Below are positions 1 through 64,000 of a stretch of 64,000 nucleotides of DNA, one piece after another. A program made the translations under genes and the position numbers. The stretch comes from Carcharhinus amblyrhynchos (Eukaryota): assembly GCA_965287045.1 (NCBI GenBank), contig OZ336877.1, positions 80,786,001 to 80,850,000 on the forward strand, read 5' to 3'. Under the pieces are notes generated by a model. That model saw only the letters and a program-made list of their open reading frames with translations, was not told the origin of the DNA and did no database searches. The first letter of the stretch is position 1, and each line of letters begins with the position of its first letter.

Positions 1-1189
1 GACTTCACGGACTTTTAAAAACAATGGTTGGGACCCAGTTCCTGAACTCCTTGCCCCATTCACGATATACCCAATTTTCATCAGCATGGGATAAGGGAAT
101 GGAGCGGGATCTGGGACAGGAGAGCTGAAAAAAAATGTTTTTGAAAATACTTTGCCTGATTGGATTTCTTAAGGTTTCCAGGTAAATTTTCTTAAGCTCT
201 GGGTAAGTTTGTCCTGTTAGGGCTAAAGTTGCATATTTAAGGCAGAACTTGGGTTTTCTTTTTGTGATATCCTGTTCACCTGTGCAAAAGAACAGGTTAA
301 AATTCCAACCTTCAGAAAGGCTAGGATTAGGTGAATCATTGTTGACATTTTCTCTGGCTACTGGGCTGATTCTGGTGGAACATCCTGTGCACCTGCTGAG
401 ATGGCAGGTTTAAGTCCAATTTCAAAATATTTCACTGTCCTGATTTTAACTGCATCCGGTCATTACACAATATTTCTGCCCTGGCCTAACTAGTGTTTTA
501 CAAAGGTTTCATATAACATCCTTGCATTTGTGCTCTCTGCCTCTTCTAATAAACCCAAAATGTGCCTCCGAACCCAATAATGACAGTTTCAGTCTGTATC
601 TATTTATTCCTGTTTTGAACAAATCTAAACAATGAAGTGCCCCATTTGAACGGGGCTGGAATAACCCACTGGAGCAAAGACCCTTCTCAACTTGTTCTGC
701 CACCCTCAGAAATCGGTAAACATACTCTATTTTTAACTTTCCTTTTACCATTCAGTGATTTGATTTGATTTGGTTTGGTTACAATGTGATTAACACATGT
801 GATATAGCGCATGACTTTGTGAATCTGGGTTAAGGCTATTTATCTCATGTTTATAATTATATTTTTGGTGTGAGAAGGTGTCCAAAATTGTTCGAAAGAC
901 ATCATCAGTAAAATGAACATTTTTTCTGTCTCTCCCTTCCTGAGTGCTGCAATTTGCACACTCCACTGATGGACTGATAATTTAAACATTATTTATAGCT
1001 GGTACGTGCTCAGTGAGGAGGATGGGATTAATGGATAATTTGGTACCATTATTATGATTGGTTGCTCAATTGTGCATTAGCTGTAATGTATCTAAGCTCG
1101 AAGAAAGTGCACTGAGAAATCCTATGGGGGCACTCAAAAAAAGATTAATCCTCATTAAATGCGTACCAGTGTGCTAAAAGTAAATAACA

Positions 1190-1650
1190 TTTATTTGTTT
1201 GTCTTCATTTTTCTCCCCCTCTGCTTGTCATCTTTCCTCATTCTCTCTCATTATTTCTTCCTCTTAACCTTTTTCTTTCTGGGCCTGTTATTGTTCATTT
1301 TGGAATGGATCTCTCAATCCTCTCATTTTCTCTCTCAAATTTGCCCTTAGCTGATCTCTCGTTTTGTTTTTATTGATCTCCATTTCTTTTGCTCCCTCTT
1401 CTTGCTTTCTTAATCTCTGTTTTGCTTTGTTCTATTCTCTTTTTACCTCAGGCTTGTGTTGCTCTTCTTGATTTCTATTTGTTTTTCTTTCTCCGCCTCC
1501 TTTTATTTTGTTCAAGCTGTTTCCCTTTACCGTTCCTTTCTGTCTCTCTCTTTTTCATCATTAAATTTAATTGCTCCAGCTTCTGTTTTCTTTCTCTCAG
1601 AATTTCTGCCTCTGTTGGCCTCCTTCTGACTCTCTTTCAACTCACCTTCT
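1190..1650. repeat. Pyrimidine-rich (CT) low-complexity tract
   Basis: Long C/T-rich run; the F/L/S-rich ORFs at 1159-1667 are compositional artefacts. A similar tract lies at ~2460-2770. Confidence 0.7.
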
Positions 1651-2231
1651 CATTAACAGGGGCATGACCACTGAGACTGCACCCACTCTTCAGTTAAGTA
1701 TGACCTTTTTGTACATCCATGAGCACATGTGGTTGCGATATTCTGGGGCGTTAACTGCTGCTGCTATCCTTTTGAAATACTGAATATGCATCACTTACAA
1801 AAACAAATACCCATTGAATGTAAAGATTTGGAAATCATACCCTGATTTTTCATGCATTCTCTGCAAAACCTATTGCAGGTTATAGCATCTATGTTAATTT
1901 GTGATGTGGTTTAGATCTGTCGAATTAATTTCCTTGGCAGAGCAGAATTCAGAGATTTCACTGAAAGATTAAACTCAAAGCTGGTTTTACATAGAATGCT
2001 GCTTTAGCATCATAATCAGCAGCTTAAAGTTGTTAGGAACATCTTGATGCATTAAGTTGTGGAAAATTAAATGGCTTCCTTGTCTGGCAATTTTAATCCC
2101 TATTCTGCAACTGGCAATCTAACCGCACTTCGTTGTTTCATGGTTATACCGCAGGTTATCTCATCTCCTGGATTCAGTGATGATAACTTTTTTAACTAAC
2201 TCACACTTGTAAAATAGGCCTTTCATTGTTT

Positions 2232-2365
2232 TATGATGAAGGGTCATATTGGACGTGAAGCAATTCTCTTTCTCTCTCCACAGATGCTGCCCGACCTACT
2301 GATTTTTACCAGTACTCTTTGTTTTTATTTCAAATCTGCAGCTTTCACAGTATTTTACTTTTATT
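2232..2365 (+). mobile_element. Penelope-like family 2 terminal repeat fragment with degenerate hammerhead-like motif
   Basis: Reads tgatgaagggtca..ggacgtgaag..ctctccacagatgctgcc.gacct..; the same family recurs at ~36350-36690, 49385-49425 and 54240-54390. Confidence 0.5.
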
Positions 2366-3590
2366 ACTGCAAATTGGCCACCTGTTAGAGAAACCCACTG
2401 ATATTAATTTCATTGTGGAAATGTAATTGTGGTGTGGTTTGAAAAGGCTACTGTTTTATTATCTCTGATCTCTCACCTCTGGCTCTCCTTCTATCATTGT
2501 GTGTATTTCTCTCTTTCTCATTCTGCTTCTCTTTAAACCCAATTTCATACTGTCTATATCTATGTATGTCTCTTGCTGACTGTCCTTTCCATCTTCCATT
2601 GAACTTATTACTTTCCTTTATCATTTCCTCTTAATCCTGGCCCCTTCTGTTTGTCTTCTTGTCTGCATCTCCCTCTGTTGCCTTCTGCTTCTCTCGCCTG
2701 CCTTTTGCTTCTGTCTGCTTAACCCTCCTTCAGCCTTCTACTGCTTCTCTATCTTTGTTTTAGCTATTTCTATCCACGTTGGGTTGTTGTTCACTTATGG
2801 TAAGGATTGGAAAAATTATTGGAAAGCAAAAAGATATGGACAATAGAAATAGGAACAGAAATAGACCATATGTCTCCTCGGGCCTGCTCCACCATTCAAT
2901 AAGATCATAGATGATCAAATTGTGTAGTTAACTCTACATCCCTGCCTGGTCCCCATGATGTGGAGATGCCGGTGTTGGACTGGGGTAAACACAGTAAGAA
3001 GCCTGACAACACCAGGTTTAAGTCCAACCAATTTATTTGATCGTAAACTCACAAGCTTTTGAGGTTCCCCTTTTCACTCGGCCAACTCAGCCAACGTTGT
3101 CTACCTAACACATCGCAAGAAAGGATGTCCGGAAGCATGGTACATTGGGGAGACCATACAGACACTACGACAATGGATGAATGAACATCGCTCGACAATC
3201 ACCAGACAAGAATGTTCCCTTTCTGTTGGCGAACACTTCAGTTGTCATGGGCATTCGGCCTCTGACTTTCGGGTAAGCACTCTCCAAGGCGGCCTTCGTG
3301 ACACACGACAGTGCAGAGTCGCTGAGCAGAGACTGACAGCCAAGTTCCGCACACGTGAGGACGGTCTCAACCGGGATCTTAGGTTCATGTTGCACTATCT
3401 GTAACCCCCATGACTTGCCTGGGTTTGCAAAACCTCACTTACTGTACTGTCTGGAGACAATACACATCTCTTTAACCTGTGATCAGTGCTCCTTCCACTC
3501 ACATTGTTAGCCGCTTTAAGACTTGAATAGCAGGTTAGGTGTAAAGATTTGCATTCTAATCAGTAATCTGTAAACTGTCTGTGCTTTATA

Positions 3591-4036
3591 AGAACATAAG
3601 AAATGGGAGCAGGAGTAGGCCATCTAGCCCTTCGAGCCTGCCCCGCCATTCAATAAGATCATGGCTGATCTGAAGTGGATCAGTTCCACTTTCCCGCTTT
3701 CTCCCCATAACCCTTAATTCCCTTCTCTGTCAAAAACCTATCTACCCATGTCTTAAATATATTTAGCGAGGTAGCCTCCACCACTTCAATGGGCAGAGAA
3801 TTCCAGAGATTCACCACCCTTTGAGTGAAGAAGTTCCTCCTCAATTCTGTTCTAAACTGCCCCCCCCCTTATCTTGAGGCTGTGCCCTCTAGTCCTGCTG
3901 TCCTTTCTGAGCGGGAAGAATCTCTCTACCTCTACCCTATCCATCCCTTTCATTATCCTATACATCTCTATAAGAACCCCCCTCATCCTTCTAAACTCCA
4001 ACGAGTACAGACCCAGTCTATTTAGTCTCTCATATA
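3591..4036 (-). mobile_element. Young CR1 LINE 3' fragment
   Basis: Highly similar to 12850-13300 in reverse, with an (agaacata)n tail. TSD tgctttata at 3582-3590 and 4037-4045; the uninterrupted sibling repeat at ~18320 has one copy. Confidence 0.9.
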
Positions 4037-4072
4037 TGCTTTATATGCTCTGTCTGAGGCCAGAACTCTTCA

Positions 4073-4110
4073 TTCATCTGACGAAGAGGGGAACCTCGAA
4101 AGCTTGTGAG
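4073..4110 (+). ncRNA. Minimal type I hammerhead ribozyme, intact core
   Basis: uucau-CUGACGA-A-GAGG(ggaa)CCUC-GAAA-GC-UU-gugag: core at 4078-4084, GAAA at 4098-4101, palindromic AGCU stem III, stem I uucau/gugag. AATAAA follows at 4121. Confidence 0.75.
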
Positions 4111-4321
4111 TTTCCTATCAAATAAATCGGTTGGACTTAAACCTGGTGTTGTCAGACTTCTTACTGTGCTCCCCATGAACCCTGACTCCCTCGTTAGTCA
4201 AAAATCTGTCCAAATCAATCTTGAATATATTCAGTGACCCAGCCTCCACTGCTTTCTGGGGAAGAGTCCAAATATTTATGACGCTCTGCCCTCCCCATAT
4301 CTGTCTTAAGTAAGACACTGT

Positions 4322-4780
4322 GGGAATGATCTTACCTTCTCCATCCATCAGTCAATAGGCAGGGTGAGCTGGTAAGATTGCAAGAGATTTGAAAAATCGG
4401 CTTCGCACCTGAATTCTCACCTCTCATGACCTTCCCAGATATCTGGCGGGACTATGCGCAAAGCTGGTTGTAATATAAATCAATGATAATATTGATATAA
4501 ATATTATGAGTGAGCCCGGGATGCAATCATCGTAGCAGCCTCGTCAGGGAAGGTCCTCACTAATGTGGGTCACGTATGGTCCTCATCAATGGGAACCTGT
4601 TATGATGGTCTTGTTGGTAGGGCCGGAGACCTTTGAGGCTTCTCTGGGAGGTCAGGGTCAGGAGCCCATTGGGCAGTGCCAGACTGGCACCCTGACAAAA
4701 CGGCTCACAGAATGGCATTCTCCATTAGCCTTAAGAAGAATCTTACTAGCCTCGGGTGGGCAAGGCAGTAAAATTCTGGC
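4322..4780. mobile_element. Short non-autonomous Harbinger-like derivative
   Basis: Shares gagctggtaa.at..caagaga..tgaaaaatc and cagtgcca..ctggcac motifs with 6002-7083 and 46045-47031; ends in gtaaaattctggc. Confidence 0.5.
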
Positions 4781-4898
4781 GTACATTTCAAATCATAAAC
4801 CTTCCATTGGAATAGAAAGGAGGGAGAACGTTACACTAAAATAAACTGCAACATAAAGTAGCAACTTTAAGAATAAACAGTTGACCTGGTGAGTGGGA

Positions 4899-5248
4899 GG
4901 GACGGTACAGTAGCGCAGTGGTTAGCACTGCTGCTTCACTGCTCCAGGGTCCTGGTATCGATTCCCAGCTCAGGTCACTGTCTGTGTGGAGTTTACACAT
5001 TCTCCTTGTGTCTGCGTGGGTTTCCTCCAGGTACTCCAGTTTCCTCCCACTGTCCAAAGATGTGCGGGCTAGGTTGATTGGTCATGCTATGAAATTGCCC
5101 CTCAGTATCCAGGGATGTGTAGGTTAGAGGGATTAGTGGGTATAATATGTAGGGATATGGGGTTAGGGCCTGGGTGGGATTGTGTTCGGTGCAGACTCGA
5201 TGGCCCGAAGGGCCTCTTTCTGCACTGTAGGGTTCTATGATTCTATGA
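4899..5248 (+). mobile_element. tRNA-derived SINE (HE1/V-SINE-like) with CR1-type tail
   Basis: Pol III A box tagcgcagtgg, B-box-like ggtatcgattccc, central tctgcgtgggtttcctcc.gg domain, (tctatga)n tail. Confidence 0.85.
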
Positions 5249-5364
5249 CTGTTTTGCACTGAGGCCATACATTTATGAAATACTTTAAAAAAAGAGAAGA
5301 AAGTTGGGGGGGGGGGGGTGTTAAGATGGAGGAGAAAGGTTAAAATCTAAAGTTGCCAAACACA

Positions 5365-5556
5365 CCATTGAGCCTAACTAGAAGATGAGATGCTGCTCCT
5401 CCAGCTTGCACTGGTCTTTACTAGAGCACTGCAGCAGCACTGACATATGTTCAGGAGAGCAAGGTGCTGAGTTAAAATGGCACGCAACAGGAAGATTGGG
5501 GTCATGCTTGCAGACTGACCAAAGGTGTTCCGCAAAGCAGTTATCCAGTCTTTGCC
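5365..5556 (-). mobile_element. Penelope-like family 2 GIY-YIG fragment
   Basis: Minus frame reads QRLDNCFAEHLWSVCKHDPNLPVACHFNS..QCKLEEQHLIF*LG, matching the PLE endonuclease C-terminal motif. Confidence 0.75.
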
Positions 5557-6001
5557 AGACATGATATGGAATTGCTTTCAGGCCCCGAACCAGCCTCCAA
5601 TCACAGACTGTGATTGAGACTGGGCCAATCCTTTAGTTGGCATGGAGACAGGTTCCCCGTCCAACTCAGGGCAACAGGCAGGCTCTGAAAGCTGGAAGAC
5701 CGATCAGAGGCCTTTGGGCGTCAGAGAAGCAGCAATTTGCAGTAAAGGAGGAGTTAGTAGGAGGGCATATCAACAGGAATGTGTTTGCCAACCAACGTAT
5801 TTAAAAATGGAAGAAGAGCATTACTATGAGGGTGGGGGGAATAGGGTGTTGAAGGAGGAATCTGTCTTTGGGTGGCCTATGGCCACACCCACATGTTGAC
5901 GTGCAAAAAGGGCCTGCAAGCTTGTCTGGAGATCTGGGTCCCCAGCCTGTTATTGGGCAGCCATCTCCAGGAAGTTTTACTGTCCCAATCATAGAGTCAA
6001 A

Positions 6002-7083
6002 GGCTAGATTTTTGCCAGCTTGCCCTGCCCATTGATGGGGGAGCCAGCTGGTAAAATCAAGTGAGAGCTGAGAAATCAGGATTACACCTGATTTCTTGAC
6101 TCTTGCGAACTTTATGGTAATTTATTTTAATGTTATTTTAATGTTAATTCTCATGGCATTAGTGAGCCCAGTGCTCAATTTCTTCAGTTCTCTCCGGCGA
6201 GGAAAACAATTGTTACCTATGAACAGTGACGGTCATTTTGGCTTTGTCGGTAGAACTGGAGGCCATTTAGGCCCCCCCAGGGAAGCCAAGGGGGATGTCT
6301 TTCCTTAAGCAGTGCCAACCTGGCAGTGCCAGCGTGGCACCTCAGTAATGTCCTTTGGGACCTATTGGGTGGGGCCTATGGGGCAGGGCTTATGGGGGGG
6401 GTGGGACCTATGGGGGCTGGGCCAGGCTGAGACAGGCTGACCTGGAGGGGAAGGGGAGCCACTGTGCACTCTGCCTGTGATCAGGTCAGGGAGGGAGAGA
6501 GGCCCGCTGCTGCTCTGCATCGCAATTGGATTGGGGGCCACTCTGCACGCAATCGTTCAGATGAGGGGGGACAATTAGTTTGGCTGGTGGAGTGGTTGGA
6601 ATCAGGGGCTACATGTCTGTGCGGTGTGGGGCTTGTGATCGGTCATGGCAATTGCAGGGGAGGGTAAGTTTGTGAAGTTGCCTGCAATTGCAGGGGCCTG
6701 AAAGATCTCTCTCTCTCTGTCTGTCAGACCTCTGCTGTTGGAATTGCACATGAGCATGACCAGAGTTCTGCACATGTGCAATAGCTCCCTCTGCAGGCTA
6801 GCTGGCAATTTAAGCACAGTAAAAAGTCTGACAACACCAGGTTTTAGTCCAACCTATTAAATAGGTTGGACTAAAACCTGGTGTTGTCAGACTTTTTACT
6901 GTGTTTACGCCAGTCCAACGCCAGCATACCCACATCATGACAATTTAAGCACAGCCCATACATGCGGCAGCTAGAAATGGGTTAGCCCATATTTTCAATG
7001 CCTAAATCTGTAGAATTGGGCATGAAAACTTGCCCAAAAAATGGATCAGGAATTTTCCCATTTTCACACTAACTAGACACCAA
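6002..7083. mobile_element. GC-rich ~1 kb non-autonomous Harbinger-like element (family M1); right end lost
   Basis: Collinear with 46045-47031; its right end matches the reverse complement of the left end of the Harbinger at 29498. Confidence 0.65.
6815..6940. mobile_element. Mini fold-back Penelope terminal-repeat insertion with a perfect palindrome
   Basis: 44-bp arms at 6815-6858 and 6860-6903 with a 1-nt spacer; TSD caatttaagcacag at 6806-6819 and 6941-6954. Confidence 0.85.
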
Positions 7084-7928
7084 GGGCCTTATTTTACCAT
7101 TTCGATTTTCAGTGCTGGGCTGAAACTGGGAATGTTTCAGATCTAAATTTTAGACCCATTCTCAGGTGCCCCCACACAGAACCTGCCTGAAAAAAATCAG
7201 CAATTCCAAATCATGCTGCAGAAGCCTTGGGTGGGGCTTAACGGCCCAAAATCCTGCAGCCCTGATTCGCGCCTCCAACAGTGCGTGCGCAGCAAAAAAA
7301 ATGATAGAATGCGGCTCCCCTGCCACATCGCTCCCGAGTCGGATAATGCCTCTCCCTGGCCCTCACATACATTGCTCCAGGCCCACCTTACCCCCCACTC
7401 CCCTCCACGTAGACCAATCATAGGCCCCTGCCGCCTTCCCTCTCGCTGATCTCAGGCAGTGTGGCAGTGGACCCCCACCTCCCCCTCACTGATCACAGGC
7501 AGAGTGGCAGTGGACTCCCCCTTCTTGCCCACCACCGATCTCAAGCAGAGAGCCGTTGGACCCACCTCCTCCCCTCCCACCGATCTAAAGCAAAGAGCCG
7601 TCAGAATCTTGGCATTTACCTCCTCACTAACCGGAGCGCCAGAAATGGACTTTTGTGGAGCATGTCTGCTTTGCACTGATTCTGGATAGGGGGACAAGGA
7701 GGTAAAGGGGGAAATGGCACTAACATTGGGCATGCAGCACATTAAGTCAATTTAAATGCATGCAAATGGCTGTCGCACCCATTTCAGGTGTGGTCCTGAT
7801 TGCAGTCATTTTTGGGCCTTGGTAAAGGGGGAACTGGTGTGGAACCGGATGTGGATCGTGCTGCTCAAATCACTTTACTAAGTTTTCGTGCCCGAAGTCA
7901 GATGCAACTTGATGGTAAAATCGAGCCC
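7084..7928 (+). mobile_element. MITE-like DNA transposon (family M2) with terminal inverted repeats
   Basis: TIRs gggccttattttaccat / atggtaaaatcgagccc; an inverted sibling lies at 29601-30230. Confidence 0.75.
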
Positions 7929-10452
7929 ATAGTGTTGTACAACACAAAAAAGGCCCTTCGACCCATCAAGTGTACAGTGACAATAGATCGGAATCAGACA
8001 ACCAGATTGGAAAACTGTAGGCCCTCAGTCAGTCTCCTTTAATTGTTTCTTTGAATGCTCTTACTGAATCCAATTGGCTGCCTGTCGGCCTTGGTATTTT
8101 AGGCCCTGTCTGGCTCCATTTGTGATCTTGTTGGGGTCACAGAATTATGTCCAGGATGTCATGGGCCTGGAGTGGACAGGACAACAAGAGTATCTCTTTA
8201 CCAATGAAATTTAAGAATTGGGAAATAAAGAAAAGACTGAGAAGAAGAATGAACTAAAGAGACTGAATTCAATGTTAAATTAGGTACAGAAAGAGAAATA
8301 GAGAAGGGGTGCATAATTGGATTTCATGACAGAAAGGGAAAAATTGAGTTCTAAAACTTCCTGACAAAATTTCAAAACTTGAAGATATGAGATGCCAAAC
8401 TTTGAGTATGTTTGGTGCTGGGTAAGTTTATTGACTGTACATCAACACTCATCATGTCATTAAAAGGGTACTTATGTTTGTAATGGCAAAAATTTGCTTT
8501 CTAGTTTATTATGCAATCAATGGGTGAAGTCCCTTAAAACACGTGAAGCTAAGGGCAAGATGAAGCCAATGGCAAAATGTTGCAACTTGCCAGTAACTTG
8601 TGGACAGCAGCATTTGACTGTGTATGTATCTGCTCCTTGCCTGAAGTTGCTGTACCATTTACACATAAATAATGACGAGCGTCATTAGTTTCTCCATTAA
8701 ATTGATAGCAAATTCAGGCTGGAATGTTACACTGCATTAGAGAATGCTTTACTGAAGTGGGAGCTGAAGCATGATATTAAGTCAGTGCAGAGAAAGCTTT
8801 CTTTGATGCTGAGACTGGGTATCTGAAGTGTAAAAATACAATCGCTCAATGTTAGCAATCCTCAACGTCAAAAGCAATTAAAAAAAGGTGAAGTGAGAAA
8901 ATAAATCATGCATGGTGGGATCGATCCAACTTGGCCACAGGTATAGGCCATTTGAGGGTTGAGGAAACAGGATCTGGTGGGGGATGTACGATGTGCCCCC
9001 TCCTGTTGATTCCTATCTTTAGGATTTTATAAATGACAAATTTCATAGGCACAGGGTTTTGGCGCAAACACAATCCTGTTGTATAGGAAAAAAACCCCAA
9101 ATGCCATAATACAAGGGTTCTGTTCTAGTGCAAATTACAATGCACAACGCTTGACTGGTTAGCCCGAGTTACTTCCCATTCCCATTAACACATAAAAACA
9201 ATGACTTGTTAATAAAAGCCTCCATTGAAAAACCAGAGGACAAAACCTTATTCCAATCCAAACCCCCTCAGAATTTAAAGTAAATTATCCTGAAACCTCA
9301 GCCCAATATCCCTCAGACCTGGCTGATAACTTACCAGCCCCTACACAGTTTATCCTTGCGGTGAATGTTGTAGGTTCATGAATCATGTTGACCATTTCTG
9401 ACACTCCTTGGTGACCACAGTCCCAAACCTTCAACAATGTCAACATGATATGGGCTGAAAACACAATTCCCACACAGCCAGCCTTGTCCAGTGTTGAAAG
9501 TAGGCATGAGTCAAGCCCTAGCCCTTCTTCTGACTGCAGTGCCAGAGCCTGCGATCTTGATCTTTTGTTGCGATTCTTATTAAAAATATCAAACACATTT
9601 CCTGAAGACATTTTGCTGGATGGTCAATGCTTAGTATTTTTCATCTCTTTAGATTCATACCTGCTTTGGTCCAGACAAACCCATTCATCGCTGATGTTGT
9701 TCCTGTGACTAAAACTATGGACCCCAAGACCACAAGCAGTCCTAAGAGGAATTGTCATGGATGCTGGAGACAATTAAATCCTGGGTTTTATCGATGGGGA
9801 AGGAACAAGTACTCAAGAGGGGAGGGTGTGAGGGAAAGCAGGTTTTGGAGGTCAGGTCAGAAGGTATAAAGTGAGGTGGGCATGATATTGGGGGATACCG
9901 CTGATGCAAACAGGGCAATCCCTAATGTAAGCCTCTCCCTTCTTTTCACCAACTGCGGTGAGAAAGCATCCTTTCCACTCCTACTCACTGCCCAGTGCCC
10001 AGTGTATTATGGCAGTGGAGGTGGATTGAGGGCCCTAAGTGGGCAATAATTGGCTATTTTATGGCCTCATTAGGCCAATGGGCAGGCATACTAGTGGGTG
10101 CCTTGCCTACCTCAGTATGAGGGGTGGAGAGAAGGTGGTGGGCCATCCAATTGAAACATGCCTGGTGGGAGCTGTGAAGTCCAGCTCCATTTTAGAAAAT
10201 ACAGGCAAAAGGCAAAAATTAACAATGTCAACTACTGTACGTTTCTGCATATGAAATTGTTGGCTTAATAATGTACGAAAATAATTGTCCTCACACTCTC
10301 ATGGCTGATGCTGAATTATTTAACATACCTATTAACAAAGAAAAATATTTTTAAAACAAAATTTTCTTTTTTTTAAAGTACCTACTATGTTAGGATCCCT
10401 AAATCCACCATTGCTGCCATGAATTCATATTTGTTGTTAATCTGTTGCACAG

Positions 10453-10502
10453 AGAACATGTTTCAGAACTCATTGAAAATCAACAGTACATCAAGGACAT
10501 TG
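10453..10502 (+). CDS. Candidate 50-nt internal exon of an unidentified host gene (EHVSELIENQQYIKDI)
   Basis: Acceptor ttgttgttaatctgttgcacag, donor G|gtaaag, open protein-like frame in repeat-free DNA; no homology recognised. Confidence 0.3.
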
Positions 10503-11294
10503 GTAAAGTATGCCATGTCATGGAAATGGAATTAGAGCTTTTAAAATGAAAACAATGTCACTGCTGCATCTTGCTTTACTTACATTATATTTTCATGCTG
10601 TTACATTTTTTGTGTGATGAATTTAATCTTGTTGAAAAGTAATTATGGATAAGTCTTGTCAATGATTTGCTGAGTGCAATTGAATAAGATGAGTCCTTGC
10701 TGCACCATACAGATATGCTTTTAAAGTACCAAACGATATTCTTTGGAATTAGCTCAGGCAGACATATTCCTGGTTTTTCATTTATGTTACAGAGGGAACA
10801 CAAAATCTGGATCCATAATTTCCTCCCTTTCTCAAAATGTGTAAATAAATCGATGGGAGTAAAAAATCATGCTAACAGGTTCTAGAATCTGAAGGTTGCT
10901 ACCACTCCCAAAATTGATGAATATTCACTCACAAAAACTAACTAAAAGGTTAACATTTTTCATGTTAATCCTTCATTAAATCTATTTTGATGAAACTTTT
11001 GCAGTAGCACAACTAGTAGATGTGATAACCTTGCTTTGAATCAAACCTGCATTAGTGAACTTTATAAATGAGATGATTTCCACCCTATTGAGAATGATTG
11101 TATAAGGCTTCATCATACATGTGTTCATGAACTCCAAAATTCTTGAGTTGGGAGGAGGGCGTCAATTGAAAAATACACATTTTGCAGGCCAGAAATTTCA
11201 GAAACAGCCAAAACATGCTGGATTTCTATGGAAAAACTTAAATTCTATTGGGTTCCAGGGGACACTCACTCTGCCAATGGCAGCTATTTCAAAT

Positions 11295-11460
11295 TAGTAA
11301 GAAGTCTCACAACACCAGGTTAAAGTCCAATAGGTTTATTTAGTTGCAAACGCCACTAGCTTTCGGAGCGCTGCTCCTTTGTCAGGCTGCTCCTGGTGTT
11401 GTGGTGATGTGAGACTTCTTACTGTGTTTACCCCAGTCCAATGTCAGCATCCCTGCATCA
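11295..11460. mobile_element. Mini fold-back Penelope terminal-repeat insertion with an inactivated hammerhead on the minus strand
   Basis: 14-bp TSD cagctatttcaaat at 11281-11294 and 11461-11474; minus strand ~11353-11385 reads cugacAa-a-ggag cagcg cucc-gaaagcua (G8>A). Confidence 0.85.
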
Positions 11461-12639
11461 CAGCTATTTCAAATGACAGAGTTATAATGGGGTGATTTCA
11501 TTGGTCCTAAAATATGAGTTCTGCCTTCCAATTGGTCTTGTTATTGTATAAGCCCAAAGAGTGTGGCCCAGTCTAAAAAGGTGCAGTTTGACAGCACCTG
11601 TTCATCAAGATGGAAGTATGAGCTTGAAGGAATAGTGCTTACCTTAGGTTGCATGTGGAGACTCTTGGCCAAATCTTTGGACTCACTGCAGGCTCTGCCT
11701 ACTTTGCATATTATGATAACCTTGGAAACCGTTGTTTTTTCAAGTGAATTTCTGACCCAGAATTTAAGACCTGCATAATTAACCTTTTACATAATCTCCC
11801 GTTGCTGCAGCACCCATACAGCAGAAGAGGCATTTTGGAAGAGTGTTCCAGGAACTCTGTCTAAGAATAATGTGCTTTAGTCGGGAAGACTTAGAGGAGT
11901 TCAGTTCATTGTTACAGATGAACTTCAATCAAGATCCATTAGATAGACAGCTCGGATTGTGCAAAGAAAACAACCATTGCTTTTAACTTCTATGTGACAA
12001 TCTAATTCCAAAAAGACACAGGGGACATTTGCCAGTCCAGTCAATTTTCTGTGAACTCCTCTATTAGGAAAGAACACAATTCCTTCTATGTGAAGGCAAC
12101 TCAAATCATTCAAATAATGTATTCAGACATATGATTGAAGAGTCATTAAATTTCTTGGAATTGCCAGATTTTCCTGGGCTTTTAAGGCTATAGCTACTGC
12201 CCATGTGGCCTCTGTCCCAAATGAAACCCCATTTTTGCATGAGCTGAAAAGGTTTGTTTCCTTAATTGTACAGCTCAATGCTAGCTGCAACCTGAGAGTT
12301 GTCTTGATCCCAGAATCGGGGCGGGTGAGGCCTGCAGAATGGAATTCTTCATTGGCTTCGTGTGGGATTTTACAAGCCTTGCCTGAGCTAGGTCGTAAAA
12401 TCCCAGCCATACTGTGTCAGTCTAGTATTTTACCTTTATTTTAACAATAGGGATAAAGGACAGATGGCTGCTTGGTGACAAGAAATGCCCACTTTTATGG
12501 CTCTTCTGAACCAGTGCTACAGGGCACTGTTACAGTGTAGCAGATGTGAACACAGCAATAGGAATTGTGCGTGTTATTAGCAAGCTGACAGGCAGGACTG
12601 ATGTTTGGATGGGTCCAGAGCTTTTTTAAAATACACTTT

Positions 12640-13305
12640 CATGGGATGCAGGATGCTGGCCTTCATCGCGAGGGGGATTAAATATAAAAATAGGGAGGTC
12701 TTGCTGCAGCTGTATAGGGCATTGGTGAGGCCGCAGCTGGAGTACTGTGTGCAGTTTTGGGCGCCGTACTTACGCAAGGATATTTTAGCCTTGGAGGGAG
12801 TGCAGAGGAGGTTTACTAGGCTGATGCCGGAGTTGAGGGGGTTGAGCTATGAGGAGAGGCTGAATAGATTAGGCTTGTACTCGTTAGAGTTTAGAAGAAT
12901 GAGGGGAGATCTCATTGAGACGTATAAGATGATGAATGGGATGGATAGGATAGAGGTGGAGAGACTCTTCCCGCTCAGAAAGGATAGCAGGACTAGGGGG
13001 CACAGCCTCAAGATAAAGGGGGGGCGGTTTAGAACAGAGTTGAGGAGGAACTTCTTCACTCAAAGGGTGGTGAATCTCTGGAATTCTCTGCCCGTTGAAG
13101 TGGTGGAGGCTACCTCGCTAAATATTTTTAAGACGCGGGTTGATGGGTTTTTGATAAGAGAGGGGATTAAGGGTTATGGGGAGAGGGCGGGAATGTGGAA
13201 CTGAGCCACGACAGATCAGCCATGATCTTATTGAATGGCGGGGCAGGCTCGAAGGGCTAGTTGGCCTACTCCTGCTCCTATTTCTTATGTTCTTATTATG
13301 TTCTT
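12640..13305 (+). mobile_element. Young 5'-truncated CR1 LINE: uninterrupted ORF2 C-terminus and 3'UTR
   Basis: ORF 12605-13204 (LYRALVRPQLEYCVQFW..LEGVQRRFT..RNFFTQRVVNLWNSLP); (ttcttatg)n tail; CpGs retained. Confidence 0.95.
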
Positions 13306-13329
13306 AAACAGGCCATATCAGAACTGAAA

Positions 13330-13740
13330 AGATGCATCAATTGGGAAAGATTGGACAATTTGAGTGGCTGGGAAAAGTCAAAGGAGACTTGATAGAAGTC
13401 CTTAAATTACAAATCAGTTTGGTACAAGATTTGTAGAGAAATTGTCTCCACAAGTGGGGGAACCAGAACAGGGGGCCATAAATGTAAGATAACCACGAAG
13501 AGATAATAAGGAATTTAGATGGAATGTCTTTACACAGAGTTCAGTGAAAATGTTGAATTATTGTCACATTGAAGCTGACAGCACTGACACTTTCAAGGAG
13601 ATTGATGACGTGTGTGAAAGAAAATATAATAGCGAGATACGAGGGCTAGAAAGAGACATTTAAAAGGCTTGTGCTGAGTCAAAAACCAGTTGGGACAAAT
13701 GACCTATTTCTGTGCTGTAGATGCTATGTAATTCTATATA
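13330..13740 (+). mobile_element. Old degenerate CR1 3' fragment
   Basis: ggagacttgatagaagtc and ctttacacagagt motifs, with a tctgtgctgta..ctat tail. Confidence 0.6.
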
Positions 13741-13939
13741 TAATTAGAAATAGTTAAATTTTATTGGTAAGCTTGAGAATCTGGTCCAGTGAACTGTTAA
13801 CATTCACTACATTCTCCCTCTGAACCTAATGTGTTAGGATTTAGCAGAAACACAGATTAATGTGGAAGTCCTGAAGTTGCTGTATCTCATTAGTTGATTC
13901 TTTTCAGGCTTTGCTGAGGATCGACCCTCCTTCTCAAGA

Positions 13940-14269
13940 AGGCATTTGCCAATGTCCCACATGGCAGACTGGTACAAAAATTCAAATCACATGGAATTTG
14001 GAATGAACTGACTAGATGAATACAGGAACAGCTAGATCATAGAAGACAGAGAGTAGCGGTGGAAGGGTACTTTTCAGAATGGAGATCATTAGCTAGTGGT
14101 GTTCTGCAGGGATCAATGCTGGGACTTCTCTTGTTTGTAGTACATATAAATGATCTGAAATGTGGGTGGTTGGTTAGTAAGTTTGCAGATGACACGAAAA
14201 TTGGTGGCGTTGCTGATAGTGCTGGGGATTGTCAAAGGATCCAACAGGATAAAGATAGATTGGAGATTT
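13940..14269 (+). mobile_element. CR1 reverse-transcriptase fragment
   Basis: SGVLQGSMLG..INDL..SKFADDTKIGG in ORF 14059-14403. Confidence 0.85.
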
Positions 14270-14985
14270 GGGCCGCGATTCTCCCCAAAGTGCTGAACTG
14301 GTGGGAGAACTGTTCTAAATCCCGACTGTTTTCTCAGTTCAGCTTCTCACCAGAATCTCTTCACTCTGTGCACTTCAGAGGTTCCAGTCGGGAATTTCAT
14401 TAAAAACCTGGTGAGTGTGGGGCCGATTTGCACCGGAGTCTAACAGTTCTGGAACCCTGTGCATGCACAGATGCCCCCATCTCTCAGTCGCCCCGTTTGC
14501 TGGCCAGCTCGATCATTGGTCAGCCTGGGAGCCCCGAAGTGCTGCCCCTCCAGCACCCCCCAAGGCCAGATCACGGCCCCCAGAGTAATTCCTGGACCAG
14601 CCCTGACCACCCCCACCCAGGGGCATCCCGATGTACAGCCCACCCCCATCCCCCCACCCCACCCCCAGCAGTGGCGAACCCCCCTTCCCCCTCACCCTGG
14701 CTGACCACCCTCTCTGTTAACTCCTCCTTGGGGTCATACCCTTCCCAGAGGCAGCACCCCGGCATACCACCCCTCCCCCCACCCCCCAGCCTGCCCCAAT
14801 TGCTGCCCTCTCTCCATTCTAGACTGATTCTTTCTGCAGAGTGGCAGTGGGACCCTCCACCCCCACCCGATCATCCCTAGGCCCTGCCCACAACAGGCCC
14901 TGCCCCTTGGCATTGCCCAATGCCTGGTGGGATGTGCCAAGGTGCCTACTGGGCATGGGCACTTTGCCTTTTGGGCAGTGCCAGG
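14270..14985. mobile_element. GC-rich non-autonomous Harbinger-like element, partial
   Basis: Starts gggccgcgattctcc; C-rich core with ggcattgccca/gcagtgcca motifs shared with 21650-22680. Confidence 0.6.
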
Positions 14986-15224
14986 GAAATGAGGAAAATC
15001 TTTTCACGCAGACATTTGTGAGTCTGTTGAATTATTTTACCCAGAGTGTGGTGGAGACAGCCATTTAATATTTTTAAGGCGATGGTGGGTAGATTCTTCA
15101 CTAACAAGTGAGTCAAAGGGTATGGAGGTAGGCAGCAAAATGACTTTGAGGACACAATCCGATCAGACATGGACCGGGATGCTTCCAAAACAAAAGTTAC
15201 AGCCAACAGGTGGGAAAACTGGAG

Positions 15225-18050
15225 AATCATGGAATCATAGAAAAACTACAGCACAAACAGGCCATTCGGCCCACAAGTTGTGCCAATCATCATATCTCTA
15301 CCTACTAGGCTTACCTATAACCCGCAATCCTATTAAGTCCCATGTACTCATCCAGAAGTCTGTTAAAATATCCTATCGAATTTGCCTCCACCATCACCGA
15401 CGGCAGCCAATTCCACTCACCCACCACCCTCTGAGTGAAAAACTTATCCCTGACATCTCCTCTGTACCTACTCCCCAGCACCTTAAACCTGTGTCCTCTT
15501 GTGGCAGCCATTTCAGCCCTGGGAAAAGCCTCTGAGAATCCACCTGATCAATACCTCTCAACATCTTATACACCTCTATCAGGTTCCCTCTCATCCTTCG
15601 TCTCTCCAAGGAGAAAAGACCAAGCTCTCTCAACCTATCCTCATAAGGCATGCCACCCAATCGAGGTAACATCCTTGTAAATCTCCTTTGCACCCTTTCA
15701 ATGGCTTCCACATCCTTCCTGTAATGAGGTGACCAGAACTGAGCACAGTACTCCAAGTGGGGTCTGACCAGGGTCTTATACAGCTGCAGCATTATCTCCC
15801 GACTCCTAAACTCAATTTCTCGATTGATGAGGGCCAGTACGCCATATGCCTTCTTAACCACATCCTCTACCTGTGAAGCCGATTTGAGGGTCCTATGAAC
15901 CCGGACCCCAAGACCCTTCTGATCTTCCACACTGCTAAGAGTCTTACCCTTAATATTATATTCCTTCATCCCATTGCACCTGCCGAAATGTACCACTACA
16001 CATTTATCCAGGTTGAAGTCCATCTGCCACTTCTCCGCCCAGTCTTGCATCCTATCTATGTCACGCTGCAACTTCTGACATCCCTCCAAACTATCCACAA
16101 CACTTCCAATCTTCATGTCATTGGCAAACTTACCAATCCATCCCTCCACTTCCTCATCCAGGTCATTTATAAAAATCACAAAAGCACGGGTCCTAGAACA
16201 GATCCCTGGGGCATTCCACTGGTTACTGACCACCATGCAGAAAAAGACCCATCTACAACCACTCTCTGCCTTCTGCGGACAAGCCAGTTCTGGATCCACA
16301 AAGCAACATCCCCTTTGATCCCATGTCCCCTCACTCTCCCAATAAGCCTTGCATGGGGGATCTTATCAAATGCCTTGCTGAAGTCCATATAAACCACATC
16401 CACCACTCTTCCTTTGTCAATGTGTTTAGTTACATTTTCAAAAAACTCAACCAGGCTCATAAGGCACGATTTGCCTTTAACAAAGCCGTGCTGACTACTC
16501 TTGATCATACTATACTTCTCTAAATGTTCATAAATCCTGCCTCTTAGGATCTTTTCCATCAACTTACCAACCACTGAGGTTAGACTCACCGGTCAGTAAT
16601 TTCCTGGGCCATCCCTATTCCCTTTCTTGAATATAGGAACCACATCCGCAATCCTCCAATCCTTCGGAACCTCTCCCCTCTCCATCAATGATGCAAAGAT
16701 CATTGCCAGAGGCTCTGCAATCTCTTCCCTCACCTCCCACAGTAACCTGGGGTACATCCCATCCGGTCCCAGTGATTTATCGATCTTGATGCTATTCAAA
16801 AGCTCCAACACATCCTCTTTCTTAATGTCCACATACTCAAGCTTTTCAGTCTGCTGCAAGCCTGCACTACAACCTCCAAGATCTTTTTCCACCGTGAATA
16901 CCGAAGTAAAGTATTCGTTAAGCACTTCTGCTATTTCTACCGGTTCTATACAAACTTTCCCACCTTTACATTTTATAGGTTCTATTCCTTCACATCTTAT
17001 CCATCTGCTCTTCACATATTTGTAGAACGTCTTAGGGTTTTCCTTAATCTTACCTGCCAAGGCCTTCTCATGACCCCTCTGGCTCTCCTAATTTCCTTAA
17101 CTTCCTTCCTACAAGCCGAATACTCCTCTAGATTCCTAAGATTACCTAGCTCCCTGAATCTTTTGTATGCTTTTCTTCTCTTTTTGACAAGATTTGTTAC
17201 AACTTTCATGCACCACAGTTCCTGTAAGCTACCATAACCTCCCTGTCTCATCGGAACGTTGTCATGCAGATCTCCAGACAAACATTCTTTGAAAATCTGC
17301 CACCTTACTTTGGTACATTTCCCTGAGAATACCTCCTTCCAATTTACGTCTCTAATTTCCTGCCTGATGGCTTCATATTTCCCCTTACTCCAGATAAACA
17401 CTTTCCTAGCTTGCCTGATCCTATCTCTTTCCAATGCTAGTGTAAAGGAGATAGAGTTATGATCACTGTCCCCAAGATGGTCTCCCACTGAGAGATCTGA
17501 CACCTGTCCAGGTTCATTACCCAATACCAGATTGAGCACAGCCTCTCCTCTTGTAGGCTTATCCACATACTGTGTCAGGAAACACTCCTGAACACACCTA
17601 ACAAACTCCTCCCCATCCAAACCCCTTACCCTAGGGATATTCCAGTCGATGTTCGGGAAATTAAAGTCTCCCATCATGACAACTCTGTTATTTTTACATC
17701 TCTCCAGGATCTGTTTCCCTATCTGCTCCTCAACAACCCTGTTACTATTAGGCGGCCTATAGAAAATGCCCAGTAAAGTTATTGACCCCTTCCTGTTCCG
17801 AACTTCCACTCACAGAGACTCCGTAGATAATCCCTTCACGGCATCCACCTTCTTTACAGCCGTGACACTAGCCCTGATCAATGGTGCCACTCCCCCACCT
17901 CTTTTGCCTCCCTCCCTGTCCCTCCCGAAACATCTGAAACCCGGCACTTGAAGTACCCAGTCCTGTTCCTGAGACATCCAAGTCTCTGTAATGGTCACCA
18001 CATCACATTCCCAAGCAGCGATCCACGCTCTAAGCTCATCCACTTTGTTC
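15225..18050 (-). mobile_element. CR1 LINE with nearly complete, frameshifted ORF2 (APE endonuclease and RT)
   Basis: ORF pieces ITETW, GIFYRPPNS, MGDFNFPNIDW, SDHN, DFSKAFD, PQGSVLGP, FANDMK and LVRPHLEYC; 3' tail near 15225-15240. Confidence 0.95.
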
Positions 18051-18165
18051 TCAAAGTTTCCTGCTAGTTTTTGAGATACTTACTTGAATGAATCTCCAAC
18101 ATTGAGCATTGCAGAGTGTCACAGACTCATTCACACTGGAAAGTAGGGTGCAGGGCCTATTCCCG

Positions 18166-18551
18166 ATGTGGGTATGCCGGCGTTGGACTGGCGTAAACAC
18201 AGTAAAAAGTCTGACAACACCAGGTTTTAGTCCAACCTATTTATTTGATAATATTCTCACAAGCTTTCGAGGGGTTACCCTCTTCGTCAGGTGAATGGAG
18301 AGTTCTGGCCTCAGACAGAGCATATAAAGCACAGACAGTTTAGAGATTACTGATTAAAATGCGAATCCTTACACCTAACCTGCTGTTCAAGACCTGAAGT
18401 GGCTGACAATGTGAGTGGTAGGAGCACTGATCACAGTTTAAAGAGATGTGTATTGTCTCCAGACAGTACAGTAAGTGAGGTTTTGCAAACCCAGGCAAGT
18501 CACGGGGGTTACAAATAGTGCGACATAATAGTTACAGATAGTGCGACAGAT
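18166..18551 (-). mobile_element. Solo Penelope family-1 terminal repeat
   Basis: Reverse complement of 3395-3590 plus 4046-4168; 14-bp TSD agggcctattcccg at 18152-18165 and 18552-18565. Confidence 0.9.
18256..18295 (-). ncRNA. Minimal hammerhead ribozyme, intact core
   Basis: Minus strand reads uucac-CUGACGA-A-GAGGG(uaac)CCCUC-GAAA-GC-UU-gugag. Confidence 0.8.
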
Positions 18552-18945
18552 AGGGCCTATTCCCGCCAGAGAGGTCGCCAACATAGTGCTGAGCAGGCCA
18601 CTGTGCAAGTATCAATCTGTCAGTTTGTAAATTGGCGCCTGTGCACAGCAACACCTCCCACTCCCCACCACCAACGGCTGGGCTCCAGATTGTTGGCCTG
18701 TGATTGCTAACCTTCCCCAGAACCCCCGATCACTAGTCTTCCCAACCACCCCCTCCACCCCCCGATTGGCTTACAGAACATCCCCCCCATCCCCCACCCA
18801 ATCCACGCGCTCCTGGGTCAGCTCTGATCTCCCCAATCTCTGAGTGAGCCCCGGCCACCCATCTCTCAGTGGCCAACTCTGACCTCATGCTCCCCCCCAC
18901 CGATGACCAGGCCCAACTATACCCCTCCACCCCATGGCCAGCCCT

Positions 18946-19997
18946 GAACAAAGAACAAAGCACAAAGAAAATTACAGCAACGGAACAGGCCCTTTGGCCC
19001 TCCAAGCCTGCATCGACCATTCTGTCTGACTTAACTAAAACCCCCTACCCTTCCAGGGACCATATCCCTCTATTATCATCTCATTCATGTACTTGTCAAG
19101 ATGCCCCTTAATAGTCACTATCTTATTCGCTTCCATTACTTCCCTCAGCAACGAGTTCCAGGCACCCAATATTCTCTGTGTAAAAAAAAATCTGCCCCAT
19201 AAATCTCTTTTAAACCTTGCTTCTCGCACCTTAAACTTATGCCCCCTAGTAATTGACTCTTCCACCCTGGGAAAAAGCTTCTGACTATCCATTCTGTCCA
19301 TACCTCTCATAATCTTGTAGACTTCTATCAGGTCTTCCCTCAACCTCTGTTGCTTCAGTGAGAACAAAACAAGTTTCTCCAACCTCTCCTCATAGCTAAT
19401 ACCCACCATACCAGGCAACATCCTGGTAAACATTTTCTGTACCCCCTCCAAAGCCTCCACATCCTTCTGGTAGTGTGGCGACCAGAATTGAACACTATAT
19501 TCCAAGTGTGGCCTAACTAACGTTTGATAAATCTGCAACATGACTTGCCAATTTTTAAACTCAATACCCCGGCCGATGAAGGCAAGCATGCTGCATGCCT
19601 TCTTGACTATTTTCTCCACCTGCATTTTCACTTTCAATGACCTGGGTACCTGTATACCCAGATCTCTTTGCCTATCAATACTCTAAAGGGTATTTCTGCC
19701 ATATACCGTATATTTCCTTTCTGTATGAGACCTTCCAAAATGCATTACCTCACATTTGTCCGGATTAAACTCTATCTGCCATCTTTCCGCCCAAGTCTCC
19801 AACTGATCTATATCCTGCTGTAGCCTCTGATGCTCCGCAAATCCACCAACCTTTGTGTCGTCCGCAAACTTACTAATCAATCCAGTTACATTTTCCTCCA
19901 AGTCATTTATATATTATGAACAGCAAAGGTCCCAGCACTGATCTTTGAGGAAAGCCACTTGTCACAGCCCTCCATTCAGAAATGCACTCTTCCACTG
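18946..19997 (-). mobile_element. CR1 LINE 3' fragment with (gaacaaa)n tail
   Basis: ORFs 19035-19637 and 19683-19901 (SKFADDTK, LVRPHLEY). Confidence 0.9.
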
Positions 19998-21649
19998 CTG
20001 ATTGCCTTCCTGATTGACTTCTCCTTCCTTCTCCCATTGATCCCACTTGTAGAGTGGCAGGGGTGCTTCCTACTACCGTTTGTCCCTAAATAGACCCACC
20101 AGAATGCTCTGCCCCCTTGGCAGTGCCAAGGTGTCTGGTAGGCAGTGTCAGTTTGCCCTTGAGCAGTGTCAGGGTGCCAGGCTGGCACAGTCCAAGGAGA
20201 ACTCTCTTGCTCCTGACCTCTCTGGGTGGGAATGGGAGTGGGCTCAATGACCTCTGTCCCACAAGGGGTGGGGTGAGCGTGCCTATTCCCCTTTAGTCAG
20301 GAGCTATTGTGAACCCAGCTGGTGGGCGCCACTCCTGGCAGAGGAGAGAGACGCTAGTGCGCCAGAGAATAGATTCTGGGTCCTGCTAATAATGTTGAAA
20401 TTCAAATTTCAATATGCTAATCAGCTCCGTGTGAATTCTGGCTCGGAGCTAATTACTCTGAAGAAAAATGCCTTGGAGACTCATGCCCTACTGATGTGTC
20501 CTGGCCCGCTCGCTGGGAGAACCCCAGCCATGATTTTATTGAATGATGGAGCAGGCCTCAGGTGTTGAACGGTCAACTTTTGCTTCTAATTCTAATATTC
20601 GTATTGACTTAGTATCTCAGCTACATCTTCTGTTTCCATATATAGATTCTATTTTTGGTTCCGAATTAGCCCCACCTCCCCCTTACACACTTTTACCATT
20701 TATATGCTGATATCTCTGTTACTTGTATACTGCTCAAATTATCTTCTATCTCTTTCATTGGCCAGGAAGGCAGTAGCTATGTTTTCTCAACTGTTGCCTC
20801 TTGTGGGAATTGACTTGACTCTACCCAAAACATCTTCTCTTTAAAGGCAACCCATTCTTTCAATAGTGCTTTGCCTGTCAATCTTTCCCCAGATTTCTGT
20901 TCTTGGGTTGTGTTCACTGTTTATGGAGATTTCCTGGCTCAATGAACATGATAATTAAAAGTGGCTGCCTGTAGATGGGATTTTCAAAAGGGGGAAGCTG
21001 AAAAAGGAGTCAGGGAAAGCGGCTGAGGAATTGAGGCTGATTGGGTGCAAGGCCTGCCTTTGTGCCCCAGTGTTTAAATAAGGAATAATAATAAACAAAA
21101 GTATCCCTCCAGGTCTCATCCTTTCCCCCTCTCTGCCACTCTTCTCATGTCCTATTTATGCCACGACTCCAACATCAATATGCCGGCTTACTGGCTTCTC
21201 CATCCACTCCCATTGCCCCAATACACCCATGCCAATGTAATGTCCTCTATCCAAATCCAATGCCCCCAAAGCTCCAACTCATGTTAACTTCATGCCTCCA
21301 GCACCCTCCATGGCCGTTCTTGCTCCATACCAACTCACCTAGTATCCACAGACAATTCCTTAATAGGTTTCTCATTCCCTGGTAAATTTTGCAAGTTTGA
21401 AACTTCCTGGATAGCATTGGCAGCTTTGATAGATTTGACACTTCCTAGATAGCTCAATCAGATTTGGACAGCTCCTCAACATTTACATGGCAGCTGGACA
21501 TTTCCTTGACAGTTCAACAATCCCTGCGTAGTTGGAAACCTCTTTTACAGCTTGACAGTTTCAATGAGTTTGTACATAAACAGTGCATAATCTTGTTCAC
21601 ATTTAACAATCGCATTCTCCCATCCTGCTGCACTAACGTTTTAGCGCAG

Positions 21650-22680
21650 TGGGCTGGTATATTTCAGCGGGGCTGGATTAGCATGATCTATGCTGTGTGT
21701 CCGACCCTGAATGCATCTCCCAGCACTGGATTTCTGGCGCCATCAGTTCCGGGCTGGAAACAGGAACGGAGCTGCATTACCTATCAAAGAGGACATTGCA
21801 ATATAATTTAAATACAATTCGCAGGCCTGGAGACTTCAGACCTGGATCTGCTAGCCTCTCTGCCCCCGCCAGGAGTATTTCACTCCAGTGGGGTTTACAG
21901 TACTCCCTACTTATTGGCCCGATCCCGCTGGAGTGAAGGGGGAACAAGTGGGGCCCTCTAGAGGATTTGATGATGGGGGTGCTGCCTGGGCATTGGCATG
22001 TTGACAATGCCAGCTTGGCCCCTTGCCACTGCCCAATGGGCAAAGTGCCAATGCCCATGAAGCATCTTGGCATTGCCCACTGGCATGGGGCAGTGCCAGG
22101 TGGGTGGTGCCCAATGGGCTGGGGTCTAAGGGGGCAGGGCCTCTGGTTAATTGGTGGGGGTGGGAAGTCCAGCTGCCACTCTGCAGTTGGGATCTGTGGG
22201 GAAGGGAGGGAAGACTGCTTGGTCGGGGGCATGTCTGGTCTGCAGGACGGGCTGGCACTGTGCAGAGGGTCAGGACTCTGGAGGGGTGGCAGGTGGGGGG
22301 GATCAGGAGAGCGGAGCTCGGGGGGGAGAGTCGAGGCTGGGCCTGGGCATGTTTGGGAGGCCAGCATTTGTGCCATGGGGGGGGGGACCAGAGGGCTGGC
22401 ATTGCGGGGATCGGGGGGCTGGCCAGCAATCAGGAGACTGGCAGACAGGGGTCTCTGCGCATGCAGCAATCTCAGAACGACAGGTCGGTGCATACAGAGT
22501 GGCCCATTCAGTGCTACGCTGCCAACCTCCCAGGCAGGACGAGACCCTGCCCATAGATTTCTAACATAATTTATGCTAGTGCACTCTGCAGTGCACAGAC
22601 TGTGGGAAATTCTTCACTGAATTTCTACTGAAAAAAAACAGTGTGATTTACTCCAGTTTTCTTGTGAATCTGACAATTGC
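21650..22680. mobile_element. GC-rich ~1 kb non-autonomous Harbinger-like element
   Basis: Collinear with 57742-58875; the overlapping P/G-rich ORFs are GC artefacts. Confidence 0.6.
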
Positions 22681-23370
22681 CTCTCTGAAGAAACATCCTG
22701 CCTATTCACAAGAATCTATCATATTCAGACCTCCTCTTACCCAGTTGGATCTGCACATTCCATATTCCACACTCCTGGCCTTCCAAAATCCCACTTCAGT
22801 GGAGGCAGCTGGTGGTTTAAATGGCTGGCTGTTTCTGGCCTGACTTCAGTCCCACCTCTAAGAAGATGGGAAGTGCTAGCTTTGGAGTGGGATTTAGGAT
22901 TTTAGGCCATTTCCAGGATTTTTACAATGATGGAAAAGATCCTGTCCTTTGGTTCCAGTTTACCGTGGACGGATCTGTTCTCATTGAAATTGGCCCTCCT
23001 TCAATTATTTTTACTCCAAATTTTCCTTGTTCTTTTCCATAGCTAACCTCAACATTATGATCATATAATCACTGCATAGTAGAATATTCTCTTTCCCCCT
23101 TTATAGAAATAGCATATTAATAATTGAGTGGAAAATATAGTATATTTTAATCCAATTTATAACCTTTTATACAAAAATGAAAATGGACTTTTGTTAAAAC
23201 GTCAAGATGGGTTAGCTCAGTTTAGTAGAATATAATGCAAAATAATAGTAACAGCATTGCATTCACTCCCTGCTCTGGTACTTGGGGTTTGCCTTCTGCC
23301 TTGCCTCATTGTGATATCATGGCATAAGGCATGATTAGCAATCCTCAGACAGGATGCCAAATATAAATAT

Positions 23371-23505
23371 AGGACGGAATTTTTCTGTCCCACCTGCCAT
23401 GGGAATCATAATGGCTGGGGCAGGACCATGCCAAGGTTTGTTGACTTTGGCTAGGATTATCCAGTCTTGGGGCAAATGTGGCCCAAGAGAGAAAGGGAAA
23501 ATTAA
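23371..23505. mobile_element. Short MITE
   Basis: ggacggaattttt..gtcccacc.gccatgggaatc; reverse sibling at 57024-57166. Confidence 0.5.
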
Positions 23506-24295
23506 AATGTCAACGCCATCAATTTTTAAAAAATCTTATGAAGCTCATTTTAAACATACTTAATAATTGTGAGTGACCACAAATACATATTGAAGCTGCA
23601 AGTCTTGAAATCTTTGTTCATAGCTATTGTGATGGTTCAATATAATTTGGACTACCAAGGAACAAGCCATCAGGGATATAATTTTAAAAAGTCAACATTG
23701 CAGGCTATGTGGGAAGAGCTAAAATAGATTGACAGAAATAATAATTTATTACTACCTCAATACAGAATAAATGGATCATCTTGAAAGACATACAAACCAA
23801 CACAACATATTTCATTAAACTAGTATGGGTGTAGTCACAAAAAATGACCTTAAATGCATCAATAAGACAATTAATTGTAGACTAAGGAAGAAAAAGAAAC
23901 TTAATCAACAAATGCTGATTGGAAAACTTCCAAAGTATTCAAAAGGATGGTGGGATGTGTGTAAGGGCGAATGAATCTGATTATAGCTGCAGACAATAAC
24001 AATAATTTCTTCCAGTTCTACTAAGCAAGTTAACAGCCCGGTAAGAAATGAGAGTATAAAGGAAGATGACAATGAAAATTAAAAGGATGAAGAGAATATA
24101 CTTAATATATAGGCAGTTGATAAGTTTTTGACATAATTGCAATGTGAGGCGATCAAATCTTCAGAAATACGGTCAACTTGGCATTGTTATGAGTATGTGC
24201 TGTTTTAAAATTTCATTTCTTTTCTTTTGTTATGCAGTCTTTCTCTGAATGCTTTTCACTATTCTTTCTTTCCATTTGTCCTTTGCATTTTTCAG

Positions 24296-24322
24296 GAGAC
24301 GGATAAAGGGGGATATTGTAAG
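24296..24322 (+). CDS. Candidate micro-exon or terminal-exon start of an unidentified gene
   Basis: ~70-nt polypyrimidine tract ending ttttcag; possible donors at ATT|gtaagg (24317) or AAG|gtacag (24322). Confidence 0.25.
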
Positions 24323-27300
24323 GTACAGCAAGAGCCAGCAAAGGCTGCAAGCTAAAATCACAAGGAAAATGTGACCCTCAGTGACCCCTTTCAAATTCTT
24401 CATTTGATCCTTTTAAACCCTCAACCTTCAATTCTGCCATGTGGCCTACCTTCTCTCCTTCCCACAACTCTATCTCAGCCCTACCAAACGGTTATTTTTA
24501 TGATAGTCTATATCCATTTCCACTTGCTCAAATTCTGAATTCTCCCCCTTTCCCTCTCTCCACTGTGACTCATCTTAATTCTTTCACCCATGTAATTGTT
24601 TTATGGTCATCTGTTGGATTGAACATGTGCAGGCTTTGGAGGCCTTTTCAGTCTGCAAGAAAGTATTTTGCAAGCAAGACCTCTTTTACTAGCTACCCCT
24701 ATTTTCATAATTACTACTGTTCTGTTGAGTTACTGTTATTATTAAACTTCATTATTTATTGATATAAAGAAGATCACTCTTTAAACAATGCATTTGATGA
24801 CCTTATTTGTGGTCTCAAGTTACCACAGACTCCCTCTCTTAGGTATTGAAATGTGGCTGACATCCTGTATCCACTGCCATCTTAAGAGGCTTCCCATTTA
24901 CATGAGTGCTACAGGAATAGGGTTAGGCTTGCCTACTTCTGGATTAAAGGGTGAATATCATAATCAAAAGTCTTAGGCTCTTTCACATCGTATACTTGTA
25001 ACAACTTGGCTGATCAATTACTTAGTGATCTTGACTTAGCATTGCACAATTTTCAAATGCCCTCTCTTGTGATAATAATAACATTTAGCCTTTTTAAATC
25101 TACATGAGCGAGGAGTGTGGTTACCTCAACATTGGTAACATTCCACTATAAGAATTCCTATCTGCTTGCCTCTGCTGTATCTTTTTGTCCTGTGGGTAAC
25201 TGAAATTGTTCCCCACTTTATGGTTGTCTTGACAATTGTGGGACCATGGCTGGCTGCAGGATCTACTCTAATTGGCATATGGCACTAATTTGAGTGCTTT
25301 GCACCTCTTTTGAATCTTTTACAGTACTTTCCAAGGTCAGTGCTAACTCCATTATGTATTTGAAATTTATGTCAACTTATGCAAGCAATCTACATTGGGT
25401 AACATCATTGCTCAAGCCACAGACTAACTGATTCTGTAGCATATCATTTAGGGGGGCTCTGAAATCTCAATGCTCTAATAATTGCCCTGATTTAACAATA
25501 AAAGTCACAATTGATACACCTGGGGCTCTCACCCTTGAACTAAATTTGAATCTCTGGAGTATTATTGGTAATTGGGTTGAAAATAACCTTTCACTAAATC
25601 CACAATCTCACTGAATGATTTGAAGTTAGGCTCACCTAGGGTTGTGAGACTGCAAATGAGAGTATGAGCCTGATTTCCACAGGCACTCAGGGGAATTTCT
25701 TTGTGCTTTACTCCTCCCCAATTTTGTTTGCTTTCAAATAAAATCTGAGGTGCTCAACGGATTGTGTCAAAATCTATTTGCCCAAGGAAAAGCATTCTGG
25801 TGAGTATATTTTTTTAAATTTTTCCTCAGGCTTCAGTTGAAACTCATAGGTGTCTGGCCAGAGGCTGTGCCAGGATCATTTATTCTATTAGCCAGATGTA
25901 TAGATGTATTCCTGGAACCTTGTTGTGGAATAAAATAACTTTATTTATAAGAATGTTTCATGAGCTTCATGTTTGCTGTTAGTCCATAGCACAATCTATT
26001 AAAAAGGAAATCTGTTCACCCTGGAGAGGTTCCCTACTCTAGATCTTGATTCGTTGTTCAGGCCATGTAAATCTTATTTAGTGAGGTTGTTCTTCAAGAA
26101 CAATCATCACAACATGATTGTCCATGTGTCCTGATACAAAATAGCTTCCTTGCTAAAGAAGTAATATTTAGCCATGTAACAACTTGTCGGCCTGCTACCA
26201 GTACTTGTTTCAAACTCTGATGAACTAGGCATCAGCGATGTCCTTTGTATCAGCTGTTATTGATTCACAGTTTTCAGAGGAAAATAAACTGCTGGACTGT
26301 GTGACAACTTAGAAACACTGCCAAACTGAGTTCCAACTGATTGCTTCTGCCTTATGCATTTCACTGCTGGAGATCAGTTTTTTGCTTGTTCTTTGATCTG
26401 TGTTGATGACAGAACAATGCACCCCTACGAGGTCTCCGATTTTCCTGATTTCACTCATTATCTTGGCCTCTGATTTCCAAGTAAATTTTCTAAGAGCACA
26501 CTTTCATTTTTGGCTACTGAATTATCATTATGTTCACTACTATATTGTTATACATAATTCTTGTATGTGGACGTAGTCATTGAATGATCTCAGCAGTTCA
26601 TTAAATTCCATAGCTGTGTCTGGCTTGTGGTTCCTTTTTTTTTGGTTGACGTTGTCTGAACCATTTTCAGAGCATTGAGTCTATACTTCTCCATGTTTAA
26701 CTAATCTTAAACTTTTGTATAACGGAAGAAGGTTTGTGGCACCATAGGGGCAGATGTATGAGGTTTCTTGACAAAACATTTGTAATTTAAAAGGTTGAAA
26801 TCATAAAGATCTTTCATTTAGATTTGAAGAAATAAGATTGTGCACATCTAGCTTGTACACGTTCATCAGTTTCTCTTCAATTTGTAGTTTGTCCTGAATG
26901 TGTGTACAGTCTTCACATTTATAGAGTAAAGAATTATACATTTCAGTTAGCATATTATACTAGACTTCTCACATTAATGCTAATTGTATTTTCACAGCTA
27001 ACATTTTTACTAAAATGTTAAATATGGACCTGTTATACAGTGCATCCATAAATGTCACAGTTGATGAAATGGCACATTTTTCCTCATTTGTCAAATGGTT
27101 TAGCAAGTCGTGTGCAAACAATGACAGACTTATTAATTTCTTTGGGTAATTTCTGACAGCTGCCACTACTATTGGACATGGTTAGTTTTAGTAACGGATG
27201 GTCCTTTTAAGGCAATATTTGCTTTGGTATTTCAATCAACAACTAATAGGCATTTCAAGATTAATGTGGGTAAAGATTTCTTACATGGCATTTTGTAGTT

Positions 27301-27699
27301 TATTGTTGGATATCACAAATCATTCTGTTAGATTGAGTCAACTTTTCTGTATGAATTGTAGGGTTAGATCATCACAACACAACTAGATTACATTATTTCC
27401 AATTATTGCTTTAATATTGATGCTACTGGCTTGACCCCAGTGCTGACAGGATAATAAACAACTGTCTTTAATAGTGAGGACACAATTTGCAATGGATTTA
27501 AGCAATCCAACAAACTTTCATGGCGTATATCAAGATGGAATATAAAACAGCACAATATAAATTGAAGATTTGATCCAATAGTTAATTCATCAGTAAGGCC
27601 AGAGGAAGATGAATGCATAGCACATTTTCAAACTGCTTTCATATTTCTTACAGAAGGTTACTGAGAGGGCCAGTAAGAATGAGGAACTTGGAAGTAATT

Positions 27700-29495
27700 G
27701 AGTAGTTCATATAATTGATGGAAAGCTTTTAGATAAACTTAAGGAAATAAATGCTGACAAATCCTCAGGACCTGATGGCCTCACATTTCTAAAAGATGGA
27801 ACTGCAGAGATAATGGTTGCACTGGTTATTGTTTTGCAAATTCCCAAAGATTCTTGAATTGTCCCAGCAGATTGAAGGTTGGGAAATTTAACACTGCTAT
27901 TCAAGGAAGAAAGCTATTAAAGGAAGTTTTAACAATGCCCTTAGAAAATCATCTTATGATCAGACAGAATCAACACAAATTTTGCAAAAGGAAACTTGTG
28001 GACACCATATTAGGATTTCTTTCTGGACAAGAAGCAGGGAATAGGGATAAATGGTGCATTTTCAAGTTAGCAGACTATGATTAGTACAGTGCTGTGAGGG
28101 CTCAATGCCTGAGTCTCAGCTATTTACAATCTCTAATGAATTAGATGAAGAAACTGAGCAGAAAGCATCCAAGTTTATTGATAATACAGAGCTAGGGTGG
28201 AATGTAAGCTGTGAGGAGGACACAAAAAAGGCTGCATGAAGATATAGACAAGTTGGGGAGGCAAGAAGTTGGCAAATGGGTAAATGTGAGCTTGTTCAGT
28301 TTGATCTTAAGAATAGAAAAGTAAAAGTATTTTGAATGTATGCTGAACAGGAACTTCAGTTCCTCTTCAGCATACATTCTTACCTTTGAGCACATGACAT
28401 CTCCACTGAGAGCTAAACCTACCCTGTCTGCTCTCAGAACACAAGATCTTATAATTAGGAGCAACATTCAGCCCCTTGAGTCTGTTCCTCCAACCGAAAG
28501 ATCATGGCTGTGGTTCCAATTCCATTTTCCTGTCTGCCCCCCACCCCCGTTATCCTTGATTTCGTTGTTGAACAAGAATCTATCTCGCTCAGCCTCCTCT
28601 GCTCTCTGAGGAAAAGAATTCTACAGCCTAACAAGCCTCTGAGATCAAAATTCTCTGCATCTCAGTCTCACTAGGAGATTGCTAATTTTTAAACTGCATT
28701 TACGAATGCTAATGCCTCCACAAGGAGAAACATCTATTAGCCCCATCTGGACATTATATGTTTCAGTAAGATTACATCTTATTCTTCTAAACTCCAATGA
28801 GTATAGGCCTAACCTGCTCAACCTTTCCTCGTTACAGTGCAGGGGAGACAATTCAGCCATTACTTCTTCACATTCTCTCTACCCAAGCAAATCATTTAGT
28901 GCCATTCTCCCATCAACTGCCTGTAACTCTGTATATTTTAAATGATGGTCTAATTGCCTTTTGAATGTTTCAATTGAAGTTGCGTTTGCCACACTCTTAA
29001 AACATATATTCCTGACCTTAACCGCTCACTACATGAAAAAGATTTTCCTCATGTTACTTTTGTTTCATATATCAATTATTTTAAATCTGTGCCCTCTTGT
29101 CTTTGATCCTTAAATGAGTGGGAACAGTTTCTCTTTGATTTTAAATACGTCTATCAATCCAGACATCAATCAACTGAACCTTCTCTGAACTGTTCCTAAT
29201 GTAAATGATACCTTTCCTTAAGAAAGGAGACAAAACTGTAAAAAGTACTCCCAGATGTGGTCCAGTTAAGGCCCAGTACAGATGCAGCATCATTTCGCTA
29301 ATTCCCTTGTAGTAAGTGCCAATATTCTGTTTGCCTTCCTAAACAATTGAATCCCAAATGTTATGCAAATACAGTATGTACCAGGATAGCCTGGTACCTC
29401 AATACCAAAGAGATCTGCTTTTGGTTGCTCAACATTCAAACATACTGCTTTTCTATTCTTCCCGACAAATTGGATAAGTTCGCATTGACCCACAT
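27700..29495. mobile_element. Cluster of old CR1 fragments (plus strand 27700-28330; minus strand 28440-28830 and ~28860-29495)
   Basis: Degenerate KSxGPDG and RLGLYSLEFRR motifs and CR1 3'UTR sequence. Confidence 0.7.
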
Positions 29496-29600
29496 TATGG
29501 GTGGAATTTTACGAGATTTCTTTGTGTCCAGCGGGCATGTAACTGGGAGAGTTGCCAATCTATTTATCGGGTGAGTTTTCACTCCAAATTTATGCACTTT

Positions 29601-30230
29601 GGGCTGGTTTTACCATCAAGTTGTACCTGTTTTCAGGCATGAAAAATTGGTAAAGTCAGGTGTGAGGCAAGTAGTATGATCTGCACTTGCCTCCATGCTG
29701 ATTCCTATTTACTAAGGCCTGAAAATGGCTGCAATTGGGACTGTGCCAAAACAGGCGTGATGCCAGAATTAGCGCAAAACAGACATTCTCCACAAAAATC
29801 CAATTAAGGCATTTCAGTTAGTGAGGCAGTAAGTGGCTAGTATCTGACGGCTCTCTGCCTGAGAGCAATAGAAGGAGAGGGACCCGTGATCTGGCGGGAT
29901 AGAAGGGTCAGTAATGTTGGGGCGGGGGTGGGGAAATGTCTGTGGAGGTCAGGGGGAGGTGTTATCTTGCCCAGGAGGAATGTGGCAGGGGAGCCGTATT
30001 CTAGCATTTATTTTCCGCACATGAACAGTTGGAGCCACTGATGGGAACTGCAGGATTTTGGGCCGTTGAGCCCCACCCACAGGCTTCTACAGAGCGATTT
30101 GGAATTGCTGATATTTTTTCAGGTAGAGTGCATTTGGGGGCACCTGAGAATATGTCTAAAAGTCGGATCTGAAACACTCCCAGTTTCAAGTCTGCCCAGC
30201 ACTTATAATCAAAATGGTAAAATAGGGTCC
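29601..30230 (-). mobile_element. MITE family M2, inverted copy of 7084-7928
   Basis: TIRs gggctggttttaccat / atggtaaaatagggtcc; flanks ttt and tga are each one mismatch from TTA, and the sibling site at ~46925 reads cttagtc on its minus strand. Confidence 0.75.
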
Positions 30231-31980
30231 TGAGTCTTTGAAATTTATAGGCTATACTGCTTCCAGCTGCAAGAGGCAGTGGGTGGGGTCTAATTTGCCA
30301 GACAGCCAGCAACTCAGATTGGAGCCACAAACTGCTCGTGTGCAGAAAAATGGAAAAAAACAGCTCTCCTGACAGAGCCCTCACGGGCCAGCTAGAGCCT
30401 TCATTTCCCCCCCCCCACTCCACCACCACCAAGACATTGGAGACCCCCAATTACTGACCCTCTTACCCCTCTACCTCACCCTCAATGCCAGGATCTCCTT
30501 GCACAAGGCCCCCTTATGGCCCTAATGGCTGACTGACATGATCCTCCCCCCCCCCCCCCCCCCCCACCAATTCATCACAAGTGGTTCAAATCCACCCCTC
30601 CCAATCAGCAAACCTTCAAGTGCTGTCTTGGCTCCACATTCATGGTAACAAGTCAAACTGCTTTAAACTCACTGGAATCTCAAATGGGTAGGTAACTCTA
30701 CCAAACTGCCTGCAGCTAATCTGCCCTAACAAGGGAGAGCCTCATCAAAATCTCAAGGATGGACAGACAAGCAGCCACTGCAGGAAGAAATGGTCTCCAA
30801 GAAGACAGCTCCCTGATCTTCAGGTGCTAAATTGGCCACGTTGCTCAAGGCAGGGAAGGCAAGGTGGGATATCCTCTTCCCCCAGCAGAATGCCGTTCCA
30901 GAGGAAAGAAATGGAAACACAGACTGGGAGGTGTTGGGAACATGCATTAGTGCCAGGACACTGGCCAGGAGAACCGGGAAGCAGTGCTGCAAAAACTGAT
31001 CTAATCCGGACAGCAAGGGCGAGTGTTTTACTTCATCTAGCTGCTTCCCCCTAAATGACCTCCAGGTCCCCCCCACCCCAGCACCCTGCATGCTTTCAGC
31101 CTTTGACCCCCAAACACCTCCCTTCTCCCATCAAGAGTATTACAATCCCTGACCTCCTGAGGGCAATCCCCTGAAACCCTGCAGGACTCGTGCCATCAGA
31201 TTTGACATGGCTTCTTCTGTCCCCACAGGAGAAGAATATCCACAATCGCTGGGAGTGGGTGAAGACAGGGGGTGGTGTGTTTGAGATCCAGGTCCTTAGT
31301 GCCTTTGAGGAGCAGGCAGTGGCACTTGCGGGAGAGGAGGGGATGCAGACAATTAGCAACAGCATGGTTGGGTTGGAATATAGAAGTGAGCACCTGCCAA
31401 CCCTCCACTTATTGGAGAAATGTGTCCTGTGTTGCAGGAAGGGACCCCAAAAGCCTGGGCCATCTGGCATCATGGCTCCTGCCCATCCTGCCTCTGACAG
31501 CCCGGAAGACTCCTCGGAGGAAGCGGATGAAGGGACTTCCGAGGCTGGCACCAATCTTTTTTTGTCAGCTTCCATCTTGCAACTTGCCATCCCAGAGATT
31601 CTCATATTGGTAGGTCAAGTTAGTGGTGAAGCTTCTGTGTCACTCTCTGGTGTGCATGACACATCTGCTGATGTACAACAGGTGAAGGATGGAATGGTTG
31701 AGGCCTCTGGCATGTGGGGGCTGCTGGAAGCGAGGACTCAGTTGGCCCCAGGCTACATGCTGGACCTCTGAGATCATTTCTCCCTCAGCTGCTAGCAATG
31801 CAGCAACAGAGCCAGGGAATGCAGGAAAGGCTGTCGGCCACACTGGACCAACCGTGAGGCTGCTGGGAGAGTCCCAAAGCTTTCAAATGGACCAGCTATT
31901 GCTGGTTTTGAGCGGTTCCCAGGCCAACACTGCAAGTGTAGCATCTGCGGTGGAAAGCCTGAGGCAGGAGATGCTTCAGG

Positions 31981-33747
31981 TTTATGTGGTAGTAAACACC
32001 ATTAGCTTTTGGGGTTTCCCCCTTCATCAGGTGCGTGGGAGTTCTGATCACAAACAGAGCATATAAAGGCACACACTTAGTTTACAGAATACTGATTCGA
32101 ATGTGAGTCTTTACAGCTAATCAAGTCTTAAAAATGCAGACAATGTGAGTGGAGATAGCATTGAGCATAAATTTAAGAGATGTGTATTGTCTCCAGACAG
32201 GGCAGTTAGTGAGATGTTGCAACTCATGGGGGTTACAGATAATGTGACATGAACCCAAGATCCCAGTTGAGGCCATCCTCGTGTGTGGAACTTGGCTATT
32301 AGTTTCTGCTCAGTGACTCTGTGCTGTTGTATATCGTGAAGGCCACCTTGGAGAACGTTTACCCAAAGATCAGAGGCTGAATGCTTGTGACTTTGGAGTT
32401 GAGGAGGAACTTCTTCACTCAAAGGGTGGTGAATCTCTGGAATTCTCTGCCCGTTGAAGTGGTGGAGGCTACCTCGCTAAATATATTTAAGTCATGGGTA
32501 GATAGGTTTTTGACAGACAAGGGAATTAAGGGTTATGGGGAGAGAGCAGGAAAGTGGAACTGATCCACTTCAGATCAGCCATGATCTTATTGAAAGGTGG
32601 GGCAGGCTCAAAGGGCTAGATGGCCTACTCCTGCTCCTATTTCTTATGTTCTTATGACTACAGTGTTTGCCAACAGGAAGGGAACAATCTTGTCTGAGTG
32701 TCAAGCAGTGTTCATTCATCCATTGTTGTAGTGTCTGTATGGTGTCCCCAATGTACCGTGCCTTGGGACATCCTTTCCTGCAGCGTATCAGGTTAGACAA
32801 CTTTGGCCAACTTGCAAGAGTATGTGCCATGTACCAGGTGGATGGTATTCTCACATGAGATGATGGCATCCGTGTCAATGATCCGGCACGTCTAGCAGAG
32901 GTTGCTGTGGCAGGGTTGTGTGGTGTTGTGGTCACAGTTTTCCTGAAGGCTGGGTAGTTTGCTGTGGACAATGGTCTGTTTTGAGGTTGTATGGTTGTTT
33001 GAAGGCAAGAAGCTCTTATGAGGGCATCTTTCAGCATCTGGAGGTGTCTGTTGCAATTGTCCTCATCTAAGCAGATCCTGTGTATATGGAGGGCTTGTCC
33101 ATAAGGGATGGCATCTTTTAACATGTTTAGTGTGAAAGCTGCAGAAGTGGAGTATCATGAGTTACCCAAGGGCTTGCAGTACAGTGAGGTGCTGAGGTGA
33201 TCGTCCTTAATGGAGATGCGTGTGTCCAAGAATGCAACCGATTCCGGAGAATAGTCCATGGTGAGTCTGATGGTGGGATGGAACTTGTTGATGTTGTCAT
33301 AAAAGTTGATTCCATGATTGTTCACCATGAGTCCAAAGGAAGAAAATGTCATCGATGTTTCTAGTGTATAGCATTGGTTGAAGGTCCTGTGTGGTGAAGA
33401 AGTCTTGTTCGAGCCTGTGCATGAAGATGTTGGCAGATTGAGATGCGAATTTGGGTCCCATGGCTGTTCTGTGTGTCTGGATGAAGAACTGGTTGTTGAA
33501 GGTGAAGACATTGCGTCCGGGATGAAGCGGATGTGTTGTAAAATTCCATCTGGAAACTGGCAGTTGTTGGCGTTGAGTACTGAGGCAGTTGCAGCAATGT
33601 CATCGTCATGGGGGATGTTGGTGTAGAGTGCTGAGACATCCATTGTGACGAGGAGTCCCCCTAGTTCAACTGCTCCATGTGTGCTGAGTTTCCGTAGGAA
33701 GTCCATAGTGTTGCGACAAAAGTTGGGGGTTCTTTTTTGTATTGACT
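31981..33747 (-). mobile_element. Penelope family-1 element, 5'-truncated (RT, GIY-YIG and terminal repeat)
   Basis: LVTMDVSALYTNIPH, FHPTIRLTMDYS..FLD, AIPYGQAL and YIGDT motifs; ttcagg is duplicated at 31975-31980 and 33748-33753, and the host frame rejoins as EMLQ|DALEW. Hammerhead at ~31998-32034 has G12>A. Confidence 0.9.
32394..32654 (+). mobile_element. Young CR1 3' end inserted in the Penelope element
   Basis: Highly similar to 13037-13295; (ttcttatg)n tail. Confidence 0.9.
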
Positions 33748-33839
33748 TTCAGGATGCCCTCGAGTGGCTGAGTCACAGCAGGCCACAGCTGAGGGCCTGA
33801 ACAGGCTTTTTGAGATTCTATGGCCCATGGATGAGAGGT

Positions 33840-34070
33840 TTGAGAGCTTGCAGGAGACCCAGTGGGACAATGCTGAGACATAGTAAGCTATGACTGCACC
33901 CCTGAGAATGTGGCTGACTCTCAGAGTCATAGCTGAGGGGCTACAGAGTTGGCAGGAGACACAGAGGGACAGTGCTAAGACACAGCAGGCTATAGCAGCA
34001 TCCCTTCAGAATGTGGCCCAGTCATAGAGTCATGGTTGAGGGGTTGCAGAGCATAGCCCAGTCTCAGGAC
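33840..34070 (+). repeat. Degenerate ~102-nt coding tandem repeat (coiled-coil region of the Myb ORF)
   Basis: caggagac.cag.gggaca.tgct.agaca starts at 33851 and 33953. Confidence 0.6.
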
Positions 34071-34398
34071 ACTTGCTGTGGCCATTGACAGGTGACCCTT
34101 GACTTAGCCATCGCAGAGGGCTCAAACACCATGGCAAGAATGCAAAAGGTCCTTTCAGAATTGGCAGGACCAGGTGATGCTGGAGCTTTTGAAGTTCACT
34201 TCAGAAGCACCAGTGTCCCATGGATTGAGCCAGGGGTCCAAAAGAACTCCGAGGGAGGAGCAAGGCCTCGCCCCTGCTTGGGCCTTTGGCATAGGAATCT
34301 ATGGCTGAGATTAAAGCTTCTGACTCCCCTCCCCCTTCCTGACACCAGGGCAGGGGGATGAAGAGGGTATCATGGATATGTTCCTGACACCTGGAAAC

Positions 34399-35041
34399 GC
34401 AGTAAGAAGTCTCAACACCCAAGTTAAAGTCCAATAGGTTTATGTGGTAGCAAACGGCACTAGCTTTTGGAGCGCTGCTCCTTCGTCAGGTGAATGGGAG
34501 ATCTGTTCACAAACAGGCATATAAAGACACAAACTCAATTTATAGAATAATGATTGAAATGCAAGTCTTTACAGCTAATGTGAGTGGAGAGCGTTAAGCA
34601 CGGGTTAAAGACACACAGCACAGAGTTGCTGAGCAGAGACTGATAGCTGAGTTCCCCACACATGAGGATAGCCTCAACTGGGATCTTGGGTTCGTGTCAC
34701 ACTATCTGTAACCCCCATGACTTGCCTGGACTTGCAAAATCTCACTAACTGTCCTGTCTGGAGACAATACACATCTCTTTAACCTGTGCTTAATGCTCTC
34801 TCATTGTTTGCACTTTTTAAAGACTTTATTAGCTATAAGAACTCGCATTTCAATCCTTATTCTGTAAATTGAGTTTGTCTTTTATCTGCCTGTTTGTGAA
34901 CAGATCTCGTACTCACCTGACGAAGGAGGAGCACTCCGAAAGCTAGTGGCGTTTGCTAACAAAGAAATCTGTTGAACTTTAACCTGGTGTTGTGAGACTT
35001 CTTACTGTGTTTACCCCAGTCCAACGCATCTCCACATGACT
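34399..35041. mobile_element. Fold-back Penelope insertion (two terminal repeats in opposite orientation)
   Basis: Minus arm 34399-~34610, plus arm ~34612-35041; TSD acctggaaac at 34389-34398 and 35042-35051; minus-strand hammerhead at ~34458-34495 has G12>A. Confidence 0.85.
34912..34950 (+). ncRNA. Minimal hammerhead ribozyme, intact core
   Basis: cucac-CUGACGA-A-GGAG(gagca)CUCC-GAAA-GC-UA-gugg. Confidence 0.75.
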
Positions 35042-35848
35042 ACCTGGAAACAGATCAGGACCCTCAAGATCCAGACCCTCCAGAGGACGTTTGCCAAGGG
35101 CCAAGGGGCACGGTAGGCAGCTGGCTACCTCCACCTCTGATGTACATCCTGGGAGACACCAAGTCATAGACCACGTCGGGTTAAGAAGTTGTAGCGGCAC
35201 TAAGATGGAATGGGTGAAGAGCAACACTAGGTAGGTAGAATATTTAGACACTTTTAAAGTCTCACGTTCACATGTTTTTATATTATCATTTATTTTGAAA
35301 GCAATATTGCAACAATAAATGTTATTGCACCCCACACCTGTGACTAACTAGCCTCTAACAAGAATGTGCTGACTCTGATGGTCACTGGAGGGACTCTGCA
35401 TATTGATGTCAGTGCAGGAGGCCCCCTCAGCACACTGCTACTGAGAAAATCAAGGTACTCGAATCATTCACTGGGTACAGCAGGTGACATGCATCGGCAG
35501 TGTTGTACAGCATCTTTGGTATTCCCAGAATGCATGAGAAATTCCCCCCCCCCCCCCCCCCCCCCAATCCCACCTGGCCCAGGGCCCTACCTGGGGTTTA
35601 ATGCTCCCTTACCCACCACCCAGATGTGGGCTCAGGTGCCAGCATGCATGTGGATCTCAAGTAGGAGTCAGACTAATTTGCTCCAGGGGATCATCATGGT
35701 GCACAGAGTCATCATTACCCTCCTGTGTACCACAGAAACTTGCTAACACAATCGACTCAGGCCTATCACTCTGTTACAATGTTGCAGGAGATTGTAGGAC
35801 TCCAGGGATGGAGAAGGAAATGGAACACACATGCAGCAACATAGGTCA

Positions 35849-35990
35849 CTAATGACTAAAGTGTGGTGTGGTCAGGGCCTCCCTTGCTGCCCTCACATAC
35901 CTGATTCTTGCTGCCGCCAGCCCTCCAGTGCTTGAGTGGTGTTGCTCATCATCTTCCTCCTCTTCCTCTTCCTCCTGTTGGGTGGCCTTC
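35849..35990 (-). pseudogene. Harbinger transposase (HARBI1-like) C-terminal remnant
   Basis: EEEEEEEDDE..AAARIRYVRAAREALTTPHF*: acidic tract followed by the R..RxALI..F terminal motif. Confidence 0.55.
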
Positions 35991-36349
35991 TCTGAAGTTA
36001 GCGATTTAAAACAAAGTATTAGTTGGTTCCTGTTGCAGGGTGATTGCCCAATGAAAGTTTGAATGTCCTGTGCGATTGCCATGCAATTCTTGCTTAAAAA
36101 TTTCCTGGGGTGAGGATGTGTGGGAACAAGGAGATGTCCCAGCACATCTTTGGGGTACACTCCCTGAACATGACAACTTCTATTCTCTGGGCTATGTGCC
36201 AAGATATTGGGCTTTGTGAATGAACAAATATTCTAACAATCTTCAACAAATATTCTCCAAAAACTTTAAAATCTTGAATATCTGAAGTCTTCAGTATGTG
36301 AGGTCCTGCTCTCCACGGTTTGTCAGAGATTTTATCTTTGTTGAATTTG

Positions 36350-36690
36350 TATTTATTTGAACCGGACCTTCAATGAGTTTAGATATTTGTATCTGCTAAA
36401 ATTTGACAGTGTCAGCAACAAAATGCACTCAGGCATGCTAATTTTTATTCTTGTAACCATGGCAACTTTGTCAAAATCTTCCCTGACCTTCTATTTTGCT
36501 CCACCTGTCTCACCCTGCCTTCAACTGTATAAATTCCATCACACTTCTACCTCTCACCAGAAGAATCACGTGAACTCAAAACGTTAACTGTTTCTCTCCA
36601 CAGAAGCTGCCAGACCTGCTGAGCTTTAATGACATTTTGTTTTTATTTTTCAGATTTCCAGCATTTGCAGTATTTTGCTTTAATTTTTAT
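36350..36690 (+). mobile_element. Penelope family-2 terminal repeat, degenerate
   Basis: aaacgttaactgtttctctccacagaagctgccagacctgctgag..cagatttccagcat.tgcagtattttgc, as at 2232-2365. Confidence 0.6.
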
Positions 36691-37010
36691 CCCTTTTTGG
36701 TTGTTTATAATTTAGTCTAGCGATGATTATGAAATGTAACATAATTCTGTGAGACTTAATTATCCTGCAACAAAAATGTACATTATTGCTGCAAACTGAT
36801 TATAGCTATGACAAAGGTATTAAAAACTAATCCGTAAGTGCAATATTTAATAAAATGGAACTATTGAAACAACTCCAATGTTAAACAATAATTTAGTTAA
36901 ATAGGAATTATGTTCCTATCATTGTGGCCCCATACTAACATTTTTACCACATACATTTTTAGGCCATTTTATTTAATCTCAGTGTACGTTTTGGAAACTG
37001 TAGGCTGAGT

Positions 37011-37324
37011 GAATCTATACTGTACACAAGGAGGCCATTCGACCCATCGAGTCTGTACTGAGCACAATCCCACCCAGGCCCTATTCCTGTAACCCCACAC
37101 TTCTAACTTGCTAATCCTCCTAATACTAAAGGTCAATTTAGTGTGGCTAATCAACATATCTGGCACATCTTTGGAGTGTGGGAAGAAACTGGAACACCCG
37201 GAGCAAACCCACACATAAAAAGAGGGAGAATGTGCAAAATCCACTCAGTGACTCAGCTGGAATCCAACCCGGGTCCCTGGCACTGTGAGGCAGCAGTGCA
37301 AATCACCGTGCCATCATGCTGCCC
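37011..37324 (-). mobile_element. HE1/V-type SINE
   Basis: Reverse copy of 4899-5248. Confidence 0.8.
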
Positions 37325-38539
37325 TAGTAGTCACGTGATGATGCAGTTAATTAAGAGGTCACATGTTGGAAGAGGAGGAATTCTCCCTGGAGTGCAGGCA
37401 GAATACAAGCTACTACCCCACTGAATACACTATTGTTTGTTACAAGTTCTTGGTCACCAGCTTTTGGAAACCCTGCATTTCGACAGAAACTATGACTAAT
37501 AATACCTAAAAAAAAAAACCAAATTGTTATAGGATCAAAAATCTTATACTAATAAACGCTATTCAGTGATGTTCTGCCTCATGGAGTTTTCAGAGATCAA
37601 TTATTAATTACGAATGAGCACATAAGTTTAAGTGGCATTGGAAAATTTTCAGGAAATTAGAAATATTTGACTTTATTATTGTCACATGTATAGGGGGATG
37701 AAGTGAAAAGTATTGTTTCTTGCACACTATACAGAGAAAACATTGAAGTGGAAGCCATTCAGAGCCTGAAACTAGTTTCAACTTTCAGTCAGATCATTGC
37801 TTTCCAATAGGGTGGGAAAGGGTTTGCTGGCTTACACTTCCAATCACATACTGTTTAGTGACAAATTAATACTACTCTTCTGGGTCAGGGTGAAATAATG
37901 CATATATGCTTATAGGAGAAGGTATAGTTCCAGTGAGGAAGACAAACAACAAGAAATCAGTGTGAGGGAACCAGAATTTTACACTGACGGATTTTTTTCA
38001 ATCATGACAATATTCTACAATTTAGTTTCTATTTAAGGCTAATTAGATAGAATTAACTGATCCCTAATTTAAACCAAAATATTAGACAATTTCTTATTCT
38101 AAATTAATTGAAATTATCTGCGATGGGGATGTTATTCTGGGAATAACAACACATTATATTCAGTAGCTTAATGCAATACTTTCATGTCCAATTTGTTATG
38201 ACACATGCCAAGAAAATGTCATTAGGTAATTATCAGGTTCAGCATAGAGTAGACTGCATTACTTTAAAATGAAGTTTAGGGCTTTATGTACATAAGCAGC
38301 AGGTGGATGCTGATCTTAACTCACTATAGGCCTCATTTAGAGGCCTTTGGCTAACATCCTTCCTAGGATGACCAGGATCTAGGCAGGAAGTGATTGGAAA
38401 TTTAGGAAACTGTGTCCAATGGGGTTCCAGAGATGGACAGGTTCCATGGACTGGAAGGGGAAACTTCTAAATATTCCTTGTGGATCCTAGAGGAGCACTC
38501 AAAGGCAACAAGCCAATACTGTCCAAATTTGGGCCATTC

Positions 38540-39030
38540 CTTAGAAGGCATTGGAGAATAACTAGAATGTGACCAAGGTTGAGAGACTTCAGTTACCTAG
38601 AGAGACTGGAGAAATGGGAGTTGTTCTCTTTTAAGCAGAGAAGTTTAAGGGGAGGTTTAATAGAGGCATTCAAAATCATGAAGATATTGTACAATACTTT
38701 TAATAGTGTAAATAAGGAGAAAATGTTTCCAATAGTTGGGATATTGATAACTGAAGAACACTAATTTAAGGTAAGTGGCAAAAATGACAGAGGTGAAACG
38801 TTTAAGCAGCAGATTATTATGAACTGGAATGCAGTTTAAAAGGGTAATGGAAGCAAATTGAATTGTAACTTTCAGATGGGAACTGGATAAAAGCTGGAAG
38901 GGGATAAAATGACAGGGCTATGGGGCAAAACAGGGGATGGAACTAATTGGCTAATTTTTTTTTTCCAAAGAGCTGGAAAAGGCTCAATGAGCAAACTGGA
39001 CATCTTTTGTATAGAATTGTTGGATTCTAT
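38540..39030 (+). mobile_element. Old CR1 3' fragment
   Basis: SYLERLEKWELFSFKQRSLRGGLIEAFKIMK. Confidence 0.8.
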
Positions 39031-39339
39031 GGGCTAGGGAATATAAAGCTCCATTAGTGAACCCAGGGTCATAATTCATGACCAGTCTGTGTTTATTCAA
39101 GTCGAGCTGGGTGACAGGAAATTTGGTGTATTCACCTTACCTGAAAGGTTGCAATGTTGGACCATGCTGCTTTCTCCAGCAAAACATTGCCTGCAGTATC
39201 CGTCTACAACAGGGGAGCTAAACATCATTTGGGAATCATGTGGTCAAGACAACATTTCCATTCTTAAAGGCAGACTCTCTCTCTTAAAATGTCTGCTTAA
39301 TAAACAGAGATCAATTACCCATCCCTGAAAGTGTACAGA

Positions 39340-40043
39340 TGGGGAATGTGTTGGGGAACTATGCTTCAACAACAGAGCAATGGGATGCCTTTGTGTCATG
39401 TTGAGAAAGACCTGAAGGCAAACTCAAAATGCTGCACTGTCTTAACCGTAGAAATGAAACTCACAACATGACTAAATTTATTTAGAAGTATGTCTTTTCA
39501 ACATGACACTGGTGATATGTGTAAGATGTGCAAGGGCCTACATTCATCAGGTTAAACATGTTGAGGTGTGTGTGTGTGTTGCCCGTGATGCCCAAATGAA
39601 GATCTTCAATGTGAATGCAAACAACCAGGGAAATGCCAATACCTCATTTGTCCTGGTGAACCTAAGTTTGCCCTGGGCCATGTCAACATCACTAGGAATT
39701 ACAGATGGCTACTGGGTGATACAGGATACCGATTGAGAACATGGCTTGTAATACCATTTCAGAGGACCAGCAATGAAGCACAAAAATGACACAGCATGTA
39801 AGATGGTGGAGAGAACAATAAGACTTTTGTAGTCATGTTACCATTGCCTGACCATTACTCACCTGTAATAAAGATTGTTGAAGCATTTTGTGCTCCCCTG
39901 TTTCTGGTGCTAAAGCAGCCCTTACTGGAGGACAATGTGGAATCAGCTGCAGACATGTCTCTTGGACCATATGAGGAGACCCAGGCTCCAGTGGCATCAG
40001 GGCAGCTAGAGATTGCCTGGTCACTATTGCTTTTGGATGTTGA
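39340..40043 (+). pseudogene. Harbinger transposase (HARBI1-like DDE) fossil, element B
   Basis: Frameshifted motifs TVLTVEMKLT, DAQMKIFNVNA, WLLGDTGYRLRTWLVIP, MVERTIRLL and GIRAARDCLVTIAFGC*. Confidence 0.75.
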
Positions 40044-40316
40044 ATTCTGAAAACTTCACCTCTCCCTCTCTTTTTTTCCTGTCTCAAGACAACTGTTGTG
40101 GTAAAGTTTTGAAAATTGTTTTATTGCAGTCGAAAACATTGGAAAAATATTTGAGTTGGTTACTATCCAATATTTCAAAGGCAAAGAGAGGGAGAGGTGA
40201 AGTTTTCAGAATTCAACATCCAAAAGCAATAGTGACCAGGCAATCTCTAGTTGCCCTGATGGCCACTGGAGCCTAGGTCTCCTCGTATGCTCTAAGAGAC
40301 ATGTCTGTAGCTGATT
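39941..40316. repeat. Long inverted duplication with ~133-bp arms and a 109-bp spacer
   Basis: Arms 39941-40073 and 40183-40316; the inner 68 bp are identical. Confidence 0.9.
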
Positions 40317-40772
40317 AAGTTAGAAGTTATTGTGTTCTCTAATATTTCAATTTTATATCTCTATTTTCTGTGAATAACATATTTTCATAAAACTTAAAGA
40401 CTACTGAAGTTTTTAAATAGAAGATAATGATAATTAAATATAATTAAAATAAAGAATAAATCTGACATGGAATGGGACATTTTTAAATAAAAGCATAAAA
40501 ATACTAATAAATAACACAAAGCAAACAATAAAGTGAAGTCAAATGTAACAAAACATAATGGGTGGAATTTTCCCCTCTGCACTGTGTTGGCTGAGACAAA
40601 TAAAACAGTGTGCAGCTCTCTACTTGTCCCTCTGCCCAGAGGATTTGTACCCTTGATGGGTTTTTATGACAGCTTCAAGTGGTGCAGAAGTTGTAAACCT
40701 TGCTGATATGTCAACTGGATGGTGGGGGGGTAGAGAACATATGGCGGGGAAGCCCTTTAAATACATTTAAAG

Positions 40773-41049
40773 TTCATTTATTAATCATAATTAGATTACA
40801 TTCACACTGCAATGAAGTTACAGTGAAAGTCCTTGTATAACCACACGCTGGCGTCTTTTTGAGTACACCGAGGGAGAGTTTAGCATGGTGAATGCACCTA
40901 ATCAGCATGTCTTTCAGACTGTGGGAGGAGACTAGAGCACCTGGGGGAAACCCACGTAGACACAGGAGAACGTGCACACAGGACCCAAGCTAGGAATTGA
41001 ACCCGGGTCCCCAGACATATGACGCAGCAGTGCTAAACACTGTGCCACC
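40773..41049 (-). mobile_element. V-type SINE with an alternative (non-CR1, probably L2-like) tail
   Basis: Same tRNA head and central domain as 4899, but the tail reads gtaacttcattgcagtgt.aatgtaa; sibling at 53407-53660. Confidence 0.75.
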
Positions 41050-42189
41050 TTAAAATTCAATTAAATGTATTTAAAGAATATTCACACCAAGGATGGTCGG
41101 GAACCTTGTTGTGTCACTGACAAGGGGCGGTGAAAATCCAAGAAAGAGATCTCACCGAGTTTGTTGTCCATCTGCTTCCCCATTTTCATTCACGGAGGAC
41201 CCCAGCTGAAAATCCCCCTGTGTAGTCAATGTAACAATTAATAAGGGATACAAAGCAGCAAAAATAGAGACAAAGGGGGCAATCTTTCCAAAACAATTCT
41301 AAAATATTTCTCATGAGAAAATTGGGGTGAATGAGGTAAAGGCAACAGTGTTAGAGAGAGGGGGAAGGGATCCTAATTCTTCTGGATCTCCCCTGTTCCT
41401 GCGCAGTATTCTTTTGCATGCCTGAAGCATGTCCATCAGCAGATTTCTCTTCACTGAGCTATCGTTGGCCAAAAGGAGCAGGTGCTAAAATTATAGCAGA
41501 ATCTCTTAAAGAATCTCATTATACAGGCTTATAAACTCATTCTGCTGCTGAATAATCTGCACATGCTGTATGCAAACATTGGTTCATCTTTGCAGATGCT
41601 GGCTAACATCTATCCTAAATCATTCAAGGCTTTCTGAAGCAAGTGTGAATTGGCCTCATAACTTTCAGCCCTCTGTCACAGATCCTGATATAAGCAGTCA
41701 TGGGTCAAATCAGCATCTTCATCATTATCTGCATTGGCTGGAAGTTGGCTGTGTGGTTGGGGAGCTTCTGCTGGCAACACTGCAGGCTCCTCACCTACAG
41801 TTCTGAGTTGCCTCCCTCCAATAAAGCAGTTATATTACCACAGGCTTCCTCCTCCTCAAGCACATTACATTTAGCATTAGCACTGGATTGTCATCAGCAC
41901 CATCTTCAAAATCAGAACTCTCGCCATCCTGCAGGCCTCTCTCTCTGCTGCAGCCTCAGTTTTACATTGCTGCGATGTACTCATCTCCATCCCACATGGC
42001 CCCTTTTAGATATCTTGGATGCTTCAGCAAACTCACCTCCATTGCCGTGGCATCTGTGAGAGTGGAAAAAAAGCACAATTATTTTTGTCACAAGTTAACT
42101 GTCATCTTGATGGTGTGAGCACTCAGCCTTTGTAGGTCAGCTTTTCTCATCCTGACATCTGATACCCCACTGTTTGTCACAGGGTTGGA

Positions 42190-42760
42190 TACACACACCA
42201 GTCTGACTCCATGCATGCTACTTCTCTTTTGTCAGGTCCTTGATGTACAGGAAACCCTCACCCGCATCTCCTCCAGTCAATTACCACTCCCGGGAATTAT
42301 GGGCCAGCTTTGTCTAAATAAATAAATGGAATCATTTTAAAAACCTTGTCCTGTGACACATTTTACGACTTCTGGAACAGCTTGTATCCTGAGGGACTTT
42401 TAGTTCCATAATAACACTTTGACAAATTTGTAGCCATCTCTAAGGCAACTGTATTTTACGGCACCTCAGAAACTTAGTACACAAAATCGTCTACCTTTCT
42501 GCACTGTTAAATCAATAGGTCTAGCTGAAAGTAATTCAGAGATATCTCCAAGGAAACTGCATTTTATAACACTTCAGGAATTTAGCACATAAAACATTTG
42601 TATTTCAACTCACAAATTAGGATTTGAAGTTCAGAGATTACTCTTTCTATCTAGATGTATGCATTAAATCATACAGTTGGCTCTCGCACTGGTTCACTGT
42701 CCTATGTACGGTGCCATCTGCACTAACAACTGCTGCCAATTTCTTCAATGCATTGCTTTA
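42190..42760 (-). pseudogene. Harbinger Myb/SANT pseudogene of element B, convergent with 39340-40043
   Basis: 42647-42757 reads SNALKKLAAVVSADGTVHRTVNQCESQLYDLMHTSR; the next exon from 42313 reads tag|TKLAHNSREW*LTGG..DLTKE. Confidence 0.65.
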
Positions 42761-43309
42761 AATCTTGATGGTTCTGTCTTTCCGTACCTGAGGATCTGAT
42801 TTGTGCCTATCATCCACCTTACACAGGAAAGTTCTCAATTTTTCATTAGTGAAGTTCTGGCATCTCTTCCACATCACAATCTCTGCCATTGCCATCTTCT
42901 ACCTTTTGAAAATAGAGTTCTTTTCAGCAAGCAAAACTTCAAATCATGTAATAGCATTACAGGTGTACACTTATTGATCAAGAATTCTATTCAATCATTA
43001 AAAGAAACAAAAAACTTTACTTCAAGTTAGTCAATAACGATTGCATTAAATGTTAAAAAAATGGAAAAAGTAATTTTAAGAAGCTGTGAAATTGTAGAGA
43101 TTCTTCAAATCTAAACATCAGTATTGTCTATGGCAGCCCTTATCATTCGATGGGGATGGGGCCCTTGGCTGGGGCCTTTGTTGATTTAAGCCAGGTGAGT
43201 AATCCAGACAGGTTCAGAAGGATATGGGTAAGTTTGTCATACAGATAGATAGGTAATTATTTATTGCAATCCCATCGACTGGACATGTTCCAACATCAGT
43301 TGGAAGTTA

Positions 43310-44060
43310 CAGCCCATTATGAATTATTAATGATGGAGGTGACCAAGAGGAGAGACGCCATGATTCTACCAAGGAGCCAGAATACCGTCAACAGCAAGTA
43401 TGGGCATGTGGCCATGGAGGTCAACACAGATTCTGGACCCAAGGATTAGCATCAATCCAAGAGGTCTAAAGGTCTTACATGAGTGAAAACATCTTCTCAT
43501 AATATCTCCTACCTACTGCATTACCAATTCCTTTCACTGCTCAATGCACCACGTGCTTGTCAGTCACCCAGTTTCACTCCTGTACTCAGACATAACAACC
43601 ATATACTCCACTTCACTGTCCTTCACACACACACATTTCAAAGAATATATTCTATTTATTCAAGAGATGTGGGTGGATCTGGAGTCACATGTAGGCCAGA
43701 CCAGGTAAGGAGAACAGATTTCCTCCCCTAAAGGGCATTGGGGAACTAGATTTTTATTGACTCCAAATTTCACAATCTGGGATTGAACTTGGGTCCCCTG
43801 AACATTAACCTGGGTCTCTGGATTAGTAGTCCAGTGAAAATATCATAATGCTACTGCCTCCCCAGGTGCCAGTTTCAGACACACCTCATACATAATTTCC
43901 AGGTATCTCCAGCTATTCAGTTATGGCAGGTGCACCGGCCAAACACAGTGCTCTACAGTCACTGCCATTCTGCTCTGTCACTCGCAGGAAAGTTGACACA
44001 ATAAAAGGGAAGGCAATGAGAAGTTCTGTCCCTGAATCTTACAGGTGAGATGTCTCTTAG
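43310..44060 (+). pseudogene. Third Harbinger Myb/SANT remnant
   Basis: LLMMEVTKRRDAMILP..HVAMEVN at 43320-43450; cag|gaaagttgacacaataaaagggaa (EKLTHNKRE-like, with indels) at 43988. Confidence 0.5.
43657..43863 (-). mobile_element. tRNA-derived SINE whose 3' end resembles the LINE at 44510
   Basis: Minus strand has a ggggaggcagtagc..ctagtaatccagagaccca..gttcaatccca-type head and a cccacatc.c.tgaat end. Confidence 0.55.
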
Positions 44061-44507
44061 CATCAAGGACCTGGCTGAGATGGGACTTGGCACTCACCAT
44101 CGCTGATAACATTAAGTTCCTGACTTAAGTTGCTTCTCGACTCCCAGCAAGCGCTGGTCCTGCTGCTTGGCATGATGGGCAAGTTGCTGATGGTGTGACC
44201 ATGAACTTCTCCCATTTCACCCTATCCCCTTCCTTCATCCAACCTTCTTCTTCTGATTTCCTGTTTTCAGACAGTAAAGAACTGTCATACCCAGCCATTG
44301 CAGTACTAGGATGAGGACAGCAACAAGACAATAATAAAAAGCCCGTCACTTGATCTGACATGCTCAGATACTGGCACTGTGCATATCCTGAAAATTAGTA
44401 TAGAGTTGGCATCAGTATCCAGTGAGTAATCCAGACAGGCCTAGAGTAGTTAGCTCCCTCAGGACTGGATTGTAAATGAGTCCTAGTGCAGGGGAGGACA
44501 TTTTTTT

Positions 44508-45612
44508 AATTCATTCATGGGACACGGGCGTTACTGGCTGGCCAGCATTTATTGCTCATCCCAAACTGCCCTTGAGAAGGTGGTGGTGAGCCGCCTTCTT
44601 GAATAGCTCAGTCCGTGTTCTGTCAGTTGACCCACAATGTTGTTAGGGAGGGAATTCCAGGATTTCAACCCAGTGATATAATTCCAAGTCAGGACAGTAA
44701 GTGGATTGGAGGGGAATTTGCAGATGATGATGTTCCCATTTATCTGCTGCCCTTGTTCTGCGAGATGAAAGTGGTCGTAGGTTTGGAAGGTGCCTAAGGA
44801 TCTTTGGTTAATTGCTGCAATGCATCTTGTGATAGTGCACACTGCTGCTATTGAGTGTCAGTGGTGGAGGGAGTGGATGTTTGTGGATGTGGTGCCAATC
44901 AAGTGGGCTGCTTTGCCTTGGATGGTGTCAAGCTTCTTGAGTGCTGTTGGAGCTGCACCTATCAGGCAAGTGGGGAGTATTCCACCACACTCCTGACTTG
45001 TGCCCTGTAGATGGTGGATAGGCTTTGGGGAATCAGGAGGTGAGTTACTTGCTGCAGTATTCCTAACCTCTGACTGCTCTTGTAGCCATTGTGTTTATGT
45101 GGTGAGTCCAGTTGAGGTTCTGGTCAATGGTAACTCCAAGGATGTTGATACTAGAAGATTCAGTGATGGTTACACCACTGAATGTCAAGGGGTGTAGTTA
45201 GAGTGTCTCTTATTGGTGATTGTCATTGCCTGGCATTTGTTCGGCGCATATGTTATTTGCTACTTGTCAGCATGAGCCTGGATATTGTCCAGATCTTGTT
45301 GCATTTGTACATGGACTGCTTCAGTTTCTGAGGAGTCGTGAATGGTGCTGAACATTGTGCAATCATTGGTGAACATCCACTCTTCTGGCCTTATGATGGA
45401 GGGAAGGTCATTGATAAGTAGCTGATTGTTGGGCCAAGGACACTACCCTGAGGGGTTTCTGCAGAGATGTCCTGGAGCTGAGATGACCAACCCTCCACAA
45501 TCACAATCATCTTCCTATGCACCAGGTATGACTCCAACCGGTGGAGAGTTTGCTCTCTGATATCCATTGATTCCAATTTTGCTAGGTCTCCTTGATGCCA
45601 CACTCAGTTGAA
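44508..45612 (-). mobile_element. L2/Crack-like LINE 3' fragment
   Basis: WHQG.LAKL..ESYL..RKM.V.V.G..S...PQGSVLGPT and KSWNSLPN motifs, with a ttcaagaaggc.gctcaccaccaccttctcaagggca 3' end. Confidence 0.75.
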
Positions 45613-46044
45613 TGCAAGACAGTATGCAAAAAGGGCTGTTGGCATGCACACCAAGATATTGATGCATTAACTGGACTGTCAGACAATCTCGTATTACTGC
45701 CAGGAAGCATGGGCAACTCCAACTTGAAGTAGACACCATGCAGAGTGTGCCATCTCTACAATCTCTGCTTTATCCCTGATTAATTCTAAAACTCCAAGAA
45801 AATGTTACCCTTGCCTCTTTAACCGTTGTAGCCATTGTGTGGACAAGTCACTTACTCTTCTGTCCTCTCTTTGTGAATGCAGAAACTCTGCAAAAAATCC
45901 AGGAGCTCAATATTGTCTCCAGAAACATTGTAGAGTACAGCCACACACTGCAGTAGAGAAGGTTGTTAAAAATTCCATTATTTCCAATTTGGGTTCCTGG
46001 CTTTAAGACATTAGGGCAAGGCCCATCCAGTGAATAAACACATA

Positions 46045-47031
46045 GACCAGGATTTTACCAGCTCACCTCAACCATCAAAGAATGGAGCAAGCTGGTAAAA
46101 TCACGCAAGAGCTGAAAAATCAGGATCACGCCCAATTTCTCAACTCTTCTGATTTTTCTGAGAGCTGGACTTCTGGCTGAGATCAGCTTCCCACCAGAAA
46201 TGGGCAAAACACTGAATAATTTATTCAAATACGAATTTGCATTATTTAAAGAGCTCAAAGCTCAATCATCTGGGCTCACTGACCATTATGGCCTCGTTCA
46301 GAAAGATTCTCTCTGGTGAGGAAAACACCTGCTCCCCATGAACAGGGAATGGTTGTGTTAGCCTCGCCAGTGGAATGGGAGACCATTAAGGATGCAGAGG
46401 GAAAAGGGAGGTATTCCTTGGGCATTGCCAGCTTGACGCCTAAGTAATGCCCAGTGGTCAGCTTGGTACTGCCCATCAGGCAGGGGCAGGGCCTATGGGG
46501 TGGGGCATGAAAAGGGCAGGCACTTAAGGGGCAGGACATGAAGGGGAAGGAGAATGAAGGGGTGGCCCGATCAGGGAAGTTCTCGGGGTGGGGGGGGGGG
46601 GTTGCGGTTTCTGCACACTCTGCAGATGTGATCAGATTGAGGGAGGGGGGGGAGGGAGAGAGTGATCAGTCTGGGTGGCAGAGGCTAGATATCCATGTGT
46701 TGTGGGGTTCAGGATAGGCTGCGGACCCCATGATTGCAAGGTGTGTTGGTTCACACTGGCTCCAGCAGCAGGGTCCTGACAGCTCTCTGTCTGTCAGACT
46801 CCTGCTGCTAAAATTGCGCAGGTGCAGCACATGTGCAGTAGCTCCCTCTATAGGCTGGCTGGTGAATTAAACCTAGTCCATGGCCTGCAGCAGCGAGAAA
46901 CAGGCTGTACCAACTACATAAGACTAAGTACATAAGATTGGGCATGAATACTTGCCCAAAAAATGGATCAGGAATGCTCCCATTTTCACGCTAGCTGGAC
47001 ACTTGGAATTATTCTTGTAAAATTCCCCCCC
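46045..47031. mobile_element. Complete ~1 kb non-autonomous Harbinger-like element (family M1)
   Basis: Imperfect TIRs gaccaggattttac / gtaaaattcccc; collinear with 6002-7083. Confidence 0.7.
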
Positions 47032-47279
47032 AGAACTGGGCCCTGGTGCTCCAAATCTGGAACTCTGACATCACACCAGCTAGTTGTCTGTGACATCAGG
47101 ATAGGGCTGAACTAAAGCCTTCCGTTGCACTTTCTGAGGCCTTGTCCAGCTGAAATACCATGCAAGCCATGCAGAAAGCAGCTAGCAAATGCACTGCATG
47201 CCAGGAAGCTTCATAGTATTGCCTGGGCTGGTGCTATGCAATTGAATTTCTAACCCCAGCATTCAATGTCTGGACTCGT

Positions 47280-48520
47280 AATTTGCTGATGACACAAAAA
47301 TAGAAGATTTGGCAGACAGTGAAGAGCACTGCCAAAATCATCAATGCAGATCTAGGCAGCTTAATGGAAGGATGCAATTTAAGTCTGAGATAATAAATAT
47401 TTTAAGAGAAAACAAGAAATAGGAGTACATATTTAATGGAAAGACACTAAAGGATACAGATGAACTAAGGTATCGATGGGTTCAAATATATTATTTAAGT
47501 TGATGAAGTCATAAAAAGACCAATGCAATTTTGGATTTTATGAATCGAGGCATAAAGTTGTCATGAATTTATGCAGACAGTAATAGACTTTAGGGGTCAT
47601 AAACAGACTGGTGATGACAAGATAAAAATTAAGAAAAGTATGAAATGATACATTTTTGCAGTAAGAATGGGGAAGGCCATTTTCAACTAAATAGTACAAT
47701 TTCAGCGGGAGTCCAGGAATAGAGAGATCTAAGGACATTATATACAAATCTTTGAAGTTAGCCTGGCAATTATTGAGTTGCCTTAGATCCTTGGTCTAAT
47801 TAAAATAAGCTTAGAATACAAAAGCAAAGAAATTAAGTTAAACTTTTATAATTGGTCAGACTTTAGTTGTCAGATTGTGTGCGGTTCTCAGCACCCACTT
47901 TCAGGAGGATGTTAAGGCCTTAGAGAGGATACAGACAAAATTTACAACAATGGTACCAGGAGTGGCGATCTTCAGTTATGTGGAGAGACTTGGGAACCTG
48001 AGGTTGAGAGTAGATCAAGTAGTTGTGTTAAAAGTCATGAACTTCTGAAAAATTGAAGAAACCACTTCCCATGGCAGAAGGATTGGTAATGAAACCGGCA
48101 AAATAATCAATGGAAATGAGGAATATCTTTGAACACAGTCTATTGTTATAACTTCAAATGCATGACCACAAAGGAAGCAATTTTGACAGTAACTTTCAAA
48201 AGAGAATTGGAAAAATACTTGAAGGAGAGAGAATTGTGATGCTTTGGGGACAAATTGGGCAACCGTAAATATTCAGCACAGATACAATGGGTTAAATGGC
48301 CTCCTTCTGTGCAGTTTCAGATAATATTGACTAAACCATAGCTAGAATGTGTCCTGTTCTCAGTGCTCCCTTATAGGAAGGATACTCTTAAAGAGAATAA
48401 TTGCAAATTCACCAAGGTGCTGGGAAATATAGCTACAAAGTCAGTCTATTTCTACGAGAGCGGAGAAGGCTATGAAAAGATTTTAACAGATGTTTTTAAA
48501 CTTACAAAGAGTAAATAGAG
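47280..48520 (+). mobile_element. Old CR1 fragments
   Basis: Degenerate FADDTK (tttgctgatgacaca), LERIQ and 3'UTR ggcctccttctgtg. Confidence 0.65.
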
Positions 48521-48553
48521 AAAACTTTGTTCTGTTTGTGGCATTACCATTAT

Positions 48554-48970
48554 GGGCAGCACTGTAGCACAGTTGTTAGCACTGCTGCTTCACAGCTCCA
48601 GGGACCTGGGTTCAATTCCTGGCTTGGGTCACTGTGTGGAGTTTGCACTCCACATGCTCCACAGTATGCTCTCCTCGTATCTGCATAAGTTTCCTCCGGA
48701 TGCTCTGGTTTCTTCCCACAGTCCACATTCTCCTTGTGTCTGTGTGGGTTTCCTCCGGGTGCTCTGGTTTCCTCCCACAGTCCAAAGATGTGCGGGTTAG
48801 GTTGGTTGGCCATGTTAAAATTGCCCCTTATTGTCCTGCGTTGTGTAGGTTAAAGGGATTAGCAGGTAAAATGTGTAGGATGTGGGGATGGGGCCTGGGT
48901 GGGATTGTGGTTCGTGCAGACTTGATGGGCCAAAGGGCCTCTTTCTGCACTGTAGGGTTCTATGGTTCTA
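48554..48970 (+). mobile_element. HE1/V-type SINE with an internal ~60-bp tandem duplication
   Basis: A and B boxes present; the tctcc..tctg..gtttcctccgg.tgctctggtttc.tcccacag unit occurs twice (~48660-48780). Confidence 0.85.
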
Positions 48971-48989
48971 CCACAAATATCCCAAAGAT

Positions 48990-49990
48990 ATCAGGTGTGT
49001 AGAAATTTCTTCTCTCAGAGGGTGGTGAATCTCTGCAATTCTCTACCCCAAAGGTTGGTGGAGACTGGATTTCAAATAACATGGTAGAGCTTACAAAAAT
49101 CTCAATCACAAGGGATAGAATATTAGAGAAACCCAAGGGACTAAAGGCGGACAAGTCGCCAGGAGCTGATGAAGTGGCTGCCAAGTTAGTGGTTGCAATT
49201 TTCCTGGAAAGGTATCAGAAGATTGGAAAACAGCCAATGTGACTCCCTTTTTCAAAAAGGGAGAAAGGTAGAAGGAAAGGAACTATAGGCCAGTTAGTTT
49301 AACATCTATTATTGGCAAGATGCTGGAATCAATAATCAAAGAGGAAATAGCTAATCAATCAGGAAAGCTGAATATAATCAAATTTGGTTTCAGATTCCAG
49401 CATCTGCAGTAATTTGCTTTTATCCTGAAGATAATCAAACCTAGTCAACATGGTTTTATGAAAGGTAAACCTCTGCCCCAAAGGGAAGCTGGGCCAATAG
49501 AAGTATTTAATGGAGGTGGATAAATATTTGATCAATCGAGGAATAGAGGGCTATGGGGAAATGGCACAGAAAAGGAGTTGAGGTCGCATACAGCAGCCAT
49601 GATCATATTGAATGGTGATGTAAGCTTGAAAGACCTGGTGGCTTATTCTTGCTTCTTTTTTTTTGCATTCTTGTGTTCAGAGATGAGGGATCACCAACTT
49701 GAAATTATCTCTGAGAGTGAGAATTGAAGTTAGTAGGAATTTCTGTGTACAGACAGCTGTTAGAGTGTGGAACACTCCATCACAAGGAGCACTTGAGAGA
49801 CTGAGAGAGGCCAATACTTTGAGGAATATTATCAGGACTTTTCTCATTTCCATGCCACAACTTTGGAAGTTCGGCAGGAATCTTCTTGGCACAGGACTAT
49901 TATGGCACTGGAGTGGGAGAAGGCCCAAGGAAATTCTCAAAGTGCATCTGTTCAGAGAAATTTGGATAAATGTTTGAATCAGAGGAAGAT
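48990..49990 (+). mobile_element. Mosaic of CR1 fragments
   Basis: LKADKSPGAD, WKTANVTP.FKKG, NYRPVSLTS and two 3' ends. Confidence 0.7.
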
Positions 49991-50078
49991 ATAGGCTGAT
50001 GATATGAGTGTAGCAAGACAGCGGAATGAGTTTTATATTGCTCAGCAAAAGCTGACTCAGAAAAGATGGAAGAAAGCT

Positions 50079-50420
50079 GGTACGGTGGTACAGTGGTTAG
50101 CACTGCTGCCTCACAGTGCCAGGGATCCAGGTTTCATTCCCACCTTGGGTCACTGTCTGTGTGGAGTTTGCACATTCTCCCTGTGTCTGCGTGGATTTCC
50201 TCCAGGTGCTCCAGTTTCCTCCCACAGTACAAAAGATGTGTGGTTAAGTGGATTGGCCATGCTAAACTGACCTTTAGTGTCACGGGGACTAGCTAGGGTA
50301 AATACATGGTGTTATGGGGATAGGGTCTGGGTAGGGTTGCTGTCAGCACAGGCTCAATGTGCAGCCTCGATAGGCTGATCTTCTTCTGCACTGAAGGGAT
50401 TCTATGACTCTATGACTCTA
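50079..50420 (+). mobile_element. HE1/V-type SINE
   Basis: Same structure as 4899-5248, with a (tctatgac)n tail. Confidence 0.85.
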
Positions 50421-50504
50421 AATGGCCTGCTGTAAACTCTGGTAATGATTTGATATTAAACTAAGTTATTTGACAGGAATTGTATCAGAATTTATTTAAT
50501 TGAA

Positions 50505-52292
50505 GCATAGAACACAGAAGAAGGCCATTTGGCCCTTCGAGCCTGCTCTGCCATTCATTATGGTCATGGCTGATCATCCAAATCAGCGGTCTAATTTTGC
50601 TTTCTCTCCATAACCTTTGATTTGACTTATTATTGTCACATGTATTAACATACAGTGAAAAGTATTGTTTCTTACATGCTATACATACAGAACATACCAT
50701 TCATAGAGAAGGAATTGAGAGAGTGCAAACTGTAGTGTTACAGTCATAGCTAAGGTGTAAAGAAAGATCAACTTAATGCAAGGTAAGTCCATTCAAAAGT
50801 CTGACAGCAGCAGGGAAGAAGCTGTTCTTGAGTCGGTCAGTACGTGACCTCAGATTTTTGTATCTTTTTCCCAAAGGAAGGAAGTGGAAAAGAGAATGTC
50901 CGGGGTGCGTGGAGTCCTTAATTATGCTGGCTGCTTTGCCGAGGAAGCAGGAAGTGTAGATAGAGTCAAAGGATGGGAAGCTGGTTTGTGTGATGGATTG
51001 GGCTACATTCAAAATCTTTTGTAGTTCTTTTCATCCCATTTGTCCCAAATGATATATCTGACCATCTCTTGAATGCGTTAAATGGTTTGGCATCAACTAC
51101 TTCCTGTGGTAATGAATTCCACAGGTTCCCCACTCATTAGATGAAGAAATGTCTCCTCACCTCCATCTTAAATGATCTACCCTGAATTCTCAGACTGTGA
51201 TCTCTGGTTCTGGACTCTGCCACCATGAGGAACATCCTCTCTGCATCTACCTTGTCTAGTCCTGTTGGAATTTTATAAGTCTCTATGAGATCCCCCCCTC
51301 ATTTGTCTGAACTCCAGCGTAAACAATCTAATCTAGTCAATCTGTCCTCATACATCAGTCCTGCCATCTCCAGCATCAGTCTGGTAAATATTCGCTGCAC
51401 TCCCTCAAGAACAAGAACATCCTTCCTCAGAAAAGGAGACCGAAACTGCACACAATATTCTAGGTGTGGCCTTACCAAGGCCTGTATAATTGCAACATCC
51501 CTGCTCCTGTACTCAACCTCTTGCAGTGAAGGCCAACATACCATTTGCCTTTACTGCCTGCTGCACCTGTATGCTTATCTTCAGTGGCTGGTGCACAAGG
51601 ACGCCCTGGTTCCACTGCACACTGCCCTCTTCCAATTTACAACTATTCAGGTGGTAATCTGCCTTCTTGTTTTTGCTTCCAAAGTGAATAACTTCACATT
51701 TATCCAAATTATACTGCATCTGGCATTTATTTGCCCACTCACCCAATGTGTCCAGATCATTCTGAAGGATCTCTGCATCCTCATCACAGTTCACCCTCCC
51801 ACCCAACTTGGTATCATCTGCAAACTTTGAGGTGTTACATTTTGTTCCTTCATCCAAATCATTAATATACATTATGAATACCTGGGGTCCCAGCACCGAT
51901 TCCTGTAGCACCCCACTAGTTACTGCCAGTTTGAAAAGGACCTATTAATTCCTATTCTTACTTTCCTCTCTGCCAAACAATTTTCTGTCCATCTCAATAC
52001 ACCTCCCCCAGTCCCCTGCGCTTTAATCTTGCATGATAATCTCTTATGTGGGACTTTGTCAAACACTTTCTGAAAATCCAAATATACTACATCGACTGGC
52101 TCCCCCTTGTCAACTCCACTAGTTACATCTTCAAAGATTTCCAACAGATTTGTCAAGCATTATTTCCCCTTCATAAACCCATGCTGACACTGTCTGATCC
52201 TGTCATTCTTTCTAAATGCTCCACTGTGAAGTCCTTGATAATGGATTCAAGAACTTTCCCTAGTACCAATGTAGGTTTGCTGATCTATAATT
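50505..52292 (-). mobile_element. CR1 LINE (RT and 3' end) interrupted by a Rex1/Babar fragment
   Basis: YLDFQKVFDKVPH, SKFADDTKLGG and LVRPHLEYC; 3'UTR at 50505-50620. Confidence 0.9.
50617..51030 (-). mobile_element. Rex1/Babar-like LINE 3' end
   Basis: HPGHSLF..LP.GKRY..RT.RLKNSFFPAAVRLLN with a (tcaaa)n tail. Confidence 0.8.
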
Positions 52293-52494
52293 CCTTGAAT
52301 GATACACTGGAATTAATTTGAAGTCTAAATGACAAAAAGGCAGCAATCTTAACAACATTAATCACACTTGAAAAATGAATGTTCCTTTCTGAGGATTTTA
52401 CTACAGCTTCCATGAGTGGAGTTCCAAATAAATCAACCAAGTACTACTGAATAATACTAAGTAATGCCTTGGTATCTATGACATAACTGAGCTT

Positions 52495-52745
52495 AAGAAC
52501 ATAAGAACATAAGAAATAGGAGCAGGAGTAGGCCATCTAGCCCTTCGAGCCTGCCCTGCCATTCAATAAGATCATGGCTGATCTGTTGTGGCTCAGTTCC
52601 ACATTTCCGCCCTCTCCCCATAACCCTTAATCCCCTCTCTTATCAAGAACCCATCAACCCGCTTCTTAAAAATATTTAGCGAGGTAGCCTCCACCACTTC
52701 AACGGGCAGAGAATTCCAGAGATTCACCACCCTTTGAGTGAAGAA
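52495..52745 (-). mobile_element. Young CR1 3' end
   Basis: Near-identical to 13050-13300 in reverse; TSD gagctt at 52489-52494 and 52746-52751. Confidence 0.9.
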
Positions 52746-53221
52746 GAGCTTCCAAGAGACACTTAAAGTATTTTGGGATGTTTAGAGATATAGGCACAGG
52801 CAATGATAAAATTGTTTCAGGCCCTTCCCTTCTTACAGGGGGCTGCTTTCTTCATTGGCCCTTAGTTTGTTTGATCTAATTTATTTGATTTGCCAAAAAG
52901 ATTGGCAATGGTAAAATTGACTCTGAATAGGAGACTCAAGCTGAAGAGTATCTACAACATTATTGATCATGTTAACTTTTTCTGACTTAAAAATAGTGCA
53001 AGAGTCCTGAGTGGAGGATGTGGCAGAAGATATGATAAATGCTTCCATTGTTTGTGAGTTATTCAGTCAGCATCCCTTGTGCTAATAGTCATTATATGAC
53101 ATGGCATTATCTTTGTTTGTATGTATGTTTAATACATGTGCCATGGCCTTGTTCACATGCTTTGCTGTGCCACAGGCTGTTAATTGATATGTGGAAGAAA
53201 CCTATATTTCTGTGTTAGATC

Positions 53222-53930
53222 ATAAAACCACAAGAAACAGGTACAGGAGTGGGCCTTTGGCCCCTTAAGCCTGCTGCACCATTCAATAGGATCAAGACTG
53301 ATCTCACATTCCTCATGCCCACTTCTCTGTCCTTTCCCCATAATCCTTGATTACCTTAATGATTAACAATGAGTAGAGTCCCACCCTGTTTTCCCTTTCT
53401 GTTTAAAGTTTATTTATTAGTTACAAGTAGGCTTACATTAACACTGCAATGAAGTTACTGCGGAAATCCCCAATTTGCCACACCCCAGTGCCTGTTCAAG
53501 TACACTGAGGGAGAATTTAGCGTAGCCAATGCACCTAACCAGCATATCTTTCAGACTGTGGAAGGAAACTGGAGCACTCAGGAAACCCACACAGACACTG
53601 GGAAAATACACAAACTCCACACAGACAGTGACCCAAGCTGGGAATCAATCCCGGGTCCTAGGCATCCCTCCATACCGGGGATCATATAGTGAACCTTCTC
53701 TGAACTGCCTCCAATGAAATAATCACTGGAATTCCACAATCCTGCTTGCCACAGAATTGGAGTGGGCAAAGGGTGGACAAGGGAAATATCCGTTGACCTC
53801 GGTCTTGCTTAAATAAGGGGACCAAAACTGCCCGCAGTACTCCAAACGTAGTCTCGCCAGTACCTTGTACAGTTGCGGCAAGACTTTGCTACTGTTGTAC
53901 TTGAAACCCCTTGAAATAAGGATCAACATA
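53222..53930 (-). mobile_element. CR1 fragments (53222-53370 and 53680-53930) around an alternative-tail V-type SINE (53407-53660)
   Basis: CR1 3'UTR and LEYCGQFWSPY; the SINE matches 40773-41049. Confidence 0.7.
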
Positions 53931-54239
53931 CCTCTAGCTTACCTGAGTCCAAAACTCCTTTCTCTATTAATATTGGGACGGCCATCTCTGTATTCTAAAT
54001 ATTAAAGCAACCTGCAGGATGTCATCACTTTGTCAATCAATGTTGCTCAATTTCAATTGGCTGGCCTTAATGCAGGCAAACAGAGAAAAACTGAAGAGGA
54101 CAAAGATGATTATGGGAATCATGCTGTGTGATTAACCTGGAATGATTCTTTATGTGCGGGCAGCATGCGAATATCCATGACCTACTCACTCGCAGCAAGA
54201 TCTCCAACGACGAGCATAAATTCAAGCTACAGCAACACA

Positions 54240-54390
54240 AGGCAAAACACTACAGCTGCTGGAGATCTGAAATAAAAGCTGACAATGCTGGAAATACTCA
54301 GCCAGCCAGGCCACAGTTCAATTAACTTTGTTCTTCTCCCCACAGCTGCTGCCTATCCTGCTGAGATTTTCCTGCATTTTCTGTTTTCAC
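54240..54390. mobile_element. Fold-back remnant of the Penelope family-2 terminal repeat
   Basis: atgctggaaatactcagc..agg is roughly complementary to cctgctgagattttcctgcat; arms resemble 36590-36680. Confidence 0.5.
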
Positions 54391-55465
54391 AAGTTTAAGC
54401 CAGCCTATGCCACAGAAAAGTCCTCACTTCTTAAAAGAATGATGACAGTTGGCCAAAGCAGACGCTGGCTCTCATGGCAGAAGTGGCTTTGACCTGGGAA
54501 AAACAGAGTGGGGAATTTCTCCAGTCCTTCAGAGGGATATTGGAGGCACTCAGAAGGCATAAAACAATTAGGACCACTAAGTTCATTTCCCCGTTTTACT
54601 GTTTTTTTTCTCTTCTGGGCAATGGTGCAGCTCTGGAAATCTCACCATTATGTAATGCGGCCGCACCTCCAGCAGATTTTCTTGCCTCCAAAGTGGGCAG
54701 CAAATCAAGATAGTTGTAAAAGCAATTAGCCCTTACTTGTGTGGAGCAATGTAATCTGATGGAAGGATGTGTAGGGGCCCTATGCTGTGTCAGGCGCTCA
54801 TCAAGACATTGGAAGTAACTCATATGTGGAAGTCAAAAAGATGACATATGCTGCCGTCCATGCCACTATCGCAAAGTTGCAAGATTGAAATTGGAAAGTT
54901 CTGAGAAAAATAGTTTGTTTCCCCTCCATACCAATAGTTCTACTATTTTGTGGCCTTCTTATGTATAAATCCCTCTGAAGCCTCTTGACTGTTGAGCTCA
55001 ATTTTGAAGCTCCTTTCATCTATTTCAGCAGCATCTACCTCTCCTAGTGAGGCTGCCATCCCATAGGGCCAACTGAATCTTTCTCCTGCCTGCCATCCTG
55101 ATGTGGGCAGTGAATGTGGCGCTGCCCTGTTAATTTCAAAACTGCGCTATTGGCTCATACATTGCAAAATGCGCTAAATCTCCACTACTCGCCTACCATC
55201 AACCTTTATCAATCACAACTCAGGTTCGTCCGCACACACTTATGACTGATGAAAGCCTCATATTTTACTGCTTGTACATACTGTCAATTAAATTCAACCA
55301 ACAATCGCCTGACTCAAAAACATTCTACTGCACTCGCTGACACATTTCCCTTTCTTTTACACATAGCTGCTGCAGAGTTGAAGCATCAAATCAACATGGG
55401 ACAGGTACAGTGGGCTATCCTCGTATGATGGAGCAGACAATGTTCACCATCAGTGGAACATCCAT

Positions 55466-56695
55466 GATTGAGGTCATAGCCAATAGTGGGACTGAAAAGA
55501 TCAGAGATGATAATAAGTTCTTAATGAATCCTCTGTCTCACATTGTACTTTGGTGTGTTTCATGGAGGCAAGTGCGACCTGCAATTGTCCAGCAGCGGAA
55601 TCTTCTGATACCCCTCGCTGTCAGTGGGATTTCCCATTCTATGCACACCCCCTTCCCCACCATTGGCGAAACCCCACTGCGGGTTTTCCATCGACAGGAC
55701 CAGAAGATCCCACCAATGAAAACAACCAGAAAATTCTGGCCATATTTTCTTCTGATTTCTAAACCTTGGATGTTGCAATGCACACTTTGCTTTTCTACCA
55801 TTTCTCTTGCTTCGGCCCTATACTATGTATATTTCTCCTGTTAGATACCCAGGAAGCACAACCTTGGCCTGGTGCTGATGCGCAAGTATAGAATACAAAT
55901 CAAACAAATGACTGATGATGATAAAGCACCGTCACTTAATCTCTCAATCTCACACTCAGAGCAACAAGCTCATATATTGGCACTACATGTGCTTTTGAGG
56001 AAAGCACAGAAGCACAGAGCCCTTGAATTGAGAAACAAGGACTTGACCGCCCTGCAATGTCCTTGTCCATTCCCGCAATGAATCACAGCTTTCTTTCCCC
56101 TCTATAAATAGAACAGCTGAGTTGTGGCTGGCAGTTCCAAATGGCTCACCATCTCTTCATAGATTAACTTGTCTGCTCCCCACCAGATTTAAGTGGCTGG
56201 GAAACTGCAGAGCCATCATTCCCGCACACTTGCACTTAATTCTAAAGGTAACAATTGATTGCAAAATGTTCCTTGTTAATTAGTCATATATACGAAAGCA
56301 ATAAAATTATCTTCACAACGTGTGGTGATGGCATTCTCATCCTGTTTCCTCTGGGAAAATTGGTCCTTTGATCTTGACATCGGAGATCTGTCACACTGCC
56401 TTCCCCATGATTCAATACCCATTCCTCCCAACACACTTGTGTTATTGGCCCTTAACGCAAATGTACCAAAAACTAATGATGATTGGTAAACTAAATGAAA
56501 GGTTCTTTGTTAAAGATTGAGGTCATGGCCAATGGTGGGACTGAAAAGATCAGGGATGATAATAAGTTCTTAATGAATCCTCTGTCTCACATTGTACTTT
56601 GGTGTGTTTCATGGAGACAAGTGCGACCTGCAATTGTCCAGCAGCAGAATCTTCTGATACCCCCCACTGTCAATGGGATTTCCCATTCTATGCAC
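55466..56695 (+). repeat. Dispersed direct duplication of 181 bp (55466-55646 and 56515-56695)
   Basis: Direct alignment with few substitutions; offset 1049 bp. Confidence 0.9.
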
Positions 56696-56764
56696 GCCTC
56701 TTTGGATTCAAGGGAGCTCTGCTGTAAGAAATGGTCAAAAGCTTGAAGTCTCTAGTTTTCAGAT

Positions 56765-57510
56765 CACCAACATCCTGTCCTGGTCCCTCTATACTGACGC
56801 TACAGTTAAGAAAGCCATCAATGCCTCCACTTTCTCAGGAGGCTAAGGAAATTTGGCTTGATTACTACAACTCTCACCAATTTTTACGGATGCACCACAG
56901 AAAGCATCTTTTCCAGATGTATCCCAGCTTGGTATGGCTCCTGCTCTAACCAAGACCGCAAATAACTACAAAGGGTTGTAAATGCAGCCCAATCCAACAT
57001 GCAAACCAGCCTCCCATCCATTGGGTGGGATTTATGACCTTGCTCATCTGAAAACAGTAAAACCCTGATGAGGTAAATGGACTTTTCCATGGTCCGCTCC
57101 TCACCTTCTCTGATTCCCATGGTGGGCGGGATGGTAAAATAAGAACATAAGAACATATTCTGGCCTTTGACTCCTTATATACTTCCCACTGCCTCAGGAA
57201 CGCTGTCAGCATAATCAAGGACCCCATTCACCCCGGGCATACACTCTTTCACCTTCTTCCATTGGAAAAAAGATACAAAAGTCTGAGGTCACGTACAAAC
57301 CGACTCAAGAACAGCTTCTTCCCTGCTGCCAATAGACTTTTGAATGTACTTACCTCATATTAAGCTGATCTTCCTCCAAACCCTATCTGTAACTACAATA
57401 CTATATTCTGCACCCTCTCCTTCCCTTCTCCCTAATGTACTTTATGAACAGTATGCTTTGTCTGTATAGTATCCCACTACGCATGACAAGAATGAATCAA
57501 GTCAAATCAG
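56765..57510 (+). mobile_element. Rex1/Babar-like LINE 3' fragment interrupted by a MITE (57024-57166)
   Basis: HFLRRLRKFG..TNFY.CT.ESI..AWYG..HPGH.LF..RLKNSFFP; the MITE has a 3-bp TSD ttg at 57021-57023 and 57167-57169. Confidence 0.8.
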
Positions 57511-57741
57511 ACAGACTCCCTGTTGACATTTCTCCAACAAATGTTTCACATGTTAGCTTGCATCACTTCCTACTCACGATTCATTAGTATGTTAATCAAT
57601 ATTAAAGCAATTAAACAAACAAACAATTCCAGCTCATTTCCTGCTACATCAGCCAATGTTGAATTTTGCCTGTAGAGTCTTTTAATTGTCATAATGATGA
57701 ATTAGACTTAACAGAGTTCAAATAAATTATTCAGAAATTAG

Positions 57742-58875
57742 AGGGGTGATTTTCCCAGCTACAGCAGCACAGCAAGCCAGGAAACATCAGTGGAGGCCAT
57801 TTAGCAGACACAACAACTTGGCATCCAAGTTTTTTGGAGTCATCAGCTTTGCACCGGAAATTGATGTGGACCTGATTTAAATATTAAAATTTGAATTTGA
57901 ATATCATTAGCGGGCCCAGAACTGAAGTCTCTGGGCCCACAAGTGTCTCCTCCCCTGCCAAGAATGGTTCACAACAGTGGAGTTTACAGCAGCTCCTCAT
58001 TAACAGGGGACTGGTGACTGACCCCGCTAGAGTGAAAGGAGGCCATGGAGGCCCTCCCAGTGGTCAGGGGTAAGGAGGGGATGCCCCTGGGCATTGCCAG
58101 CCTGGTCCCCTGTTAATGCCCAAGGGGCATCTTGTAACTGCCCACTATGCATCAGGCAATGCCAAAGGGATTGTGAAGACAGTGAGGGTCACGGCCAATT
58201 GGGGCAGAGTCTATGGGGGGGGCAGGGGGTGCGATAGGTGGGGAGGTGCATGGGTCCCTTAGCTACTCAGCATTTGGATCGCAGGCAGAGGGACAGTGGG
58301 GGGGTGATCGGGGTTTGCTATCTGAGTGGGCCAGGGGGTGGGGTCGGCCTGCCAGGGGGTCAGGACTGCAGTGGGGGCCGGGCTGCAGTGGGGTGGGGGC
58401 GGGGTTGTGGACAGCGAGGGTGGGCGGGGGTTGGGTCTGCCAGGGGCTCAGGGCTGGGGAGATCGAGGTGGACCATGGGAGGTTGTGGGCACTGGCCAGG
58501 AGAGGTCCAGGAGGCCAGCGACTTGGGGGGGTGGGGAGATTGGAGCAACAGCGACGCACGGCCATGGGTTTGGCCAACGATCAGGCTGACCAGTGATCGG
58601 GAGTCGGTAAGTTGGCAATGCGGTGCTCCTGCGTACCCACTTATCTCCGCTCTGATAGATCGGCTTATGGGCAGTGGCCCGCTTAGCACTATGCTACCGG
58701 CCTCTCCAGCAGGAATAGGTCCTGCCCACTTACGGTCAATGTGAATCTCGCTTGGCCTCTCTGCAGTGCTCAGAGGTTTATATTGAAAATCCCACTGAAG
58801 AAATCAGCTAGAGTTACTCCAGTTTTCAAGCGGATATGGCACATAGAATTTTTTTGGGTGAATCGCAACCACCCC
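57742..58875. mobile_element. GC-rich ~1.1 kb non-autonomous Harbinger-like element
   Basis: Starts ggggtgattttccc and ends gggtgaatcgc..ccc; collinear with 21650-22680. Confidence 0.6.
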
Positions 58876-60709
58876 CCCCCTCACCAGATCTATTTCAAAG
58901 TTCAATGAAGACAGTTGTTTGTAAGAATAAACATGGAAGCTTATGTTTCATAAATAAGCGCATCAAATACAAAAGCAATGAAGTAATGTCAGAAATATAC
59001 AAATCATTGGTTAGGCTGCTGAAGACATTCACTGTGATGGTACCTACAATTGGATGCTTTCATTATTAGGAAAGACATGAGAAAATGTGAGTCTTTTCAT
59101 TGTAATGAAATAAGCATAATATTTGATAGAGGCAGTCAAAACTGCAATGGGTTTTGATAAGGTAAATTGGGAAAATATTTCCACTGAAAGTCAATAACTA
59201 GAGGAGTGTAATTGTGATTGTCACCGGAAGTATTAAGGGTAAGATTGGAAGTGTTTTTTTTCCCTTTTTAAGCAGGTTTGGATGTTGTGCAACATGTTAT
59301 CTGGGAGTCTCTGCTGATATATCAGTACTTTACCTACAAATACAGAAACAACATGAACTGGCTTGGACAGTACTTCTGGCTGTGTCAGCAAGGGCTTTTT
59401 CAGCTGCTGACTGTCCAGTGCTGAAACATCCTCTCCGTTCTTCCACTGCTCCAGTTGCCAAAAATGCTTATTCAGTAATTATTTGGGCTGTGAAGGCATT
59501 TTTATAGGTGCCGAACTGGCTCCATGCTGTCCAGTTTAACATGAGTGATACAATAAATTAAAATATAGCCTGTAGAGAGCATTAGCTGCATCAGGGATTT
59601 TTTTGAAACCAGCCAATTTTTTAAATGTACAGTTACCAGCAACAATTTTGCAAATGGGAGTGATTCTAATACACAAAGTACACTACATTCTCTAATTATC
59701 TCCCAGGCGATTGAGCCTGAACATTAAATGGCTACCTGCTAACTTCTGCAAGGGTGGGCGGGGTTGTGGTGTAACATAGCATGTCGTGATTAGCTGCTCA
59801 GTATAGATGTCGCATTGTCCTTAGCATCAATTAATAGTGGAAAAATTGGGTGAGATTTATAATGGGCAGCAAACAGCCATTGCCCATTTTGCGACCCTGC
59901 CAAAGTTAAATTTTACCCTCTGTGAAATGTGCGGCCCAAACACATCTGTACTGTTGAACTTGGCATTGTTTGCAGGAATGTGCCCTAGGTTTTTTCAAAA
60001 TCTCATCTTTCTACTATGTCCCAAGCAACCTTCAGGTAAATTGCAGGGAAAATTTAACAATTTCTTATAGCCTTTGCTTGTAAACAGATGTTACAAAACT
60101 AAAAGAACGTTACTTAAGGTATGTCTAGGCGAGGGATAACAGCCAAAACTGAGTGTTTCACCTGACCATTTAGCATGCTTGTTCCCAAGGCAACTTGCAT
60201 CACGTTTCTGAAATGTCTACACACTGACTTTACAAGACCACAGAGCAGCCATGGCAAGGTTACCATCTGTTGGGTAATCAAGGTTAACAGGCAGACATTA
60301 AGTAAACATTTTGCTACCAATTATAAACATATTATAATTAGATGACTGCTATTTTCAGCCACTTATCTTATTAGCCATGACAACACAAATGAATTAAAGC
60401 TAACTGATTTTAGTGTCTAACTTCCATCAATTGCCACTCAAAAGTCCACAAAAGTCCATTGGAATTTGTAAGTCCAATGAATGGCAAGTCTTCTTCATCA
60501 CTGGCAGCAAAATATGGGTCAATATCAAGTATGAAACAGCCCAAATTTTGAGAAGGGGTGTTAATCCTGAAGGAGGTTGGATATAATTGGTTGCACTAGG
60601 TCTGGCCCCATCAAGCTTTGTATGGCCAACCTAATGATAACATTGAGGGTGAGCTCCAGGCACTGTAAGTTGATTGCTTGGGAGTGAGGCCTGCATAATT
60701 TAAATACAA

Positions 60710-60860
60710 GAAAGAGAGAAAGAAAACACATAAGTATACAGTTTGTTTCATGATTCTGAGGCATCCCAAAGTGGCTTACAATCAATGAAATACTTTTGAA
60801 CTGAACTTACTGCTGTACCACAGGAATCATGGCAGTTGATTTACACTCAGCAAGCTCCCA
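60710..60860 (-). mobile_element. Deu-domain SINE fragment (AmnSINE1/SacSINE1-like)
   Basis: Minus strand tgggagcttgctg.g.g.aaat..ctgcc..ttcaaaagta.ttcattg..tgtaa..ctttgggatg resembles the DeuSINE consensus as I recall it. Confidence 0.6.
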
Positions 60861-61489
60861 GGTTTCAGGATTTATTTTAGTTGAAGCTCATAACAAGAGA
60901 AGGATTGTCAACAGGATTCCTGCTGTCACCCATCTCTGCCCATTCACCCATACAAGGAGGAAGCTATTCTTTATAACATTCTACCCCTTGTGCTTATCTT
61001 ATTGCACTCCAAATCGTCTGCCAGCAAACCTGATTGTCAATATCTCACGCTGTTCCTACTGAAAGCCATGTATGAGTTCTATTTCTCAGAAACCAAATTT
61101 AATTCCTCTTCTTTTCCCCAGATGGGTCCACCTAGCCGAGAAGAAGCAGGGGAGGAGGGGGAAGAAGGACTGACAGAAGTGGACTGCTGAGTCAATTTGT
61201 AAGATTTATCTTCGTTGTTACAGCTATTAATGTATAATTTATAGTTAATATTCAACCACAATTTGCCTGTTAGTTTATGTTTAATTTATGTTGACTCTAG
61301 GTTTTAGAATATAGATGGTTGCCCAAGATGGTATTTAGTGTTTGCTTTGTTGAATCTTGTATTGTAAAAATTCTTTTGGTTTAAGTTGTGGAATCTTGTG
61401 GCTTCATTCTCTCAGTAACTAGCTGAAATTTTGGATTCCACTTTGTTTAGAGTTGCTAGTCTCAAACCAGATCCTAACCAACGTTCACA

Positions 61490-62510
61490 TGCATTCTTGG
61501 AGAAGGTTAAGAGGAGATTTGATAGAGGTTTTCAGAATCACAAGGAATCACAGATTTGATATGGAGAAACTGTTCCCATTAGCAGAAGGTTGAGAACCAG
61601 AGAACTCAGATTAAATGGAATTGGAAAAAGAAGCATTGGTGACATGAAGAAAAAATTTTTTTACAATTAAGTGAATAGGATCTTGTTTGAAAATGTTTAA
61701 AGGCAAGTTCAATCAAGGTTTTCAAAAGATAATTGGATAATTATCTGAAGAGTAAAACATTGCGGGGCTGCAGGGAAAAGTGGAAGAGTGGGCCCAATTT
61801 AGTAGAACTCTTGCAGAAAGCCAATAAGAACACAACCAGCTAAGTGGTTTTCTTCTGTAACCATTCTTTTGTTTTAAATTACTTACGACAATGCATTATG
61901 GACTAACAATTTTGGTACTGGCACCAGTGCTGTGGAAAGTGTGATCTCTACCATTTGGATGGTTTACACTTGAACCATACTGTGGCCAGTGTACTAGCAA
62001 CCTACATAACTAGGTAAGTAGAGAGGGTTTTAAACTAAACACCTCTCTACAAAGATTGTGCTTCCACTGCCTTTTGAGGAAGAGGATTCCAAAGACTTGT
62101 GATCATTAGACAAAAATATTTTTCCTCATCTATGTGTTTCGTAAGGGGCCAAATTTTGGAAAAGGTGGTAAATTAAAGAACATGCAAACAAATGAATTAG
62201 GAACACGAGTAGGCCACTTAGCCCCTCAAGCCTTCTTCACCATTCAATAAGATCTGGCTGATCTGATTGTAACCTCAACCCCACATTCCTGCTTACTCTC
62301 AATAGCCTTTCCCTCCTTGTTAATCAAGAATCTATCCAGCTCTACCTTGAAAATATTCAAAGATTGTGCTTCCACTGCCTTTTGAGGAAGAGAATTCCAA
62401 AGACTTGTGATCCTCAGACAAAAACATTTTTTCTCATCTATGTGTTTAATTACCTTAGTTTTAAACAGTGACCCCTAGTTCTAGATTCTTCAGTAAGAGG
62501 AAACATCCAC
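61490..62510. mobile_element. Old CR1 fragments (plus strand 61490-61870; minus strand 62180-62510)
   Basis: RLRGDLIEVF motif and CR1 3'UTR motifs. Confidence 0.7.
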
Positions 62511-63470
62511 TTGGAGAGGCAAGGCTTGATCAGCGATAGTCATCATGGCTTCATTTGAGGGAGGTCATGCCTAACAAATTTAATTGAGATTTTGATGAAG
62601 CGACCAGGGTGAGGGTTGTGCAGTTGATGTGGTTTACATGGATTTCAGCAAAACCTTTGACAAGTTCCCACTTGGGAGACTTATGAAGAAGGCAAATGCA
62701 CATGGGATACAGGGTAATTTGATCAAGTGGATTCAAAATTGGCTCAGTTATAGGAGACGGAGTGATGACAGAGAGCTGTTTTATTGACCTGAAGCTAGTG
62801 TCCAGTGGCATTCCACAGGGATCTGTCCTGGGTTCTCCTATTATTCATCATTTATATAAGCAACACAGATGACTATATCGGGGGTAGAATTAGTAAGTTT
62901 GCAGATGACACAAAGATTGGCTGGGTGTTTAACAGTGAGGTTGAGTGCCTTGGGCTACAAGAAGATATAGATGGGATGGTCAAATGGGCAGATAAGTGGC
63001 AAATGAAATCTAACTCTGAAAAGTGTGAGGAGATATGCTTTGGAAAGAGAAATTTTACAATTGAATTAATTAATTAATTAATTCAATGAATGGCATGACA
63101 CTAGGAAGTTCTGTAGAACAAAGGGACCTTGGCGTGTCTGTCCACAGATCTCTGAAGGCAGAAGGGCATGTTAGTAGGGTGATGAGAAAGGCATATGCAG
63201 CATTTGCCTTTATCAATCAAAGCATAGATTACAAAAGCAGGGAAGTCATGTTGGGGTTGTATGGAACTTTGGTGAGGCCACAGCTAGAGCAGCATGTGCA
63301 GTTCTGGTTATCATAGGAAGGATGTGAGTTCATTGGAGGGGTGCGGAGGTGATTCACCAGGATGCTGCCTGGGATTGATTATTTAAGTTATGAAGAGAGA
63401 TGAGTAGGCTTGGATTGTTTTTACTACAGCAGAGAAGATTTGGCGGGGGGAGAATGTTTGATCAAGGTGT
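62510..63470 (+). mobile_element. CR1 RT fragment, degenerate
   Basis: DFSKTFDK, SKFADDTKIG and LVRPQLE. Confidence 0.85.
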
Positions 63471-64000
63471 ACAGATATTTACCATTTATATAGATGATCT
63501 GGAGGAGGGGGCTAAGTGTAGGGTGACGAAATTTGCTGATGACACAAAGATGAGTGGAAAAGCAAATTGTGCGGAGGGTGTGGAAAGTCTGCAAAGGGAT
63601 CAGGATAGGCTGAGCGAGTGGCGAGGACTTGGCAGATGGAGTACAATGTTAGCAAGTGTGAGGTTATCCACTTTGGCAGGAATAATAGTAGGAGGAATTA
63701 CTATTTAAAGGGCGAAAAGCTGCAGCATGCTACGCTGCAGAGGGACCTGGGGGTCCTTGTGCATGAGTCGCAAAAACCCAGTCTGCAGGTACAGCAGGTG
63801 ATCAAGAAAGCGAATGGGATGCTGGCCTTTACAGCGAGGGGGATAGAATATAAAAGCAGGGAGGTCTTGCTGCTACTGTACAGGGCATTGGTGAGGCCGC
63901 AGCTGGAGTATTGTGTGCAGTTTTGGTCGCCGCACTTGCGCAAGGATATTTTGGCCTTGGAGGGAGTGCAGAGGAGGTTCACTAGGCTGATACCGGAGAT
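63471..64000 (+). mobile_element. Young CR1 fragment continuing beyond the window
   Basis: FTIYIDDL..KFADDTK; 63815-64000 closely matches 12645-12830. Confidence 0.9.

What the first reader, a model, noticed from the sequence alone, without database searches (positions are those of the whole stretch)
4073..34950. Minimal hammerhead ribozymes in Penelope terminal repeats, with compensatory stem II variation
Seen: seven copies of CUGANGA-A-stemII-GAAAGCUH. Three are intact (4073-4110 +, 18256-18295 -, 34912-34950 +). Four are damaged (~3047-3075 -, ~11353-11385 -, ~31998-32034 -, ~34458-34495 -). Stem II differs among subfamilies (GAGG/CCUC, GAGGG/CCCUC, GGAG/CUCC, GGGG/CCCC) yet always pairs. 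Stem I pairs in the intact copies, and stem III is reduced to the palindrome AGCU. Established: Penelope-like elements carry minimal hammerheads that are thought to work as dimers through such palindromes. Inference: this lineage has seeded many potentially self-cleaving sites into introns on both strands, and solo copies might cleave only when another copy is supplied in trans.
Basis: partly seen in the sequence, partly recalled or inferred. Interest (0 to 1): 0.72.

Follow-up and report, generated by a model that had tools for sequence, protein, structure and literature searches.

The report
Penelope-end hammerheads, abundant but decaying
The seven motifs are real copies of a small, predicted self-cutting RNA already known from the ends of Penelope-type jumping genes; this genome holds about 64,500 copies with an intact core, but their key letters decay as fast as the rest of the element, so they likely matter to the jumping gene and not to host RNAs.

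Summary
Observation confirmed; it is a new member of a known kind. The seven motifs are minimal type I hammerheads in the end repeat (pLTR) of a Neptune-type Penelope-like element, but they come from five insertions: two 'damaged' copies are inverted arms of the insertions that carry two 'intact' ones. The core pattern occurs 64,507 times genome-wide (control 44). Stem II covaries between subfamilies; the inner stem I is invariant, not covarying. Against a host role: catalysis-killing CpG changes (G8A 725, G12A 616) are as common as their partner changes (611, 505), with the same ratio as elsewhere in the element; inverted arms would trap two of three intact copies in double-stranded RNA; no same-strand partner is near; the intron setting is unverified. 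5' ends of copies pile up in the 22 nt before the core (43 of 152), not at the cut site (3 of 164), so copied RNAs were mostly uncut. Stem-loop II varies far more than its flanks among young lineages. One insertion is absent from a close relative's run, so the family moved recently. This scan has noted the same system many times, in this and other shark-like genomes.

The parts
4072..4111 (+). Intact minimal type I hammerhead; predicted cut between 4105 and 4106 (after CUU); stem II GAGG/CCUC
18255..18296 (-). Intact minimal hammerhead; predicted cut between 18261 and 18260 (after CUU); stem II GAGGG/CCCUC
34911..34951 (+). Intact minimal hammerhead of an older subfamily; predicted cut between 34945 and 34946 (after CUA); stem II GGAG/CUCC
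2954..3075 (-). Inverted 5'-truncated arm (tail plus half hammerhead, G12A) of the same insertion as 4073+
3083..4168 (+). Direct arm: end of GIY-YIG coding region, 3' UTR, hammerhead, short terminus; interrupted by an unrelated LINE-end repeat at about 3588-4036; 9-bp direct repeat at 2950 and 4170 flanks the whole unit
6811..6941 (.). Fold-back stub of the same element with both arms truncated downstream of the hammerhead; 14-bp flanking direct repeat
11296..11459 (.). Fold-back stub; minus arm starts at CUGA and has G8A; 14-bp target duplication at 11281 and 11461
18165..18551 (-). Single-arm young insertion (3' UTR, hammerhead, long tail ending at the next ATG); 14-bp target duplication at 18152 and 18552; empty site seen in run X1
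31978..33763 (-). Broken Penelope-like element: RT and GIY-YIG fragments, 3' UTR, hammerhead with G12A at 31998-32034; interrupted by a LINE-end repeat at about 32392-32661
34395..34579 (-). Inverted arm (hammerhead with G12A) of the same insertion as 34912+
34611..35043 (+). Direct arm with ORF end, 3' UTR, intact hammerhead and long tail; 10-bp direct repeat at 34389 and 35042 flanks the unit

Best explanation
The motifs are minimal hammerhead ribozyme sequences inside the terminal repeat of a very abundant Neptune-type Penelope-like retrotransposon; the ribozyme fold is likely kept by selection on the few elements that still multiply, while the scattered copies are passengers that decay without selection and are likely inactive. 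Shown: position 213 nt after the ORF stop and, in a tandem copy, 124 nt before the next ATG; two fixed 3' ends about 60 and 98 nt past the cut site; inverted truncated arms; target duplications; neutral CpG decay. Inferred: reverse transcription starts at those two internal sites, copies RNA that has not been cut at the hammerhead, and often stops just 5' of the core, which likely marks the 5' end region of the template RNA. Inferred from published work on related elements: cutting needs a second copy in the same tandem transcript or the element's own protein, conditions a solo or fold-back copy read through by a host transcript would rarely meet.
For: Element identity: long frames carry DKG, YIDD, a CX4CX2C linker and a GIY-YIG-type C-terminus (RVT_1 E 5.5e-10, GIY-YIG weak E 0.03); linker is diagnostic of Neptune/Nematis versus Poseidon. 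Selection in founders: among 49 young copies 0 of 15 core columns but 10 of 14 stem-loop II columns are polymorphic at 10% or more, and stem II pairs 2-4 switch G-C/A-U in 20, 21 and 10 of 70 variants. No selection in dispersed copies: GAGG-stem subfamilies genome-wide, intact 10,344; C7U 611; G8A 725; C11.1U 505; G12A 616; G>A/C>T ratio 1.20 in the core versus 246/210 = 1.17 at 79 CpG sites outside it, Fisher p 0.84. Uncut templates: 5' ends 43 of 152 in -20..+1 before CUGA versus 3 of 164 in the 5 nt at the cut site. Trapping: both plus-strand intact copies pair fully with their inverted arm in predicted folds; 0 of 117 sampled cores have a same-strand intact core within 1.2 kb. Literature: monomers inactive, dimers weak (PMC4209133); the anole element's hammerhead cuts only with protein, is dispensable for insertion in vitro, and no RNA-seq reads start at its cut site (PMC11167929).
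Against: No cleavage assay and no RNA data were available, so inactivity of solo copies is inferred. The CpG test covers only GAGG-stem subfamilies and cannot see selection on a small minority of loci; the outside-core control comes from 170 local alignments, not the whole genome. The truncation sample is drawn mostly from the start of contig C1, part of it selected for an intact core, and arms of one insertion are not independent (one arm per locus: about 24 versus 7, p about 0.001). A minority of copies do start at or next to the cut site (22 of 97 informative rows, counted by eye). Covariation counts are sequences, not independent events, and the tool warns that related sequences can beat its shuffles.
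Confidence: 0.82

Rival explanations
1. Solo copies cut host pre-mRNAs when a second copy is supplied in trans or from far away in the same transcript.
For: 64,507 intact cores give many potential partners; the AGCU palindrome and the inner stem I are shared across subfamilies, so heterodimers are possible on paper; dimer cleavage is described for this class (review PMC6765202).
Against: Neutral decay of catalytic positions; predicted double-hammerhead energies -17.7, -22.3, -17.3 kcal/mol versus -18.8, -23.2, -17.2 for two monomer folds; antisense arms upstream of 65 of 117 cores; the two plus-strand intact copies are 31 kb apart; host gene not shown.
Confidence: 0.07
2. The hammerhead cuts the element RNA in vivo and the cut product is a regular template, leaving copies that begin at the cut site (R2-like 5' processing, or unit-length circles).
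For: In the filtered genome-wide list 22 of 97 informative rows start at +1, -1 or -2 (11, 2, 9) against 2-6 per position at most neighbouring offsets (by eye); a recurrent fold-back joint has one arm starting at +1.
Against: 10 of those 22 rows are one fold-back joint with 2-4 nt microhomology that the filter passes preferentially, and 2 more use stem I complementarity; the remaining 10 equal the background of about 3.5 per position. A palindrome 5 nt downstream gives a larger class (25 rows). The whole filtered class is 620 matches against 24,304 with GAAAGCUW intact. Hazard at the cut site equals its neighbours.
Confidence: 0.2
3. Paired stem II variants arise by template-switch repair of a hairpin during copying, not by selection on a ribozyme.
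For: Two-sided changes are all G-C/A-U transitions; junctions in this family show frequent template jumps; stem-loop II changes much faster than flanks.
Against: Unpaired catalytic positions, the extra A after CUGANGA (201 of 204) and G10.1-C11.1 (187 of 204) stay fixed across subfamilies whose flanks differ by about 20%; hairpin repair does not explain that.
Confidence: 0.1

Closest known systems
Minimal hammerheads (min-HHR) in pLTRs of metazoan Penelope-like elements (Cervera and De la Pena 2014, PMC4209133; read parts 1-2 of 4)
   Same: Type I topology, no real helix III, palindromic 15.2-16.2, extra nucleotide after position 9, G10.1-C11.1, short helix I, mostly solo copies, close pairs on opposite strands, high within-genome variability with compensatory changes; reported for Neptune elements of fishes.
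   Different: Number: 64,507 exact-core matches here (22 per Mb) against about 4,000 in coelacanth and 9,000 in Xenopus tropicalis, with a different descriptor. Helix II here is 3-6 bp. Cartilaginous fishes are not named in the parts read.
PAc, Poseidon element of Anolis carolinensis (Frangieh et al. 2024, PMC11167929; read parts 1-2 of 4)
   Same: Hammerhead near the pLTR-ORF junction; two fixed 3' ends defining a tail downstream of the cut site; uncut RNA as main template.
   Different: Here the element has the CX4CX2C linker (Neptune type) and the hammerhead lies wholly before the ATG, whereas the PAc ORF starts in stem II; protein-assisted cleavage untested here.
Canonical EN+ PLE insertions with inverted 5'-truncated pLTR and 30-40 bp tail (Craig et al. 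2021, bioRxiv 10.1101/2021.04.23.441226; passages)
   Same: Partial tandems, inverted arm at the 5' side, tail at one end (about 38 nt here).
   Different: Clear 9-14 bp target duplications at five window units; pile-up of 5' ends just before the hammerhead is not in the passages read.
Non-LTR retrozymes (Cervera and De la Pena 2020, PMC7229834, passages; Li et al. 2026, bioRxiv 10.64898/2026.07.22.740005, part 1 of 5 and passages)
   Same: Type I hammerheads derived from PLE ends; Li et al. list one chondrichthyan genome as positive.
   Different: Retrozymes are head-to-tail arrays with a hammerhead in each unit; the window copies are solo or head-to-head, 0 of 117 sampled cores have a same-strand neighbour within 1.2 kb.

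Membership tests
min-HHR of metazoan PLEs | Core CUGANGA ... GAAA ... UH in type I order | tested here: met
min-HHR of metazoan PLEs | Extra nucleotide between 9 and 10.1 and G10.1-C11.1 pair | tested here: met
   A in 201 of 204; G-C in 187 of 204, G-U 10 (the pattern itself demands one base there)
min-HHR of metazoan PLEs | Helix III reduced to a palindrome at 15.1-16.1 | tested here: met
   AGCU in all three intact copies; 64,507 genome matches were selected on it
min-HHR of metazoan PLEs | Compensatory variation in helix II | tested here: met
   5 of 5 stem II pairs show two-sided change; 0 of 500 shuffles reach the score; slid controls lower
min-HHR of metazoan PLEs | Location in the pLTR of a PLE | tested here: met
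   213 nt after the stop and 124 nt before the ATG in tandem copy L027
min-HHR of metazoan PLEs | Self-cleavage as dimer or with protein help | not testable with these tools
   folding only; no RNA run listed
EN+ Penelope-like element | Single ORF with RT (DKG, YIDD) and C-terminal GIY-YIG with CCHH | tested here: met
   on L013, L014, L017, L027; window fragments match them; GIY-YIG Pfam score is below cut-off
EN+ Penelope-like element | 5' truncation, inverted arm, optional 30-40 bp tail | tested here: met
Neptune clade | CX2-5CxxC linker between RT and EN (absent in Penelope/Poseidon) | tested here: met
   CHSNLCKTC; definition
Neptune clade | RT phylogeny placing it with Neptune rather than Nematis | not tested
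Non-LTR retrozyme | Head-to-tail tandem units each with a hammerhead | tested here: not met
Canonical type I hammerhead (Rfam) | Match to an Rfam hammerhead model | tested here: not met
   0 hammerhead families among 13 matches at E<=10

The most novel reading that the evidence does not exclude
The hammerhead sits at the very 5' end of the element's RNA (start within 20 nt before the core, a TATA-like TTTATAT about 30 nt further up), where cutting would remove the capped leader and act as a brake or switch rather than as the step that makes the template; and stem-loop II is under diversifying selection among active lineages (identical in only a quarter of pairs whose flanks are 98% alike), for example as a self-recognition tag or to escape a host factor. 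The tens of thousands of dated copies make both ideas testable from genome sequence alone.
Probability: 0.22. Interest if true: 0.62.

Novelty: new member of a known kind. Interest (0 to 1): 0.3.

Why it matters
What Penelope hammerheads do in vivo is open. This genome offers a very dense, recently active family in which each copy records where copying started and stopped. The tests run here point away from a host-RNA role and away from cut RNA as the main template, and put numbers on the unexplained hypervariability of stem-loop II. The window itself is an ordinary sample of that family.

Tried and rejected
Rfam scan: no hammerhead model matched. Pfam on five window PLE fragments: no hits, too broken. 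Search for host exons: 281 non-repeat frames, none at cut-off; exons outside Pfam domains, frames under 45 aa and the flanks were not examined, so the intron question is open. Sequencing runs: no RNA holder listed. Lunse et al. 2016 (dimer cleavage) is not held; known only through the review PMC6765202 (passages). An open frame running from the hammerhead's UGA into the ORF in L027 was dropped: another subfamily has a stop in that frame. A single-base transcription-start peak: not seen, 5' ends spread over 22 positions with an edge at -20. Microhomology as cause of that zone: 4-mer propensity 1.05 versus 0.88 next door, not enough, though 35 of 43 events are fold-back joints. Upstream 34458- and downstream 31998- as one tandem: rejected, 34458- is the inverted arm of 34912+. 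Tree of 111 copies on flanks: weakly resolved (21 of 101 branches starred), so independent compensatory events were not counted. Presence or absence in relatives was examined for the 18165-18551 insertion only. Paper searches listed no paper devoted to shark PLE hammerheads; subscription papers and bioRxiv supplements, including the species table of Li et al. 2026, could not be seen.
Full report
OBSERVATION. All seven motifs are present as described. Three meet a strict pattern; 0 such matches arose in 100 Markov simulations of the window. Rfam listed 13 weak matches and no hammerhead. Folding puts the stem I plus stem II topology within about 1 kcal/mol of the minimum for all three intact copies. 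The predicted cuts follow CUU (4105, 18261) and CUA (34945). The four damaged copies carry a 5' truncation or CpG-type G8A or G12A changes.

CONTEXT. The motifs lie in a repeat whose upstream part encodes RT and GIY-YIG fragments. A search of the own genome with the window's RT piece gave 8,891 candidates, 150 scored; 20 long ones were fetched. Their frames carry DKG, YIDD, a CX4CX2C linker and a CCHH GIY-YIG end. By the definitions in Craig et al. (passages) that is a Neptune-type element; no RT tree was made. In the natural tandem L027 the core starts 213 nt after the stop and 124 nt before the next ATG. Copies end at two places, about 60 and 98 nt past the cut site, the second at the ATG, like the tail of the anole element. 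The seven motifs belong to five insertions; four of them and a hammerhead-less stub at 6811-6941 have flanking direct repeats of 9-14 bp, none was clear for 31978-33763. A 306-nt contig of run X1 joins 18057-18151 to 18552-18762 with 3 other letters, an empty site for the 18256 insertion, so the family moved recently. That the host is a shark-like fish rests on recalled SINE and LINE types and on earlier notes, not on a call.

ABUNDANCE. The core pattern occurs 32,226 + 32,281 times in 2.92 Gb, reversed control 20 + 24: 22 per Mb, 1.4 expected per window, 3 seen. Published counts with another descriptor are about 4,000 (coelacanth) and 9,000 (Xenopus tropicalis); a section title in PMC7229834 gives up to 120,000 canonical motifs in axolotl.

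COVARIATION. Of 204 distinct local motifs there were 72 stem-loop II variants, 53 seen once; 70 were aligned after dropping 2 chance matches. Stem II pairs 2, 3 and 4 show two-sided G-C/A-U changes in 20, 21 and 10 rows; the inner three pairs of stem I show none; 0 of 500 shuffles reach the covariation score and slid controls are lower, with the tool's caveat on related sequences. Among 49 young copies (one per locus, from 66) 10 of 14 stem-loop II columns are polymorphic at 10% or more, against 14 of 194 upstream columns and 0 of 15 core columns. In 490 pairs with flanks at least 97% alike, stem-loop II is identical in 24.5%; the window's 18256 copy has flanks identical to three other copies but another loop. 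So the founders kept the core and the pairing while changing the hairpin fast, the 'extreme variability' that Cervera and De la Pena left unexplained.

ARE THE SCATTERED COPIES SELECTED? Two CpG sites pair a tolerated or mild change with a lethal one (established hammerhead chemistry; G8 test). For GAGG-stem subfamilies: intact 10,344, C7U 611, G8A 725, C11.1U 505, G12A 616. The lethal changes are 1.2 times as frequent, and the same tilt holds at 79 CpG sites elsewhere in the element (246 versus 210; Fisher p 0.84; 170 local alignments). No trace of selection for, or against, catalysis in the bulk of copies; a few co-opted loci would be invisible.

COULD SOLO COPIES CUT? Predicted double-hammerhead energies are no better than two monomers. 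In folds of the whole insertions, 4073+ and 34912+ pair end to end with their inverted arms; 65 of 117 sampled cores have such an arm within 1.2 kb upstream (fuzzy match, both arms counted) and 0 of 117 a same-strand intact neighbour. Published monomers did not cleave, dimers weakly; the anole motif cleaved only with protein. No host exon was found in the window.

WHERE COPIES BEGIN. Of 266 tail-anchored copies, 195 were at least 90% like a young reference and 180 remained after removing duplicates. 5' ends: 16 of 180 between tail and cut, 3 of 164 at the cut (-3..+1), 9 of 161 in the core, 43 of 152 in the 22 nt before CUGA (1.29% per nt), 10 of 109 in the next 25 nt (0.37%). The excess holds in the tail-selected subset alone (19 of 75) and with one arm per locus (about 24 versus 7, p about 0.001). 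Most copies therefore come from RNA that still held the whole hammerhead. A TATA-like TTTATAT lies about 30 nt before stem I (sequence; motif reading recalled), but the ends are spread, so an RNA start there is an inference. Of the 100 listed, 3 were deletions; by eye 22 of 97 start at +1, -1 or -2, but 10 are one fold-back joint with 2-4 nt microhomology favoured by the filter, 2 use stem I complementarity, and the other 10 match the background; a downstream palindrome yields 25 rows. A script on the first 30 loci gave 5 at -1 or -2, scoring one arm per palindromic locus. The footprint is at most small and is confounded here.

VERDICT. A correct catch of a known class. Best reading: ribozyme fold maintained in the multiplying elements, dispersed copies neutral and likely silent (0.82). 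The scan has noted this system before: 259 findings in at least 25 genomes by words, 22 in this genome. New here are the controlled neutrality test, the measured hypervariability of stem-loop II and a cautious negative on the cut-site footprint. Interest 0.3.

Noticed in passing
window 39995-40261: Near-perfect inverted repeat (79-nt arms, 99%, 109 nt apart); gives spurious plant miRNA matches in Rfam; looks like a young MITE or fold-back insertion.
   Followed up: no
window 15394-17809 (-), 12602-13204 (+), 19035-19682 (-), 51513-51941 (-): Broken CR1-like LINE pieces with APE endonuclease (PF14529, E 5.9e-11) and RT; their 3' ends interrupt two of the Penelope insertions (3588-4036, 32392-32661).
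   Followed up: partly
window 4900-5089, 48554-48817, 50075-50264: tRNA-like SINE copies (recalled as HE1-type; not tested).
   Followed up: no
L151 1109- and 1886+; several pairs in the lists: Both arms of one inverted insertion often share the same rare change (for example G8A), which suggests one template or conversion between arms.
   Followed up: no
G000:C1:19855577-19855630 and about 13 similar loci: Recurrent perfect hairpin stubs centred on an AT palindrome 5-9 nt past the cut site: independent insertions with the same junction.
   Followed up: partly
G000:C1 first 3.5 Mb: Many matches occur twice with the same flanks (for example 553136 and 1247664), pointing to segmental duplication or an assembly duplicate.
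   Followed up: no
L111, L145, L050: Short templated repeats at inversion joints just 5' of the hammerhead, as from repeated slippage at the end of the template.
   Followed up: no
L022 7055-9061: 34-nt-based GC-rich tandem array with open frames over 700 codons, next to a Penelope copy.
   Followed up: no
window 55466-55654 and 56515-56703: 189-nt direct repeat, 94% alike, 1,049 nt apart, not part of the Penelope family.
   Followed up: no
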